Of a stretch of 64,000 nucleotides of DNA, positions 1-64,000 are shown in pieces. The stretch spans positions 9,047 to 73,046 of the forward strand of contig JBEKHN010000011.1 in NCBI GenBank assembly GCA_050012255.1, written 5' to 3'. Position 1 is the first letter of the stretch. Every line of letters begins with the position of its first letter. The position numbers and the translations under genes are program-made. The stretch comes from Candidatus Bathyarchaeia archaeon (GTDB lineage Archaea; Thermoproteota; Bathyarchaeia; Bathyarchaeales; Bathycorpusculaceae). The notes beneath the pieces are model-generated. The model made no database searches, was not told where the DNA came from, and saw nothing but the letters and a program-made list of their open reading frames with translations.

Positions 1-607
1 GAAGATTGTTAAGGGGCTCAGAGAGCGCGGTGTGAACGTGAAGACTCAGGTTTTGGAGAAGGGCGACTATATTCTGTCCGACGTGTGTGCGGTTGAGAGG
101 AAGACTGTTCAAGATTTTGTTTACACTCTCACGCGGCGCTTTCTTTTCGAGCAGCTGTTCAGGCTTAAGGAGGTCTATCCGAAAAGCCTCATATTGTTGG
201 AGGGTTACCTGCCCATAATTTACAAGTACAGCAGGATCCAGCCCGCGTCGGTTTGGGGTGCGATGTTCAACTTGGCCAGAAACGGTGTGGCCATTATAAA
301 CACGACGTCTTACAAGGAGACTGTTGACTTCCTCTACGTGGCCGCGCGGCAAGAGCAGATAATTGAGAAGCGGGCACCGACGGTTCACCCCTTCAAGAGA
401 GTTGACACGACTGCAGACGCCCAGGTCTACTTTTTGGCCAGCCTGCCCAATGTTGGCAGAGAGAAAGCCTTGGCAATACTTAAGTGCTATCAGACTCCTT
501 TGAACGCTGTGATAAACGTTGACGGATGGTCCGAAACCGTGTACGGACTTGGCCCGAAGATAAGCAGCAAGGTTAAAGAAGTGTTGAACACGCCGTTCAT
601 GGAGTGA
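1..607 (+). CDS. xpf: ERCC4/XPF-family structure-specific endonuclease (5'-truncated by window edge)
   Basis: GDY...VERKT ERCC4 motif and C-terminal HhH pair (LPNVGREKA, GLGPKI); the frame is open back to base 2. Confidence 0.85.
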   Translation, partial: KIVKGLRERGVNVKTQVLEKGDYILSDVCAVERKTVQDFVYTLTRRFLFEQLFRLKEVYPKSLILLEGYLPIIYKYSRIQPASVWGAMFNLARNGVAIINTTSYKETVDFLYVAARQEQIIEKRAPTVHPFKRVDTTADAQVYFLASLPNVGREKALAILKCYQTPLNAVINVDGWSETVYGLGPKISSKVKEVLNTPFME

Positions 608-613
608 ACAGAC

Positions 614-979
614 ATGGATGTTGAAATCAGTCCGACAAAGAAGATTAGCCTTCTGGGCTTGGATAGCCGCTCGAGAGAGAACATCGCCTGGTGCGCAGCA
701 ACCTACGGTGCGAACAGGCTGTACTGGATAGATGGCTATCTCCTGTGCTTAGAAGTCTACGAGAAATCCTTCGAACAAGAGTTGAAGAAGAAAGAGTTTC
801 CCATAAGCCAGGTCTGCTACGTGAAGTTTCCGAAGTATGAAAAGATCTACGAGATCGACAAGAGCTTCCAGATCCCGGTGGTCGACGTTTCCGACATGAA
901 ACTGTTCCAGAGCATACTGAAGGCCATACTGGAAAACGAGAAGGCAAGCACAGCATCTTCAAAATGTGAAGGCACCTAA
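614..979 (+). CDS. hypothetical protein, 121 aa
   Basis: ATG 6 bp after the xpf stop; globular composition; family not recognised. Confidence 0.65.
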   Translation: MDVEISPTKKISLLGLDSRSRENIAWCAATYGANRLYWIDGYLLCLEVYEKSFEQELKKKEFPISQVCYVKFPKYEKIYEIDKSFQIPVVDVSDMKLFQSILKAILENEKASTASSKCEGT

Positions 980-984
980 GTCTT

Positions 985-1584
985 CTACTTTCCCACTCTC
1001 ACGCTTTCCAGGCCCAGCTCGAAGGCTCTGAGGTTCATGTCCAGATGTTTTGCAGGAACAAGCTCTCGGACGGCTTCCCTCAGGCTTTCAGTCTTCACAG
1101 GCAACACCTCAGTGCCGGCCAAAGCCCCCAATAACACAACGTTCTGTGCAAGACTGCTTCCAGCTTTCTTAGCTAACCGTGGCGCCTCAACGAGAAGTAC
1201 GCGGCTTGTGAAGATTTGAACCTTCTCGACGAGTTTTTCTATGCTTGGATACTTCACATTCTTCGCCGCCAATTCCGTCGGCGGAATTCTTTCCGTGCTC
1301 ATCATGACCAGCGTCTTTTCTGAAGCGTACTTCAGGTTCCGCAGCGTTTCAAAGGGCTCAAACCCCAAAAGCACGTCTGCTTGTCCTTCCAACACCGTTG
1401 AAGACAGAGCGTCTTCGCCTATTCTAACTGTTGAAACGACTGCTCCGCCCCGTTGGGCCATGCCATGGATCTCGCTTACCCTGACGTTCAGTTCATCCTT
1501 AACAGCGGCCACTCCTATGGCTTCAGCCGCCAAGAGCGTGCCTTGCCCGCCGACGCCGGCCAGAACGATGTTGAACTCCTTCAT
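985..1584 (-). CDS. iorB: indolepyruvate:ferredoxin oxidoreductase beta subunit
   Basis: MKEFNIVLAGVGGQG, SEIHGMAQRGGAV; ATG at 1584 overlaps the iorA stop (ATGA). Confidence 0.92.
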   Translation of the reverse strand: MKEFNIVLAGVGGQGTLLAAEAIGVAAVKDELNVRVSEIHGMAQRGGAVVSTVRIGEDALSSTVLEGQADVLLGFEPFETLRNLKYASEKTLVMMSTERIPPTELAAKNVKYPSIEKLVEKVQIFTSRVLLVEAPRLAKKAGSSLAQNVVLLGALAGTEVLPVKTESLREAVRELVPAKHLDMNLRAFELGLESVRVGK

Positions 1585-3461
1585 TCTGCACAGCTTCCTT
1601 CTATGGCGCCGTAAGGACAAACCGAAATGCAAAGTCCACAGGCAGTGCAACTGTCTTCGTCGATTTTCACCTTTCCCTCTTCAGCGACAATGGCTGGACA
1701 GCCTAGAAGTTTGATGCAGGCCATGCAGTTCGTGCATTTATCAGTGATTCTGGTCGGTTCGAATTTGATTCCTCTCTGCCTCTTCTCCCGGACGGCCATC
1801 AAAGTGCAGGGGGCCCTGAAAACGACAACTGAAGGCCCAGGTTGTTGCAGGGCCTCTTTCACCACTGCCGTCGCTTCTTTTGTTTTGAACGGGTCCACCA
1901 CCTTCACGTATTTGACGCCACATCCTTTAGCAACGTTTTCAATAAGAATTCTCTCCGTTGACGCGCGCATTCCAGTCATGCCCGTCCCAGGATGCGGCTG
2001 ATGCCCGGTCATCGCCGTTGCAAGATTGTCCAGAACCACTGTGAGGACCTTGCTCTTATTATAAACAGCGTTCACCAGTCCAGGAATCCCCGCATGGAAA
2101 AACGTCGAGTCTCCAATGATCGCAATGGTTTCTCTGCCTGATGCTTTGCTCATTCCCTGAGCAGTGCCGATGCTTGCACCCATGCACGTCATGATGTCTC
2201 CAACGTTCAAGGGTGGAGCGATTCCCAAAGCGTAGCAGCCTATGTCGGTTGAGTACAGTGCAGTGTCTCCTCCGACCCTTCTCATCACGTAGAAGGACGC
2301 TCTGTGAGGACAACCAGCACAGAGTATTGGCGGTCTTGAAGGCAAATCTTTTGTGGCTTCAGCATATTTTTCACTGATCTTCTGGAAATCTATCGGCAGT
2401 TTTCTGCCCGTTATCTCGGCCAAACCCGCTGCGACTATGCGAGTTGAAAGCTCCCCTTCTTTCGGGAAGAATCGCTTGACCATTTTTCCGAATATCTCGA
2501 CGTTTGGCGCGTGATCCTTAGCTATTGCTTTGACCTGCATTTCCAAGTATGGTTCAAGCTCTTCAACGATGACGATTTTGTCGCAGGCTTTCAAGAATCG
2601 CCCGATCATTTTCTCTGGAAGCGGATGCGTCATTCCGAGTTTCAGAATGCCCGCGTCTAGGCTCAGCAGGTTTGCTGCCTCCAACGCGTAGTTGTAAGCT
2701 GAGCCTGAGGATATAATGCCCAATTCTTTGCCTTTATTGACAACCTTGTTGTAGGGAGATGCCTCGCTGATTTCCTTTGCCTTTGCGGCCTGTCTCAAAA
2801 GCACTTCGTGCTTCGGCCTCGAAAACGCTGGCACCATCACCAAACGCTGCACGTCTCTGATGAACTTGCCCTGCAGGTTTGGTTTCACTATGCTTTTGTA
2901 CTCGACTGGTCCGCGAGTGTGGCTCACGCGTGTCGTGGTTCTCAGGAGCACTGGCAACTCGAGCTTTTCGGATATCTCGATGGCTGAGACAGTCATGTCC
3001 TTCGCTTCTTGAGGGTTGGAAGGCTCCAAGCACGGCAGGTTTGAAAGCAGAGCGTAGAAGCGGTTGTCCTGTTCATTCTGGGAGCTGTAACACTCAGGGT
3101 CGTCTGCCGTGACTATCACGTAGCCTCCTCTTACACCGGCGTAAGCCAACGTCATGACCATGTCGGCGGCCACGTTGAGCCCAACATGCTTCATCGCTGC
3201 AAGGGCTCTCACTCCACAGCTTGCAGCTCCGGCGCCAACCTCAACCGCAACCATTTCGTTGACGGAGTATTCCATGTACACACCGGCCTCAGAAGCGATT
3301 TCCGACACGGAGTCGCCTATCTCAGACGCGGGTGTACCGGGGTACGTGGTCACAACACCTATCCCTGCCTCGAGAATCCCTCGGGCAATGGCCTCATTGC
3401 CTAGCAGGAGCACCCGTTTTCCCAGCTTGTCCTGTAACAGGACTTTCGAATCAGGCAACAA
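1581..3461 (-). CDS. iorA: indolepyruvate:ferredoxin oxidoreductase alpha subunit
   Basis: LLGNEAIARG, YPGTPASE, RPPILCAGCPH, GDSTFFH TPP motif, AMTGHQP, C-terminal 2x[4Fe-4S] Cys motifs. Confidence 0.95.
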   Translation of the reverse strand: MLPDSKVLLQDKLGKRVLLLGNEAIARGILEAGIGVVTTYPGTPASEIGDSVSEIASEAGVYMEYSVNEMVAVEVGAGAASCGVRALAAMKHVGLNVAADMVMTLAYAGVRGGYVIVTADDPECYSSQNEQDNRFYALLSNLPCLEPSNPQEAKDMTVSAIEISEKLELPVLLRTTTRVSHTRGPVEYKSIVKPNLQGKFIRDVQRLVMVPAFSRPKHEVLLRQAAKAKEISEASPYNKVVNKGKELGIISSGSAYNYALEAANLLSLDAGILKLGMTHPLPEKMIGRFLKACDKIVIVEELEPYLEMQVKAIAKDHAPNVEIFGKMVKRFFPKEGELSTRIVAAGLAEITGRKLPIDFQKISEKYAEATKDLPSRPPILCAGCPHRASFYVMRRVGGDTALYSTDIGCYALGIAPPLNVGDIMTCMGASIGTAQGMSKASGRETIAIIGDSTFFHAGIPGLVNAVYNKSKVLTVVLDNLATAMTGHQPHPGTGMTGMRASTERILIENVAKGCGVKYVKVVDPFKTKEATAVVKEALQQPGPSVVVFRAPCTLMAVREKRQRGIKFEPTRITDKCTNCMACIKLLGCPAIVAEEGKVKIDEDSCTACGLCISVCPYGAIEGSCAE

Positions 3462-3557
3462 ACTTCTCCTCAGACTTGTTAAAAATCCTCACAGTCTTAA
3501 CCTTTCACATATAGCTTTTGGTGAGAAAACTGACGATGGTTGAACAGGAATGTCAGA

Positions 3558-3577
3558 CCGAAAGAATTATAAAAACG
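3558..3577 (+). promoter_or_regulatory. putative BRE/TATA promoter of the tryptophanase-family gene
   Basis: CCGAAAGAATTATAAAA about 40 bp upstream of the ATG at 3614. Confidence 0.45.
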
Positions 3578-3613
3578 TAAACGTGATAAGAGCAAACTCT
3601 CGAGGTTTCCATT

Positions 3614-5056
3614 ATGTCTATCAGACTCTCTTCGGGCGAGGAAATTCCGATCGAGATGCACAAGGCCAGAATGGTGCAAAAAGTCCAGTTAGTTCCTGTT
3701 GACCAACGACTCAGAGCCATCGAAGAAGCTGGCTACAACACGTTCCTGCTCAAAACTAAAGACATATTTCTCGACATGCTCACCGACAGCGGCGTAAACG
3801 CCATGAGCGACAACCAGTTTGCTGCCATGATGAGAACTGATGATGCTTACGCTGGCAGCATGACTTTCTACGAGTTTGCCAAAGCAGTTGAAGACATCCT
3901 TGGATACAAGTACGTAATGAACGTGCATCAAGGCAGAGCGGCAGAACATCTCCTGGCAAAGGTCTTCGCCAAACCGGGCGGCGTCATCCCCACGAACTAC
4001 CACTTCACGACTACAAAAGCTCACATTGAGCTCCAAGGCATGCAGGTTCTGGAGATCTATTATGATGATGCGTTGAAAACCGAGAGCACAAACCTCTTCA
4101 AAGGATGTATGGACCCGCAGAAGCTCAGGAACGTCATCAAGAAGTATGGCAAAGACAAGATTGGCTTTGTGCGAATGGAAGCAACGACCAACCTGATCGG
4201 CGGACAACCGTTCTCGATGAAAAACCTGAATGAGATCAAACAGATCTGCACCGAGAACAACCTGCTTCTCGTCATAGACGGAAGTCTGATCTGTGAAAAC
4301 GCCTATCTCATAAGACAACGAGAGAAAGCATACGAGAACAAGACAGTCGCGGAAATAGTCAAAGAGATGTGCAGCATCGCAGACATATACTACATGAGCG
4401 GAAGAAAAAACACCTGCGTCAGAGGCGGCTGCATAGCAACCAACAATCTAAAACTGTTCGAACTGATACAACCGTGGCTGCCAGTGTACGAGGGGTTCTT
4501 CACCTACGGCGGCATGTCGATGAGGGAAATCGGCGCAATGGCCGTCGGAATGAGGGAAATGGTGGACCCCGACGTCGCAGGCTGTTCAGTCGAACAGATC
4601 AAGTACTTCGTCAATAAGCTTGTTAAGGCTGGAATACCAGTAGTCACGCCGCCAGGCGGATTGGCCTGCCATCTCGACGCGATGAAGTTTCTGCCAAACA
4701 TGCCCCAGTCGGAATATCCGGCAGGAGCGCTCGCAGCTGGACTTTACATCGCCTCGGGAATAAGAAGCATGGAAAGAGGCACAATTTCAATGGACAGAAA
4801 CAAGGAAGGAAAAGAGGTCTTTGCCGACATAGAACTGACAAGGATCGCATTGCCCAGGAGAGTCTACACAGTGTCGCACATCGAATACGCAGTTGACAGG
4901 ATAAAATGGCTTCACAAGCACAGAGACCTGGTGAAAGGTTTGAAGTTCGTGTCCGAACCGCCAGTGCTCAGGTTTTTCCTTGGAAAGCTCAAAGCCCTAG
5001 ACAACTGGGGAAAAGACTTGGCGGAAGCATTTAAGAAGGAATTAGGCACTTCCTAA
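3614..5056 (+). CDS. tnaA: tryptophanase / tyrosine phenol-lyase family PLP beta-eliminating lyase
   Basis: AGYNTFLL, DMLTDSG, HQGRAAE, GGQPFSM, MSGRKN (PLP lysine), RIALPRRVYT, LRFF; substrate (Trp vs Tyr) not resolvable by eye. Confidence 0.85.
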   Translation: MSIRLSSGEEIPIEMHKARMVQKVQLVPVDQRLRAIEEAGYNTFLLKTKDIFLDMLTDSGVNAMSDNQFAAMMRTDDAYAGSMTFYEFAKAVEDILGYKYVMNVHQGRAAEHLLAKVFAKPGGVIPTNYHFTTTKAHIELQGMQVLEIYYDDALKTESTNLFKGCMDPQKLRNVIKKYGKDKIGFVRMEATTNLIGGQPFSMKNLNEIKQICTENNLLLVIDGSLICENAYLIRQREKAYENKTVAEIVKEMCSIADIYYMSGRKNTCVRGGCIATNNLKLFELIQPWLPVYEGFFTYGGMSMREIGAMAVGMREMVDPDVAGCSVEQIKYFVNKLVKAGIPVVTPPGGLACHLDAMKFLPNMPQSEYPAGALAAGLYIASGIRSMERGTISMDRNKEGKEVFADIELTRIALPRRVYTVSHIEYAVDRIKWLHKHRDLVKGLKFVSEPPVLRFFLGKLKALDNWGKDLAEAFKKELGTS

Positions 5057-5134
5057 TCGTGGAATAGAAAGACAAAATCGGGAAAGGCACGCGCTTGAAC
5101 AACTACTAAAACCTTCAACGCGCGCTGTGGAAAA

Positions 5135-5614
5135 GTGCAGAACAAGGTTTATGAGAAAACGGGCAGCACATTGCGGGGGGAATTCAAGATGCGGCTTAAG
5201 TTTCTTGAGGGCAAGTACCTGCTTAACACACGCATCGAAGAGTGTTCTCCTCTAGTTAAGAAAGCGTTGAATGAAGTGGGGCTGAAAAACGTAGCGGTGA
5301 AAAAAGAAGTTCCCCCTCGTTACTTGCTGATAGAATACAGCCCCGGTTGGGTGGGAAAAGCGTTAGAGATAGAGTTCGTATTCAAGGAAAGGCAAAATGG
5401 CTCCGAGGTCTCCGTCAAATGGCCCTTCGCCAGCGAGATTCCCTCTTTCATAGATGACAAAGATCATGTTGCACTTTTGAAAAAACACGAGGATGAAAGG
5501 AAGCAAACGGCTGAACGCCTGATTGAGGAGTTCAAGAAAAGAATTGGCGCAACTGATATTCGAGTCGTCGAGGAAGGGAACGTTCTACAAAAGAGGAAAA
5601 CGGAAGACGAGTAG
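5135..5614 (+). CDS. hypothetical protein (start possibly ATG 5189)
   Basis: 159-aa ORF filling the gap, protein-like composition. Confidence 0.6.
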   Translation: MQNKVYEKTGSTLRGEFKMRLKFLEGKYLLNTRIEECSPLVKKALNEVGLKNVAVKKEVPPRYLLIEYSPGWVGKALEIEFVFKERQNGSEVSVKWPFASEIPSFIDDKDHVALLKKHEDERKQTAERLIEEFKKRIGATDIRVVEEGNVLQKRKTEDE

Positions 5615-5718
5615 CCAAGCTTCACTCTTACTCTTAGCCCAGCGCGCGTTTTTGATTTAAGAAGGATAGTGTGGAACACGCCAGTTGCTGCGTTGTGCTA
5701 GAGATGACTTGAGACTCG

Positions 5719-6372
5719 TCAGGCTAGCTTCAACTGTCTTATCTGTTTAAGGATGCTATCGACGGCCACTTCAGGCGGCAGTTCAAGGGACTCACACTTA
5801 AACTCTGCAAACGGAGTCCCTTTCTCTTTATAGTACTGCAATATGGGTTCAGTCTGACGTTCATAGACGCCTATACGGCTCTTGATCACATCCGGCATGT
5901 CGTCAGAACGCTGGTAAAGCTGCCCTCCGCACTTGTCACATATCCCCTCCACTTTGGGCTTCAAGAAGCGTATGTTATACACTTCTCCACAGCTCCTGCA
6001 TAGTCTGCGGCTTGACAAACGCTCTATAATTATCCAGTCGGGCACCGTCAGCTGGATGACACCGTTGATCTTGACAAGCTTCTCCAAAGCTTTGACCTGC
6101 TCAATAGTGCGCGGGAAGCCATCCAAAATGAAACCTTTCTCGCTGGAAGACTTGTCCAGACGTTGTTTCAGGACTTGTATCACAACATCGTCGGGAACCA
6201 GCTGGCCCTTCTCTACGAAACCCTTGACTTTCCTACCCAACGCGGTGTCCTCTTTCATGATCTCTCGAAGAATGTCTCCTGTTGCAATGACGTCAATGCC
6301 TAGCCTCGTCTGCAAGCGCGAGGCATACGTGCCCTTCCCCGAACCTGGAGGACCAAAGATGACTAACTTCAT
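5719..6372 (-). CDS. adk: adenylate kinase (bacterial type, zinc LID)
   Basis: GPPGSGKGT P-loop, GFILDGFPRT, CxxC...CxxC LID, QRSDD. Confidence 0.95.
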   Translation of the reverse strand: MKLVIFGPPGSGKGTYASRLQTRLGIDVIATGDILREIMKEDTALGRKVKGFVEKGQLVPDDVVIQVLKQRLDKSSSEKGFILDGFPRTIEQVKALEKLVKINGVIQLTVPDWIIIERLSSRRLCRSCGEVYNIRFLKPKVEGICDKCGGQLYQRSDDMPDVIKSRIGVYERQTEPILQYYKEKGTPFAEFKCESLELPPEVAVDSILKQIRQLKLA

Positions 6373-6512
6373 GGGTCATCACTGAACTGTTCACTAGCAA
6401 CTAACCAGTTTTCTAGGTTTCAGAGCACACTCATATATCATTTTTGAGTAAGATCTCAAGAACTTGGCTCCAAAAAGGGTATTTCGAAGAAGGAAAAGAT
6501 TCAGGAGGGGAA

Positions 6513-7295
6513 TCATTTGCCCTTAAACACAGGCTTTCTTTTCTCTGTAAACGCTGAGACGCCTTCCTTAAAGTCTTCCGACGAGGCAACGACGCCGAAG
6601 CCTTCCCGCTCTAGCGCTATGGCCGAATCGAGGCTTATGTTTGCGCCCTTGTTGATCAAGGCCTTTGCCACTTTAAGCGCAACCGGAGGCTTGGATGTTA
6701 GCTCGAGGGCAAACTGTCGAACGGTTTCCCTGAACTTGTCTGCAGGGGTTACTATGTTTACTATGCCCAACTGCTCCGCGGTTGTCGCATCGAACATCTT
6801 TCCCGTGAAAACAAGCTCCTTAGCCTTCGTCATGCCCACCAGACGCGTGAGTCGCTGAGTTCCACCCCACCCTGGAATTAAGCCGAAGTTTACTTCCGTC
6901 TGTCCCATGCGAGCGTTTTCAGAAGCTATGCGGAGGTCGCACGCCATGGCAACTTCCAAGCCTCCGCCCAAAGCGTAACCGTTGATCGCTGCAACGACTG
7001 GTTTCTCCAAGTTTTCCAAAGCTAGGCACAGGCTTTCGCCCATGAGTGAGAGTTCTCTCGCCTTCAAGGCAGTCATTCCCGCCATAGCTTTTATGTCAGC
7101 GCCGGCTGAGAACGCTTTTTCGCCAGCTCCGGTCAGCACAACAACGCGCACGTTTTCATCACTCTTAACATCTTCCAGTGCCCGAAGTATTTCTTCCACC
7201 ACTTCCTTGCTGAAGACGTTCAACGCCTCAGGCCGATTCAAAGTGATTGTGGCTACACCTTCGCTCTTTTCATAGATTATGAACTTGAATTCCAT
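6513..7295 (-). CDS. crt: enoyl-CoA hydratase (crotonase)
   Basis: LNRPEALN, AFSAGADI, GYALGGGLE, GLIPGWGGTQRL. Confidence 0.93.
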   Translation of the reverse strand: MEFKFIIYEKSEGVATITLNRPEALNVFSKEVVEEILRALEDVKSDENVRVVVLTGAGEKAFSAGADIKAMAGMTALKARELSLMGESLCLALENLEKPVVAAINGYALGGGLEVAMACDLRIASENARMGQTEVNFGLIPGWGGTQRLTRLVGMTKAKELVFTGKMFDATTAEQLGIVNIVTPADKFRETVRQFALELTSKPPVALKVAKALINKGANISLDSAIALEREGFGVVASSEDFKEGVSAFTEKRKPVFKGK

Positions 7296-7313
7296 AGGTC
7301 ATCACTCCCGCGT

Positions 7314-8189
7314 CTATTTTTGGGTCCAGTCGTAAAAGCCCTTGCCCGTCTTTCTGCCCAGAAGCTGGGCTTTAGCCATCTGCTTCAGTCCCGTGGTTGG
7401 ATGGAACTTCGGATCCAGTTCTTTCGTGAGCACCTCAGCAATGGCAAGCGTCGTGTCTGAACCTATGTAATCCAACAGCATGAGAGGGCCCATGGGCCAG
7501 TTTAGTCCAAGCTTTATGGCCTTGTCGATGTCGTCCCTGTCCGCAACTCCTTCCCAGCACAGGGCTACTGCTTCGTTCAGCGCAGGGATGAGTATCCTGT
7601 TCACTATGAAGCCTGGGCTGTCCTTTTTCACGAGCACCGTTTCCTTCTCCATCTTGTGGGCAACAGCCAAGATCGTTTCGATGGTTTCATCCGAAGTCTT
7701 GGCTCCTCTGATCACCTCAATGAGCTTCATGAGTTGCGGCGGATTGAAGAAGTGCATCCCACAGACTCTTTCAGGGCGTTTGGTCGCTGAGGCCATCTCT
7801 GTGATGCTGACAGAGGAGGTGTTCGAAGCGATTATTGCGTGGCTCGGAGCGTAACTGTCCACTTCGCGAAACGTTGCCTTCTTCAACTCCAAATTCTCGG
7901 GAACTGCTTCAATTATCAAGTCTGCGTCGGCAACGGCCTCTTTCAAGTCGAGCGTTGGATGGATCCTTGCCAACGTCGCATTCATGTCCGCTTCGGTGAG
8001 CTGGCCTTTCTTCACGAATCGCTGTAGACTCTCCCTTATCATGCCCATACCGTTATCGACGAAACGCTGTTCAACATCTCGAAGATTCACTTCATACTTG
8101 CCGACTTGAGCCGCCACCTGAGCGATCCCGTGCCCCATCAAACCCGCGCCAAGAACTGCGACTTTCTCGATTTTACTCAAATTTTCCAC
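7314..8189 (-). CDS. hbd: 3-hydroxyacyl(butyryl)-CoA dehydrogenase
   Basis: GAGLMGHGIA, IEAVPE, SNTSS, GMHFFNP, PGFIVNR, GRKTGKGFY. Confidence 0.93.
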   Translation of the reverse strand: MENLSKIEKVAVLGAGLMGHGIAQVAAQVGKYEVNLRDVEQRFVDNGMGMIRESLQRFVKKGQLTEADMNATLARIHPTLDLKEAVADADLIIEAVPENLELKKATFREVDSYAPSHAIIASNTSSVSITEMASATKRPERVCGMHFFNPPQLMKLIEVIRGAKTSDETIETILAVAHKMEKETVLVKKDSPGFIVNRILIPALNEAVALCWEGVADRDDIDKAIKLGLNWPMGPLMLLDYIGSDTTLAIAEVLTKELDPKFHPTTGLKQMAKAQLLGRKTGKGFYDWTQK

Positions 8190-8317
8190 CTCTTAGAGAG
8201 ATGCAACGATTTTTGATAAAAGGTTTTCCAGCAAGGCATAGCGCGCACGGCGCGCGCGCATATATACGACGGCCGAAAAAAAACAGCATATGCGCGCAGC
8301 TGCTAAAGAAATAGGGG

Positions 8318-9625
8318 CTAAGAAGAGCCGTTTTTCCCAAAGTGTTCTGCGATTATTATTGCGTCATAGATGTCGGTTATGCCGTCCCGGTTGATGTCAG
8401 CGTCCGGATTCCATCGTGCGTCTCCCTTCTGTAATCCGAAGTAGTTTGCGAATGTGATCGCGTCATAGATGTCAACCGTTCCGTCGCCGTTCATGTCGCC
8501 TAAGATGGTTACGAGCACGTAACCGTCAGTCATGTTGTTGTTCGCGGTGTTGGTTTCGCCCGGAACAGGCCAGACATAAGCGCTTATAGTGTAGTTGCCA
8601 TAGGCAAAGCCAGTTGTGTTCCACGTGAAGGTTAGGGTTGTGGAGTCTTGGCTTGCTAGGGTGACATTTTCTGTTTGGATAGCTGTGACGTTGGCGCAAG
8701 CTGTGACGCTGAGGGCTTCTGTGTAGCCGCCTTCATTTGCCACTGTGACGTTTATGGTGACGCTGAAGCCTTGACCAACCCAAGTCTTAGAAGGCGCAAC
8801 ATTGGTGACGGCTACATCATGAACGCCAAAAGCGTAAACCTTATCGTCACATGAGCCCACATAGACCACACCATCAACAACAGCAGGAGAAGACCCCACC
8901 ACGTCGCCAGTTGTATAGCTCCATATGAATGCGCCTGTCGTAGCGTTCAGCGCGTAAACATTGTCGTCCTCTGAACCCACATAGACGACACCACCAGCAA
9001 CAGCAGGAGAAGAAACCACAAGACTGCCTGTTGTGTAGTTCCATACCTGCGTGCCCGTAGTGGCGTTCAAAGCGTAAACCTTGTCGTCATCTGAGCCCAC
9101 GAAGACAACACCACCAACAACAGCAGGAGAAGAAAACACGTGACTGATCGTCGTGTAGTTCCATACCTGTGTGCCCGTTGTAGCGTTCAAAGCGTAAACC
9201 TTGCCGTCCCATGAGCCCACGAAGACAACACCACCAACAACAGCAGGAGAAGAATCCACCGCCCTGCCGGTTGTGTAGTCCCATACCCGTGTGCCCGTCG
9301 TAGCGTTCAAAGCATAAACCTTACCGTCCCATGAGCCCACATAGACGATGCCACCAGCAACAGCAGGAGAAGAAGAAAACACGTAGTTGCCGGTTGTGTA
9401 GCTCCAGAGAGTTTGGTTTGTGGTTGGCGCCGTTGAAGTGGAATATCCGTTGCGCGTCGGGTCGTGGTGAAACATCGGCCATTCGTCAACGGTGGATTGT
9501 GCCACGAGACCAGAGGGTCCATAGCTACTATGAGAATCAGATGCGCTAGAGGAGATATTCATGGGAAACACCGAAATCAAGAACAACGCAACTGAGAGGA
9601 AACTAACGACGGCTCTTCTCTTCAT
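8318..9625 (-). CDS. secreted PQQ-like beta-propeller repeat protein with CARDB (Ig-like) and C-terminal dockerin-like domains
   Basis: signal peptide; WPMFHHD; 5x SSPAV..G.VYVGS.D..VYA; HDVAVTNV CARDB; paired EF-hand-like repeats GDMNGDGTVDIYD / DINRDGITDIYD. Confidence 0.88.
   Translation of the reverse strand: MKRRAVVSFLSVALFLISVFPMNISSSASDSHSSYGPSGLVAQSTVDEWPMFHHDPTRNGYSTSTAPTTNQTLWSYTTGNYVFSSSPAVAGGIVYVGSWDGKVYALNATTGTRVWDYTTGRAVDSSPAVVGGVVFVGSWDGKVYALNATTGTQVWNYTTISHVFSSPAVVGGVVFVGSDDDKVYALNATTGTQVWNYTTGSLVVSSPAVAGGVVYVGSEDDNVYALNATTGAFIWSYTTGDVVGSSPAVVDGVVYVGSCDDKVYAFGVHDVAVTNVAPSKTWVGQGFSVTINVTVANEGGYTEALSVTACANVTAIQTENVTLASQDSTTLTFTWNTTGFAYGNYTISAYVWPVPGETNTANNNMTDGYVLVTILGDMNGDGTVDIYDAITFANYFGLQKGDARWNPDADINRDGITDIYDAIIIAEHFGKNGSS
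8828..9405. repeat. 120-bp tandem coding repeat, about 5 units
   Basis: CAGCAGGAGAAGA recurs at 8881, 9001, 9121, 9241 and 9361 (exact 120-bp period). Confidence 0.9.
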
Positions 9626-9901
9626 TTTTCAAACCTTTCCCCCGTCTTCCCCTGAAAAGGTCCGCTCGACCAATAGTGGTTAGCCCAGTAGTGCTATTTA
9701 AACTCGTTGAAACAGAGTTTCGGTCCTTACGAGCTGCTTCGTCTCGTCCCTTATGCACGATCTATCCGTGAGCTGCAGAAGGCTAAGGCTCTCTTATGGA
9801 AAATTGAGCGTGCTTTGCCGAAGAGTTGCATTTCATTCTTCCAAGCCAAGAGCAAACAGAGTTTTACATCATTAACTGGAAAACAGAAAAAGAGGCATCA
9901 T

Positions 9902-9952
9902 GCGGGAGACGTCGCCACTGGCCATAGGATTCGAATCCTACAGCCCGCACCA
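9902..9952 (+). other. tRNA-like remnant (acceptor ends + T-arm + CCA, Leu-like)
   Basis: GCGGG...TAGGA-TTCGAA-TCCTA..CCCGC-ACCA; no D or anticodon arm. Confidence 0.5.
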
Positions 9953-9966
9953 CCTATGGAAAAAAT

Positions 9967-10177
9967 TAGCGCGCATGCTTGTTCCTAAATTCAGTTCAAG
10001 AGGCTGGCGTGGCGTTTTCCGATGAGGGATGGTTACTGTCACGGTTCGAGCTGGGTGCTCTCTCGCTCTCACGCCCTCCCCCCCCCGGGTATCCTATATG
10101 ATCCAAATATGATTGAAGAGCAAAACGGACAGCACTAGCTGCTTTCCAAAAGAATTTAGGAACACGCTAGCGCGCTA
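9967..10177. mobile_element. 211-bp non-coding element bounded by 26-bp imperfect inverted repeats (MITE-like or recombination-site pair)
   Basis: 9967-9992 TAGCGCGCATGCTTGTTCCTAAATTC vs 10152-10177 GAATTTAGGAACACGCTAGCGCGCTA, 23/26 complementary. Confidence 0.6.
10006..10177 (+). repeat. dispersed ~170-bp repeat, copy 1
   Basis: aligns with 57023-57189 (GTTTTCCGATG..GGATGGTTACTGTCACGGTTCG..GGGTATCCTATATGA..GAATTTAGGAACACGCTAGCGCG). Confidence 0.9.
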
Positions 10178-10437
10178 CCAAAATTAACCTTACCCCTGAA
10201 ACAAGGCTATTTCAATTTTTAGTATGCGGATAGCGTGCGCACAGCTGTCTGGCAAGCATCCTGTCACTCGCACGCGCTAAGCTAGATCATGAAAAAAGCA
10301 GTTATCCCAAGTATCGTGGAAAGATCAGGAAGATTGAAAGTGGAATGTTTTCTTGAGATGGAGGATCTTGTGGTTGCCTTTGATGGCTAATAAAGCTGGG
10401 AAGGAAAGTTATTTAGTTTGAGACAACTCACGATTCT

Positions 10438-11439
10438 ATGATTGAAATGCGTTGGAAATCTCTCACGATAATCGGCATCATACTTCTGGTATTTGGAATG
10501 TTTTTCCTGGTTTACGGGACTGAACTTCCTGTCTACTATAAAGGTGGAGGAGCAGGAATATCTGAGACTGGCAGAGTCGTGGGAGGATTAGCGCCGGATC
10601 ATTGCGAAATTAGTTTTTTTACATTGCCAGACACAATTCATATCCGTGTAAGGTCAATAGAACCAGTAATCGTAAGCATTGATGCGCCGAACGGTACCAC
10701 CTTAGCGCAATGGCAAAACGAAACTGTAAATGAGGATTATCCCGTGTCAGAATGTGGCTCCTGGCAAGTCAACGTCTCACAGCCTTCGGGATACTTCGTC
10801 TATGGTGAAGTTCTGGCAACCGCCCCACCGTATGCACATCCAGCGCTGATGTATGCCTTGATTCCCCTGTTATTAGGTTCTCTCAGCACTGTTTACTCAA
10901 TGAGCAAGAGGAGACAGGCAAGGTATTTTGAAAGCGTTCTGTTTCAGCAAAACATTGGCGGAAGATGGGTCTTCTTGCAGTGGGCCTTCATTCTGGCATT
11001 AATTTCTCAAGCGCCAGTGCTTATTCCGAGCTATCCATGGCTTTACCTTGTCTTGCTTTTCATAACCGTGTTTGGCGTGTTTTCATCGATTGCACTTGCA
11101 TACGTAAAGATTTACCTGTCAACCGGGGGCTTGCTCATCGAGGCTCCTTTCCTCAACTTTTCCAGACTATACAAAATCAACAAGATCTATGGCTATACCG
11201 TCACGAAGGAAGAGAAACAGCGATGGTTCTTTCTTAAGCCTCTACCATCATTTCGAGCTAAGAAGGAAGATCAAGTGACCATTTTCATGGTTGACCATCT
11301 GCCAACATGGTTCTGGATCCTATCCCTTGGAAAGAGACTCCTTGCAGACAGAATAATCCTGAGACCCAAATCCACACAGAACTTCGCAACCGTAGCAGAA
11401 AAACTAAACATAGTCGAGAAGGAAATCGCAACGATCTGA
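10438..11439 (+). CDS. hypothetical membrane protein (N-terminal TM, extracellular beta domain, 3 TM, PH-like cytoplasmic tail)
   Basis: 333-aa ORF, hydrophobic segments, more AT-rich than the neighbours. Confidence 0.75.
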   Translation: MIEMRWKSLTIIGIILLVFGMFFLVYGTELPVYYKGGGAGISETGRVVGGLAPDHCEISFFTLPDTIHIRVRSIEPVIVSIDAPNGTTLAQWQNETVNEDYPVSECGSWQVNVSQPSGYFVYGEVLATAPPYAHPALMYALIPLLLGSLSTVYSMSKRRQARYFESVLFQQNIGGRWVFLQWAFILALISQAPVLIPSYPWLYLVLLFITVFGVFSSIALAYVKIYLSTGGLLIEAPFLNFSRLYKINKIYGYTVTKEEKQRWFFLKPLPSFRAKKEDQVTIFMVDHLPTWFWILSLGKRLLADRIILRPKSTQNFATVAEKLNIVEKEIATI

Positions 11440-11515
11440 AGTGCCACTAAGTTTTTTCTTTTCTTGTTTGGGTGGGTTTGGGTTTTGGGGGCTAACTTTA
11501 CCCCAACCAACCACC

Positions 11516-11541
11516 AAGTGCGCATGTGTGTTCCTAAATTG
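11516..11541 (-). repeat. 26-bp site copy
   Basis: AAGTGCGCATGTGTGTTCCTAAATTG matches 9967-9992. Confidence 0.7.
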
Positions 11542-11881
11542 GTCAAAAATCGGTTGTTATTCTTCTTGGGACTTGGGGACTGTTTTGGACTTCCTGCACG
11601 TCACTGTCTTCTTTGAAGTCATCAGAATTGTGCATAGGGCCCGTTTTAATAGAACTGCATTAGGGCCCGTTTGGAAACGGCAAAGCACTCGATGTCCAAT
11701 AACGCGCGCGCTAAGAAAACGCGGGGTAGGGGATGGTCAGAGGACGATGAATCAAGCTTGTCTGGCCGCTTGGTCGTTATGCTGGTGTATGGTGCTGGTT
11801 CCTCGTTCTTTAGCGGAACCCGTGTTTGGATTCAAAAACTTTTTTAGGTGTGTGAGGCATCATTCCTGTAGGTGCTGCTTG

Positions 11882-12127
11882 ATGGGTGAAACAGTCACTC
11901 TGTCTGCCGTGGTGTGGAAGGAGGGAAAACTGCACGTTGCCTGGTGTCCCGAACTGGACATAGCAAGCCAGGGAAGAGACATAGAGCATGCCCTGAGCAA
12001 CTTGCATGAAGCTGTTGAGCTTTATCTTGAGGATGAAGATGCCACTGTCCCAAAAGGAAGATCGGCCATCGTCACAACTCTGAGCGTTGAAACCCATGCC
12101 AAGGCTGCCTCTGGTCTCAGGCCGTGA
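11882..12127 (+). CDS. hicB: HicB-family antitoxin (short, no DNA-binding domain)
   Basis: VAWCPELDIASQGRDIEHALSNLHEAVELYL; start ATG 11882. Confidence 0.85.
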   Translation: MGETVTLSAVVWKEGKLHVAWCPELDIASQGRDIEHALSNLHEAVELYLEDEDATVPKGRSAIVTTLSVETHAKAASGLRP

Positions 12128-12329
12128 AGTAGTCAAGGCTTTAGGCAAAGCCGGCTTCGAGGTAGTAGGGAGAAAGGGAAGCCACATCAGGCTGAAAAGG
12201 AAGGCCCCTGATAAAATCTACATCGTTATCGTGCCCCTCCACTCAGAGATAAAAAGAGGTACGCTCAAATCGATCTTGCGACAGGCTGGATTGACAATGG
12301 AAGAACTCCTGAAACTGCTGAAAAAATAG
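12096..12329 (+). CDS. hicA: HicA-family mRNA interferase toxin
   Basis: SGREVVKAL.KAGF...KGSH...VPLH.EIKRGTLKSILRQAGL. Confidence 0.9.
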   Translation: MPRLPLVSGREVVKALGKAGFEVVGRKGSHIRLKRKAPDKIYIVIVPLHSEIKRGTLKSILRQAGLTMEELLKLLKK

Positions 12330-12523
12330 ATCAGTAAGGGCCTAGAGAGCTGACGAGAATAGTCATGTTCAGCAACGCGCGCTAGTTTATGTCCTTGGAG
12401 CAAGGGGTGAGGTTTGCGCATGGCAAGAACCTCGATCTATTGTTCAAATTGCCTTCTTCAATCGTTTATGGAGGCGATAGTGGCGGCCATGTCTGACCAC
12501 TTTCATAGTACCACATGAATGTC

Positions 12524-13351
12524 TCAGGGGTACGACCAGCGCTCAAAGTTCCATTTATAAATGCCGCCGTTTTCCAGTAGCCAAGCGTCGCAGCCTACTG
12601 GACCGCTCACCCACTTTTTCTCTTTGCCGTTCCAGTAGTACCATATCCATGTGTAGCCCCAGGCGTAAGATGGGTCAATATGCGTTGATTTGTTGTTGAT
12701 AGAATCAACTAGCACATGGCCTGGTTCAGTGAGGGCGTAGTAGCTGTATTTGATGACGGCTATCTCTTGTGTTAATTTGAAAAGGGTATAACCTGCGGGC
12801 ACTTTGGTTTCATTGTGCCATTCCACGGTTTCGTTTCCATAATTGATTTCAACGTTTACGGACAGTGTCGTAGCTTCGCTGATTGACAGTGCTAGCTCCC
12901 TGAGTGCAGAAAGGCTAAACAAGTCATGGTACTCGCTAAGCAGATTACCAAAATCTGTTCTTGTTATGTTACCTTTCTGCTGAAGTGTTTCGTAGTCGCT
13001 TAGGAGTTGATCGTACGTTTTGTTCATGTCCTCCTGTTCGAAGAGGTTGGTGTAGTTTTTGCCCAAGCTTGTGATTGCACTTCCTAAAGGTGGCATTAAA
13101 GTCACGTAATTGCTGCTCGTGAAGTATGAGTAGTTGCCATATAACGAGGCGTATTCAGTCAACAGCAAATCATACTTTTCGGTTGCATTGCCGTAGCTTG
13201 ATGCGACTTTGTTTAGCGAGTTTTGAGCGCTGTTTAGTTGCTCAGTGTTGTTTCCATTCTGGAGGAAGTAGTACCCAGCAAACGATGAGGCCAGGGCTGC
13301 CCACACGATTGAGGCAAGCATCAAGAATACAAACGTTCTTTTTTCGACCAA
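12524..13351 (-). CDS. membrane-anchored coiled-coil protein with C-terminal DUF4430-like (putative cobalamin-binding) domain
   Basis: N-terminal TM, helical stalk, tail VDSIN...WIWYYW...VGCDAWLLENG; overlaps the ECF S-component gene. Confidence 0.65.
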   Translation of the reverse strand: MVEKRTFVFLMLASIVWAALASSFAGYYFLQNGNNTEQLNSAQNSLNKVASSYGNATEKYDLLLTEYASLYGNYSYFTSSNYVTLMPPLGSAITSLGKNYTNLFEQEDMNKTYDQLLSDYETLQQKGNITRTDFGNLLSEYHDLFSLSALRELALSISEATTLSVNVEINYGNETVEWHNETKVPAGYTLFKLTQEIAVIKYSYYALTEPGHVLVDSINNKSTHIDPSYAWGYTWIWYYWNGKEKKWVSGPVGCDAWLLENGGIYKWNFERWSYP

Positions 13352-13893
13352 GGAGATTCGCCAACCTTTAAACTGTTTAACGCATTGGTGATTGGAAGAA
13401 ACAGAACTCCAAAAACCACGCTGTTAGATACTATGTGTATTAACGAATAGAAGGAGCCATAAGCTACGGCAGTAAACAAAGCCAAAGATGAGTCCTCGCC
13501 CGTTAGAATGAGCTGAACGCCAAATCCCAAGTTAGTAATCAAGTCATAAATTAGAGCAATAAAAGCGCCTAAAACAGCCGTTTCTAAAAAGAAATCTCTG
13601 GAAAGATTAATGTCGCGCGTGAATCTTCTATACACGCCCCCCAGACCCCCCGCGATCATCATGCCTACTATCTGAAAAGGGATGTTTAAGCCGCCAAATC
13701 CCCATGGAGACGAAAACCCGTTTATGAGCATCACAAAGCTACCGAAAAACGCGCCAACGAGGGCTCCTTCCATCAAGCCGAAAACAAAAGAGAAGAAAGA
13801 TGTAAACTCTACATTTGGCGGCCTAGGAGTAATCTGAAGAGCTATACATAGCCCGGTCAGAATTGTTAGGAGAGCAAGTTTCCGCGTATTCAT
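13321..13893 (-). CDS. ECF transporter S-component (CbrT-like)
   Basis: TRKLALLTIL, PPNVEFTS, multi-TM, YDLITN, HIVSN. Confidence 0.75.
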   Translation of the reverse strand: MNTRKLALLTILTGLCIALQITPRPPNVEFTSFFSFVFGLMEGALVGAFFGSFVMLINGFSSPWGFGGLNIPFQIVGMMIAGGLGGVYRRFTRDINLSRDFFLETAVLGAFIALIYDLITNLGFGVQLILTGEDSSLALFTAVAYGSFYSLIHIVSNSVVFGVLFLPITNALNSLKVGESPWSKKERLYS

Positions 13894-13985
13894 TTAGGCT
13901 CAGCCGCTGGTTAGATAATCCAGCCAACCTATATAAAAATTCCTATAAACAACTAGCAACAGCTTATACGCGAGGAAAAACGCGG

Positions 13986-14666
13986 TTGACGACTCTTGAA
14001 ACTGTTGCCAGAGTGGCAGCTAAAATCGCGCCTGGACGGCTGCCCTCGTTCGCTGAGGCTCATGTCGTAGAGGCTTTGGAGGACATTAGCGGTCTAGGAG
14101 CTGTGGGCAGGCTGAGACTTTCAAGGGATCTCGACTTAGGGGAAGGTGAAACTAGGACTCTCGTCAGGCATCTCAAGAACGAGGGGCTGATTGAAGTTTC
14201 AAGATCAGGGATCTCGCTGTCTGACGCTGGAAGGAAGCTGCTTTCTGGCCTGAGAGCGGTCTTGAGCGAACAAGTAGCGATTCCGTCTACGCCCTTGACA
14301 GTCGGACGCTTCAACATTGCAGTTCGAGTGGCAGGAATGAAAAACTCCGTAAAGTACGGCCTGGAACAGAGAGACGCTGCCATAAAAGCAGGCGCAAAGG
14401 GAGCTACGACTTTAATCTTCACCAAGAACGGGTTAGTCATGCCTGGCACTGGAGAAGACATGTCAAAAAGTAGTTCCTCCATCATTGCCGCGTTGTCAAA
14501 ACTGAGCTTGAACGCGGGCGATGTCATAATAATCGGAAGCGCAGATGAAAAGATTAAGGCAGAACTTGGAGCGAAGACGGCCGCACTTGACCTCCTCAAA
14601 TCAAAGACCAGAATGCTTAACAGAGATTCCGGCAACGTGACTCTCAAAATGCGAAACGCGCAATGA
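13986..14666 (+). CDS. winged-helix + DUF4443-type protein (start probably TTG 13986)
   Basis: VGRLRLSRDLDLGEGETRTL HTH; GLEQRDAAIKAGAKGATT. Confidence 0.75.
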   Translation: MTTLETVARVAAKIAPGRLPSFAEAHVVEALEDISGLGAVGRLRLSRDLDLGEGETRTLVRHLKNEGLIEVSRSGISLSDAGRKLLSGLRAVLSEQVAIPSTPLTVGRFNIAVRVAGMKNSVKYGLEQRDAAIKAGAKGATTLIFTKNGLVMPGTGEDMSKSSSSIIAALSKLSLNAGDVIIIGSADEKIKAELGAKTAALDLLKSKTRMLNRDSGNVTLKMRNAQ

Positions 14667-14699
14667 GCACTCAATGGCTCGCGAGATTGTCGGCATGGC

Positions 14700-16229
14700 C
14701 TAGAAGATCAGTTCTCTGCTCAGCCAGTCTGGATACCACTTGTATTTTTCTAGAGGCCCAGCCTTGCGCAATCCATCATAAGTCGCCTTCGCAAGTGAAA
14801 TTGTCTTTCGCGAGTCGCGGTAAACTTTTGCCAAACCCTTAGCCTCAAGTCCCTTCAGAATTTCGTCGAATTTCTCGTCGCTTGTCTCTGTGAGTCTCTC
14901 TTTCAGGTCTTCTCGCGACATGTAGAGGCCTGGGTTCACCGTGTAATCTTCAGCCAAAACTTTCATGATGCCGTCTTCGCTTGGTTCCATCTTGGGTAAG
15001 GGTTCAATTGTGGATATCGGAACTCCGAGTTTTCGGTGAATACGTCTGTGCGGCATCCTGAGGTCTTTGCCCATTGCTTTCAATCCGCCTCGGAAGATCA
15101 CGAGCCTCATGATCTCGTTGGTTCCAGCGCCGATCTGGTTCACTTTGGCGTCTCGAAGATAACTCTCAACGGGGTAGAAGCGCGTCCAGCCGTCGCCTCC
15201 CATTACCTGAACAGCGTCGCTGATGAGCTTCTCAAACGTGTCTGAAGTGAACATTTTAGCGGTTGCAGCTTCTACCATTGCCTCCTTGTGCTGGTCCAGA
15301 AGGTAAGCGGCGTGATAGACGAGCAACCGCGAAGTGTACAGTCCAGAGAGCATCTCGGCAACCTTGGACTGGTTTGATGGGATATCTATGGTTGGTTTGT
15401 CGAACTGCATCCGTCTCTGCGTGTAAGCAACTGCATGGCGTATCGACTCTCTCATGGGACCAAGCATGCCAGCTGAAAAAACGACTCGTTCAAAGTTTAG
15501 GCCCGCCATCATCACTTTCCACCCTGCTCCTTCGGGTCCTAAGCAGTTTCCAGCCGGAACCCCGACGTTGTTGAAGTCCAAGAACCCGTTCGGAAGGCCA
15601 AACCATCCTGATAGTTCATTGATTTTCTCAACGGAGAAACCGGGCGTTTTCTTTTCCACAAGAAAGGCCGTGAGATGTTGGTACTTTGCCTTGTCTTCAG
15701 GTTTTTCGCTGGTCTTCGCGTAGACAACGTAGACATCAGCCAGTCCCGCGTTTGTTATGAAACGTTTTTTCCCGTTTAGAACGTAGCCGTTTCCCTCACG
15801 CTTAGCAGTTGTCTCTATCCCTGCAGCATCGGAGCCGACGAAAGGCTCCGTGATGCAGACAGCGCCGATGACCTCGCCCCTGGATATTCTTGGAAGCCAC
15901 TTGCGTTTTTGCTCTTCAGTTCCAAAGGTCAAGAGTTGTTCGACGCCGCCGAACATGGATACGGCGTACGCCTCTGATAGGGCTGAGCAGACTCTGCTGA
16001 GCTCCTCAGTTACGATGCTTACGCCTGTGACTCCTGTGCCCGTGCCACCATACTCAGTCGGGATGACGACTCCAAACCATCCTTTCCGAGCAACTTCCCT
16101 CAACAGTTCATGCGGGAACTCTTTCGTCCAGAAAACCTCTTCACCCTTTGGGAGACTCTGGTCAGCGAAGGCTTTAGCTTCCTCCATCAGGATTCGTTGC
16201 TTGTCACTCCACCATGAAAAGGTTTCCAT
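14700..16229 (-). CDS. acyl-CoA dehydrogenase with C-terminal extension
   Basis: ITEPFVGSDA, LNGKKRFITN, QVMGGDG, IGAGTNEIMR, plus about 120 extra C-terminal residues. Confidence 0.9.
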   Translation of the reverse strand: METFSWWSDKQRILMEEAKAFADQSLPKGEEVFWTKEFPHELLREVARKGWFGVVIPTEYGGTGTGVTGVSIVTEELSRVCSALSEAYAVSMFGGVEQLLTFGTEEQKRKWLPRISRGEVIGAVCITEPFVGSDAAGIETTAKREGNGYVLNGKKRFITNAGLADVYVVYAKTSEKPEDKAKYQHLTAFLVEKKTPGFSVEKINELSGWFGLPNGFLDFNNVGVPAGNCLGPEGAGWKVMMAGLNFERVVFSAGMLGPMRESIRHAVAYTQRRMQFDKPTIDIPSNQSKVAEMLSGLYTSRLLVYHAAYLLDQHKEAMVEAATAKMFTSDTFEKLISDAVQVMGGDGWTRFYPVESYLRDAKVNQIGAGTNEIMRLVIFRGGLKAMGKDLRMPHRRIHRKLGVPISTIEPLPKMEPSEDGIMKVLAEDYTVNPGLYMSREDLKERLTETSDEKFDEILKGLEAKGLAKVYRDSRKTISLAKATYDGLRKAGPLEKYKWYPDWLSRELIF

Positions 16230-16344
16230 GTTTCATGCACCGAGAGTACTATTGGCTAGGAGTCCATTCGAATTTTAAACTTTCGCCTAACATTGGAAAC
16301 GAAGAGGCAGGCAAATGAGATTCTGGCTGATTGCTTCAAGGATC

Positions 16345-16710
16345 TTATCTGCTTATAGCGCCGCCGATTAGCCCCCCAATGGCAGATATTACCCCGCCTA
16401 CGATGCTGGCCAGTATTGCCACAATTCCGACGAGCGAGCCTATTACTACACCTAACAGTCCTCCCAAGATGCCGCCTGCTGCTCCTCCGATTGCTCCTGC
16501 AGTGATTATTGCAAGTATGCCGAGGATCAATCCGCCGAAGATTCCAGCGATGAAGCCTGCTAATAATCCTCTGCCTGCTCCTCCTGCTATAATACCTGCG
16601 ACAAGTCCACCGATTATGTGACCAGCGAGGGAACCAATCCCGGGGGCCACCGATCCGAGGAAGACAGTGACTAGAAAACCGACGAAGGCTCCGAGCAACA
16701 GGTGGCCCAT
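16345..16710 (-). CDS. small glycine-rich membrane protein (DUF5518-like)
   Basis: GxxxG-rich TM helices from MGHLLLGAF at 16710. Confidence 0.7.
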   Translation of the reverse strand: MGHLLLGAFVGFLVTVFLGSVAPGIGSLAGHIIGGLVAGIIAGGAGRGLLAGFIAGIFGGLILGILAIITAGAIGGAAGGILGGLLGVVIGSLVGIVAILASIVGGVISAIGGLIGGAISR

Positions 16711-16869
16711 GATAGCACCGATTCTTCTGTACTTAGGCTGAGTATATAAAAGATCTGTCGCTACTCTGCCGATAGAATGCGAAGGGTTGGGCTTTTGAAC
16801 CCAGCTAGCCATGTTAAATCTTATATGAGCGGCTGCAAGAATAGGAGGTGAGTCCAGGTTCAACCTTGT

Positions 16870-18210
16870 TTGGATTGTGCGCGAATGAGAAAGACAATAT
16901 TCAAGAAGCTTGAGGCTCAGGGCTTAATCACAAACTATAACCATCTGAGAAAGAATCTACCGCCAAAACTTCCTGAGGACGTCTTGATATGGGATGAGAC
17001 GTTGAGGGAGGGTGTTCAGGCCTTGGCGGTCTTTTTGACCTATGTTGAGAAAGTGAAGTTGGCCAAGATGATGGATGAGGTGGGCGTGCCCATGATCTCA
17101 GTGGGTTTTCCAGGGCTCTCTGAAGAAGAGAAGAGTGCGGTGAAAAAAATCGCGAACGAAGGTTTTCAGCAGGCAACTCTTGTTGCTTCGGCGCGGATCA
17201 TTAGGAGCGACATAGACGCGTGTCTTGAGTGCGGGATAAGAGAGCTGTCCTTGTTCACACCGTTTAACGGGCTGCACCTTAAGTACAGACTGAAGGAGAC
17301 CAAAGAGCAGGTCTTGAAGAAAACGGTTGAATGCGTCGATTACGCTAAGAAGCACGGCGCAAAGGTGGATTTTGTCCTCGAGGATGCTTCGCGAACGCCC
17401 TTGCAGGACATTCTGCAGATCTTTCAAGCAGCCGCAAGAGCTGGTGCGGACCGGCTGGTGATCGCCGACACTGTTGGTTTCCTTAGACCCTTGTCTATGC
17501 ATTACCTAGTATCACACGTTAGGGATGGTCTGTCAGAGCTTATCAAGAAGCAGGTTCCGCTCTCCATCCACTGCAACAACGATTTTGGCCTCGCAACTGC
17601 AAACACGCTGGCAGCCGTGGAAGAGGGCATTGCCTGTGTACACACCTGTGTTGCAGGGTTTGGCGAAAGAGCTGGCTGTGCACCCTTAGAGGAAGTCTGT
17701 ACAGCCTTGGAGCTACTCTATGACATTGACACCAAGGTGGATCTGGGAAAGCTGAACAGGCTTTCACAGTTGGTAGAGAAAAGTTTTGCCTTGCCCATTC
17801 AATTTCACAAGCCGATAATTGGGGAAAACGCTTTCTCCTACGAGATGAACGAAAACCTCGGGGCGATGCTTGCGAACCCAATAATCTACGAGCCTTTTCC
17901 GCCTGAGATAGTTGGAAGGGAAAGCACGTTCCACTTGGGCAGACAGACTGGAAAGAGTGTTGTTGAAGAACGGCTGAGGATGGCAGAGATCAATGCTACG
18001 CCCGTGCAGATACAGGAAATCGTTAGAAGAATAAGAACAAGCCAAGAGTCTTTGGACAAGGGCGAAGCGCAGATGACTTTTTACCAAGTCAAGAAGCTGA
18101 TGAAGGAACTCAGAAAAGGTCTGACTGAAGAAGAGTTTTGGCGAGTAGTTGAGCAGGTCACGAAGCAAAAACCCAAGCTGGTCCAACCGTTAGCAACTGC
18201 GCCTACTTAG
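16870..18210 (+). CDS. homocitrate/isopropylmalate synthase-like (DRE-TIM) protein with degenerate active site
   Basis: DETLREG, EDASR, IADTVG, HCNNDFGLATAN, GFGERAG, YEPFPPEIVGR. Confidence 0.8.
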   Translation: MDCARMRKTIFKKLEAQGLITNYNHLRKNLPPKLPEDVLIWDETLREGVQALAVFLTYVEKVKLAKMMDEVGVPMISVGFPGLSEEEKSAVKKIANEGFQQATLVASARIIRSDIDACLECGIRELSLFTPFNGLHLKYRLKETKEQVLKKTVECVDYAKKHGAKVDFVLEDASRTPLQDILQIFQAAARAGADRLVIADTVGFLRPLSMHYLVSHVRDGLSELIKKQVPLSIHCNNDFGLATANTLAAVEEGIACVHTCVAGFGERAGCAPLEEVCTALELLYDIDTKVDLGKLNRLSQLVEKSFALPIQFHKPIIGENAFSYEMNENLGAMLANPIIYEPFPPEIVGRESTFHLGRQTGKSVVEERLRMAEINATPVQIQEIVRRIRTSQESLDKGEAQMTFYQVKKLMKELRKGLTEEEFWRVVEQVTKQKPKLVQPLATAPT

Positions 18211-18991
18211 TTCTTGGGATGTAGATCCCAGTGGGGTCTATCGCTCTCAGAAGCTCAAGCTCCTCGCACGTGGGCAGGTCCGTGGTGGGCACGTCCTTCG
18301 GCACGATCAGGTCAAAGCCCGTGTTCTCAAGAACCTGCTCAACCGTCACGCCCGGATGCACCGTTGCCAACCTTACGCGTTTTGTTTTAGGGTCAAAGTC
18401 CATTTGACAGAGGTTTGTGACCACGAGTGATGGCCCACCTCCGCGTAACCCAGCCTTTTCTCTGGCTCCAGGTCCGTCAAGGAAGCCTGGACTCGTGAGA
18501 TAGTCCAGTTTTTTCACCATTTTCCTTTTTTCATGCGTCATTATGACCACTGTGCGCTTGGCTGACGACACTATGTCGTTTCCTCCTCCGCTGCCGGGCA
18601 GTCTGACTGATGGCTTTTCGAAGCTTCCAATGTAGGTTGTGTTTATGTTTCCGTACTCGTCGATCTGGGCCGCACCCACGAACCCTAGGTCAACGTGTCC
18701 GCCCTGCAGCATGAGTCCGAGAGTCTCGAACAGACCGATGGCTCCTGACGCGCGCCAACCTAGTCTCGAGTCAGCTATGGACAAGGCTATGTCCTTCGCG
18801 TTTGAATCTATGAACCCTGCCTCGAAAACGATTCTTGCACTGGGCGCGTGCGTTCTCTTTGCCAGCAACGCTGCAATCATGGGTAGGCCTGTTCCTATGA
18901 AAACAACTTCACCGTTCTTTATCAATCTGGAGCCGCAGACCGCCATGAGTTCCAATGTGTTGAAATCTCCGGGTTTTGCGATTTTGGCCAT
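18203..18991 (-). CDS. gctB: family I CoA-transferase beta subunit (glutaconate CoA-transferase-like)
   Basis: VFIGTGLP, FEAG, GAAQIDEYGNIN, RLPGSGGGND, YLTSPG. Confidence 0.82.
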   Translation of the reverse strand: MAKIAKPGDFNTLELMAVCGSRLIKNGEVVFIGTGLPMIAALLAKRTHAPSARIVFEAGFIDSNAKDIALSIADSRLGWRASGAIGLFETLGLMLQGGHVDLGFVGAAQIDEYGNINTTYIGSFEKPSVRLPGSGGGNDIVSSAKRTVVIMTHEKRKMVKKLDYLTSPGFLDGPGAREKAGLRGGGPSLVVTNLCQMDFDPKTKRVRLATVHPGVTVEQVLENTGFDLIVPKDVPTTDLPTCEELELLRAIDPTGIYIPRTK

Positions 18992-19008
18992 ATTTCTCTT
19001 TCCTCCTT

Positions 19009-19935
19009 CTAGTACGGGAACGGCTTTTTCGCCCTGAGCTTCATCAGTCGTTCAATGCCTATCTTCTGCAGGAACTCATAGTGACCGTCGACGCTTGTTA
19101 TGTAATCTTCACAGTATTTTTGCCACCCTTCCTCCGTCTTGCACTGGTCATAGTACATGCGAACATGCTCCATGTCATAGTCGTAATAGTTGTAAACCAT
19201 CATCGGATGCGAGCCCCATGGGCACTCAACGACATGAGTAACGTAGATGTTGGGGATAACCGTCTGGTCAGGCTGAGATCGAATAAATTCAGTGTCCACG
19301 ATTTCCTCGGCCGTAACGATGACCTTCTTTCCAGCCCTTGCCCCTTCCACGTCTTCGCCCCTGATTCCGTCTATCTGCACGTTTCCTTCTCGGTCCACGC
19401 GTGAAGCGTGCACTATGCTGAAGTCTGGACGAACTGATGGGACGAGGACCACTTTTTCTCCCGTGAATGGACAATTGATCACTTCTGCCTTCTTGTCCCT
19501 GAACCTCTTTTTTGCAAGCATGTCGGTTGCCAGCATGCTTTTGAGCGGCATGAAAGGGACTCCGAGCGCACCGCCGAAGAAACGTAGAACCATCGCAAGG
19601 TTTGAATAATCTTCTATTTCGATGGCACCCTCACGGATTCTCCTCTGAATGTTAGGCACCAGACCTATGCCCTCAATCGCGTAGAAAGCCAGCTCGTACC
19701 GTGAAACGACCCGCGCGCCTGACAGGATGTCAATATCCATTTCTGACCCGCAAGTGTAGATTGTCAAATCTCTCTTCTTCTGCCTGACAAGCTCGTAAGC
19801 GAAAGCCATAGCCGGACGCTGGAAACCGAAGCCTCCCCAGAAAAGGTGAGAGCCATCTGGAACAAGCTTCACGGCCTCTTTCAGTGTTATCCTCTTATCT
19901 TCGACCGGGGCCTCAACCAAATTTTCACCAGCCAT
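19009..19935 (-). CDS. gctA: family I CoA-transferase alpha subunit
   Basis: GALGVPFMP, CPFTGE, HASRVDREGN, VIVTAEEIV, PWGSHP. Confidence 0.82.
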   Translation of the reverse strand: MAGENLVEAPVEDKRITLKEAVKLVPDGSHLFWGGFGFQRPAMAFAYELVRQKKRDLTIYTCGSEMDIDILSGARVVSRYELAFYAIEGIGLVPNIQRRIREGAIEIEDYSNLAMVLRFFGGALGVPFMPLKSMLATDMLAKKRFRDKKAEVINCPFTGEKVVLVPSVRPDFSIVHASRVDREGNVQIDGIRGEDVEGARAGKKVIVTAEEIVDTEFIRSQPDQTVIPNIYVTHVVECPWGSHPMMVYNYYDYDMEHVRMYYDQCKTEEGWQKYCEDYITSVDGHYEFLQKIGIERLMKLRAKKPFPY

Positions 19936-20017
19936 TTAGGCTTGCATAAACGTGTATCCTACACATAGATTTTTCGACTCCACAGTCTTGAGGAGCACGG
20001 CAAACATCACCATTCGC

Positions 20018-21034
20018 TCACGAAAAACCTAATTGTTTAACTATGCATGAAAGCTCGTCTTCCGTCAATTTCCTTGGATAATTGTAGATTGGACCGCTTG
20101 GGTTCTCGTTGTAAAATGGACGGTTGCAGTAAGGACATCCGGACGTGAGAAATGGCTCGCCCGTTTCAATCACCTTCATCAGGGTTTCCCCATCGACTCC
20201 AAAATTAACCAACGAGCCCTGCTCATCAAAACTCATATCTTCATATCGGGCGGTTCCCTGCAAAATCAGGTGCCTTGCAACTTGTATTCGCCTATATGCT
20301 TCAATCGGGGGTCTCTTTTGGCTGGCAAGTGTTGTCCCAGGAATCGGTGTGAAGGCAAAGAGCGCTGGAAGAATCGTCATATCCACGCATTCTTGCATCG
20401 TTTTGATCATCTGCCTTTGGGTTTCTCCAAGTCCAACGATCAGATGTGTACTGACCCTTCCTTTTCCAAAAGTACGCAAGGCTTCATCCAACAGCTGGAA
20501 CTGTCCCTCCCAAGTGTACGGGCCTCCGGCAGAAGAGCCTTTGATTCTCGTGAAGACACTTTTGACTGCCGCGTCTAGGGGTATGCCTATTCTTTCGGCT
20601 CCTGCATCAGCCAACTGGGCTATGTTTTCTCGCGTGGACGGCTGGCACGAGACTGAGATAGGCATGTGAGTTTGTTCGAAGATTGTCTTCACCAGAGCCG
20701 TTAGATGTGTGAAGACTTCAGGATAGTTCAGGGCTTGGAAGCAGACACGTTTTATGTCGGCTTTTTCGTGGGCTCGGGCTATTCCGTTCAGCACAGGTTT
20801 TGTTGGATAGACTGGCCATGAAACCCTTGAAAGCATGTCCGTTCTGCCGCGGCTCTCCCTGGCTTGAGGACAAAAACCACAATTTGCGCTACACTTGCCC
20901 CGTCTGTATGTCATAAGATAGATAGTCGTTGGGGTAGCATCAAGTCTCGCGTTTAACAGTCCAAGGATTACTGCAGAACCTAGGGAGACACGAATCTGCC
21001 TTGGCAAGGGGGTCTTTTTGCTCACATGTCTCAC
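20018..21034 (-). CDS. lipS2: radical SAM lipoyl synthase subunit LipS2
   Basis: CSANCGFC plus the LipS2 signature TSGCPYCNRP. Confidence 0.8.
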   Translation of the reverse strand: MRHVSKKTPLPRQIRVSLGSAVILGLLNARLDATPTTIYLMTYRRGKCSANCGFCPQARESRGRTDMLSRVSWPVYPTKPVLNGIARAHEKADIKRVCFQALNYPEVFTHLTALVKTIFEQTHMPISVSCQPSTRENIAQLADAGAERIGIPLDAAVKSVFTRIKGSSAGGPYTWEGQFQLLDEALRTFGKGRVSTHLIVGLGETQRQMIKTMQECVDMTILPALFAFTPIPGTTLASQKRPPIEAYRRIQVARHLILQGTARYEDMSFDEQGSLVNFGVDGETLMKVIETGEPFLTSGCPYCNRPFYNENPSGPIYNYPRKLTEDELSCIVKQLGFS

Positions 21035-21138
21035 AGCCTGGACATGAAATGGTTTGAAAGGGATGTTTTACAGACTTGCAGAAGTTTTGAGTCGGATTAA
21101 AGAGTTTCTAGCCTTTCATTCGAAAATTCCCCGAGGGC

Positions 21139-21690
21139 ATGTTAAATAAACTGCGAAGTCTTCAAGTACATTTCAAAACCCTGAAGGAGTTCATGCTTGA
21201 AATGTCTGTGGAGATGACTTCTGAAGAGATTGAGCAGTTTCTAGTTTGTGCGCGAGTTGGGAGGCTTGGCATGGTTGTGGATAATGAACCGTACGTAGTC
21301 CCAGTTGGCTTTGGATATTGCAACGGAAAGGTGTTTTTTCACACGTGCGACAAAGGGTTGAAAATGAACGGTCTGAGAAAGAACCCTAGTGTTTGCTTTG
21401 AGGTCGACGAAGCTTTGTCCGACGTAACGATGTTTAAGAGTGTGATTATTCTTGGCAATGCTGAAATCATCAATGAGGAGAAGAAAATGATACCTTATCT
21501 TCAGAAGCTCATCGATAAGTACCGTGTTCCATTGATCTTCGACGAGTATATGAGCAAACCAAGAAGAAACAGGGAAAGCGAACTGAAGGCCGTAAGAATC
21601 TGCGTGATAACTCCACGAAAGGTAACAGGCAGAAGATTTGTACAAAACAAGGCCTTAGCTGACACTGCTGCTTCAGACTCAACTTCATGA
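21139..21690 (+). CDS. pyridoxamine 5'-phosphate oxidase-like FMN-binding protein (NimA family)
   Basis: VGRLG...PYVVP...FH...G.K...NPSVCFEVD...SVI..G. Confidence 0.85.
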   Translation: MLNKLRSLQVHFKTLKEFMLEMSVEMTSEEIEQFLVCARVGRLGMVVDNEPYVVPVGFGYCNGKVFFHTCDKGLKMNGLRKNPSVCFEVDEALSDVTMFKSVIILGNAEIINEEKKMIPYLQKLIDKYRVPLIFDEYMSKPRRNRESELKAVRICVITPRKVTGRRFVQNKALADTAASDSTS

Positions 21691-21830
21691 AACAGATCCA
21701 AAAGTCCGTCAGGAACCAATAAGTGGATGTTGGAAAACACTGAAAAATTAACATGTTTTCTGCTGAAGATTGAGGATTCATAAACGATTTATCTGCAGCG
21801 AAACAAGACCCACAGAAAGGGTGCCCAAAA

Positions 21831-22166
21831 GTGCACAGATCAAAGCTGGAATCATATGAAGCAATTCTGGAAGCCTTGATAAAGAAACCTCTTACAGTCG
21901 ACAGGATAGCATACGAAACCACCATAGACTGCACCGTCCTCAATCGTCGCTTGGACTTCTTGACGGAAAACGGGCTAGTTGAGGAACGACCCTTGCCCAA
22001 GAAAGCGCTGTACGCCATCACAGAAAGAGGCGTGGCGGTTTTTAAAGCCCTGAATTTCAACAGATACCTCGAGAAGATCTCAAGCACACTTTCTGCAATA
22101 GACGAAGCGATGCAGACCATACCGGTGATTTCAAAGGACTGTAAGGAAACAGAAGAAACACGATAA
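21831..22166 (+). CDS. winged-helix transcriptional regulator
   Basis: RSKLE...ILEAL...IAYET...LDFL.ENGLV...YAITERG. Confidence 0.8.
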   Translation: MHRSKLESYEAILEALIKKPLTVDRIAYETTIDCTVLNRRLDFLTENGLVEERPLPKKALYAITERGVAVFKALNFNRYLEKISSTLSAIDEAMQTIPVISKDCKETEETR

Positions 22167-22212
22167 AACGAAAAGTATTAAGCGAGTCATGGGACAATCC
22201 TAACCGAGAACA

Positions 22213-23235
22213 ATGACTAGACTCTCGGCTGAAAGCATCTGGCGCATGAACGAAAGGGAGCTTTTGAACGTTCTGAAAAAGGACGCTTGTGTTGTTAAAC
22301 GTAAGAGAATCCGCTTTTACGCACCAAGCTTCATGTACTATAAAACAAGTCGTTACGCTTCTTCTTCGAGTGATTTTCCGACGATCTCCATAACCGGTAA
22401 GGCGTGCGCTTTGATGTGTAAACACTGTGGTGGAACAGTGCTGAACACGATGTACCCTGCCACGACGCCTGACGCGCTCTTTGAACTGTGTACACGATTG
22501 AAGGAAAAGGGAGCAAAGGGATGCTTGATAAGTGGCGGATGCCTGCCCAACGGGGCTGTGCCTCTCGGAGGGTTTGTGGACTCCATCGCAAGGATCAAGC
22601 ATGAGCTGGGCTTAACAGTGTTTGTGCACACGGGTGTCATCGACCTCAAGACAGCTGAGGGACTCAAGAAAGCCGGAGTCGATGCAGCCCTATTAGACAT
22701 CACTGGTTCGAACGAAACCCTAAAGGAGATCTTCAATCTAGACGCGTCAGTCAAGGATTACGCAAATTCCTTGAAGGCTTTGCATGAAGCTGGAATCGAG
22801 TTTGTACCGCACGTGATCGTGGGGCTGCATTATGGAAAACTTGAAGGTGAGCTGCATGCCTTGAAAATGGTGTCAGAGCTCAACCCTTCAGCACTTGTTA
22901 TAATCGCGTTCATGCCCATACGCGGAACAGAGATGGAGAACGTCAAGCCTCCAGGACCGATCGACGTAGCCAAAGTGATTGCGGCTGCAAGGTTGATGTT
23001 TCCTGACACTCCGTTGGTCCTTGGCTGTATGCGGTCTAGAGATAAGCATAGGTCTGAAACAGAGATCCTCGCCATAGAAGCGGGGGTAGACGCTATCGCG
23101 TTTCCAACTGAAGAGGCAGTTGAATTCGCTGAGAGCCAAGGATACAAAACATCTTTCTCTTCGTTTTGCTGCTCGCAGATCTACTTGGACATGAGAACCT
23201 CCACTACTTTTCGCGTATCACCACCGCTACCATGA
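22213..23235 (+). CDS. lipS1: radical SAM lipoyl synthase subunit LipS1
   Basis: CALMCKHC plus the LipS1 signatures GCMR and C-terminal CC. Confidence 0.8.
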   Translation: MTRLSAESIWRMNERELLNVLKKDACVVKRKRIRFYAPSFMYYKTSRYASSSSDFPTISITGKACALMCKHCGGTVLNTMYPATTPDALFELCTRLKEKGAKGCLISGGCLPNGAVPLGGFVDSIARIKHELGLTVFVHTGVIDLKTAEGLKKAGVDAALLDITGSNETLKEIFNLDASVKDYANSLKALHEAGIEFVPHVIVGLHYGKLEGELHALKMVSELNPSALVIIAFMPIRGTEMENVKPPGPIDVAKVIAAARLMFPDTPLVLGCMRSRDKHRSETEILAIEAGVDAIAFPTEEAVEFAESQGYKTSFSSFCCSQIYLDMRTSTTFRVSPPLP

Positions 23236-24841
23236 CCGCGAACTCTGACATCGCAGTAGCGAGAAAGACTAGCAAAAAGAACGGCGGAGCAAGGAAGAAG
23301 GCCGCAAACGCGCAGACTATCGGTATTGAGGCCACGATGTACCCGGGAATCAAGATCATGATGTAAGTGGTAATTCTTGAGTAGATGTTGCCGACGGCGA
23401 AGCCTTCTTTCCAGAACTTCCTCAGCAAAATCGTCAGTTCCAGCATGATCGCAGCTGCGACAGAGAACGTGTGTATCATTCCCAAAGTCAAGATAAACGA
23501 GAAGCTTTTCCCCAACAAGACTGCGACGATTGAAAGAACGATCATAGAAATCATGTAGGTGACCGTTGACAACAGGGTTTTCGCCGTTACCATCGTCCTT
23601 TTCTTCATAGGAAGATGCCTTGTGTAGGCAGATGCTAAACCCTCAATGGCAAGAAGAGTTGGTGGAAGCAGAAGCGTGATCATTGATATTCCAGTCAGAA
23701 TCCCCAGTGCAGCGCTCGGCCCGACATCGCTGAATGAAGAGAAAGTTATTGCCACAACAATTGTCTGTACAACTGGCAAAAGAAAAAGACTTGCGTATGA
23801 AGGCGCTCTGGACGCCACTCTCAAGTCCTTCCGAATGATTCCTAGCCATGGAATTTGAGGTCTGATGAGCGTGTCCTTCACGATTTCTCTTGGACCTGCA
23901 GCAAATCCTCCGACCCCGATCTTTCTAACGGTCCGCGTGACCCACTTTAGACAGTAGTACGCAGCAACCACATATGCGACTGACGCGATAGTCGAAAGAC
24001 CTAGAGTGACGTTGTCAACTCCGTGAAGGAACGTTGCATAGGACACTAGAAACCCGTAGGAAAACGGGTAAACCAGAACTAGAATCTGGGAAATCGAAGA
24101 AAAACCCTGCGCAAGATGCGCAAACGATTGAACTATTTCTCCCGCGAAATTCACGACAAAGTATGCGGCAAAGGTTGGCAGAAGCCACACAAGCATGAAC
24201 CCAAATCTCAGAAAAGTCTTCCATTTCGATTTGCCCCCTGCCCGTGCGACTCTTAGGTAGAAAAATTGAGCGGAAACCGTGGTGAGAGCCAGGGCGAAGA
24301 TCTCGGTGACTCCGATGCCTACGACAGACACTATGCCCCCTAGGATCGAGCCGCCGATGACGAAGTAGACGGAGAGAAAGATGATTGCTGCTGCAACTAG
24401 AGGTATGTCGAAGATTCTGATGAAACATAGAAATATTGTTCTTGAGATTTCCTTTTTTGAAAGCGGAAGAGGACTGAGGACATCCACAATTTTTGAGGAT
24501 ACAAAAGACGTTGACATCTGCAGCCCCATGAAAACTATCAAGAAGAGTACGACGGCAAGGAAAGCCGAGACGCCGCCTTGGACCGCTATTTCTCTCGGCA
24601 GGGCTGTACTGACGCCGCTGATTGTTAGAGGAAGGAACACTACTCCTGCGAAGATAGCGATGAAAACTGTCGTGACCAGCTTACTGATCAGAGTGTTTAT
24701 CCTGGCGCTAGCGACGAGTTGTTTGACGTCTCTTCTACCGCTTTGAGGCAGGGATGAGCCTGCACGAAGGGAAAAGATGGATTGGAACGAGACTTCTTTG
24801 TACACTTTGCCCGACAAGCGCCAAAGCTCAGAGAATCTCAC
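23204..24841 (-). CDS. ABC exporter permease
   Basis: 545 aa, many TM segments, directly downstream of an ABC ATPase. Confidence 0.8.
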   Translation of the reverse strand: MRFSELWRLSGKVYKEVSFQSIFSLRAGSSLPQSGRRDVKQLVASARINTLISKLVTTVFIAIFAGVVFLPLTISGVSTALPREIAVQGGVSAFLAVVLFLIVFMGLQMSTSFVSSKIVDVLSPLPLSKKEISRTIFLCFIRIFDIPLVAAAIIFLSVYFVIGGSILGGIVSVVGIGVTEIFALALTTVSAQFFYLRVARAGGKSKWKTFLRFGFMLVWLLPTFAAYFVVNFAGEIVQSFAHLAQGFSSISQILVLVYPFSYGFLVSYATFLHGVDNVTLGLSTIASVAYVVAAYYCLKWVTRTVRKIGVGGFAAGPREIVKDTLIRPQIPWLGIIRKDLRVASRAPSYASLFLLPVVQTIVVAITFSSFSDVGPSAALGILTGISMITLLLPPTLLAIEGLASAYTRHLPMKKRTMVTAKTLLSTVTYMISMIVLSIVAVLLGKSFSFILTLGMIHTFSVAAAIMLELTILLRKFWKEGFAVGNIYSRITTYIMILIPGYIVASIPIVCAFAAFFLAPPFFLLVFLATAMSEFAVMVAVVIREK

Positions 24842-24847
24842 TGCATT

Positions 24848-25621
24848 TTACTCCTCTTCTAAGGCCTTTATTATGTCCTGCATCCCGGCTTCCTGCTCTG
24901 TCACTTTCAAGAAAATGTCTTCTAAGGAACCTTCTGCGCTTCTGACAAGTTTGCGGAGATCGGCAACCGTGCCTTCTCCGACGATTTTGCCCTTGTTTAT
25001 TATTCCAACTCTTGTGCACAGTTTTTCCGCGACTTCCATGATGTGGGTCGAGAATATGACGGCTCCGCCCTTCTTGGCGTGAAAGGTTACAAGTTCCTTG
25101 AGAATCTTCGAAGACCGTGCGTCCAAGCCTATCAGAGGTTCGTCCAAGATCAGGAGTTTCGGATCGTGCAGCAGGGCCGAGACAACAGCGACTTTCTGCT
25201 TGTTGCCCATAGACAAAGCCGCGATCGGAGTGTCAAAGTACTCCCTGAGTTCAAAAGCGGACACGAACCTTTCAAGCTTGGAGTTGACAACTTCCCTGTC
25301 CAAGCGTCTTATTGAAGCTACAAACTCGAAAAACTCTCTCGGCGTGAGCGAATCAAGAAGCACAACCTCTTCTGGGACATAGCCGATTTTACTCTTCGCC
25401 GCGACTTCATCCGAGAGCGGCGTATCGTAGATCTCAACTTTTCCCGCACGTGGCTCCAGAACTCCCACAAGAACCTTGATCGTACTCGTCTTGCCCGCAC
25501 CGTTAGGACCCAGCAACCCATAGATTTCCCCGTTCTTCACGGTGAACGATAGGTTTTCAACCGCCACGAAAGAACCATAACTGACAACAAGGTCTTGGAC
25601 GTTAACAGCAACGGTCTCCAT
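24848..25621 (-). CDS. ABC transporter ATP-binding protein
   Basis: GPNGAGKT, LSMGNKQK, LILDEP, STH. Confidence 0.93.
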   Translation of the reverse strand: METVAVNVQDLVVSYGSFVAVENLSFTVKNGEIYGLLGPNGAGKTSTIKVLVGVLEPRAGKVEIYDTPLSDEVAAKSKIGYVPEEVVLLDSLTPREFFEFVASIRRLDREVVNSKLERFVSAFELREYFDTPIAALSMGNKQKVAVVSALLHDPKLLILDEPLIGLDARSSKILKELVTFHAKKGGAVIFSTHIMEVAEKLCTRVGIINKGKIVGEGTVADLRKLVRSAEGSLEDIFLKVTEQEAGMQDIIKALEEE

Positions 25622-25993
25622 GTTTAGCCCTTCAACGCGTGAATCATAGTTTTTCTTGATTGGTTGCCTTAATACGTTTCCCTAAACAACAGCCAACTGG
25701 CACAACCTGACCGTAGGTTTCGAACAGGTTCGAAGTGTCTGACCCGGGGGTTCTGCCACAGCGTAACCGAACAAGTGGTTAGTCACTGGAATGCGAAATG
25801 CCCCTTGCCATGTCGGAACCAATGATCACAACCCAAAGCGATGCTGAAAGCGCAGACAGTGCCTCCGGAATATTAGCACCTGGAACGTACCGCCACAGGA
25901 ACCTTGCAATCCACACGCGCGCGCTGTCTCCTCGGTCTATCTTATCGCCACTGACTGTTTTTGAAAGATGTGAGCTCATGCGTCTTAGTCGGG

Positions 25994-27118
25994 TCACACG
26001 GGAACAAATCGTCTGAGTCTCTGTAAGCACCGTAATTTCTCTGCGTTGCCAATCCTTGCCTCTTGGACTGATTGTCTCAGGATTTGGATGGACTCGTCCA
26101 TTGCCTCGCGGTTAACAGGGTACGGCACGCCGTCTTTTCCTCCGTACGCAAAGGAATACTTCACAGGGTCTTTCCAGCTTGGCTTTTCGCCATAAAGCAG
26201 TTCTGCAATCAACGCGAGTCCTCTTACCGTAGCCGGTCCGACACCCTTGAAGCCAAGCAGCTCCTCGTAGTTGCTGGGTTGGAACTCGTAGATTTGCTTC
26301 ATCGTTCTCCAGTTTGTGTTCCATGGCATGCATAAAACATCCGGCAGTTCTTTGTTCCATCTGGCTTCTGCGGCTGCTGGCAACCATTCACTCAGCGATT
26401 TTTGAAGATGAGGCCTCACAGACACAACCAGTCGCATGAGCTTCTTGGTGGGTTCCTTGGCCACGTCTACAGAAGCTTTCCTGCTTCCTTCACTTTCTCG
26501 AGCGGTCATGTCCAACGCGCACTGACGTTTCGTGTCGCCGACGATTGCGCTGTGAGGTTCAACGACGAACTCTTCCAGTTTCTCGGAGAGCCAGTGATAG
26601 CGTCTTGCGGTTCGATCTTGTGCGCACATGCCTTGCTGGACGACTGCCCATTTCCTGTTCTCCGCAACGAAGAACGCGTGATGATAGAGCTGATAGCCTG
26701 CTTGGATCGCAGTGTTGTCAACCTTTGCACTCATCCTGCTTGCATAACGCAGACTCTCGATGTTTTCAGTTGGAAAGCCAAACTTCTCTCCAACAGTCTG
26801 GATCTCCTCAGGCGCCAGACGGGAGAACTTGCCCTTCCCGCCGCAAACCGCGATACCGTGCTCCTCAGGAATGATTGCCTGTTTGAGGATCGCCGTGACA
26901 ACGGTGGTCACTCCTGACGAGTGCCAGTCATACCCTAGAACACAGCCTAGGGCCTGAAACCAGAAAGGGTCAGAGATTCGCTTCAAGAACTCGTTTGAAC
27001 CATACTCGTCGACGATGATGGTGACCATTTCTTTGGCGAGTTTTCGCATTCGAACGATGAGGTACATCGGTGCTTTTCCGTAATGAAGTGGAAGCTTGGC
27101 AATCCCTGTCCTCTGCAT
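25994..27118 (-). CDS. DUF763 family protein
   Basis: LPLHYGKAP, DPFWFQALG...DWHSSG.TT, AKVDNTAIQ, VVQQGM, AYGGKDGVPYPV. Confidence 0.85.
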   Translation of the reverse strand: MQRTGIAKLPLHYGKAPMYLIVRMRKLAKEMVTIIVDEYGSNEFLKRISDPFWFQALGCVLGYDWHSSGVTTVVTAILKQAIIPEEHGIAVCGGKGKFSRLAPEEIQTVGEKFGFPTENIESLRYASRMSAKVDNTAIQAGYQLYHHAFFVAENRKWAVVQQGMCAQDRTARRYHWLSEKLEEFVVEPHSAIVGDTKRQCALDMTARESEGSRKASVDVAKEPTKKLMRLVVSVRPHLQKSLSEWLPAAAEARWNKELPDVLCMPWNTNWRTMKQIYEFQPSNYEELLGFKGVGPATVRGLALIAELLYGEKPSWKDPVKYSFAYGGKDGVPYPVNREAMDESIQILRQSVQEARIGNAEKLRCLQRLRRFVPV

Positions 27119-27160
27119 CGGAACACCGCTCGTAATACAAGTGCTCCACAAATGGTTTAA

Positions 27161-27649
27161 TCATTTTCCTTTCTTCTTCAGAATGTGACCTTCTCTGTCG
27201 GTCTCGCCCGTGCGGATCCGTGTTGTCGAGATTGCCACGTGATTTTGGGAGGGGACCATGTCAATCACAATTATTTCAAGGGGATCTATTCCGATTTCTT
27301 TTCTCTTTTGGTTGATTTTAAGAGCGACGGGCTTCGTCTCGTCGCTGACGACCAATGCTTCGATAGGATCTTTAGAAAGCAGCACACCGCCATAAGCATC
27401 ATTTATTGGAATTATTTCCGCTCTCTGCAGTACTCCTTGATATTTTAGGAAATCTCTCAGCTCTCTCGTGCGCTCCTCGTAAGATGCCGTCTGGTGAGGC
27501 TTGTCCATTTTTCTAGCAAATTCGTCTGAAGAGACGCCGATCATCACGCGTTCGCCTATTTCAAAAGCTTTATTGAGCAATGCTCTGTGTCCCTTGTGAA
27601 GCTCGTCGAAAGTGCCGCCAAGACCGACAGTTCTGAACTTTTTCCGCAT
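27161..27649 (-). CDS. coaD: archaeal phosphopantetheine adenylyltransferase
   Basis: GGTFDELHKGH, VVSDET, ISTTRIR.GE.D; start MRKKF at 27649. Confidence 0.9.
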   Translation of the reverse strand: MRKKFRTVGLGGTFDELHKGHRALLNKAFEIGERVMIGVSSDEFARKMDKPHQTASYEERTRELRDFLKYQGVLQRAEIIPINDAYGGVLLSKDPIEALVVSDETKPVALKINQKRKEIGIDPLEIIVIDMVPSQNHVAISTTRIRTGETDREGHILKKKGK

Positions 27650-27686
27650 CGATTTCACGTTTAACGCGTCTGGACTGTTTATGAGA

Positions 27687-28955
27687 CTATTTTGGTTTGA
27701 TCCTGTCAATCGTGACATCGAGTATCTTCCTTGCAACTTCTCGCTTCTTGGCCAGTGGCACATGCACTATGCTCTTCTCCTTGTCAATTATGAAAACCTC
27801 GTTGGTATCGGTTGCGAAGCCAACCCCCTTCTTTCCCACGTCGTTTACGACGATAATATCTGCATTGGCTTTCAGCAGCCTCTTGTACGCGCTCTCAATC
27901 AGCCTCTTCTTGGGCAGCCTGTATTCAGCGCGGAATGCTACGAGAAAAGTTCGGGGACTCACCTTTTTCACGCTGTCTATGATCTTCGCTGTGGGCTTCA
28001 GCTTCAAATCAAGCGAACGCAACTTGTGCGACGAAACCTTGTACGAAAACGGTTTCTCAAGCGCCCAATCAGCAGCCGCAGCAACAGCTATGACCAAATC
28101 ATACTTCCTAGAATTCAGTTCAGAAACGACCGCCTCATGCATCTGCCGTGTTGACTCAACTCTGAGCACATGAGCTCTTGAAGGAGGAGCTTCTGTTCCT
28201 GAACCGTAGACGAGTGTCACTTCTGCTCCCCGGCTCAAGGCTTCCTCTGCTATTGCAACGCCCATTTTTCCAGAGCTTTTGTTCGTGACGACGCGAACTG
28301 GGTCTATGTGCTCCAAGGTTGCGCCCGCCGTGATCAACACATTCAGACCCGAGAAATCCTGCCTGACCGTGAGTCTACGGATAACCGCATCAACGATTTC
28401 TTCGGTCTTAGCGATTTTTGCCTTTCCCTCCTCGAATCTTGGACCTGCGAATTCTACTCCCAGAGCTTTGAGTTCTTTGACGTTCTTAATCAATATCGGA
28501 TGGTTGTACATGGATTCATGCATCGCTGGAACAATGATTATTGGACAGTTTGAGCCGAAGGCCGTTGAGACGACGGATGTGACCGTGGTGTCATCAATCC
28601 CGCAGGCGATCTTGCTTATGGTGTTTGCTGTGGCAGGTGCCACTAGGACAAGGTCGACCCTCAAGGAGTGCTCGCCGACCAAGGCCACGTGTTCAATTTT
28701 GCCAGTCAGCTCTGTTATCACTTCGTTCCCCGTCGCCCATTCCATCAGATAAGGGTGAACGATTTTCCTAGCCATCGACGACATCACAGCGAACACTTCG
28801 GCGCCATGTCGCATCATGGCACGTGCAATCTCTGGACTCTGAACAGCAGCCACGCTGCCGGTTACACACAGAACTATACGCTTTGACCTCAGCTCACTGC
28901 CTTGAGTTCCAATAATGTGCTTCGACGGATGCGTTGACAAGACTGATCCCTCCAA
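27687..28955 (-). CDS. coaBC: phosphopantothenoylcysteine decarboxylase/synthetase
   Basis: TGSVAA, APATANTISKIA.GIDD, PAMHESM, IDPVR..TNKSSGKMG. Confidence 0.95.
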   Translation of the reverse strand: MEGSVLSTHPSKHIIGTQGSELRSKRIVLCVTGSVAAVQSPEIARAMMRHGAEVFAVMSSMARKIVHPYLMEWATGNEVITELTGKIEHVALVGEHSLRVDLVLVAPATANTISKIACGIDDTTVTSVVSTAFGSNCPIIIVPAMHESMYNHPILIKNVKELKALGVEFAGPRFEEGKAKIAKTEEIVDAVIRRLTVRQDFSGLNVLITAGATLEHIDPVRVVTNKSSGKMGVAIAEEALSRGAEVTLVYGSGTEAPPSRAHVLRVESTRQMHEAVVSELNSRKYDLVIAVAAAADWALEKPFSYKVSSHKLRSLDLKLKPTAKIIDSVKKVSPRTFLVAFRAEYRLPKKRLIESAYKRLLKANADIIVVNDVGKKGVGFATDTNEVFIIDKEKSIVHVPLAKKREVARKILDVTIDRIKPK

Positions 28956-28956
28956 C

Positions 28957-30120
28957 CTACCCTCTTAATTCTTTTACTATCTTGTTTAAATCTTGCAGCA
29001 AATCCTCAACGTGCCGCTCCTGAACGTGAGGCATTATGACGATTCGAATGTGGCGCGGAAAGAGAGAGACAGCCCATTTTCTAAGCCTCAATTCCTCAGC
29101 TATCCTACGGACATCGAACACGTCTGATATCAACCCAACAATGTTCATTGTCGGCTCCATTGCAACGCTCAACCCCTCAATCTTCGGAATATCTTCCGCA
29201 AGCCTCAGCGTTAGCCGCATGCACTTTCCAACGATTTTTCCGTAACCTTCTCTTCCAAGATGCTTCATCACGGTCCAGACAGCGATGGCTGAGGCGCCTG
29301 AACGTGTTCCAGCAAGTGTCGCTTGTTCGGTTTCTCCGCCCGCTAGGTAAGCGATGTCCCATGACACTTTCTTTCTAAGACTTTCATTACGGAACAATAA
29401 CCCGCCAGCCGGGATTGCAGCTAAACCCATCTTGTGCGGGTCAATCGTTATGGAAAGGACCCCGGGGACAGCAAAGTCAAAATTCTGCACCTTATATCCT
29501 AAGTCTCTCAAAAACGGAAGCACGAACCCTCCGAAAGCGGCGTCCACGTGGAAGTACAGGTTCTTTTCCAAGGCGAGCTCGGAGAGCTCGTCTATCGGAT
29601 CGACTGCACCTAGCCCCGTTGAGCCGGCTATGCCCACGATCGCTATAGTTTTCCGATTTATCGCGTTTTTGACGGCTCCCACATCGACTTGGAACTTGTT
29701 GTTCAACCTCACTTTGACGAGTTTCAAGCCTAGCAGATCTGCGGCCTTGTCGAAGGAGCAGTGAGCTGATCCGGGCACTACCACTTCACAGCTGGTTTTC
29801 TTGGCAAGCTTCTTGGCGGCCCATAGCGCGAGAACGTTGGCTTCTGTCCCCCCTGTAACTATGTGCCCTGATGCTTCTGGATTCGATAGAAGAGTGCCGA
29901 GCATGCTAATTGTTTCTCTTTCTATTTCTGCCACTGCACGGAAAAGTCCAGAGTCCCCCAGGTTCTTCTCGAGAAAACGACCGTACACTCTTCTGGCTAG
30001 TGGATGCGGGCATGTGCACATTGAACCGATGATTCTTCCAGAATTGTACGTGAAATCTTCTTGCAGCCTTGACTCAAGGGTTTCCATGAGTGTTTTTTCA
30101 GGCAAGCCTTTGGCATTCAT
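28957..30120 (-). CDS. mfnA: PLP-dependent L-tyrosine/L-aspartate decarboxylase
   Basis: GSMCT.PH, NLGD.GLF, GGTEAN, HVDAAFGG, IDPHKMG. Confidence 0.9.
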   Translation of the reverse strand: MNAKGLPEKTLMETLESRLQEDFTYNSGRIIGSMCTCPHPLARRVYGRFLEKNLGDSGLFRAVAEIERETISMLGTLLSNPEASGHIVTGGTEANVLALWAAKKLAKKTSCEVVVPGSAHCSFDKAADLLGLKLVKVRLNNKFQVDVGAVKNAINRKTIAIVGIAGSTGLGAVDPIDELSELALEKNLYFHVDAAFGGFVLPFLRDLGYKVQNFDFAVPGVLSITIDPHKMGLAAIPAGGLLFRNESLRKKVSWDIAYLAGGETEQATLAGTRSGASAIAVWTVMKHLGREGYGKIVGKCMRLTLRLAEDIPKIEGLSVAMEPTMNIVGLISDVFDVRRIAEELRLRKWAVSLFPRHIRIVIMPHVQERHVEDLLQDLNKIVKELRG

Positions 30121-30141
30121 TCTTCACGACCCCCATGCAGC

Positions 30142-30912
30142 TTAATGGTAGGTGTGTTCCTCGTCCGGGTATTTGCCCGTGGAGACTTCTTCGATGAACT
30201 TCGCCACAGCTTCCGTTATCGTCTTGTTCAGATTCGCGTACGCCTTCACATATTTCGGTTTGAAGACCTCGTCGAAACCAAGCATATCATTTACAACCAA
30301 GACCTGTCCGTCACAGTGTTTTCCGGCTCCGATGCCTATCGTGGGAACAGTTACGGATTCGGTTATCGTTTTTGCCAGACTTTCAGGAATGCATTCTAGC
30401 ACTATGGAAAACACGCCGAGTCTATCCAGAGCCTGAGCGTCCTGCAAAATCTGCGCGGCTTCTCCAAGATTTTTTCCTTTAACGTGGTAGGCTTCCGCCA
30501 TTTGAGGGAGCATTCCGACGTGACCCATCACGGGAATTCCGCCACTTATCAAGGCTCTTATGGCATCTGTTTTCTTTCCTTCGATTTTGACTCCGTGCGC
30601 TCCTGCTTCCAGAAATTGTCTGGCGTTCTTTAGGCAGTCTTGTACGGCGTTGCAACTGTTGATCGGCATGTCTCCGATTATCGGCTTGGATCTGACTCCT
30701 CTTGCCACTGCCTTCATGTGAAAAATCATGTCTGCCATCGTCACGCTTTTGGTGTCGCTGTAACCCTGCACCACCATGCCTGAACTGTCGCCCACAAGAA
30801 TCAAGTCGACGTCAGTGTGATCCAGTATCCTGCCCATCTGAAAGTCGTAGGCCGTCAACATTGTGATTCTTTCTCTGCCTTTCTTTTGCTTAATTTTTTC
30901 TTGAAAGTTCAC
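30142..30912 (-). CDS. panB: ketopantoate hydroxymethyltransferase
   Basis: MLTAYD, LVGDS, GDMP, VKIEG, TIGIGAG..CDGQVLV. Confidence 0.95.
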   Translation of the reverse strand: MNFQEKIKQKKGRERITMLTAYDFQMGRILDHTDVDLILVGDSSGMVVQGYSDTKSVTMADMIFHMKAVARGVRSKPIIGDMPINSCNAVQDCLKNARQFLEAGAHGVKIEGKKTDAIRALISGGIPVMGHVGMLPQMAEAYHVKGKNLGEAAQILQDAQALDRLGVFSIVLECIPESLAKTITESVTVPTIGIGAGKHCDGQVLVVNDMLGFDEVFKPKYVKAYANLNKTITEAVAKFIEEVSTGKYPDEEHTYH

Positions 30913-31798
30913 CTTTTTCCTCCAGAAATTTTATGAGATGGACGAGGGTTTCGTTCACTGGTGTCGGGATATGGTGTTTTGCACCGAGCTCAACTATTTT
31001 TCCGTTGAGGAAGTCAATTTCTGTTCTCTTCCCCCTCATTATGTCTTGGCACATCGAAGAGTAATTTGTGTAGCTGCTGATCTCCTTGCCGATTGCTTTT
31101 TCTAAATCCTTCGGAAAGGTTACTCCTTCAGCGTTTCCAACTTGGACGCATTCTTGGATAATCTGATGCCTAACTTCTGCCAGAGGCTGCGTGGAGATTT
31201 CGCGATTTTTAACGCGAAAGATTGCGGTCAGTGGGTTTATCACGCTGTTGAGGACGACCTTACTCCATGTTTCGTTGTTGATGTTCTTGGAAACGTGTGC
31301 CTTGAGACCGGAGTTATTCATTGTGGCTGCGATTTCCTCCGCCACACCATCGTGTTCGATTGTTGTTTCACCTGTCCAATACTTTATCTCTCCTGCTTTG
31401 AAGAACTCTGCCGCCATGTTTGTTATTCCTCTTAAAACCTTGGCTTTGTAGCCGGCAGCGCGTTTGACGATCTTTTCGTTTTGAAGACCATTCTGGAGAA
31501 CCAGAATGACCGTGTCTTTCCTGAGAAGTCTACTTATTTCTTCCACCGCCTTTTCCGAGTCATAAGCCTTTGTGGTCAGGAAAATCAGAGTTCCCTGAGG
31601 TATTTCTCGAATTTGCGTGTCAGCCCCTAAGCGAAAAGTTTCATTAATGTTGCTTGAGACTAACAAACCCTTTGATTTTACGGCCTCTACGTGTGCCTTG
31701 TTTCCAATTAGAGTTGCATCATTCTTTTTTGATAGCAGAGCGCCGATGACACTTCCTATGGCACCAGCGCCTAGGATGAAAATCTTGTTGAATGTCAC
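30890..31798 (-). CDS. panE: ketopantoate reductase
   Basis: GAGAIG, TKAYD, LQNG, W.K...N..INPLTA, SSM.QD...RTEIDFLNG. Confidence 0.93.
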   Translation of the reverse strand: MTFNKIFILGAGAIGSVIGALLSKKNDATLIGNKAHVEAVKSKGLLVSSNINETFRLGADTQIREIPQGTLIFLTTKAYDSEKAVEEISRLLRKDTVILVLQNGLQNEKIVKRAAGYKAKVLRGITNMAAEFFKAGEIKYWTGETTIEHDGVAEEIAATMNNSGLKAHVSKNINNETWSKVVLNSVINPLTAIFRVKNREISTQPLAEVRHQIIQECVQVGNAEGVTFPKDLEKAIGKEISSYTNYSSMCQDIMRGKRTEIDFLNGKIVELGAKHHIPTPVNETLVHLIKFLEEKGELSRKN

Positions 31799-32589
31799 AT
31801 TGCTCGCCCTCGTTCAGTAACCCCTTCTGCTGCGAACTTTGAGAGGTTTTCTTTGATCAGAATTATGGATTTGGCGAGGTTTTTCCTGTTGTCAAAGTTT
31901 CCTAATATTTCTCTACATTTGCCCACGCCTTGATTTTTCAGCTTCCCAACAGTTTCAACAAGCTTCGGCGCTGATCTTACAATGTTGTCGACTATCGTGA
32001 TGGTCGCTTTTACCGCCGTCCGAGAAAGAGGGTTCAAGTCTATTGCTATCACCTTTTTTCCAATCTTAACAAGAGCTTCCGTCCTATCTCCATCTTCCAA
32101 TGGCACCATGACAACGTCAGCCGCAAGTATCCCCCTTGGATCAACGCGTCGCCTCTCGCTGCTTAACTCTGGAATTCTTGCAGATGCGTTTTTTCCTACT
32201 CCAAGAACTTCATGCGCACCTGCTTTTTCAAGCAACTTCTTTATTGCAAGCTCCCTTGCACGAGATCTGTAAAAGAGGTTGACTTCAATCTTCGATCCTG
32301 TAACGTTGGCGAGCTTCACAACTTCTTCAGCAACTAAAGCCGCAGTGTTCCCGTTGACAGAGATAACAGGATTTCTTGCTGTCAGAAACATGGCTGCTGC
32401 AGCTTCAATGGCTTCCAGAGCCGGTTTGCTGGTTTTTTCGCCCAGCAAGTAATCGAAAGCTTCTCCACGACCATGCGCAATGAGGCCTGAAGCAGCGACG
32501 ATTCCTTCGAGATAACTATTGATCAGCTTCTCTCGTGTGAACAAGGACTTTGCTCTTGGATGATCATCGGGGATCTTAGTATCAGTCAC
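31795..32589 (-). CDS. pps: phosphopantothenate synthetase
   Basis: HPRAKSL, GLIAHGRGEAFDYL.GE, SVNGN, VPLEDGDR, IDLNPLSRT. Confidence 0.93.
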   Translation of the reverse strand: MTDTKIPDDHPRAKSLFTREKLINSYLEGIVAASGLIAHGRGEAFDYLLGEKTSKPALEAIEAAAAMFLTARNPVISVNGNTAALVAEEVVKLANVTGSKIEVNLFYRSRARELAIKKLLEKAGAHEVLGVGKNASARIPELSSERRRVDPRGILAADVVMVPLEDGDRTEALVKIGKKVIAIDLNPLSRTAVKATITIVDNIVRSAPKLVETVGKLKNQGVGKCREILGNFDNRKNLAKSIILIKENLSKFAAEGVTERGRAM

Positions 32590-33503
32590 TGAAGTCGCGC
32601 TCCTTCATGATCCACCTTGCTTACGACTGTATGACCGCCGGAGCCATCTTTACGAAAGACCTGAAGAATTCGCCCGAGCCTATCTTCGTCGGCTATTGTG
32701 AAAGCGCATTCTCCGAACATCGGCATACTGCACACTACACCAGCTTCGTCCGCTGCGTCTAAGATGTTTCTGACTTTCTCAGTTATGAGTCCAACATGTT
32801 CAGCGAACTGGCGAGATAGCCTCATGAAGTTGATGATGGTTGGTGCTTTGACCAATTCGTTCACTAGCTCCCCGCCAAATCTGTTTATTCGCGAGCGAGT
32901 TTCCGGGTCGGTCAGGTATTTTCTCGTGGAAAGGGGTCCGAAAACGTGGCAGGCAACCACAGCGTTTTCTGGGGTTGGAAGGCACCTAATCTCCCCGATT
33001 CCAGGCGCTCCTGGTTTGATCCTGATTTCAAGCCCGCCGAACGTTTCGGCTATGACTGTTCCAAGCCCAGTCTTGCATTCGATTTCAGCGATGTGGGCAA
33101 TTTGGGCAGACTGTATTTTGGACATGCCTAACCCTAGGGCTTCGTTCAAGGCAAGGGCAAGACTTAGCGCTGCAGCTCCACTCGTCCCGAACCCTGCTCC
33201 TATTGGAGCTTGTATCTGATGTTCAACTGTGATTTCAAAGTGGGATGCCTCGCTCAACCGCGAAAGAAAAGCGCTGACAACATGTTTTGATACGTGCGCA
33301 CAGTCTGCGGCTTGATGGTTGATGTTGACTTTCAAACGGGGTCTGGGACCTTTTTCGACTTTAACGGTTGTTTTGGCCCCTAAATTCAATGAAACGCCAG
33401 CACCTTTGGAGCCCGCGCTTAAAATGTCTGCTGATTGATCAAATATCTGGAAGATCCCCGTGATGTGGCAGGGTGCAAACGCCGCAGCTTCTTCCAATTT
33501 CAA
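32586..33503 (-). CDS. pok: pantoate kinase (GHMP family)
   Basis: P.HITG.F, GS.GAG, PIGAGFGTSGA, AHIAE...TGLG.V, PGAPG. Confidence 0.92.
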   Translation of the reverse strand: MKLEEAAAFAPCHITGIFQIFDQSADILSAGSKGAGVSLNLGAKTTVKVEKGPRPRLKVNINHQAADCAHVSKHVVSAFLSRLSEASHFEITVEHQIQAPIGAGFGTSGAAALSLALALNEALGLGMSKIQSAQIAHIAEIECKTGLGTVIAETFGGLEIRIKPGAPGIGEIRCLPTPENAVVACHVFGPLSTRKYLTDPETRSRINRFGGELVNELVKAPTIINFMRLSRQFAEHVGLITEKVRNILDAADEAGVVCSMPMFGECAFTIADEDRLGRILQVFRKDGSGGHTVVSKVDHEGARLQ

Positions 33504-33980
33504 CGCCTAGAGGTCAAGTTTAATGAAATGGCTTCAAATAAAAATTCTGTATGGACTGTTTAAACACGTCTAGATTTGATGAACCTTTCACTGAACCCTC
33601 CCAGGATTGGCCATTAAATCCACAGCAAAACTGGGACGTTTGGGTCGCTTGGGATGCTCTCCACTCTATTTCCACGTTTGGTGTCGCAGTGAACGCTGAC
33701 CATATTTGTATCATATGTCAGACCGGAGGGGTAGGCCGTACGCGCACATGACCAGAAAGGCCGCGGCCATCATCGGGCATCACGCAGTCGTCAAGGCCGA
33801 ACAAGAAAAAATAGAATTGCACGGGATATATCTCCACCATGCGCAGTTTGTTTAACCAAGTTTAGACCCATCTTTGCTTCGTGCGCCACCGAAACGTTCT
33901 TCACTCGCCCATCGGGCGCTTTCGAGCCGCTTAAATATGGAAACGCCTACTTCGTACTAAACGCGAACCGAGGCTCCTAG

Positions 33981-34670
33981 ATGATTGAAAACCATTCTTC
34001 TCGGCACGTGTTCACGCTGCTTAAGCTGGCCGAAATGGGAGCCCATCGAAGAACCGCCAAAATATCCACTGAGTACCTAGCTCAGAAGCTGAACATATCT
34101 CAGCAGACAGCGTCGAGATATCTTATCGAGCTTGACCGCAAGGGGTGGATCAACAGGACCATAACGCCTGAGGGCTGCCTCATAAGAATCACGCAGACAG
34201 GCATCACAGAGTTGAAAAAGCTCTATTCAACCCTGCGCTTCCTGATGGAGGCAACCTATCCACCGTCGATAACTCTGGAGGGAACGGTTTTCACCGGTCT
34301 CGGAGAAGGAGCCTACTACATCTCAAGAGAAGGGTACAGAAAGCAGTTCATCGAGAAACTGGGGTTTGACCCTTACCCGGGAACCCTCAACCTGCGGCTC
34401 ACAACTGATTATGACGTCAAGGCTCGAAACGAACTTGAAGCTTACCCCGCTGTGGACATTGAAGGCTTCAAGAGTGAAGACCGAACGTTCGGACCGGTGA
34501 AATGCTACCCTGTGATAGTAGAGAACAAGGCAAAAGGCGCCTTGATCCTAGCGCTCAGAAGCCACTACGATGCTTCCGTTCTCGAAATCATCGCTCCAAT
34601 TCCCCTGAGAAAACACCTCAAGCTCAAGGATGGACACAAGGCTAAAGTCGAGGTCTTAACCCTCCCATGA
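33981..34670 (+). CDS. ribK: CTP-dependent riboflavin kinase with N-terminal HTH (RbkR type)
   Basis: SQQTASR HTH; GLGEGAYY, FDPYPGTLN, LEIIAP..LR. Confidence 0.92.
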   Translation: MIENHSSRHVFTLLKLAEMGAHRRTAKISTEYLAQKLNISQQTASRYLIELDRKGWINRTITPEGCLIRITQTGITELKKLYSTLRFLMEATYPPSITLEGTVFTGLGEGAYYISREGYRKQFIEKLGFDPYPGTLNLRLTTDYDVKARNELEAYPAVDIEGFKSEDRTFGPVKCYPVIVENKAKGALILALRSHYDASVLEIIAPIPLRKHLKLKDGHKAKVEVLTLP

Positions 34671-34840
34671 GTCCCGAACGCGCGATTTATCCTGCATCTG
34701 ATGTGTGAAATAGGGGTTCGGGTTCTTCTAGCCTTAGACTTTACCCTCCGCCTTGCGGTGTCGATCCTCCGCTTGGACAGCCACATAACTCTCTCTGACG
34801 ATGGCTGACGACTACGCGAGCCGTTGAGCTAGAGTTGGCC

Positions 34841-35944
34841 TCAACCTGGTTCAATGAAGCTTGTTATTTGCCTCTGGCTTTTCCCTATTCCAGTTAAGGT
34901 TGAAACCTTGACGCCGACTCTTCGTGTTTCGAGCTGAGTGTCGCTCTGAAACTTTACAAAAAGCTCAGCCACAGTCTTCTTCATCAGTTCAAGGCTGTTC
35001 GACGGGTTTTCGAACGTTCTGGACCTGGTGTGAACCTTCATGTCCTTCGTGATCGCAATTATGCCTACTGTTTTGAAAGTGAGCTTTTCCTCCATGATCC
35101 TGTCGTATACCTCGTTGCAAAGGTGATCAGTCTCGTCTAAGATGAGAGTCAGATCCTTAGTGTCTTGTTTCAAAGTGGCAATCCTGCTTATAGATTCTGC
35201 TTCGCCCCTTTCCTGGACAGGTTCGTTGTCCACGCCGAGTGAAGCGTTGTGGAAATAGGTTCCAAGGGTCTTGCCGAACACTGCAATCAACTTCTGCACA
35301 TCATAGTTTGCCAGGTCGCCGACCTTGCTTATTCCCAACGTCTGCATCTTTTCCAGTGTCTTGGTTCCAACACCGATGAGCCGATTCACCGGAAGTGGTG
35401 CCAGAAAACTCGTGATTGAAACCGGGTCTATAACGGTCAAACCGTCCGGTTTTTTCTCGTCGGCGGCGATCTTTGCGACAAGCTTGTTGGGCCCAACCCC
35501 GACTGAACAGGTGAGTTTCTGCTGATGTCGCATCTCAGTCTTTATCGTCTCAGCCAACAGCTTGGCTTCTTGAAAACTTCCACCTACCCGTTCGGTCACA
35601 TCAAGGTACGCCTCATCTATGCCCACTTGCTCGAATTGGTCAGCGTAGGCTTCGAGAAGGTTCATCACCTTCTCTGAAACTTCCTCGTAGAACTGATGGT
35701 CAACTGGCAGAAATGCGGCATCAACGCTTTCGAGTTTCTTTTTCGCCAAAAAAATCGGCATGCCAGACTTCACTCCGTATTTTCGAGCGATATAGTTTGC
35801 AGTGCTCACGGCTCCGCTGTCTTTGCTGCGCCCAGAATAGACGCAGACCACTACTGGTTTGTCTCTGAGCGCTGGGTTTCGCAGCTCCTCGCATTGCGCA
35901 AAGAAGTAGTCCAAGTCAACCAGCATTATGACTCTTGTCGACAA
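34841..35944 (-). CDS. dinB: Y-family DNA polymerase IV (Dpo4/Dbh)
   Basis: VDLDYFFAQ.EE, TANY.AR..GV.SGMP, IDEAYLD, AKIA....KPDG. Confidence 0.93.
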   Translation of the reverse strand: MSTRVIMLVDLDYFFAQCEELRNPALRDKPVVVCVYSGRSKDSGAVSTANYIARKYGVKSGMPIFLAKKKLESVDAAFLPVDHQFYEEVSEKVMNLLEAYADQFEQVGIDEAYLDVTERVGGSFQEAKLLAETIKTEMRHQQKLTCSVGVGPNKLVAKIAADEKKPDGLTVIDPVSITSFLAPLPVNRLIGVGTKTLEKMQTLGISKVGDLANYDVQKLIAVFGKTLGTYFHNASLGVDNEPVQERGEAESISRIATLKQDTKDLTLILDETDHLCNEVYDRIMEEKLTFKTVGIIAITKDMKVHTRSRTFENPSNSLELMKKTVAELFVKFQSDTQLETRRVGVKVSTLTGIGKSQRQITSFIEPG

Positions 35945-36008
35945 AGGCTGCCACAGATGGATGAAGAATCAATAAGATGATTTACGTTTTTCCTCTTTTG
36001 ATTCCTAT

Positions 36009-36410
36009 TCAGGCTTCGGTCACGTGAAGCGTCACCTTCTCTCCGCTGCGATTGTAGACGACCACGTATTCCTTGTTTCTGAAGGGAAACGCTGTGATCA
36101 TGAGTACCACGCCGAAGAAATGGTTTAGGTCAGTGTGTGAAGGCATCAGGTTTCCTGAAGGGTGACTGTGCGCTGTTCCCACGATAGAGAAGTCCATGGG
36201 CAGCATGTGAAGCGGAAGGCTTGCGAAGCCTCTACCGTACTTGGCGAGCGGGGGGATGAGAAGGTCACTTATTTCTATAGAGTTCTTGTTTTTTCTTCCC
36301 CTGAGAAGCAAGATTGTTTCCTTAGGATATAGCCTCCTTGCACCCTCAAGAATTGCTTCAAGCAACTCTTTGTTTATGGAAATCATAAAACCCGCGTTCA
36401 TAACTTTCAC
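36009..36410 (-). CDS. JAB/MPN (JAMM) metalloprotease domain protein
   Basis: YPKE...HSHPSG...PS..D motif. Confidence 0.85.
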   Translation of the reverse strand: MKVMNAGFMISINKELLEAILEGARRLYPKETILLLRGRKNKNSIEISDLLIPPLAKYGRGFASLPLHMLPMDFSIVGTAHSHPSGNLMPSHTDLNHFFGVVLMITAFPFRNKEYVVVYNRSGEKVTLHVTEA

Positions 36411-36450
36411 AGGCTTTCTAATGTTTGACCCATGTTGCAGTTACAGATCG

Positions 36451-37194
36451 CTATTCTTCTCTCCACCTGCTCTTGATGGCCACCAACAGCAACGAGACTA
36501 CGGTCGTTATGATAAGAACGAGCCAGCGAAGCAGGGCTATTTCAGACGTTAAAGGCGAAATACCTGCGTAAGACTTTATCAATCCTGCAGCATTCGAAGT
36601 TGGAAAAATGATTGCCAACCACTGGAAACTCCCCCAAACCTGCTCAGAATAGAATACAGGTGGCAGGAAAATGAACAGTATTCCAAGGATGTTGGACACA
36701 TTGTTCAGCGTGTTTATGTTCGCGTTCCTCAGATAGGTCGACATGACGAACCCGATGCTGCTTAAAGCCGCCCAGCACAGAAACACCGCGCCTATAACCC
36801 AGCCTAGCGACGAAAGAGGAAGGATCCGAAAAACAGTGGAAATCACTATGAAGATTATGAAACCAGGAGACGCGTACAACAGCTTGGACAATGCCACACC
36901 GAAGGAGTAGGAAAGAGGGTGAACAGGCATGGCCACGATCATCTCTCTTATTTTCACGTACCGGTCCCAAGTAATATCCTGCACGGCTGAGGCCAAACCG
37001 ATGAAGCCGATGGAACCGACCATTCCGCCCACGAGGGCGTAGGCGTAGTTTTGCCCCCCGAAGAAGTAGGTGAAGAACAGCGGAATAAAACTCAAGAAGG
37101 TTATGATGATTAACGTCAACGGCTGTCTCTTAATGTCCGGAATCGCCTTCATAGTAGCGATGATGTAGACGTCTTTCAAAGGTTTAAGGTTCAT
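36451..37194 (-). CDS. ABC-2 type permease
   Basis: about 6 TM, PPVFYS; overlaps the ATPase stop. Confidence 0.82.
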   Translation of the reverse strand: MNLKPLKDVYIIATMKAIPDIKRQPLTLIIITFLSFIPLFFTYFFGGQNYAYALVGGMVGSIGFIGLASAVQDITWDRYVKIREMIVAMPVHPLSYSFGVALSKLLYASPGFIIFIVISTVFRILPLSSLGWVIGAVFLCWAALSSIGFVMSTYLRNANINTLNNVSNILGILFIFLPPVFYSEQVWGSFQWLAIIFPTSNAAGLIKSYAGISPLTSEIALLRWLVLIITTVVSLLLVAIKSRWREE

Positions 37195-38101
37195 ACTGTT
37201 CTCCTCCGACAAGCTCAACAAAAACGTCTTCAAGCGTGGTCGGCGCGATCTCAGCCTTCAACCCCCTCTTCAGCGCCGCTCTCGTAAGTTCCAAGGCCGC
37301 ATCCTCAGCCTTGAAGTAGAAGATTTGCCTGCTGCCAAACTTCGCAGTACGACAAATCGCCTGCAGAGCGGAAATGTCCTCCAGCTTGCCTTCCACGACA
37401 ACGCGATACTTCTCCTTTGCCAAACCCCTTATCTCCTGAGGGGTCCCCTCAGCAACGACCATTCCCTTGTTAATAACGGCCAGCCTGTCGGACAGCATCT
37501 CCGCTTCCTCCATGATGTGCGTCGTCAACAGGATAGACCTGCCCTGTCCAACCATTTCCCTGAGTACCGCCCAGACCTTTCTTCTTGCTACTGCATCCAA
37601 CCCACTCGTCGGCTCATCAAGCATCAGAAGGTTAGCATCAGAGCACAACACAGAAGCTATTACGGCACGTTTCCTCTCCCCGCCGGAAAGGTTAGTGCAC
37701 TGCCGGTTTCTCAGACCCCATAAGTCAACAGCCTTCAAAGCCTTCTCGCCGTTTCTCTGCACCTCACCCTTCGACATGCCGCGCAACATCGAGAAGTAAT
37801 AGCAGTACTCCCAAGGTGTAAAGCTGCCATAGGTCTGAACGTCCTGTGGAACAACAGCAATATGCCTGCGCACATCCTTCGGCTCCCTCGTCACATTGAG
37901 CCCAAAAACATACGCCTCCCCGCTGGTCAGCAGAAGCTGCGTAGCAATTATTCTCAGAAAAGTCGTCTTCCCTGCACCGTTCGGGCCCAAGAGAGTAAAT
38001 AGCTCACCCTTTTTTACAGAGAGATTTACCCCTTTGAGAGCGTGAACAGTCTCTTTGCCCTTGTAAACCTTGACCAGGTCAACAGTTTTCACAGCTTCCA
38101 T
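37184..38101 (-). CDS. ABC transporter ATP-binding protein (start probably 38101)
   Basis: GPNGAGKTT, LSGGE, DEPTSGLD, TTH, TLEDVF. Confidence 0.92.
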   Translation of the reverse strand: MEAVKTVDLVKVYKGKETVHALKGVNLSVKKGELFTLLGPNGAGKTTFLRIIATQLLLTSGEAYVFGLNVTREPKDVRRHIAVVPQDVQTYGSFTPWEYCYYFSMLRGMSKGEVQRNGEKALKAVDLWGLRNRQCTNLSGGERKRAVIASVLCSDANLLMLDEPTSGLDAVARRKVWAVLREMVGQGRSILLTTHIMEEAEMLSDRLAVINKGMVVAEGTPQEIRGLAKEKYRVVVEGKLEDISALQAICRTAKFGSRQIFYFKAEDAALELTRAALKRGLKAEIAPTTLEDVFVELVGGEQYEP

Positions 38102-38410
38102 CACTTTATGCTCCTTTAAGCATGCTGAACCAGCGTAAACGAAAGTTCTCAGGCAAAGAGAAGCTGACAACTTACAGCTTCGTTTCCCATTCATAAAGGC
38201 CAGATATAAGAGTTGCCATAAAAACAGAAGACAAAACGAACGCAGGCTGGCCCACAGTCGCTCATGAAAACCAGCGCCACAAAACAATACCGTTGAACAT
38301 AGTTTGTGACTCCCAAGGTTCCAAGCCTTGTTCTTCTTCTCTCTGACCCTAAAATGTCTGTCAGACGACAAAGGATAGCATCTGATGAGATCAAAACGTA
38401 ATTAAGAGCA

Positions 38411-39268
38411 ATGTGGGTTTCAGTCTTGGCGGATATTAACTTGACTGCCTGGCGTCTGCTAGAAGTTGAAATTTATGACGCGTTCATGAACATGGCTATT
38501 GATGAAGCTATTCTAAGAGCGAGAATTCAAAGCGTAGTACCGAACACTCTAAGATTCTATCGCTGGAAACCCTCCGCCGTTTCTGTTGGAAGATTCGAAA
38601 ACATAGAGAAAGAAGTCCAACTGGACAACTGTAGAAAACACAACGTTGATGTCGTAAGACGGATAACAGGCGGAGGCACAGTCTACCATGACGCTCAAGA
38701 CGAGATCACCTACAGCGTGATCGCCAGAAAAGAGGACTTGGGAGCTGAAGAAATAACCGCGATCTACTCTAGAATCTACGCTGGCCTAGCTGAAGCACTC
38801 CGAATACTTGGTATTCACGCAGATTTCAACCAAGGCACAGCAAAAGCCTGCCCCAACTTAACGGTCAACGGAAAGAAAATCTCTGGAAGCGCTCAGGCTC
38901 ACAGAAGCGGGGCCTTTCTGCAGCACGGGACGCTTCTCTCTGAAGTCAACCTGGAAAGGATGTTCACTTTCCTTCGCGTTCCTTGGGCCAAAACACGTAT
39001 GCAAATCGTGAGCATTGCAGAGAATAGAATCACTTCAATAAACGATGAACTTGGAAAAACTGTTTCAGCAGCAGAAGTCAAAGATGCGCTGGTTAAGGGT
39101 TTCGAAAAAGCTTTAGACAGCAGACTCAGGAGCGGAGAGCTAACTGCGGGTGAGCTAGAGCTTTCTAAACATCTTTGCCAGGAAAAATACGCTACTGACG
39201 ACTGGAACCTCAACGGCAGAACCAACGAACAGAAGCAAGAAGACTTTACAAGACACGTGTTGTATTAA
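38411..39268 (+). CDS. lplA: lipoate-protein ligase / octanoyltransferase catalytic domain
   Basis: NMAIDEA, RRITGGGTVYHD, KKISGSAQ, LQHGT. Confidence 0.9.
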   Translation: MWVSVLADINLTAWRLLEVEIYDAFMNMAIDEAILRARIQSVVPNTLRFYRWKPSAVSVGRFENIEKEVQLDNCRKHNVDVVRRITGGGTVYHDAQDEITYSVIARKEDLGAEEITAIYSRIYAGLAEALRILGIHADFNQGTAKACPNLTVNGKKISGSAQAHRSGAFLQHGTLLSEVNLERMFTFLRVPWAKTRMQIVSIAENRITSINDELGKTVSAAEVKDALVKGFEKALDSRLRSGELTAGELELSKHLCQEKYATDDWNLNGRTNEQKQEDFTRHVLY

Positions 39269-39300
39269 GGAGCGAACGAAGAAATGCGACGACGCGCCGA

Positions 39301-39882
39301 TCAATGCTTGCAGTTGACGTTCAGGGTCTTTGCCAACCGTCTCAGGTCTTCATCGCTCATCCACTCTGTCTTAAGATAATTGCGGATTTTCTCATCACTC
39401 AGTCCCAGTCTCCTTGCCTCTCGGACTGCTACTCGGTAAGCTTCAATCTCAGTCGGCCTCGCGGTGTAGCTGTAATGAAAGTCGAAAAGCTCCTTGCCTT
39501 CCATGAGCTGTTTTACGTGAACGAGCTCGTGTATGAGGTCGAGGTAAATGTCAACCCTGTCGCCGTGGTTAAGGTAGTTGGAGCTTATCATGAGGTGACC
39601 GTCTGCGCTGTTGACCCACATGTAGCCGCCTATCCAAGTTAAATCGATCTTAAGATTGCGCAAGACTTCATCTGTTCCTTCGCCGAAGATCTCCCTGACA
39701 GCTTGAACCTTTTCCATGCCCTTGAAGTATTCCGTGAACAGATGTGATGAGATACTCAACCGAAGCATTTCATCCGTGTGGAGCACCCTGAGAATGCGAA
39801 ACACGTTGAGCATCAGGTGCTCGCGCCAATCCACAGTTACACCATCCCTACTTCGTTCGAGGGCTCCTTTGTTCGAAGACAT
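39301..39882 (-). CDS. hypothetical zincin-like protein (start uncertain)
   Basis: HELVH and downstream PTEIEAY. Confidence 0.65.
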   Translation of the reverse strand: MSSNKGALERSRDGVTVDWREHLMLNVFRILRVLHTDEMLRLSISSHLFTEYFKGMEKVQAVREIFGEGTDEVLRNLKIDLTWIGGYMWVNSADGHLMISSNYLNHGDRVDIYLDLIHELVHVKQLMEGKELFDFHYSYTARPTEIEAYRVAVREARRLGLSDEKIRNYLKTEWMSDEDLRRLAKTLNVNCKH

Positions 39883-39888
39883 GCTGAG

Positions 39889-41328
39889 CTAGCGCTTCTC
39901 AAGTCTCCATTTAACACCTTGAGAGGTGTCCTCTACTATCACGCCCATAGCCTTGAGCTGCATTCTAATCTGGTCGGCTGTCTTCCAGTCTTTAGCCTTT
40001 CTGGCCTGCTCTCTCTTCTGGACAAGTTCTTCAGCCTCTTTCGAAAGCTTCGCTTCCTCCTTGACTTCGCCGATCACACCGAGAACCCCGTCGAATCTAT
40101 TCATCAGACTCTGGACTTCTTGTGCCTCTTCTTTGCTGAGCAGATTGCCGTCCAGAAGGACGTTGACTTCCCTTACAAAATCAAAAAGTGCCGCCAGGGC
40201 CTCACTTATGCCTAGGTCGTCATCCATTGCTTCGGTGAAGTCTTTTTCCACGCGTTCCATGAGCAGCTTTGCGCTCTCTCCAGAACCTTTTCCATCCGAA
40301 TCTCTGAGTCTGTACATGAAATTGGTCAGGCGTTCAATGGCTCCTTTGGCAGCCTCGAGCCCTTCGAGAGTGAAATTGAATTGTTGTCTGTAGTGAGTTG
40401 CTAACAGCAGATAACGAACGGCTTTCGCGTCATAACCCTTCTTCATTAAGTCGCTCAGAGTGTAATAGTTGTGGAAGCTTTTGGCCATTCGCTTTCCTTC
40501 GGATAGCAACCACTCGTTGTGAAGCCAGTAATTCACGAACTTCTTGCCTGTGGCCGCTTCGCTCTGGGCAATCTCGTTTTCGTGGTGCGGAAACAGGTTG
40601 TCCACGCCGCCGCAGTGAATGTCTAAGGTTTCGCCTAAATATTTCATCGACATCGCCGAGCACTCGATGTGCCATCCGGGTCTCCCCTTGCCAACCTCTG
40701 TTTCCCAGAAAACAGGGCCGTCTTGTTCGTCCCAAGCTTTCCAGAGGGCAAAATCGCGGGCTTCCTCTTTTGCGTACTCGTCAGCCTTCACTCTGGCGCC
40801 GATCTTGAGTTCTTCAACCTTGATTCTTGCAAGCCTGCCGTAGTCTTTGAACTTTGAAATGTCATAATAGACTGAGCCATCCTTGCCTCGGTATGCGTAA
40901 CCCTTCTCGAACAGTTTCTTGATCAAGGAAACCATTTCAGGAATGTGTTCCGTGGCTCTTGGGTAGTACTCTGCTTCTTGAATGTTCAGTCTTGTCACAT
41001 CTTCAAAGAAGGCCTTTACGTATCGTTCTGTGTACTCGTTAAGCGGTTTGCCCTCTTCTCTTGAACCCTTAATCGTTTTGTCATCCACATCCGTCAGGTT
41101 CATCACTTGGGTGACCTTGAACCCGCGGTATTCGAGCCACCTCCTTAGGAGGTCTTCGAAGAGGAAGGCTCTGAAGTTTCCTATGTGGCTGTAGTCATAG
41201 ACTGTTGGCCCGCAGGTGTACATCTTGACTTTTCCTCCTTCTATGGGAACGAACTTCTCCTTTGAGCGCGTCAAAGTGTTAAAAAACCGCAGGTTTTCAG
41301 CTTCTGATGTTTTCATGAGTTTTCCCAT
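39889..41328 (-). CDS. cysS: cysteinyl-tRNA synthetase
   Basis: CGPTVYD..HIGN, DFALWK, GRPGWHIECSAM, FPHHENE, RMAKS. Confidence 0.97.
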   Translation of the reverse strand: MGKLMKTSEAENLRFFNTLTRSKEKFVPIEGGKVKMYTCGPTVYDYSHIGNFRAFLFEDLLRRWLEYRGFKVTQVMNLTDVDDKTIKGSREEGKPLNEYTERYVKAFFEDVTRLNIQEAEYYPRATEHIPEMVSLIKKLFEKGYAYRGKDGSVYYDISKFKDYGRLARIKVEELKIGARVKADEYAKEEARDFALWKAWDEQDGPVFWETEVGKGRPGWHIECSAMSMKYLGETLDIHCGGVDNLFPHHENEIAQSEAATGKKFVNYWLHNEWLLSEGKRMAKSFHNYYTLSDLMKKGYDAKAVRYLLLATHYRQQFNFTLEGLEAAKGAIERLTNFMYRLRDSDGKGSGESAKLLMERVEKDFTEAMDDDLGISEALAALFDFVREVNVLLDGNLLSKEEAQEVQSLMNRFDGVLGVIGEVKEEAKLSKEAEELVQKREQARKAKDWKTADQIRMQLKAMGVIVEDTSQGVKWRLEKR

Positions 41329-41453
41329 AGAACTAGCGATGGAACATATTTAAGCATTTTAGCTTCAAGCCGAGATACAAGAGTCACGAAGCACTGAAGG
41401 AGACTTGAGCAACTGATATATGCAGTGTTTATAATACATCTGGAATCCTCAAA

Positions 41454-42716
41454 ATGAGCAGCTGGGTGGTGCAGAAATTTAAGACGTTCAAAGTGGTCCA
41501 TCTTCTTTTTATCATGGTCATCCTACTTTCAGTGATACTTCTCACTTTCCGTTCATTCTGCCAGTCTACGGGTGGAAACATATGGTACGTTCATGACACC
41601 ATTGACCCATCCTCGGACACGGTAAAATGGCGGGAAGTAGGAGCCATAGAGCAGACGCCAGATTGGATATTGGATGGAAGATGGTTTGCGATGTCAAAAC
41701 GTGAGAGCTTGGTCAGTGCCAACGACATCTTCGTCTCGATGTATGAAAGCTTCAACTGGTCAGCTGTCAAGTCTGCGTATCTCTTGCCTTTTCCCTCATT
41801 CAGCGAATTTGCTCAAAACCTGGCCAGTAACCGGCTGTCGTGGCTGAACGACACCTGGTTGATAGACACAGAATGGTACGGAATATCAGCCAACACGACT
41901 AAAATAAGATATTCTTACGACGAAGTTACGTCGGAGGCCCAGCTGTGGACTTGGTTCCACATCACCCGCATACCCGAGTACTTCGTGGGCAGCGAGAAAC
42001 TGACAGGCTGGCTCACGGGCTTCGACTTGAGCCCCATTTCCACGGGAGACCTCAGAGTCTACGAGTTCTCCGAGGACTCGAACGTAAATGGAACTGCCTA
42101 CAGCGTTTACTTTGAGGCGCCGGCCAACATGCTCTCTCAACACGGCGACAACTTTACGCTGAGCATCGGAATCTCCCCATCCTACCGTGGCCAGGTCGTC
42201 AACATGCAACAAACTATCGACATCAACATGCCCGCAACCACTGAAGTGAAGGAGATGTCCCCTGCTAACCTCTCCGTCGCTGCGAGCAATACTGCTTCGT
42301 TTGTTTTAACCAAGGATGACGTATACCCAGCATCGTTCTCGGTGGTAAGCGGCTCTCCGACGAAGCCGTTCGGTCAGGTCGTTTGGGAAAGCGCAAGTCT
42401 GTGGTTGGTCACGCCGGGTGGTTGGGCAGCGATCGCTACTTTGATCGTTCTGGGTTTCACAGCCATGCGCGGCAGAAGAATATGGCACCGAAACAGGCTC
42501 TACCATCGCATGTACAAGAGCATGGTTACCATCTACCATCTCTATTCAACGGACATGCTGAGGTTTCATCAGGAAATGGCGACCGTATCAAGTTCCATCT
42601 TTCAACTCGTGATCGAGGACAGGATTACCGACGAGCAGTTTGAAAGACTTCTGGTCAGAAGGGACGACCTGCTAAAGAGAGTGCAAAGTGAACAACCGCC
42701 CCCTCCAAAACAATGA
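41454..42716 (+). CDS. membrane-anchored protein: signal/TM, large extracellular domain, TM, helical cytoplasmic tail ending PPPPKQ
   Basis: 420-aa ORF, hydrophobicity pattern. Confidence 0.75.
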   Translation: MSSWVVQKFKTFKVVHLLFIMVILLSVILLTFRSFCQSTGGNIWYVHDTIDPSSDTVKWREVGAIEQTPDWILDGRWFAMSKRESLVSANDIFVSMYESFNWSAVKSAYLLPFPSFSEFAQNLASNRLSWLNDTWLIDTEWYGISANTTKIRYSYDEVTSEAQLWTWFHITRIPEYFVGSEKLTGWLTGFDLSPISTGDLRVYEFSEDSNVNGTAYSVYFEAPANMLSQHGDNFTLSIGISPSYRGQVVNMQQTIDINMPATTEVKEMSPANLSVAASNTASFVLTKDDVYPASFSVVSGSPTKPFGQVVWESASLWLVTPGGWAAIATLIVLGFTAMRGRRIWHRNRLYHRMYKSMVTIYHLYSTDMLRFHQEMATVSSSIFQLVIEDRITDEQFERLLVRRDDLLKRVQSEQPPPPKQ

Positions 42717-42833
42717 CCAGTGAACTTCAACGATGCGTTGTGATTCCTAAGAAATCCAAGACGAATTCCAAACAATGAACGAAACAAAAAGTGGAAAGGC
42801 TTGAAAGAGGTCAGCATCTTCTGACAATCGTAA

Positions 42834-43376
42834 CTACGGTGGCGGTGGAGGCGGGGGAGGCGGCGGAGCAGCCATGAACCCTTGCTTCACGTTGATCACA
42901 GTTGTGCCAGCGATACGGTCAAAGTATCTTTGCCGCGGGTCGGGTCCAGGAGTTGCAAAGCCGATCAGAATGTCAATGAGAAAGATGATCCAGAAGATTT
43001 TGCTTATGTTTCTGGTCAACACTTTGTTGGACGGTGCTTTGCTACCATCAAGCATCTGCACCTTCAAGCCCATCACTCTCTTTCCCAAGGTAGCTGCAGA
43101 AGTCGACGATTCCATAACAGTGGAATAAATGACGTAGAGCAGACCATAGAAGACGGGCACGAAGAAAACCCACACGAGCCACCAAAACGATGCAAACGCT
43201 CCATAAAGTGGTGCTCCAGTCCCGTTCCAGACTAGCACCCACCAAACGACCCAACCTACGATAGCCCAAGGCACACTGTCGATCAAGGCAGCCACGATCC
43301 TCAACAACCAATGCGTTCCGACATCAACTTGACCACCAGTATTTCCATATCCTGCAGACATCTTTCCATCTCGCAC
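42834..43376 (-). CDS. RDD family membrane protein with C-terminal polyproline
   Basis: RIVAALID, TLGK..MGL.V, QR..D.IAGT.V, terminal run of 10 Pro. Confidence 0.85.
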   Translation of the reverse strand: MRDGKMSAGYGNTGGQVDVGTHWLLRIVAALIDSVPWAIVGWVVWWVLVWNGTGAPLYGAFASFWWLVWVFFVPVFYGLLYVIYSTVMESSTSAATLGKRVMGLKVQMLDGSKAPSNKVLTRNISKIFWIIFLIDILIGFATPGPDPRQRYFDRIAGTTVINVKQGFMAAPPPPPPPPPP

Positions 43377-43542
43377 AGATATTCAATGTGATTCATTTTT
43401 ATTGCTTTCTATCGATCCATGGTAACAATGTCATGCGTGTTGAAATATCGCAAGCTCCGCGCCTGCTTTCAGAACGAAAATAGATTCGAGAGTCTGAAAG
43501 CTTATAAATCGATTCGCCAACTGAAGTCTGTGAAAGGGTGAA

Positions 43543-43914
43543 GTGATGAAAATGTCCAAACAAGAAAAAGCCATGACGAAAGACAGGCTGATTGGAATGC
43601 AAGTGATCGATGCTGAGGGAAACAATGCCGGAACCATAAAGGACATAGCGTTCACCGTTGGAAAAATGGGTATGACCATAATCGTTGAGACTGAGAAGAG
43701 TGGGGACATGGAAGTCCCGTGGGAACAGATTCAAGCAGCAGGAGACTACGTCCTGCTAAAACCAGCAACTACTCAAACCCAGACTTTCGGGCCGCAACCA
43801 ACGTTGCAGACGCAGCAAGCACAAGCACCTGTCTGCCCCACGTGCGGCGGACCCCTAACTTACATTCAACAGTATCAGAGATGGTACTGCTACAAAGACA
43901 AGAAGTACGTGTAA
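43543..43914 (+). CDS. PRC-barrel protein fused to a CPxCG...YQRWYC zinc-ribbon-like domain
   Basis: LIGMQVIDAEG..AGTIKDI...VPWEQIQAAGDYVLL; Q/T/P linker; CPTCGGPLTYIQQYQRWYCYKDKKYV. Confidence 0.8.
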   Translation: MMKMSKQEKAMTKDRLIGMQVIDAEGNNAGTIKDIAFTVGKMGMTIIVETEKSGDMEVPWEQIQAAGDYVLLKPATTQTQTFGPQPTLQTQQAQAPVCPTCGGPLTYIQQYQRWYCYKDKKYV

Positions 43915-44103
43915 AAAAAACTGCGCAATTTGCACCTCTTTCCATCTGCAGTTTTCCACAAGATCATATGGAAACGGCATTGTCATATTCATATCAAGAT
44001 TTTTCTGTAAGCTCGGGCCCTGCGGCAATCACTTAGATAAAGTCTTAAATACTCATGGGAAAGAAAACATGAGCTAAAGAAAAATCAATTATGAGGAATT
44101 TGC

Positions 44104-44682
44104 ATGGATTCAAGAGAAGGATATCTACACGACTATCTTGTAGCAAGCTTCGTTGGAATAGCTTTCGGCATGGTTGTTGCTTCTCCTGCGGGACTTGTGC
44201 TTGGGGACTGGGGAAGATACATAGGCGCAATGGTCGTAGCAGGTCTATTTGGCTTCGTTCCGGGCGGTCTGGCATCAGGCTACATCAACTTTAGGTTCCA
44301 TCAGATGGGAGAAAATTCGGAGATGAGCGGTCTGAGCGCTGGCTTCTTCACGGCCATTGTCTACACCATCGTTGATCTCATCATCACTTTGGTCTATGCG
44401 ATACTGGGTGCTGATGCTGGCAGGGTCTTCATCGGTTGGGTCATAGCGGTGGCCTTCGGATTCATATTCTTCACACTGGGAGGCTATCTTTCAGGTATGC
44501 TTGAAAAGAAACCGTTTGCGATGCCTAGCATGTTCAATCTTTCGCGAATTCAAAGAGGCGCTACGGCTCCTCCGCCACCACCGCCAGGAGCTGCGATGAC
44601 GTGTCCGAGCTGTGGCAGTCCGTTGAGATACATTCAGCAATACCAGCGATGGTACTGCGACAAAGAAAAGAAGTACGTCTGA
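44104..44682 (+). CDS. 4-TM glycine-rich membrane protein with polyproline linker and CPxCG...YQRWYC tail
   Basis: TM helices, APPPPPPG, CPSCGSPLRYIQQYQRWYCDKEKKYV. Confidence 0.8.
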   Translation: MDSREGYLHDYLVASFVGIAFGMVVASPAGLVLGDWGRYIGAMVVAGLFGFVPGGLASGYINFRFHQMGENSEMSGLSAGFFTAIVYTIVDLIITLVYAILGADAGRVFIGWVIAVAFGFIFFTLGGYLSGMLEKKPFAMPSMFNLSRIQRGATAPPPPPPGAAMTCPSCGSPLRYIQQYQRWYCDKEKKYV

Positions 44683-44782
44683 GCGCTTCCTCCTTCCTCT
44701 ATTTTTCTCTAGACTCAGGGACAGAGCAGATTTTTCCCTCCAGCTGACGGAAACGCATAAAGCACCTCGGGCAGAGTAGTTC

Positions 44783-45928
44783 TTGAACGAGATGTTACCT
44801 GAAGAAAGAAGTGCCACAGTTTTCTGGCCGTTGATAGGGCCTTGGTACGAGTCCCTGAAGAAACCTCAGGAGACCCAGAGGCAAGTGCTTTCTGGCTTGC
44901 TGAAGGAATATGCAAAGACGCGGTACGGAGAAGAGCACCACGCGTCCCAGACAGAAGATATCAGCGATTTCAGAAGAAACTTTCCAATAATCAACTATCA
45001 AGGTCTGAGCTCCTACTTGTCAGACATCATGAAAGGCGATTATAGCTCTATTCTTCCAGAACCACTCGCATGCTGGGTGATGACACGAGGTTCCACCGGC
45101 CCTGCAAAAGTGTTGCCCGCCACAAAGACACACATTGAGCAGATCCTGACATGTGGATCCAGAGCTCTGATAAACCATGCGCTAAGAAACAAGGACTATG
45201 AGCTTCTTGATGGCAAAATTCTGAACCTAAACTTCCCGTCCAATGTCCACACGATCGTGATGAACGGGCAAACGATGACTTACGGCTACAGTTCAGGAAC
45301 TTACGCAAAATTGATCCCTGCACTTGATAGGGTCGGACTTCTACCAAGGCAAGAGGAAATAGATGAGTTAGGATCAGGAATCACCAAGCGAGACTGGGAA
45401 AAAAGGTTTGAGCTGGTTTACCAACAAGCGCTCCACGAAAACGTGACTGGCGCGATGGGTGTGACTCCTGTGATCCTGTCTTTTGCTAAGTACATTGTGC
45501 GGAAACACGGTGAAAGACCGAAAGGACTTTGGAAATTGCGCGCACTATTCTGCACGAGTGTTCGAAAGATTCAGTTCAGGTACGCACCAAGGCTCCGTGA
45601 ACTCTTCGGAGATGTCCCAGTGGTGGAGATATACAGCGCAACGGAGGGAGTTTTCGGTCAGCAACTCGACGAGTTGCCATACGTTACTCCGAACTATGAC
45701 ACCTATGTCTTCGAGGTCAAAACTGGCCGAGGGATAAAGATGCTGCATGAACTTGAACGCGGAGAATGGGGTGAGTTAATAGTGTCCTCATGCCTGTTCC
45801 CAAGGTACGCCATCGGAGATATGATCGAGTCTGCGGGGAAGAACTATTTCCGCGTGTTTGGGAGACGCAATGCTCAAACGCTTCTCGAGCATAGGCTTCA
45901 CAGATTCTTTCTCGGATGGCTACTCTAA
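44783..45928 (+). CDS. GH3 (auxin-responsive / acyl acid-amido synthetase) family protein
   Basis: Q..VL..LL...A.T.YG, FR.N.PI..Y, TRGSTG..K..P, YSATEG, RY.IGD, FGR. Confidence 0.8.
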   Translation: MNEMLPEERSATVFWPLIGPWYESLKKPQETQRQVLSGLLKEYAKTRYGEEHHASQTEDISDFRRNFPIINYQGLSSYLSDIMKGDYSSILPEPLACWVMTRGSTGPAKVLPATKTHIEQILTCGSRALINHALRNKDYELLDGKILNLNFPSNVHTIVMNGQTMTYGYSSGTYAKLIPALDRVGLLPRQEEIDELGSGITKRDWEKRFELVYQQALHENVTGAMGVTPVILSFAKYIVRKHGERPKGLWKLRALFCTSVRKIQFRYAPRLRELFGDVPVVEIYSATEGVFGQQLDELPYVTPNYDTYVFEVKTGRGIKMLHELERGEWGELIVSSCLFPRYAIGDMIESAGKNYFRVFGRRNAQTLLEHRLHRFFLGWLL

Positions 45929-46311
45929 GGCCTCGGATGCCTCTTGACCAGCACGAAAGCGCCATAAATTGCCACGACGATCACTATTATCCCAATCAAG
46001 AGAAGAAAGAAAGCCCCAACCGTTCTCCAATCGTAGCCCGGATTAGAAACTCCAACAAAAGCTGCTACACCCAGAAATATGAGGATTAGACCCCCGATCA
46101 ATGGACCCAAAAACCCAAGCTCATGCTTCTCCCCTTTTTCACCTTTCTCGCGTTTCTCGGCTTTTTCGCTTTTCTCGGATTTTTCGCCTCTTCGATACTC
46201 TCTGAATCTCGACTCAGCAGGAGCTTGTGCCGCTTTCAATGGGGCCCCGCATTTGGGGCAAAAACTCATCTCTTCTGTGACTTCGGCACCGCATTTTGGA
46301 CAGTATGACAT
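45925..46311 (-). CDS. zinc-ribbon + 2-TM membrane protein
   Basis: YCPKCG...FCPKCG, EK-repeat linker, GGLILIFLG. Confidence 0.8.
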   Translation of the reverse strand: MSYCPKCGAEVTEEMSFCPKCGAPLKAAQAPAESRFREYRRGEKSEKSEKAEKREKGEKGEKHELGFLGPLIGGLILIFLGVAAFVGVSNPGYDWRTVGAFFLLLIGIIVIVVAIYGAFVLVKRHPRP

Positions 46312-46430
46312 GGTCCTTCACTCCTGTTTTCTGCCCTTCTATTTTAAACACTTAGTATTTAAAACATGTCCAAACCGAGAAATGTTATATACGTTCACGT
46401 GGTTAGAACAGTCCAAGAGGGGAATATTGA

Positions 46431-46991
46431 TTGAACTTCGGAGGATTCTCAAGAAGGCACAGAGAAGGACTTTTGAGTGCCGTCTCAGCGGGTTTCTTTT
46501 TGGTGTTGATCGGTCTGCTTTTCATTATTACACCCAATCTCTACAATTACACAGTCACATTCTTCAATAACTTCAACGCCACATCAGCTGTTCCCAACAC
46601 CCAAATACAGCTCCCTGCTCCCGACGCCCAGCAGTCAGCAAGCAACTTCACAGTGCGCGAGGCGAACCTGTATGTTTACTCAGCAGTGTGGCAATTCAGC
46701 TTGGCCTGGGGAATATTCCTCATTGCCCTACTGGTTATGAGGTTTGCATCCGATTCATCGTGGCGCAAAAAGGCAGAAAACATTTCAGACATTGTCTTTT
46801 GGTTCGGCATGATCTACTTGGTCCAAACGTGGCTCATAGATCCGACGAACAAGTACACCTCTCTGGCTCAAAACTACACGTCTCTGACTCAAACATGGTT
46901 CGAGTTCTGGTCTATGATAATAGTGCTTCTGGGAATATCCCTAATTGTCAGAGCAATCTGCCTGGCCGCTTACAGAAGAGAACACGCATAA
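46431..46991 (+). CDS. hypothetical 4-TM membrane protein
   Basis: hydrophobic segments. Confidence 0.7.
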   Translation: MNFGGFSRRHREGLLSAVSAGFFLVLIGLLFIITPNLYNYTVTFFNNFNATSAVPNTQIQLPAPDAQQSASNFTVREANLYVYSAVWQFSLAWGIFLIALLVMRFASDSSWRKKAENISDIVFWFGMIYLVQTWLIDPTNKYTSLAQNYTSLTQTWFEFWSMIIVLLGISLIVRAICLAAYRREHA

Positions 46992-46997
46992 ATAGAC

Positions 46998-47456
46998 ATG
47001 AACAGAAAACCAGATCAACAAACAAAGATGACGGTGACGATTATCCCGATAGCGTATTCCGAAGCTCCGGACGTGAAGAAGCTGGCCGACGAGATCGCAG
47101 AAAGTCTCGGGTTGTTCCACGTTGTTCCACAATATGTGTTCTGTGTCAGAAGCAAAGGGTCCGCATCCAGACGCACAATCGCCCGCATTCATGGCCTCGG
47201 CAAGGTCTGGCAGGAAACTCTCAACCGTCCAGCCTCATACGTGATCGAAGTGATCTCTGAAAAATACGACAAAATGACCGAGGAAGACAAGGAGAAAACC
47301 ATGATCCATGAGCTCCTGCACATCCCAAAAGCGTTTGCAGGCGGATTCCGACCCCACAAAGGTTACATCGACAACCAAACTGTGGAACATCTTCACAGAA
47401 CTTTTCAGAAAGAGAGATGTTCCAGAGGACAACTTTTTAAGGCGCACGAAGAATGA
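46998..47456 (+). CDS. putative metallopeptidase (archaeal/phage-type HExxH)
   Basis: RS.GS....ARIHGL, YVIEVISE, HELLHIP..F.GG.RPH. Confidence 0.8.
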   Translation: MNRKPDQQTKMTVTIIPIAYSEAPDVKKLADEIAESLGLFHVVPQYVFCVRSKGSASRRTIARIHGLGKVWQETLNRPASYVIEVISEKYDKMTEEDKEKTMIHELLHIPKAFAGGFRPHKGYIDNQTVEHLHRTFQKERCSRGQLFKAHEE

Positions 47457-47507
47457 GAGAAAAGAACCTCAGAATGACGGTTCACGCAGCATCATGAGAG
47501 ACGAGAA

Positions 47508-49121
47508 ATGAAATACTGCATGAAAAGTCTGGCACATAACGGAATCTATGTTCCCCAGTATGAATACAAAGGGTTTTCCGTCAGGATTCAGGGACAACCA
47601 GTAAAGTTGGGTCCGAAGACAGAGCAAATGGCAATCTTCTGGATAAGAAAGAGACAGTCACCAACTTCTCCTCCCGGCAAAGTTTTCTACAGGAATTTTA
47701 TCCAGGATTTCCTGACAGCTTTGAGGTCAGAAAACGCCTCACTGCGGTTTCTTGAGAGCTTCGAAACCGAGCATTTGAGCAGCCTAGACAAAGATGACAA
47801 CGAATGGCTGAACGACGGAAACACCGGCGTCGACTTCTCCGAAGTGGCGGCTTATCTGCTACAGGAACAGCAGAAAAAGCTGAACGTATCCAAAGAGGAA
47901 AAGAAGAGACTTGCGGCCGAGAGGAAAGCGGCGAGGGAGACTTTGAGAGAAAAGTATGGTTACGCTGTAGTTGATGGGAACAGGCTTGAAATAGCAAACT
48001 GGACCGCAGAGCCATCATGCATATTCGCAGGCAGGGGAGAACATCCGAAACGGGGGAAATGGAAAGAGGGGCCAATGCAAGAGGACATAATTCTCAACCT
48101 GCATCCTGACGGCCCCATGCCTTCAGGGAACTGGAAGGGCAGAGTCTGGGAAGCCGAAAAGATGTACCTTGCCAAATGGGAGGACAAACTCACTGGAAAG
48201 ATGAAATACGTCTGGTTTTCCGATTCCGCCTTCTTGAAACAGAAGGCTGAGGAAGAAAAGTTCAGAAAGGCTGAGAAGCTGAGCAAAGAGATTCCAAAGA
48301 TCAAAACTCACTTAATGAAGAACTTGGAATCTGAGGATTTGGATAGGCGAAAACTGGCCACTGTTAGCTGGCTGATTCTTGAAGTGAACATGAGGGTAGG
48401 CGACGAGAAAGATCCCGGAGAAGCAGACACTGTCGGAGCAATAACCCTGAGGCCGGAACACATCAAGATTGAAGGAAACACTTTGAACTTCGACTTTTTG
48501 GGCAAAGACTGCGTCAGATGGACCAAGAAAGTTGAAGCACCGCATGTCATCATCAAGAACATCGAGAGATTCTCAAAAGAATGCAAAGAATATCTTTTCG
48601 AAGGAACAGACTCGAGAAAAGTGTCAAGATTCCTCTCCGAGAAAATGAAGGGCTTAACGGCCAAGGTGTTTAGAACTTGGAGATGTACAACCACTGTCCG
48701 TGAACACCTGCAAAACTGCAAAACAAACAAGGAAGATCCAGAATATGTGAAGCAATATTGTGCCAAGAACGCTAATCTGGAAGCGGCCAAAATAGCCAAC
48801 CACAAGCGGAAGATCCCTCCAAATTTCGAGGAGAGACTCGCCAAAAAGCGTGACAGAGTCAAAGAACTCGAAATGAAGCTAAATGAGAAAACAGAACAAG
48901 GCAAGAAGACAGACACTCTTGTTAAAAGACTCGAAAAGAGCAGGCTTGATCTGAGACTGTCAGAGGAGACTAAAGAGTACAACCTTGGAACTTCTCTTAG
49001 ATCCTACATTGATCCCATGACTTACGTGAAATGGGCCGAACAGGTAGAGTTTCCTTTGGAGAAGTTTTATCCGAAGACCTTGAGAAATAAGTTCAGTTGG
49101 GCGCTAAGAAGAAAGTGCTAA
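47508..49121 (+). CDS. top1: type IB DNA topoisomerase (eukaryote-like)
   Basis: L.HNG, EP..IF.GRG.HPKRG.WK, MRVGDEK, DTVG...LR.EH, FDFLGKD, AKVFRT, NH, GTS..SYIDP catalytic Tyr. Confidence 0.93.
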   Translation: MKYCMKSLAHNGIYVPQYEYKGFSVRIQGQPVKLGPKTEQMAIFWIRKRQSPTSPPGKVFYRNFIQDFLTALRSENASLRFLESFETEHLSSLDKDDNEWLNDGNTGVDFSEVAAYLLQEQQKKLNVSKEEKKRLAAERKAARETLREKYGYAVVDGNRLEIANWTAEPSCIFAGRGEHPKRGKWKEGPMQEDIILNLHPDGPMPSGNWKGRVWEAEKMYLAKWEDKLTGKMKYVWFSDSAFLKQKAEEEKFRKAEKLSKEIPKIKTHLMKNLESEDLDRRKLATVSWLILEVNMRVGDEKDPGEADTVGAITLRPEHIKIEGNTLNFDFLGKDCVRWTKKVEAPHVIIKNIERFSKECKEYLFEGTDSRKVSRFLSEKMKGLTAKVFRTWRCTTTVREHLQNCKTNKEDPEYVKQYCAKNANLEAAKIANHKRKIPPNFEERLAKKRDRVKELEMKLNEKTEQGKKTDTLVKRLEKSRLDLRLSEETKEYNLGTSLRSYIDPMTYVKWAEQVEFPLEKFYPKTLRNKFSWALRRKC

Positions 49122-49320
49122 ACCCTTGTTGTTTTGGGTTCACTGAGGAGAATGGTAGAACTGCTTTTTGAGCGGGGAAAGGGGAAAATCAAAAATTGCT
49201 TTCTACCATCCTCCACGGTTAAGATTAAATTGCGTTGTACTCTTAACCTTGTCGTAATCTCTGGCTCTTCGGAACTTTGTCCCATGACAGATGGGACGCA
49301 TGAGAGACAATGTTAGTTTC

Positions 49321-49398
49321 TGGTGGACGGGCCGGGATTTGAACCCGGGGCCTCCACGATGCCAACGTGGCGATCGTACCAGGCTGATCTACCCGCCC
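49321..49398 (-). tRNA. tRNA-Ala (GGC), intronless, CCA encoded
   Basis: GGGCGGG/CCCGTCC acceptor with G3:U70, anticodon arm CCACG-TTGGCAT-CGTGG, GGTTCAAATCC T-arm. Confidence 0.95.
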
Positions 49399-49467
49399 GT
49401 TGATGTTGGTTCTGCAACTTAACCGTTTATGACAAGCTATAAGCATTTCTTAACGGTGCCAGCACAA

Positions 49468-50889
49468 CTAGCCGTAATGTAAGTACTGCGATAGTGTCTT
49501 CTGCATTGCCTTTGGTTTGCTGGAAAGTTCCTTCCACAGGTTTCCATCATTGTAGCTGTTCAGCTTTGAAATTGTCTTGTCAATCAGCGGTCGCGGAAAG
49601 ACTCCACTAGCTTCGTAGTACTTTCTGTCTTTCGCAAGGTTCTTTGCAGCCTCGGCACACGAGCGAGGCAAAAGTCTGAATCGCTTCTCTTTATGGCGCA
49701 CAGGGTCTGCATGCAAGTCTTCGGCGATCTTCAGCGATTCCTTAGAGTTTTCCAACCCGTAGTTTGCGGCTATGGCTAATCCTGCAAAGAGCAGGTGAGC
49801 GTTAGCGAAGGCGTCGGGAGCTCTGTATTCGAAGGTCTCTCTGCAACTTTCAGTCTTGCCGATTTTCTGCTTGAACTTCCACCAGAGAGGTATCCGGATC
49901 AAGGCGAGACGGTTTCTCGCACTCCAGCAGATGTGCATGGGCGATTCACTGCGCGCAATGAAACGCAAGTACGACACTGGGGTTGGGTTTCCGAAGGCGG
50001 CGAGGCTTGGAGCGAACTTTAATAATCCACCAATCATGCTTAAGGCTTCGATGCTTACGTCTCCTTCACGGTTAGCAACGATGTTAGTCCCATCCTTCAG
50101 CGCGCACATGTGAACGTGCATTCCACTTCCCGCATGGTTCAAGTCAATCTTTGGAACAAACGAGACAGACACACCGTGTCTCATACAGACATTTCGGACA
50201 ACCCACTTTGACACTGCTATCGTGTCAGCCATGTCTGGGAGGTCCTCCGGTGCGAACTCGATTTCATGCTGCTCCCAAATCTTGCCGTCACTTCCCACTG
50301 CGCGGCCAACTTCACCATGCGCGTACTTAGTCGGTACTCCAATAACATCTAGCGTGGCCAAGACTTCGTTCCGAATGCCTTCAAACTTTGCGAAGGGGGA
50401 GGATTCATGATAATTCTTGTCTGGTGCACCTAGAAAAAGCATTTCAGTCTGTCTTTCGGCAATTATGTAGAATTCAAGCTCAGCCATGGCCTTTAAGGCA
50501 ATGCTGCTCGAAGACCGCGGCTTTTCTTCAGCCTTAGCCAATACGTTTTCGGGAGCAATGTTCAACGGTTTCCCATTCTCATCCAAATACTCGCACAAAA
50601 TGTTCAACGTTGGCAGTATCGCAAAAGGGTTTACGAAAGCTTTGCCCAGACGAGGCGATATATAAATGTCACTCTTCGCCGGGTCGATAAACGAAAATAG
50701 ACTTGAGCCGTCAACTCTTTCACCGAACTCCAAGATCTCATGAACCCTGTTCTTATTCGCAGTGGAAAAGCTAAGGGTCTTCAGCCTCCCCTCCTCCGGA
50801 ATGTGGCAGAGGTTCAGTATCTTTATGTTGTTTTCTGAGATGAACTTGAGGACGGCCTCTTTTCCAGAGAAGTTCAACGTGTCGTACAT
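49468..50889 (-). CDS. glnA: glutamine synthetase family protein
   Basis: DGSS, ELEFY, H.EVG, QHEIEF, F.PK...AGSGMHVH, NR.ALIRIP, EYRAPD. Confidence 0.85.
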   Translation of the reverse strand: MYDTLNFSGKEAVLKFISENNIKILNLCHIPEEGRLKTLSFSTANKNRVHEILEFGERVDGSSLFSFIDPAKSDIYISPRLGKAFVNPFAILPTLNILCEYLDENGKPLNIAPENVLAKAEEKPRSSSSIALKAMAELEFYIIAERQTEMLFLGAPDKNYHESSPFAKFEGIRNEVLATLDVIGVPTKYAHGEVGRAVGSDGKIWEQHEIEFAPEDLPDMADTIAVSKWVVRNVCMRHGVSVSFVPKIDLNHAGSGMHVHMCALKDGTNIVANREGDVSIEALSMIGGLLKFAPSLAAFGNPTPVSYLRFIARSESPMHICWSARNRLALIRIPLWWKFKQKIGKTESCRETFEYRAPDAFANAHLLFAGLAIAANYGLENSKESLKIAEDLHADPVRHKEKRFRLLPRSCAEAAKNLAKDRKYYEASGVFPRPLIDKTISKLNSYNDGNLWKELSSKPKAMQKTLSQYLHYG

Positions 50890-51093
50890 GAATACGCCTT
50901 CCCGCGAGCACCTAAGTGACTCTAGAAAACCGATATTTTAACTCTCTCCACGGGGATCTTCCATTCAGCACAACCTGCTGCACATTATTCTTAATAAGGA
51001 TAGGTAGCTCTTCACAACGATACATTTTGAGGATTCGCTAAGTTTATTTACAAAGCATGGTCTGTAATAGGATGACCAAACAGCGGAGAAACA

Positions 51094-51651
51094 GTGATGT
51101 CGAAGAAGATTCCATCGAAAGATGAAGCGCTAGAAGCCCTAGACTTCATCGTCAATGTTCTCAAGGAGCACGAAAAGGACTTGGACAGGCTGATCAACGA
51201 ACTAGGCAACGTAACCGAAAAGATGGGCGACACAGGCGAACTTAGCGGAAAAGTCGAAAAAGTCGAAGAGCGATTGACCACGCTGCAGAACGAAATAACA
51301 AACCTCATCACTTACCTTTCTGCCTCACAAGAGTCACAGCCAGTCACGCCGCAACTCTTACAGGGAGCAAAAAGCGAAAACATGCAGGTTAAGGAAACAC
51401 GAGGGCCCCCAGTGATTCTTCGATGCAAACTGTGGGAGGACTTTCAAACGATGGCTACTCAGGCTCAGACGCTCTCTTTCATGTACCGAGAGGCAGAGAA
51501 AGCGTTTCAGGTAGACGCAGTAAAGGACAACCAGATCATCACCTACAGCGGCCAGCTGCCTAAGGAAGCATCAATGTTGAAAGCATGGCTTTCGAAACAG
51601 CTGGACGTTCCAGAAAAGAAGATTTTGGAAGGCATTTTGGCCATAGGCTAG
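51094..51651 (+). CDS. hypothetical coiled-coil protein
   Basis: heptad-rich N half, globular C half. Confidence 0.7.
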   Translation: MMSKKIPSKDEALEALDFIVNVLKEHEKDLDRLINELGNVTEKMGDTGELSGKVEKVEERLTTLQNEITNLITYLSASQESQPVTPQLLQGAKSENMQVKETRGPPVILRCKLWEDFQTMATQAQTLSFMYREAEKAFQVDAVKDNQIITYSGQLPKEASMLKAWLSKQLDVPEKKILEGILAIG

Positions 51652-51847
51652 CATCATTTTCAAATTGGCGTATGTTTTCTAGCTAAACAAGGTTTTTATA
51701 GTGGGCTTGACTCGTAAGTCTTACGATGTGCTGGAGGGCCAAGGTTGAAGGCTAACCACAAAAGCCAAAATGGTTTTTTTCCGTTCTCGAAGCCTTCTCC
51801 TTTCTCCTCAGTGACGGAAAATGGCTGAGTGGTTAGCCAAAAAACGA

Positions 51848-52035
51848 TGAAAACCCTCGGCACACCACAAAACCTGGAGACCAAAGCCATGGACCAAAAG
51901 AGCGCAGTAGTACAAAAGATGCACGAAGAATTCACTAGTTTCCGCAGCACGATGGAAGAACTGTACATGCTGAAGAAAGTGGCCGCAGACTTGAGAAGCT
52001 ATAGAAGAATGATAAAACTGAAAAAGTACGACTGA
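51848..52035 (+). CDS. possible small protein (start uncertain)
   Basis: short helical ORF in an otherwise empty 700-bp gap. Confidence 0.3.
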
Positions 52036-52363
52036 CGTGCGCCCCAATTTGGTAAAGATCGCCATTCAGCCCTCGCCTCAAAGTTGACACTTAACGGATC
52101 GTTCTCTTTGAAAACTGCCTGTGACTTCTAAGCCCCATTTCTAGTATGGATACCGCTATTAAACAATAATGGGCGGAAACCCATTGAATCACAGTTTTTT
52201 ACTCGAGGCCTTCTCGGTTATTCTTCGGGATACTTCCTATTGGCGGCCTTAGCCCTAAGAAGGATTCTAGCAATATTCCCTGTTCACGCACTTCCATCAA
52301 CAATGCATTGGTGTGCAAAAACTTATCCTTGTGCCAAACCATAGATCAGAAAGATGATCACTC

Positions 52364-52861
52364 ATGAAAGAGAAGACCTCAAACAATGTTCATGAGGCTT
52401 TCGTCGGCGAAGCCAAGGCTTTTCAAAGGCTTTTGATGTTCGCAAAAAAAGCAGAAATGGAAGAACTTCCGCAGATAGCCCACTTGTTTAGAGCTGTCGC
52501 TGCGGCTGAAGGAGTCCATGCGCGCAGGCATTTCGCTTTGTTGGAGTCCGTTGCAGACACGCAGACCAATCTGGAGAGAGCGTTCCAATCAGAGAACGCA
52601 GTGAACGCAGTCCACTACCCGAGGATGCTCCAAGAGGCCGAACAAGAAGGTGAAGAGGCAGCCGTTCTAGTTTTCTCGCAGGCCAGGGATGTCGAGGCGG
52701 AGCATGCTAACCTCTACAAAAGAGCTTTGAGTCACTTGATAGCACAACGCTCCACAGACTACTATGTCTGCACAGTCTGCGGCCACGTTTCCGAACGCGA
52801 ACCGCCTGAGACATGCCCAATCTGCGGCGCATCCAAATCGGCCTTTGAGAAAGTTCCCTAG
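52364..52861 (+). CDS. rbr: rubrerythrin
   Basis: AFVGE, E..HA, E..H diiron ligands; CTVCGH...CPICGA rubredoxin tail. Confidence 0.92.
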   Translation: MKEKTSNNVHEAFVGEAKAFQRLLMFAKKAEMEELPQIAHLFRAVAAAEGVHARRHFALLESVADTQTNLERAFQSENAVNAVHYPRMLQEAEQEGEEAAVLVFSQARDVEAEHANLYKRALSHLIAQRSTDYYVCTVCGHVSEREPPETCPICGASKSAFEKVP

Positions 52862-52954
52862 AAACGCAACTAAACACACACGTTAGCGCACGCTGTCAGA
52901 AAGGTATTGAAGGGACCTTCATCATTATTCTTTGGAAACAACTGCGTGGATAGC

Positions 52955-53281
52955 ATGGAGTTTTGTGATAAATGCGGTTCCCGCATGACCAGAACAAAGG
53001 AAGGCTTTCTGTGTCCAAAGTGCGGGGTTGCAATTCCTGCGAAGTCTGAAACGCCGGTGGGGAAGCAAAGGAAAAGAAATGATTTTGGGTACATTTACGT
53101 GTCCGGCCCCTCAGAAGGCGGCTATTCAAAGGTTTCCCGACGATGTCCACGATGCGGAAACACGAAAGCGTTCCGCTCGTCGTCCGGAATTCTTGGCGAG
53201 CACGCAGGCATCGGGCGAGAAAGAACACTAGAGCATTTCAGATGCACAAAGTGCGCCTACTCTTGGACAGAACAATCCTAG
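52955..53281 (+). CDS. transcription factor S (TFS/RpoM)-like double zinc-ribbon protein, atypical
   Basis: MEFCDKCGS.M...CPKCG; CPRCGN..A...F.C.KC...W. Confidence 0.78.
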   Translation: MEFCDKCGSRMTRTKEGFLCPKCGVAIPAKSETPVGKQRKRNDFGYIYVSGPSEGGYSKVSRRCPRCGNTKAFRSSSGILGEHAGIGRERTLEHFRCTKCAYSWTEQS

Positions 53282-53526
53282 GACGGTGACGATTGATTCG
53301 GGGCTTTTTGCCTCTCTATGTGAACAGCAATAATATATCCGCCAAAAACACCGCAAAGCAAAGAAGCTGAACACTGAAGCAGCCACAGCAAGACAGTCTC
53401 TCTGGGGAAGTAGGTTTGCCCCGAATAAGACAATATTCTCAACACAACATAACTGAAATTAACCAAAGAGATCCCTATTAGCGCAATCCCTACAGCCAAG
53501 TATTCTTTCATCCCTTCGTTCACCAT
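53278..53526 (-). CDS. small 2-TM hypothetical protein
   Basis: 82 aa, two hydrophobic helices. Confidence 0.55.
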   Translation of the reverse strand: MVNEGMKEYLAVGIALIGISLVNFSYVVLRILSYSGQTYFPRETVLLWLLQCSASLLCGVFGGYIIAVHIERQKAPNQSSPS

Positions 53527-53819
53527 GCCTATTCCTCATTGTTAAGAATTTATGGTTTTCCAATGGTAATGCTGGACAACCTTTTTGGAAGATCTGTTAG
53601 CACGGGCATTCCGAATGAAGACACGTTTGTGACTGATTTCGAACGTTTCTTAACAGTTAATGGTTATTGAAAACCGGCTCCCTCGTTTCTTGGTGACCAC
53701 GTCAGGTATTCATGGAATACGCTTTTCTCATGCGCTCAATCTCCGCTTCTTCGGAGCCAAGGAAGGGAAGAGGAGCCCCTTGAGGCAGGGCAACGCCAAT
53801 TCCGTTTGGCCCAAGACTG

Positions 53820-56462
53820 TTACGCGTAATGTTCCAGACGTTGGGCGTACCGCTTGTAGAACGTCCTTTTCAGAGATTCCACTAGTGTTAGGTAGGCCAC
53901 GATGAAAGCTGCTAGGAACGGGAAGAACTCGAGCGGAGGTGCGACAAATCCAAACACGGCACCTAATGGTGTGTAAGGCAGGAACAGAGCTACGCCGACG
54001 ATCGTTATGCTTGTCACCAACAAAGGCTTGCTCGGCTTGCTTCTGTAGAAAGGTGACTTTCTTGTTCTTATTGCAAATATGACTAGCGTCTGCGTGCACA
54101 AGGACTCGATGAACCAGGCCGTTTGAAACAGCGAATCGAAGTGAGCGTACATGCTGAAAACTTGAAACATGATGAGGAATGTTAAGAAGTCAAAGATCGA
54201 GCTTATCGGTCCGAAGAAAATCATGAAATTCCTTATATAATTAGTATCTAGTCTCTTTGGTTTTTGGATGTATTCTTTGTCGACGTTGTCTGTTGGGATG
54301 GTCACCTCGGACACGTCGTACAGCATGTTGTTAAGAAGTATTTGTGTTGGAAGCATTGGATAGAATGTCAAGAACACAGATGCTCCCGCGGCGCTGAACA
54401 TGTTTCCGAAATTCGAGCTAATGGCCATCAAAATGTACTTCATCGTATTACCGAAAGTCTTTCTACCTTCCAGAACCCCCGCACTCAACACCGTCAGGTC
54501 CTTGCGCAGCAGTATGATGTCAGCTGACTCCTTGGCAACGTCAACAGCGTTCTCAACGGATATCCCAACGTCTGCTATATGCATTGACGTTGCATCGTTT
54601 ATGCCGTCTCCAAGAAAACCAACGACGTGTCCATTCCTTTTCAAAGCGTTCATGATTCTATCCTTTTGGGCTGGGCTAACCCTCGCAAAGACGTTGGCTC
54701 CTTCCACAACTCTTGCAAGAGCATTATCTTGAGCCCTAGCAACATCGCTTCCGAGAACAATCCCTTTGATCTCGAATCCGAGCTGTTCACAGACTTTCTT
54801 GGTGACCAGCTCATTATCACCGGTAAGAATCTTCAACTCTATTCCTGCTTCTTTTAAGAGCTGTAGCGATTCTCTAGAACTCTCCTTAGGTGGGTCCATA
54901 AAGGCTACAAAGCCCAAGAAAATCATGTTCGTCTCATCTTTCACGGAATAGGTTGATTTTTCTTCGACCCATTTGTACGAGACTCCCAGAACTCTGAACC
55001 CCTGCGAGCTTAATTTGTTATAGTTGTCCTTCATTCTCTTCTGCTCTTCACTTGTCAAGCGGGTTATCTCGTTTCCAAGTTCAAACTCTGAACACACATC
55101 GGCAATTTCTTCAAGGGCTCCCTTAGTGATCATTAATCGCGCGTTTTCATACTCAACAACGATGGAGACACGCCTTCTGATGAAATCGAATGGCACTTCG
55201 TCCACTTTGTCGAAGTTCTTCACATCCAATTGCTTGTACCGAAGTATAGCATCGTCAAGAGGGCTCTTCAGCCCCGTTTCATAATAGCTGTTAACGAAGG
55301 CATACAACAGCACTTTTTCATCGTCTTTTCCTTCCATATCAACGTGCAGAGTAAGCGTAATCACGTTCTGCGTCAGCGTACCTGTCTTGTCAGTGCATAA
55401 GACATCCATGTTCCCGAAATTCTGAATGGACGCCAGACGCTTAACTATGACGTCCTTCTTCGACATTTCAAGGGCCCCCTTTGAAAGGTTCACCGAAACT
55501 ATCATGGGCAAAAGTTCAGGCGTCAGCCCTACTGCAATGGCCACGGCGAATAGAAGGGATGTTAGAACGTCTGATTGGCCGAGCGCGCCCAAAAACACTG
55601 GTTTGAGGAAGACGTTTATGAAGAAAATGAATATGACCAGAACCAAAGCGACTTCCATTATGAGAAAACCGAATCTCCTAAGCCCTCTTTCGAATTCCGT
55701 TTCAGGTGCTCTTGCAACGAGCTCCTTTGCGATTTTCCCGTACTCGGTTGAGCCACCAGTTCTCACCGCAACCGCGGTTGCAGTTCCACTTACGATCGAA
55801 GTTCCAAGGAAGACGAGGTTACCTGCTTCGGTGATCGTTGCACCCCTAGTCGCTGCCGGTGCTGCCGCCGCCTTTTCCACCGGGAACGACTCGCCTGTCA
55901 ATCCTGACTGGTCCACGTACAGGTCCTTCAGGCTTATCAACCTCGAGTCAGCCGGCACGACATCTCCGGCAGAAAGATAGACTATGTCGCCTGGAACGAC
56001 TTCGGAAAGCCTTACTTCAGTCTTGACAGAATCTCTGAGAACCGTTGCAGTGGTGACCACCCTTTTCTTCAGCATCTCAGCGGACTTTTCAGCTTTGGAC
56101 TCTTGATAGACATCAAGAACCACACTAAAGAGCACTATTATGAATATGATTATGGCATCTGGCAACTGTCCAATAGGAATTGAGATCAAACCCGCAAGAA
56201 GCAATATGAACACAAGCGGATTCCTGAGATGGTAGAAGAACTCGACGGCGCCAGTACGTCTCCTTCTCCGAGCAAGTTCGTTGTAGCCGTACGTTTGAAG
56301 ACGGCTTCTTGCCTCTTGAGAGGTCAGGCCTGACGGAGAAGTGCCCAACCTTGCAAGAACGTCTTCGGTGGGCAGGGCCAGAATCTCATCTAGGCTGGTT
56401 GATTGGGACCAGCTCAGTGTCTTCTCCGTTTCCTTCTTTTTGGATGCACCCGCAACTTCCAT
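53820..56462 (-). CDS. mgtA: magnesium-translocating P-type ATPase
   Basis: TGES, AVGLTPELLP, DKTGT, KGALEE, GDGIND, SSNFGNMFS, QILLNN.LYD, FQTAWF.ESL. Confidence 0.93.
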   Translation of the reverse strand: MEVAGASKKKETEKTLSWSQSTSLDEILALPTEDVLARLGTSPSGLTSQEARSRLQTYGYNELARRRRRTGAVEFFYHLRNPLVFILLLAGLISIPIGQLPDAIIIFIIVLFSVVLDVYQESKAEKSAEMLKKRVVTTATVLRDSVKTEVRLSEVVPGDIVYLSAGDVVPADSRLISLKDLYVDQSGLTGESFPVEKAAAAPAATRGATITEAGNLVFLGTSIVSGTATAVAVRTGGSTEYGKIAKELVARAPETEFERGLRRFGFLIMEVALVLVIFIFFINVFLKPVFLGALGQSDVLTSLLFAVAIAVGLTPELLPMIVSVNLSKGALEMSKKDVIVKRLASIQNFGNMDVLCTDKTGTLTQNVITLTLHVDMEGKDDEKVLLYAFVNSYYETGLKSPLDDAILRYKQLDVKNFDKVDEVPFDFIRRRVSIVVEYENARLMITKGALEEIADVCSEFELGNEITRLTSEEQKRMKDNYNKLSSQGFRVLGVSYKWVEEKSTYSVKDETNMIFLGFVAFMDPPKESSRESLQLLKEAGIELKILTGDNELVTKKVCEQLGFEIKGIVLGSDVARAQDNALARVVEGANVFARVSPAQKDRIMNALKRNGHVVGFLGDGINDATSMHIADVGISVENAVDVAKESADIILLRKDLTVLSAGVLEGRKTFGNTMKYILMAISSNFGNMFSAAGASVFLTFYPMLPTQILLNNMLYDVSEVTIPTDNVDKEYIQKPKRLDTNYIRNFMIFFGPISSIFDFLTFLIMFQVFSMYAHFDSLFQTAWFIESLCTQTLVIFAIRTRKSPFYRSKPSKPLLVTSITIVGVALFLPYTPLGAVFGFVAPPLEFFPFLAAFIVAYLTLVESLKRTFYKRYAQRLEHYA

Positions 56463-56692
56463 GACTTTTGCCTCCGTTGACCTTGAAGCGCAAGAGCCGA
56501 GATATCATCTGGCTTAAGAGGCAGATTGCTCAGATGATCTAATACGTGTTTTGGACGTGTTTTGGCGGATGGCTTGTTGTCTGAACGATGCTGATTCTCT
56601 GCAAGTTCACTGCCACGGTGAGTCTGTTGTTCTCCAAGATCTAGACCAGATTTGCGTCGGCGTCGACCGCTACGCAGACATTGGTGGCCGTT

Positions 56693-56864
56693 TCGCGCAC
56701 TGGCTTGTCCCTAAATTCGCCAATAGCGCACACGTGAGAGCATATACAGTTTGCATATACAGTTGACGAGCATCGTTGAAAACGGTGAGGCTTTTCAAGT
56801 TGGATGCGGAGCTACGTGGCTGTTCAAGTGCGCACGCATAATAAAGGGACAAGGCAGCGCGCAA
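56693..56864. repeat. inverted pair of degenerate 26-bp sites
   Basis: 56693-56718 TCGCGCACTGGCTTGTCCCTAAATTC and 56839-56864 TAATAAAGGGACAAGGCAGCGCGCAA. Confidence 0.6.
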
Positions 56865-56940
56865 TTAGAGAATAAGAGTGCGAGGCGTGGGACGTTCACC
56901 CAAGTTTATCGGTAAGAATATGCTTTCAATATGCTTGGCG

Positions 56941-56967
56941 AGAGTTCGAATCTCTGCTGGGCTACCA
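56941..56967 (+). other. tRNA 3'-end fragment (Gln-like), att-like
   Basis: AGAG-TTCGAAT-CTCT-GCTGGGCT-ACCA; no 5' half upstream. Confidence 0.6.
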
Positions 56968-57022
56968 TTCCACCCAATTCAGAGTGACGCTCAAACTCGG
57001 GTTAATAGCGGTGCAAAAGGGA

Positions 57023-57189
57023 GGCATGGGGTTTTCCGATGGGGATGGTTACTGTCACGGTTCGGGCTGGGTGCTTTCGTGCTCAAGCTCTCTCTCCGGG
57101 GTATCCTATATGACCCAAATGTGATTGAAGAACAAAATGAGCAGCACGAGCCACTTCCCAAAAGAATTTAGGAACACGCTAGCGCGTTA
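57023..57189 (+). repeat. dispersed ~170-bp repeat, copy 2
   Basis: aligns with 10006-10177. Confidence 0.9.
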
Positions 57190-57291
57190 TGGTGGTCTGC
57201 GGACTTGACGTCCAAACCGTGAGGGCAGATGAAAGTGCTGCAAGTGAGGTCTTTTGACTTCAGTTCCGTTCGCTTTACCAAGACAAAACAA

Positions 57292-57636
57292 TTAGTGGTG
57301 TTCCACTAGGATGTCTTTTCCTTCAACTTTCACCGCGTAAGCAGGCTCGTCTTTGATTTTTGGGTGCATGAGGAGAACCCTTGGGTCCGAAACCACTTTG
57401 CCGGTTGTGACGTCGAATTTTGCTTTGTGATTGGGGCAGATTACTATGTTTCCCTCAAGTGTTCCTTTTGATAGTTCCCCATTCCTGTGTGTGCAAATGT
57501 TTCCGATGACGTAATAAATGCCTTTTACGTTCGCAATCAAAACCTGATTTTCCACGAACTTGAAGGCCTTCATTTGTCCCAGAGGGATCTCAGACGTTTC
57601 CGCAACTTTCACAAAAGTCAGTTTTTCCACCTTCAA
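57292..57636 (-). CDS. Rieske [2Fe-2S] ferredoxin
   Basis: CTH...CPNH..FDVTTG. Confidence 0.9.
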   Translation of the reverse strand: MKVEKLTFVKVAETSEIPLGQMKAFKFVENQVLIANVKGIYYVIGNICTHRNGELSKGTLEGNIVICPNHKAKFDVTTGKVVSDPRVLLMHPKIKDEPAYAVKVEGKDILVEHH

Positions 57637-57674
57637 TCGTTCTTCATGCTTTTCTCGCCTATTTTCAATCGCTA

Positions 57675-58307
57675 TTAATTGCTAATGGCAGGCGCTTGCC
57701 GCAGATACTTCGTATCCTGGACTTGTCTGAGCAGGAAATCGGCCAAATCTGCACGGGAAATCCATGTCCCCACTTCGCCCTTGCCTACATAGCCAGCTTT
57801 GACTTTTCCAGATTTGGGATTATTGTTAAGCATTGTCAAACGCACGATGGTCCAATCAAGATCGGAGTCGCGTACCGTTTCTGCGACGCTGACTATCTCT
57901 TCATACGCATCATGCATCGTGACCTTAACAAGGTTGACCAGAGCTTTGGTTCTGAAATTCAGCGGGTCGTTTGGATCCTTAGCGCTAAGGGTTGAAGTTA
58001 TGATTAGTCTTCGTATGCCTTGTTTCTTCATGGCAGCAATGATGCTGTGCATTCCGCGCGTAATTGGTTTGTTTTTCGAATCGCCTCTTGGACCCAGAGC
58101 ACTAATGACTGCGTCTGCCTCACTTACTGCGCTTTCAATCAAAGGCTCATCAGTCAATTCGCCTTGTATAACCTTCAAATGCTCATGGCTTATGTTCAGC
58201 TTGGATGGATTACGAACATAAGCTACAACATAATCTCCGGCGGCAAGTGCCTGTTCGACGAGTCGTATGCCTGTGTTACCGGTTGCTCCAAAAACAGCGA
58301 TTCTCAT
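57675..58307 (-). CDS. NAD(P)H-binding flavin reductase / biliverdin reductase B-like atypical SDR
   Basis: GATGNTG, VRNPSK, DAVISALG, LDWTIVR, ISRADLA. Confidence 0.88.
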   Translation of the reverse strand: MRIAVFGATGNTGIRLVEQALAAGDYVVAYVRNPSKLNISHEHLKVIQGELTDEPLIESAVSEADAVISALGPRGDSKNKPITRGMHSIIAAMKKQGIRRLIITSTLSAKDPNDPLNFRTKALVNLVKVTMHDAYEEIVSVAETVRDSDLDWTIVRLTMLNNNPKSGKVKAGYVGKGEVGTWISRADLADFLLRQVQDTKYLRQAPAISN

Positions 58308-58322
58308 GTCATCACATGCACC

Positions 58323-58733
58323 CTAAGCTCTTAGCAAGATGTCGTTGCCCTCTGCTCTTACTTCGTATGTGGGCTGATCATAGGTTTTGATAGACTCTTG
58401 TATTTTTCGTTGGCGTTGGACCAATTGCGATATGGTCTTCTGGACTTCTTCGGGGCACTTTTCAAATATGTTTGCACTACCTGTCATTTCTACTGGGCCC
58501 GAAACCATTTTCCCCGTAATCACATCAAATCGTGAGAAGTGTTGAGGACAAGTCACGATGTTCTTGTCCAAAGTGCCCATAGAAAGCCTCGCGTTCATGT
58601 GACTGCATCGGTCACTTGTTGCGCAGATTTTGCCATCCACGTTTACGAGCATTATCTCTTTTCCGTCTACTTCAACGTGCCTTATCTTGCCCAGAGGAAT
58701 CTCCGAAGTCTCAGCGACTTTGATAAAACTCAA
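58323..58733 (-). CDS. Rieske [2Fe-2S] ferredoxin with helical insertion
   Basis: CSH...CPQH.SRFDV.TG. Confidence 0.88.
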   Translation of the reverse strand: MSFIKVAETSEIPLGKIRHVEVDGKEIMLVNVDGKICATSDRCSHMNARLSMGTLDKNIVTCPQHFSRFDVITGKMVSGPVEMTGSANIFEKCPEEVQKTISQLVQRQRKIQESIKTYDQPTYEVRAEGNDILLRA

Positions 58734-58791
58734 ATTTCACACCTGATTGTCTTCTGAGGGTTAGAATTACAGTTAACGTCAAGCTTACTCA

Positions 58792-59403
58792 TCACTCTGC
58801 GCTGCCTTCTTCCATTGCTTGGATTTGCTTTCTGTCCTTTTGCTCGGACCGTTCTAGTTGGGCTACTCTCCTGTTGATTACGGCTAGCTCTCTCTGTAAC
58901 TCTTTGATCATTTTCTCAATCTGTTTGCGCTTGCCTTCTAAGACGTTCATCGTATCTCCCGGTTTTTCTTTTCTCTCTTCAAGAAAGACTGAGAAAAGGT
59001 TCGGTATTCTTGGGATAGAAACGGTCTTCTCTACATCCAACACGTCTTTCATGAATTCTGTGAACAAGCCGCTCATACTATTGGCAATTTGACTCTCTTT
59101 GGCCAGAGACCGCTTTAAAACATGCTTGCCCGCCTCAGTGATTCGAAATATCTTTCTTTTCCTTTTCTTCTGAACCTCCCATTTTCCCTCGATATATCTC
59201 GAGTCTTCTAGGTCTCGAAGTCTGGGATAGATGCCGCCAGCGGTGGGTCTCCAAAAACCCATGGTTCTTTCCTTGATCTCTCTCATTATTTCATAGCCAT
59301 GATACGGCTTCTTGCTGAGAAGAATTAGCACGGCAATACGTATGTAGCCCTTCTGCGTTTCCTTAAGCCAGTGCCCAGCAGTTATTTCGTCTTCACACTG
59401 CAT
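58792..59403 (-). CDS. PadR-family transcriptional regulator
   Basis: HGYEIM, GGIYP.L..LE, RKIFRITEAG, C-terminal coiled coil. Confidence 0.9.
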   Translation of the reverse strand: MQCEDEITAGHWLKETQKGYIRIAVLILLSKKPYHGYEIMREIKERTMGFWRPTAGGIYPRLRDLEDSRYIEGKWEVQKKRKRKIFRITEAGKHVLKRSLAKESQIANSMSGLFTEFMKDVLDVEKTVSIPRIPNLFSVFLEERKEKPGDTMNVLEGKRKQIEKMIKELQRELAVINRRVAQLERSEQKDRKQIQAMEEGSAE

Positions 59404-59476
59404 TTAGGCTCATCTTTCTCATCTGAGTATTATCGGAATATTTATATTTTACTGCGATGTATTGCACTGAACAATA

Positions 59477-60520
59477 TTGCGTGGTGATGCTCTCTTGGAA
59501 AATGACCCAATAATCGACGTCAAGAACTTGACGAAGTCCTTCGGCAATTTCGTGGCGGTTGACAACATCTCCTTCGACGTGAAAAAAGGCGAGGTATTCG
59601 GTTTGCTCGGTCCCAACGGAGCGGGTAAAAGCACAACCTTAAGAATGCTCTCTACGTTGGCCAGGCCAACAAATGGAACTGCCACCATTGGCGGTTACGA
59701 CATAGTGAAGAACGATACTGAAGTGAGAAAACTGATAGGAATCGTTTCCGAAAAGATGATAATGTACAACCGACTGACGGCCAGGGAGAACCTAATCTTC
59801 TTCGGAAATCTCTTTAACATTCCCAAAAACGTCTTAACGAAGAGAATTGACGACCTGCTAGAGCTGGTTCAACTCACCAAATGGAAAAACGCTCAAGTGG
59901 GTACATTTTCAAGTGGTATGCGACAGAGGATGAACGTGATACGGGCGCTGCTCAATATGCCCCAAGTGCTATTCTTGGATGAGCCAACTTTGGGTTTGGA
60001 TCCTCAATCGTCTGTTGAGATTAGAGAGTTCATAAAGAAACTCAATAGAGAAAATAACACCACAATTATCATAACGACGCACATGATGGTTGATGCCGAT
60101 TTGCTATGTGATCGCATAGGCATTATGGACCATGCCAAAATTGTTGCGCTTGACACATCCACGAATTTAAAAAAACTCATTTCTGGAGAGGACACAACAA
60201 TACTGAACCTAGAGATTGGAAATTTATCACCCGATATTATTGAGGCAATCCGGGCGTGCAAGTGCACGGACGCCGTTTCTCAAGAGAATTCTACCCATTT
60301 GAGAATCATTGCCCACGGCGATGAGGCGTTCAACTCAGTAATTGACGCTGTGAGGGAGAAAGACGGAAAGATAAATTCTATGGAAAATCCTCAGCCTTCA
60401 CTTGAGGATGTGTTCTTGCACATAACCGGTCACGAGGTAAGAGATAGCGCAGATCAAAGGATACCGATGGCGATGGGTCGTCGACGCTTTGGAGCGCCCC
60501 CGCAAGGGAGGATACGGTGA
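59477..60520 (+). CDS. ABC exporter ATP-binding protein (DrrA-like)
   Basis: GPNGAGKST, FSSGM, DEPTLGLD, TTH, PSLEDVFL.ITG. Confidence 0.92.
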   Translation: MRGDALLENDPIIDVKNLTKSFGNFVAVDNISFDVKKGEVFGLLGPNGAGKSTTLRMLSTLARPTNGTATIGGYDIVKNDTEVRKLIGIVSEKMIMYNRLTARENLIFFGNLFNIPKNVLTKRIDDLLELVQLTKWKNAQVGTFSSGMRQRMNVIRALLNMPQVLFLDEPTLGLDPQSSVEIREFIKKLNRENNTTIIITTHMMVDADLLCDRIGIMDHAKIVALDTSTNLKKLISGEDTTILNLEIGNLSPDIIEAIRACKCTDAVSQENSTHLRIIAHGDEAFNSVIDAVREKDGKINSMENPQPSLEDVFLHITGHEVRDSADQRIPMAMGRRRFGAPPQGRIR

Positions 60521-60526
60521 GGCAGT

Positions 60527-61729
60527 ATGGGCGCAAAAGCTCTTCTTTCACATAGTTTAAGGATTGCCTGGAAAGATTTGAAGGAGCTTTATCGGAACCG
60601 ACTCGGGTTAGTCCTGCTTGTTCTGATGCCTTTGTTCATGATGGTCATGGTTGGCTTTATATATCCATCAAGTAACAGCTCCCCGACCAACTTGCCAGTT
60701 GCTCTCGTGAATGAAGATACAGGCTATGGTAATTCAATTTTTTTAGGAAAGAATTTTACAATGGCATTGCAACAGATTAACAGCAATACAAGCATGATTG
60801 CTCTTTCCAACGCATCAAGTGTGAGCGATATCAAAAGCATGGTTCAGAAAGGCGATATCGAAGGAGGCATAGTCATCCCAAGCAATTTCACTGAGAGCAT
60901 CTTGAACGGAGAACAAGGTACTCTGATCATTATAACCGACCAGTCTAACCCGCAAGTATCGGCTACCATTCAGGCAGCTTTGTCAGCTGTTTTCGACCAG
61001 ATGGGCACATTGATAGCCCAAAATAAGGTTAAGGGCTTAAACCCGGCGGTAGTCAACGACAACAACTCCCTCGCCTACGTGAAGCCTTACAGTGTTCAGA
61101 CAGAAGGAGTTGTACCCGGAACTCCCAGTTACTTCGACTTCATCGCCCCAGGAATAATGGCCATGACCGTGATGATGAGCGTCATGACAGGGCTCCCTGT
61201 GGCGATCTCCCAAGAGAAGGAAGTCGGTACTTTGGACGGAATGATGGTTGCACCAATAAACAGGCTGTCCATAATACTCGGGAAAACTCTAGGTCAGACT
61301 GCCAGAGGCCTGCTGCAAGGAGCCATTATACTGGTGATGGCTGCGGTTTTGTTCCACGTCGCAATTCAAGGAAGCATCCTGCTTGTCTTCGCGCTGCTCT
61401 TGCTGGGCGTGTTCAGCTTCGTAGGCCTCGGCATCGTAATAACATCCTTCGCAAAAGACCAAGAGACAGCGCAGATGATGATGATGACGCTGATGTTCCC
61501 CATGATGTTCCTCAGCGGAGTATTCTTCCCCATACAGCAAATGCCCTGGTACATGCAAGACATTTCAAGAGTGCTTCCCCTTACCTACGCATCGCAAGCC
61601 CTCAGGAAAGTCATGGTTCTAGGCGCAGGAATACCGGACATAACCACTGAGCTTACAATAATGATAGTGTTCGGAGCGATCATGACAGCAATAGCTGTGC
61701 CCGTTTTCAGAAGAATGATGACAAGGTAA
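60527..61729 (+). CDS. ABC-2 permease with extracellular domain
   Basis: PGIMAM, EKE.GTL, FLSGVFFP, PLTY. Confidence 0.9.
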   Translation: MGAKALLSHSLRIAWKDLKELYRNRLGLVLLVLMPLFMMVMVGFIYPSSNSSPTNLPVALVNEDTGYGNSIFLGKNFTMALQQINSNTSMIALSNASSVSDIKSMVQKGDIEGGIVIPSNFTESILNGEQGTLIIITDQSNPQVSATIQAALSAVFDQMGTLIAQNKVKGLNPAVVNDNNSLAYVKPYSVQTEGVVPGTPSYFDFIAPGIMAMTVMMSVMTGLPVAISQEKEVGTLDGMMVAPINRLSIILGKTLGQTARGLLQGAIILVMAAVLFHVAIQGSILLVFALLLLGVFSFVGLGIVITSFAKDQETAQMMMMTLMFPMMFLSGVFFPIQQMPWYMQDISRVLPLTYASQALRKVMVLGAGIPDITTELTIMIVFGAIMTAIAVPVFRRMMTR

Positions 61730-61750
61730 GAAAGAAAGGAGTTTATCACC

Positions 61751-62698
61751 TTGGCAAATCCGTGTATCGAAAGTGCAAAACTTTCCAAAAAGTACGGCTC
61801 TTTTGTAGCAGTGTCGGATCTAAACTTGAGAATTGAAGGGTCGAAGTGTGTTGGATTCTTGGGCCCGAACGGCGCAGGGAAGACAACTACTCTCAAAATG
61901 TTTACTGACCTGATCAGGCCGTCTTCTGGAGAGGCTCTGATAAACGGTTTCAACGTGCACACTGACAAGAGAAAAGCACTGGCTTCTGTGGGTGCTCTGA
62001 TCGAAACTCCCGAAATCTACCCTTCGCTAACGCCGAGGGAAGCGCTCATGATGATAGCCGAGATAAGAGGAGTGCCGAGCACGGAGCGGAGCAAGAGAAT
62101 AGAGGAAGCCGTTTCAGAAGTTCGCCTGGAGGAATGGATGGATAAGAGGGTTGGCAAGTTCTCCAAGGGAATGAAACAGAGAATATGCATCGCCTCTGCG
62201 CTTCTGAGCGATCCAACCATACTTCTCCTGGACGAGCCCACCAACGGTCTTGACCCAAGAGGAATGAGCGAAGTCAGAGGCATCATAAAATCCCTTAAGA
62301 GCAAGAAGAGACTGATTTTCATGAGCTCCCACATTCTCAGTGAGGTTTCAGAAGTCTGCGACGAAGTCGCAATGATCGACCATGGAAAACTAATCGTCTA
62401 CGACACGATTCCCAACGTGACAGCCAAGTTCACAGGAGGAGAGAACATCGTGGAGGTTGAGCTACAACGTCCAATCGATTCCGAGCTGACAATCAAGAAA
62501 ATAGCGGCCATTCCAAGCATAGTCACGGCAGAGAGAAAAAACGACAAGAACTTGACAATCAGGTTCAACGGAGGCTCGGACGCACAAGAAAAGATCCTCT
62601 CTGACCTGGTGAAAATGAACATTGGAGTAATCAGTTACAGACCAGCGTCATCAGAACTCGAAGACGCATACCTCAAACTTATCACGAGCACGTTGTGA
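61751..62698 (+). CDS. ABC transporter ATP-binding protein
   Basis: GPNGAGKTT, FSKGM, DEPTNGLD, SSH. Confidence 0.92.
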   Translation: MANPCIESAKLSKKYGSFVAVSDLNLRIEGSKCVGFLGPNGAGKTTTLKMFTDLIRPSSGEALINGFNVHTDKRKALASVGALIETPEIYPSLTPREALMMIAEIRGVPSTERSKRIEEAVSEVRLEEWMDKRVGKFSKGMKQRICIASALLSDPTILLLDEPTNGLDPRGMSEVRGIIKSLKSKKRLIFMSSHILSEVSEVCDEVAMIDHGKLIVYDTIPNVTAKFTGGENIVEVELQRPIDSELTIKKIAAIPSIVTAERKNDKNLTIRFNGGSDAQEKILSDLVKMNIGVISYRPASSELEDAYLKLITSTL

Positions 62699-62704
62699 GC
62701 AAAC

Positions 62705-63559
62705 ATGAACGAAACAGAAACAATATCTGAGAACAAAGTGCCGAGCAGCCTCACACAAGTCGGCATCACGATGAAATACACGTTCCTCGACTACTTCAGA
62801 TCACGCAGATTCTTCATACTGCTAACCATAACCCTCGCAATAAGCGCCCTACTCACCTTCATAGTCGGATACTACCGTCCCGCGAGTTTTCTCGCTTCCA
62901 ACCTGTCGTTCTACTCTGGCTGGTGGGGCAACTCAACAACCTTCGTCGTCGTATTATCAGGCATCTTCTTCGGAGGAGACGCCATCTCAGGAGAATTCCA
63001 AAACAAGACAGGCTACTTCGGAATCCCAAACCCGATCAGAAGATCATCAATATACGTGGGAAAATGGTTGGCAGCTCTAGTCGCGTCCACTATAATATTG
63101 AGCGTATTCACGGCAATTACACTTGGCAATGGAATGTACTACTTTGGCTCAAACGTGCCATACCAATTCGGCGAATCCGTGCTGTTCGCATGGTTCTACC
63201 TCGTGGCAGTCCTCGGATTCACATTCTTCTTCAGCTCCCTGTTCAAAAGCAGCTCAATGTCCATACTCGTAACCGCTATACTCTTCCTCTTTGCATTCAC
63301 ACTCATCGAGACACTCATCGCAGACCTCGTTCAAATCGAACCTTGGTTCATCCTGACCTACGGCGGACAAATAATAGGAAACGTACTGAAAGCATCCTAC
63401 CCGCCATCGACCTCTGTAAGCAGCTTCGGGCCCGGAGGCCAGCGGACTTTCATCACCTACAACGTTACCATTTCAGAAGGCCTCGCAATCATAGGACTCT
63501 ACTTTGTCATTACCGCGATACTGGGATTGGTCCTCTTCGAAAGAAAGGAGTTTACATAA
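62705..63559 (+). CDS. ABC-2 permease
   Basis: DAISGEFQNKTG, P..R..IY.GK, 6 TM, FERKE end. Confidence 0.88.
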   Translation: MNETETISENKVPSSLTQVGITMKYTFLDYFRSRRFFILLTITLAISALLTFIVGYYRPASFLASNLSFYSGWWGNSTTFVVVLSGIFFGGDAISGEFQNKTGYFGIPNPIRRSSIYVGKWLAALVASTIILSVFTAITLGNGMYYFGSNVPYQFGESVLFAWFYLVAVLGFTFFFSSLFKSSSMSILVTAILFLFAFTLIETLIADLVQIEPWFILTYGGQIIGNVLKASYPPSTSVSSFGPGGQRTFITYNVTISEGLAIIGLYFVITAILGLVLFERKEFT

Positions 63560-63605
63560 ACGAGAATTGACGGTGAATGACAGAGAGTAAGGAAATACTG
63601 AACAT

Positions 63606-63662
63606 CAAAATGAGTAGCACAAGCTACTTACCGAAAGAATTCAGGAACACACTAGAGCGCGA
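63606..63662 (+). repeat. partial copy 3 of the dispersed repeat including a 26-bp site
   Basis: CAAAATGAGTAGCACAAGCTACTTACCGAAAGAATTCAGGAACACACTAGAGCGCGA vs 57133-57189. Confidence 0.8.
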
Positions 63663-63795
63663 GAGTTTGAAGCTATCCTCGGCTACGAGTGCCAGGCACT
63701 TTTACCAGTAAACGTGTGTTCAATTTTCAACCCCCTCCTAACATCATAAATCGTGTTCTTTTTGCCGAAATAAGCTCAACTCATACCTGAAATTA

Positions 63796-63812
63796 TGGTG
63801 CGGGGGGTGGGA
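63796..63812 (-). other. tRNA-Leu-like 3'-end fragment, att-like
   Basis: minus strand reads TCCCACCCCCCGCACCA, typical of the 3' end of archaeal tRNA-Leu. Confidence 0.55.
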
Positions 63813-64000
63813 CCCCCACCTTATTTTACCAGTAAGAATATGCTTAGGTTATGCTTGAAGATTATAGAAGACAATAAATTGTGATTTGGAAAGAATAAAT
63901 GGTTAGTCACCTTTTTTTGCACGTGCCTTCTTGGCTGCACAAGATGCTATTCGACTGTCTACTTCCATTTTGTTAGGATTTCCTCCCGCTGGAACGTGCC

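Follow-up and report, generated by a model that had tools for sequence, protein, structure and literature searches.

The 26-bp motif that recurs in the window (that is, the whole 64,000-nucleotide stretch of contig C11 analyzed here) is very probably the terminal inverted repeat (TIR) shared by an insertion sequence of Bathyarchaeia and the MITEs derived from it. This identification draws on the ends that the two kinds of element share, the insertion-sequence anatomy, the copy number, the intergenic bias, a patchy expansion within one genus, and the existence of occupied and empty sites. In the window itself, two MITEs are full-length, one is truncated, and two others are represented by end fragments; they cluster in two variable intergenic zones flanking a conserved ∼44-kb block. 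A sequence-only reading of the same DNA had offered two options, an integron/pdif-like gene-shuffling system or the ends of a non-autonomous family mobilized in trans; the second is essentially right, apart from the tRNA targeting that it included.

A scan of the window for GAATTTAGGAACA-n5-GCGCGCTA at up to three mismatches returned six sites, at 9967(-), 10152(+), 11516(-), 56693(-), 57164(+), and 63637(+), against 0.00 expected from 100 shuffles. The seventh site that had been proposed, 56839-56864 (+), reads TAATAAAGGGACAAGGCAGCGCGCAA, has five mismatches, and was recovered only by a five-mismatch scan. It is a right end from a subfamily that has diverged, and all seven sites are real. Motif scan and similarity search both failed to find a copy between about 12 and 56 kb, in agreement with the claimed copy-free core. 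The long-repeat copies also stop where the earlier reading had placed the end of their homology, at a GCGC core: the end logo, the flank listing, and the contigs of other copies, where divergence sets in at 9966-9969 and 10175-10178, all indicate a GCGCGC(TA) terminus. While the sites of the earlier geometry hold, its bracketed genes do not behave as units, the natural units being the convergent (-,+) pairs 9967-10177 and 56693-56864. What had been described as short non-coding spacers between sites are MITE bodies, with the genes lying outside the elements, and the "8-7-8 inverted core" of the same description was not found. The inverted-repeat arms in the window measure 26 nt and are 85-88% complementary, and neither of the two ORFs that overlap its MITE copies has a Pfam match.

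The first full-length element, a 211-bp MITE of subfamily A at 9967..10177, has a left repeat (9967-9992) and a right repeat (10152-10177) that both match the motif perfectly, with TA on either side. It aligns over its full length, at 84-86% identity, with 12 other A copies in the genome, and has dozens of dispersed copies in the same-genus genomes G001 and G007; moreover, summed contig depth rises across it, and other copies diverge at its edges. The next element is a B/E-type end fragment of ∼100 bp (11516..11616), whose terminal repeat (11516-11541) contains three mismatches and whose positions 11517-11567 match the ends of C34:5736-5914 and C1:281933-282234 at 92% identity. The remainder of this element is decayed, and a GCGCGCGCTA remnant near 11700-11713 may be its former right end. 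Of a hicBA pair claimed nearby, the HicA half was confirmed at 12087-12329.

On the other side of the conserved block, a full-length 172-bp MITE of subfamily C (56693..56864; left repeat 56693-56718, right repeat 56839-56864) has a terminal repeat of the GTCCC type and shows 83-89% identity to C22:26001-26170, C34:2758-2942, and C1:14453-14635. Beyond it lies a 5'-truncated subfamily A MITE (57011..57189), which lacks the first ∼27 bp, including the left repeat, retains the right repeat (57164-57189), and is 85-87% identical to positions 28-205 of the A copies. The matching flank in G001 carries a complete A-type MITE adjoining a P-type ATPase gene. In G007 too, homology to the right part of the MITE (G007:C9:78117-78259) lies directly against the end of the ATPase match. 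The last element, a subfamily A right-end fragment of ∼64 bp (63598..63661, including the repeat at 63637-63662), matches the final ∼62 bp of the A copies at 85-87% identity, and homology to G001 and G007 ends at 63595-63596, immediately ahead of it.

Genome-wide, the motif occurs as 121 ends at up to four mismatches. There are 48 pairs of adjacent (-,+) ends, and 41 of these have a spacing of 166-314 bp and constitute full units, distributed over 20 of the 38 contigs. The 41 units fall into subfamilies of 13, 9 (subfamily C), 8, 5, and 3 members plus three singletons, with best pairwise identities in subfamilies of 93.5-99.5%. The longest stop-free frame per unit has a median length of 61 codons and never exceeds 100, and 28 of the 41 lie wholly outside ORFs of at least 150 aa, against 6.4 at random. 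In a logo of the 121 ends, flank positions -12 to -1 carry zero information, whereas GCGCGC is conserved at 94-98%, the conserved blocks of the repeat being GCGCGC, GC, TGTTCC, and AAATT. The flanking dinucleotide is not uniformly TA (T in 58% and A in 78% of ends), and no longer target duplication is visible at the element flanks. Small and non-coding, bounded by terminal inverted repeats, dispersed as families, sharing ends with a transposase-bearing element, and polymorphic in presence, these units have the features of MITEs.

The same ends enclose an insertion sequence of 1.0-1.1 kb with a 328-aa ORF containing DUF772 and DDE_Tnp_1 domains. An intact 1097-bp copy is present in G003, of the same genus, where the 328-aa ORF has its stop codon inside the right repeat and matches DDE_Tnp_1 (PF01609) at 2.4e-20 and DUF772 at 1.4e-10. 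The assembly of the window's genome contains no intact transposase of the family, only one broken copy and contig-edge fragments: C24:15246-16334 carries broken DUF772 and DDE_Tnp_1 pieces between such ends, and residues 295-328 of the transposase are encoded, at 97% identity, by the contig ends C3:177890-177991 and C34:8810-8911. Further, among 68 fetched loci encoding transposase relatives, mostly from Bathyarchaeia, 35 have a repeat pair 1008-1129 bp apart, and the match between MITEs and the insertion sequence continues for up to ∼60 bp past the repeat. An alignment of 11 transposases shows no variation at D126, D210, and E270, a putative catalytic triad, or in Y263-x2-R266-x3-E270, a Y-x2-R-x3-E arrangement that we take to be typical of IS4/IS5 transposases. 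With none of the NCBIfam insertion-sequence models does the transposase reach the curated cut-off (99.1 bits vs 140 for IS5_4, 140.4 vs 270 for IS1182, and 65.6 vs 110 for IS5_3), and we therefore call it no more than IS5/IS1182-like. The dinucleotide flanking full insertion-sequence copies varies. Contig C11 contains no DDE_Tnp_1 or tyrosine-recombinase match, as the sequence-only reading had noted for the window.

The family is patchily distributed. We counted 100 copies in G000, 68 in G001, 35 in G003, and 31 in G007, with 0-8 in the other seven genomes of the genus and 0-2 in each of 30 genomes of other genera; a control with the reversed pattern gave one match in all 41 genomes. Transposase relatives were found almost only in Bathyarchaeia MAGs. 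A flank search of 180 elements identified four sites that are occupied in a relative and empty in G000. At one of these, inside a CxxC ORF, deletion of the element and one TA restores frame and length; the only clean empty site (L108 compared with G000 C1) shows a TA duplication. Two of the four retain a single GCGCGC-like core of 12-15 nt, and one site is off by 1 nt. Some insertions are old and shared, such as that at C1:290246 in G000, G001, and G007. A check for excision at 9967-10177 revealed no empty form among the contigs of four public runs and so gave no sign of current mobility.

These data make it very improbable that the copies are a host functional sequence, whether a regulator operator, a promoter module, or structured small-RNA genes whose inverted-repeat ends are incidental. 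Such a role would suit their mostly intergenic location, and the A+T-rich AATTTAGG part, ∼20 nt from the element edge, might conceivably provide an outward promoter. However, copy numbers run from 0 to 100 within one genus, orthologous sites vary in presence, one insertion interrupts an ORF, and the same ends bound a transposase gene. Moreover, the position of the copies relative to genes varies in the flank listing, and the sole Rfam match in the window is one tRNA.

Under a cassette system of the integron or pdif kind, a recombinase would act on the 26-bp sites, cross over in the GCGC core, and shuffle the intervening genes as cassettes. Homology between copies does stop at the GCGCGC terminus, two of the "empty" G000 sites resemble a fusion of left and right ends at one GCGCGC core, and some blocks of synteny with G001 have their limits precisely at sites (within 5 bp for 3 of 96 block ends, vs 0.11 at random). 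The sites, however, are inverted repeats around either a conserved non-coding repeat body of 166-314 bp or a DDE transposase gene, and the intervals that contain genes lie against the outward edges of separate elements. A proposed test was whether sites coincide with synteny breakpoints; this holds for those three ends but not for the 87 of 96 (about 90%) that lie more than 300 bp from any site. Another was to look for a recombinase beside some copy: none is present on C11, and among the 12 tyrosine-recombinase matches in the genome only a fragment, C15:3498-3638, adjoins a site.

The 6.4-kb block that had been read as bracketed by sites is not a unit. Its annotation was correct, as Pfam identifies Rieske, NAD(P)-binding, Rieske, and PadR genes plus two ABC-2 transporter pairs at 57292..63559. 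G007 contains window positions 58766-63595 contiguously, whereas in G001 only 57050-61742 is collinear, beside the ATPase gene, with 61749-63596 located elsewhere; synteny thus breaks at ∼61745, where the window has no motif site. The block consists of ordinary chromosomal genes between two different element remnants and is not cargo. An integron comprises an IntI-type tyrosine recombinase beside a same-orientation cassette array, in which an attC ends each cassette; C11 has no PF00589 match, and the sites are convergent inverted pairs rather than a same-orientation array. In pdif modules, sites of ∼28 bp have two recombinase-binding arms around a central spacer, and the flanking gene modules are mobile as units. 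The present motif does not have this two-arm, spacer-centered layout of dif, only its terminal 10 nt, TAGCGCGCTA, being palindromic, and relatives do not conserve the gene intervals as units. We consequently regard a cassette system as extremely improbable, even with an 8.3-kb block on contig C13 that has a copy on each side.

This C13 block also bears on whether pairs of MITEs also move the genes between them, either as composite transposons or as substrates for recombination. Homology to G001 begins precisely where one B-type MITE ends and stops ∼12 bp before the next, and in G001 the block has neither MITE and lies in different outside DNA. In addition, the block order on C15 differs from that in G007 with elements at the joints, and block ends are enriched at element boundaries. 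However, the outer flanks of the C13 block have no counterpart in five relatives at a limit of 1e-60, so that no empty donor or target is demonstrable, and no block turned up in a second location with the same MITEs beside it. The pair at C6:30953-32576 consists of two unrelated end fragments around unique DNA, and homologous recombination between dispersed repeats, or a pile-up of elements in variable zones, gives the same pattern. Relocation by MITE pairs is therefore unlikely. The single-core empty sites also fit a GCGCGC target or recombination at the core, and we give a small chance to a joint scheme in which the palindromic GCGCGC termini do more than delimit the elements, through insertion into GCGCGC-like targets or through removal by exchange between an element's two identical terminal cores (with a single-core footprint left behind, as at two of the four empty sites), and in which pairs of copies also relocate gene blocks; if true, the family would be a main driver of accessory-gene shuffling in the genus.

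The tRNA 3' fragments that had been reported near the sites were recovered by similarity search at 9927..9955 (+) and 56936..56970 (+). The first, 12 bp upstream of the MITE at 9967..10177 and outside it, shares 85% identity with C2:63764-63800, a fragment that in turn resembles the 3' end of a tRNA-Leu; neither ARAGORN nor Rfam calls a tRNA here, and it is probably the scar of an integrative element. The second has the C-type MITE on one side and the truncated A-type MITE on the other, belongs to neither, and is 91-93% identical to the 3' end of the tRNA-Gln at C6:42749. The idea that the family targets tRNAs is unsupported, as only 6 of 28 such fragments lie within 350 bp of an element end and most elements have none nearby.

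For the insertion sequence and its MITEs, we propose that the transposase binds the repeat blocks GCGCGC, GC, TGTTCC, and AAATT and would cut at the GCGCGC termini, after which the element would be inserted elsewhere, mostly between genes. Insertion would probably occur at TA, with the TA duplicated, as the one clean empty site suggests. Because the MITEs retain only their ends and some subterminal sequence, they would be moved in trans by the transposase of full copies; for the family, both catalysis and this mobilization are predicted from the shared ends and the transposase ORF.

A candidate cassette system is thereby replaced by a MITE family and its parent insertion sequence in an uncultured, globally abundant archaeal class, adding an IS5/IS1182-like lineage that is divergent and has unusual GCGCGC termini. 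The elements mark variable zones and some synteny breakpoints, can split genes, as with the interrupted CxxC ORF of one relative, and, with copy counts anywhere from 0 to 100 among genomes of the genus, provide a strain-level marker. The repeats also account for 11 of the 76 contig breaks in the MAG, these contig termini falling within an element.

Known systems that come close include archaeal MITEs such as SM1-SM4 of Sulfolobus solfataricus, for which 25-44 copies are given in PMC10969869, where MITEs are also listed in Sulfolobus, Halobacterium, Haloquadratum, and others. Like these, the present elements are short, non-coding, repeat-bounded, present in tens of copies per genome, and have ends as in resident insertion sequences; unlike them, they have a Bathyarchaeia host, an unrelated terminal sequence with GCGCGC termini, and an IS5/IS1182-like parent. 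Our literature search found no paper on MITEs together with Bathyarchaeia or Bathyarchaeota, and the main text of PMC11602168, a census with its element lists in supplements, contains "Bathyarch" 0 times. The parent resembles IS5/IS1182 in its ∼1.1-kb length, single ORF with N-terminal DUF772 and DDE_Tnp_1, invariant D, D, E and Y-x2-R-x3-E residues, ∼26-bp terminal inverted repeats, and an ORF that terminates within the right repeat, and its best plasmid-borne transposase relatives, at 26-28% identity, are annotated as IS5 family. It differs in scores under all NCBIfam IS5 and IS1182 cut-offs and in a duplication of at most 2 bp (TA) that is inconsistently visible. Among bacterial MITEs that duplicate TA, the Correia elements of Neisseria, which are ∼100-150 bp long with ∼26-bp inverted repeats, a TA duplication, and a high copy number between genes, have a similar anatomy but no sequence relationship and belong to another domain of life; the family described here has an identifiable parent insertion sequence. 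With integron attC and pdif sites, the motif shares short repeated sites beside accessory genes and homology that breaks at a defined core; it differs from them in having no linked integrase, in forming inverted pairs around non-coding bodies or a transposase gene, and in gene intervals that are not units. The 26-bp sites are ordinary mobile DNA rather than a new gene-cassette system and add no new mechanism.

The 26-bp motif GAATTTAGGAACA-n5-GCGCGCTA matched the window at six positions with ≤3 mismatches (0.00 expected, from 100 shuffles), and the seventh site reported by the sequence-only reading (56839-56864; 5 mismatches) was recovered solely by a looser scan, which bears out all the positions it had listed. 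Our motif scan found no further copies in the window, and the stretch from ~12 to 56 kb, previously described as empty, was indeed free of both motif and element-like sequence in the window scan and the element comparison. The sites belong to MITEs, whose subfamilies are here denoted A, B, C, and E, namely a complete A-type MITE (9967-10177), a B/E-type end fragment (11516-11616), a complete C-type MITE (56693-56864), an A-type copy lacking its left end (57011-57189), and an A-type right-end fragment (63598-63661). The two short non-coding spacers noted between sites are present and are in fact the internal sequences of the two complete MITEs, while the membrane-protein gene (10438-11439; no Pfam match) and the 6.4-kb Rieske/PadR/ABC block between sites 57164 and 63637 are flanked by the outer faces of different elements. 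The gene content assigned to this block was confirmed, with Rieske, NAD(P)-binding, Rieske, and PadR genes and two ABC-2 transporter pairs at 57.3-63.6 kb, and a P-type ATPase gene lies upstream of these genes. An ORF of the HicA toxin family (12087-12329, + strand; Pfam 1.6e-21) is situated in a variable zone and adjoins the MITE fragment, and a tRNA-Ala (49321-49398) is the sole tRNA or Rfam match in the window. Two other repeats were also seen: four to five tandem 120-bp copies (8790-9406; 70-85% identity) in ORF 8318-9625 (- strand), whose product is a PQQ/beta-propeller protein carrying CARDB and dockerin domains and having many paralogues in relatives, and a 77-nt direct repeat (43834-43910 and 44602-44678; 77% identity) that corresponds to CxxC zinc-ribbon-like segments of neighbouring genes.

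A scan of the whole 2.35-Mb assembly, in which the window spans positions 9047-73046 of contig C11 and which the sequence-only reading had proposed to scan, returned 121 motif copies at ≤4 mismatches and 139 at ≤5. Adjacent copies in (-,+) order form 48 pairs, with spacings of 166-314 bp in 41 pairs, 1089 and 1624 bp in two, and >11 kb in five, the last being unrelated neighbours. All 41 short units share the layout TAGCGCGC...TGTTCCTAAATTC [body] GAATTTAGGAACA...GCGCGCTA, which identifies the motif as a terminal inverted repeat. These units have no real coding capacity and fall into subfamilies of 13 (182-211 bp), 9 (170-212 bp), 8 (176-188 bp), 5 (166-168 bp), and 3 (302-309 bp) members plus three singletons, with best pairwise identities of 93.5-99.5%. 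They avoid genes, since 28 of the 41 have no overlap with any ORF of ≥150 aa, compared with 6.4 for random placements (maximum 16 in 500 trials). In a logo of the 121 ends, twelve flanking positions carry no information and are followed by T (58%), A (78%), and GCGCGC (94-98%), which therefore defines a sharp element boundary. No other GCGCGC-terminated repeat family with >9 copies was found in the genome. The hexamer itself occurs 1353 times against 878 expected under a fourth-order model; 119 of these occurrences lie in element ends, and the remainder belong to no large repeat family.

The 1089-bp pair (contig C24, 15246-16334) encloses two ORF pieces matching DUF772 (1.7e-9) and DDE_Tnp_1 (8.4e-12), and is the sole transposase-bearing copy of its kind assembled in this genome (G000). 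A same-genus relative, G003, carries an intact 1097-bp element with the same ends and a 328-aa ORF (DDE_Tnp_1, 2.4e-20; DUF772, 1.4e-10) whose stop codon lies within the right repeat. Homology of the MITE ends to this insertion sequence extends up to ~60 bp past the repeat. The 1624-bp pair (C6:30953-32576), considered as a cargo element, was rejected, as its two end fragments are unrelated to each other and the DNA between them is unique, with a 126-aa ORF lacking a Pfam match. Transposase fragments also occur at contig ends of G000, two of them (C3:177890-177991 and C34:8810-8911) with 97% identity to residues 295-328 and another at C20:1-54, and 11 of the 76 contig termini lie inside an element; full insertion-sequence copies thus probably exist in this genome but were collapsed by the assembler. 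A nested insertion lies within a scrambled region at C34:5657-5914, where a 179-bp MITE splits the left end (79 bp, closely resembling the G003 element) of a full insertion-sequence copy; no duplication can be defined there because of the scrambling.

When one genome per prokaryote species was scanned, 68 loci were found to encode relatives of the transposase, 63 of them on contigs titled Bathyarchaeia or Bathyarchaeota and the other five titled Nitrososphaeria (1), Patescibacteria-group MAG (2), and Methanomethylicia (2). At 35 of the 68 loci, a repeat pair spaced 1008-1129 bp surrounds the transposase gene, and GTCCC-type ends like those of subfamily C occur at a locus of a remoter lineage (L224; 43% amino-acid identity). 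Residues D126, D210, and E270, together with Y263-x2-R266-x3-E270, are invariant in 11 aligned transposases. The two Patescibacteria-group loci are on two contigs of one MAG, with related GCGCGC...GTTGC ends, and the encoded transposase shares 45-48% identity with its Bathyarchaeia counterpart, which could reflect mis-binning or transfer between domains.

The sequence-only reading had proposed an integron- or pdif-like gene-shuffling system, or the ends of a tRNA-targeting element family. The former is ruled out by three observations taken together: sites pair as inverted repeats, such pairs can enclose a transposase gene, and tyrosine recombinases are missing from the window's contig, with just one of the 12 matches genome-wide, a fragment (C15:3498-3638), adjoining a site. 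The search it had suggested for an enzyme beside some copy thus yielded a transposase, on C24 and in G003, and no tyrosine recombinase save that fragment. The proposed tRNA targeting was not supported. Among 28 tRNA-end-like fragments outside tRNA genes in G000 (27 of them 3' ends), six lie ≤350 bp from an element end, a modest enrichment over the 0.78 obtained for random points, but most elements have no tRNA fragment nearby, and the link is weak because the random-point control ignores that both features are intergenic. In addition, there are three copies of tRNA-Leu(gag), two of them on small contigs (C35 and C38). Together, the fragments and these copies suggest that tRNA genes have been integration targets many times in the past, and that an extrachromosomal or integrated element may be present. 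A second repeat of ~60-70 nt, found at 56871-56937 and 63791-63857 (75% identity between these two) and at C14:62452-62527 and C38:3392-3438, adjoins tRNA 3'-end-like fragments and may mark an integrative element family with no relation to the MITEs, as its end or att scar.

Evidence of mobility came from a flank search with 180 elements, which identified four distinct sites where an element present in a relative is absent from G000. Earlier searches against G000 had used sequence flanking 74 elements at retrieved loci and nine pairs in 400 kb of the relative G001, and 41 G000 MITEs were compared with the same 400 kb; the yield of empty sites was low across all flank searches. In one named MAG locus, the element lies within a CxxC ORF that is empty at C1:295253 of G000 and also in the relative G007. 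This ORF regains its frame and length once the element and a single TA are removed, which suggests that the insertion duplicated TA. A second empty site fits TA duplication apart from a 1-nt difference. At two empty sites in G000, a single 12-15 nt GCGCGC-like core remains as a left end/right end fusion, which we read as deletion between two identical palindromic termini, although insertion into a GCGCGC-like target may also account for it. The dinucleotide flanking full insertion-sequence copies is variable too, and no duplication longer than 2 nt is visible at the elements. Old insertions common to G000, G001, and G007 are also present, and three regions around the youngest copies showed replacements or shared insertions instead of clean empty sites. 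In contigs from public runs, the edges of the repeat fall at 9966-9969 and 10175-10178. No empty form of 9967-10177 occurs in the Logan contigs of four runs covering 9300-10900, a result uninformative on mobility either way. Contig joints that skip from 9992 to 10148/10152 do not represent excision, as they reflect alignment of one inverted repeat to the other.

The cassette reading of the 6.4-kb block fails on synteny. Window 57050-61742 is collinear with G001, where the final pair of ABC genes (61749-63596) is found ~800 kb away across a break without a motif site; G007 keeps 58766-63595 together. The block is hence no cassette. The ATPase flank carries a complete A-type MITE in G001 versus a C-type MITE, a tRNA-like fragment, and a truncated A copy in G000, which indicates secondary rearrangement. 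When sites were compared with synteny breakpoints, as had been proposed, using 96 ends of alignment blocks ≥1 kb between the 400 kb of G001 and G000, three ends fell ≤5 bp from the edge of an element (0.11 expected by chance) and nine ≤300 bp (3.5 expected); the remaining 87 did not coincide. Further coincidences are an 8.3-kb block on C13, common to G000 and G001 but bounded by two B-type MITEs absent from G001, and a block order on C15 that differs from G007 at elements. Such coincidence of elements and breakpoints is explained by exchange between dispersed copies and by the accumulation of repeats in variable zones; a composite-transposon role for pairs of elements is less likely.

An exact-pattern scan detected at least 104 stretches, with 73 of 80 among the matches listed titled Bathyarchaeia or Bathyarchaeota, and element flanks from contigs so titled show up to 96% identity to G000 contigs, which places G000 in this class. 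Across 41 related genomes, motif counts were 100 in G000, 68 in G001, 35 in G003, and 31 in G007, with 0-8 in the genus's other seven genomes and 0-2 in 30 genomes of other genera (one match in total for a reversed-pattern control); such a patchy burst is the pattern given by mobile repeats. An archaeal MITE census screened 8220 archaeal genomes and reported 18,091 archaeal MITEs (PMC11602168), its main text containing no instance of 'Bathyarch', while the archaeal MITE hosts named in a review are Sulfolobus, Halobacterium, Haloquadratum, and a few others (PMC10969869). The literature searched yielded no description of MITEs in Bathyarchaeia or Bathyarchaeota. In NCBIfam, the transposase is nearest to IS5_4 over its full length and to IS1182 at its N-terminus, under every curated cut-off in each case, and its best plasmid matches (26-28% identity) are annotated as IS5 family. 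The motif family, correctly spotted from sequence alone, is thus real and abundant, and it places a MITE/IS family of known kind in a lineage whose MITEs had not been described in that literature.
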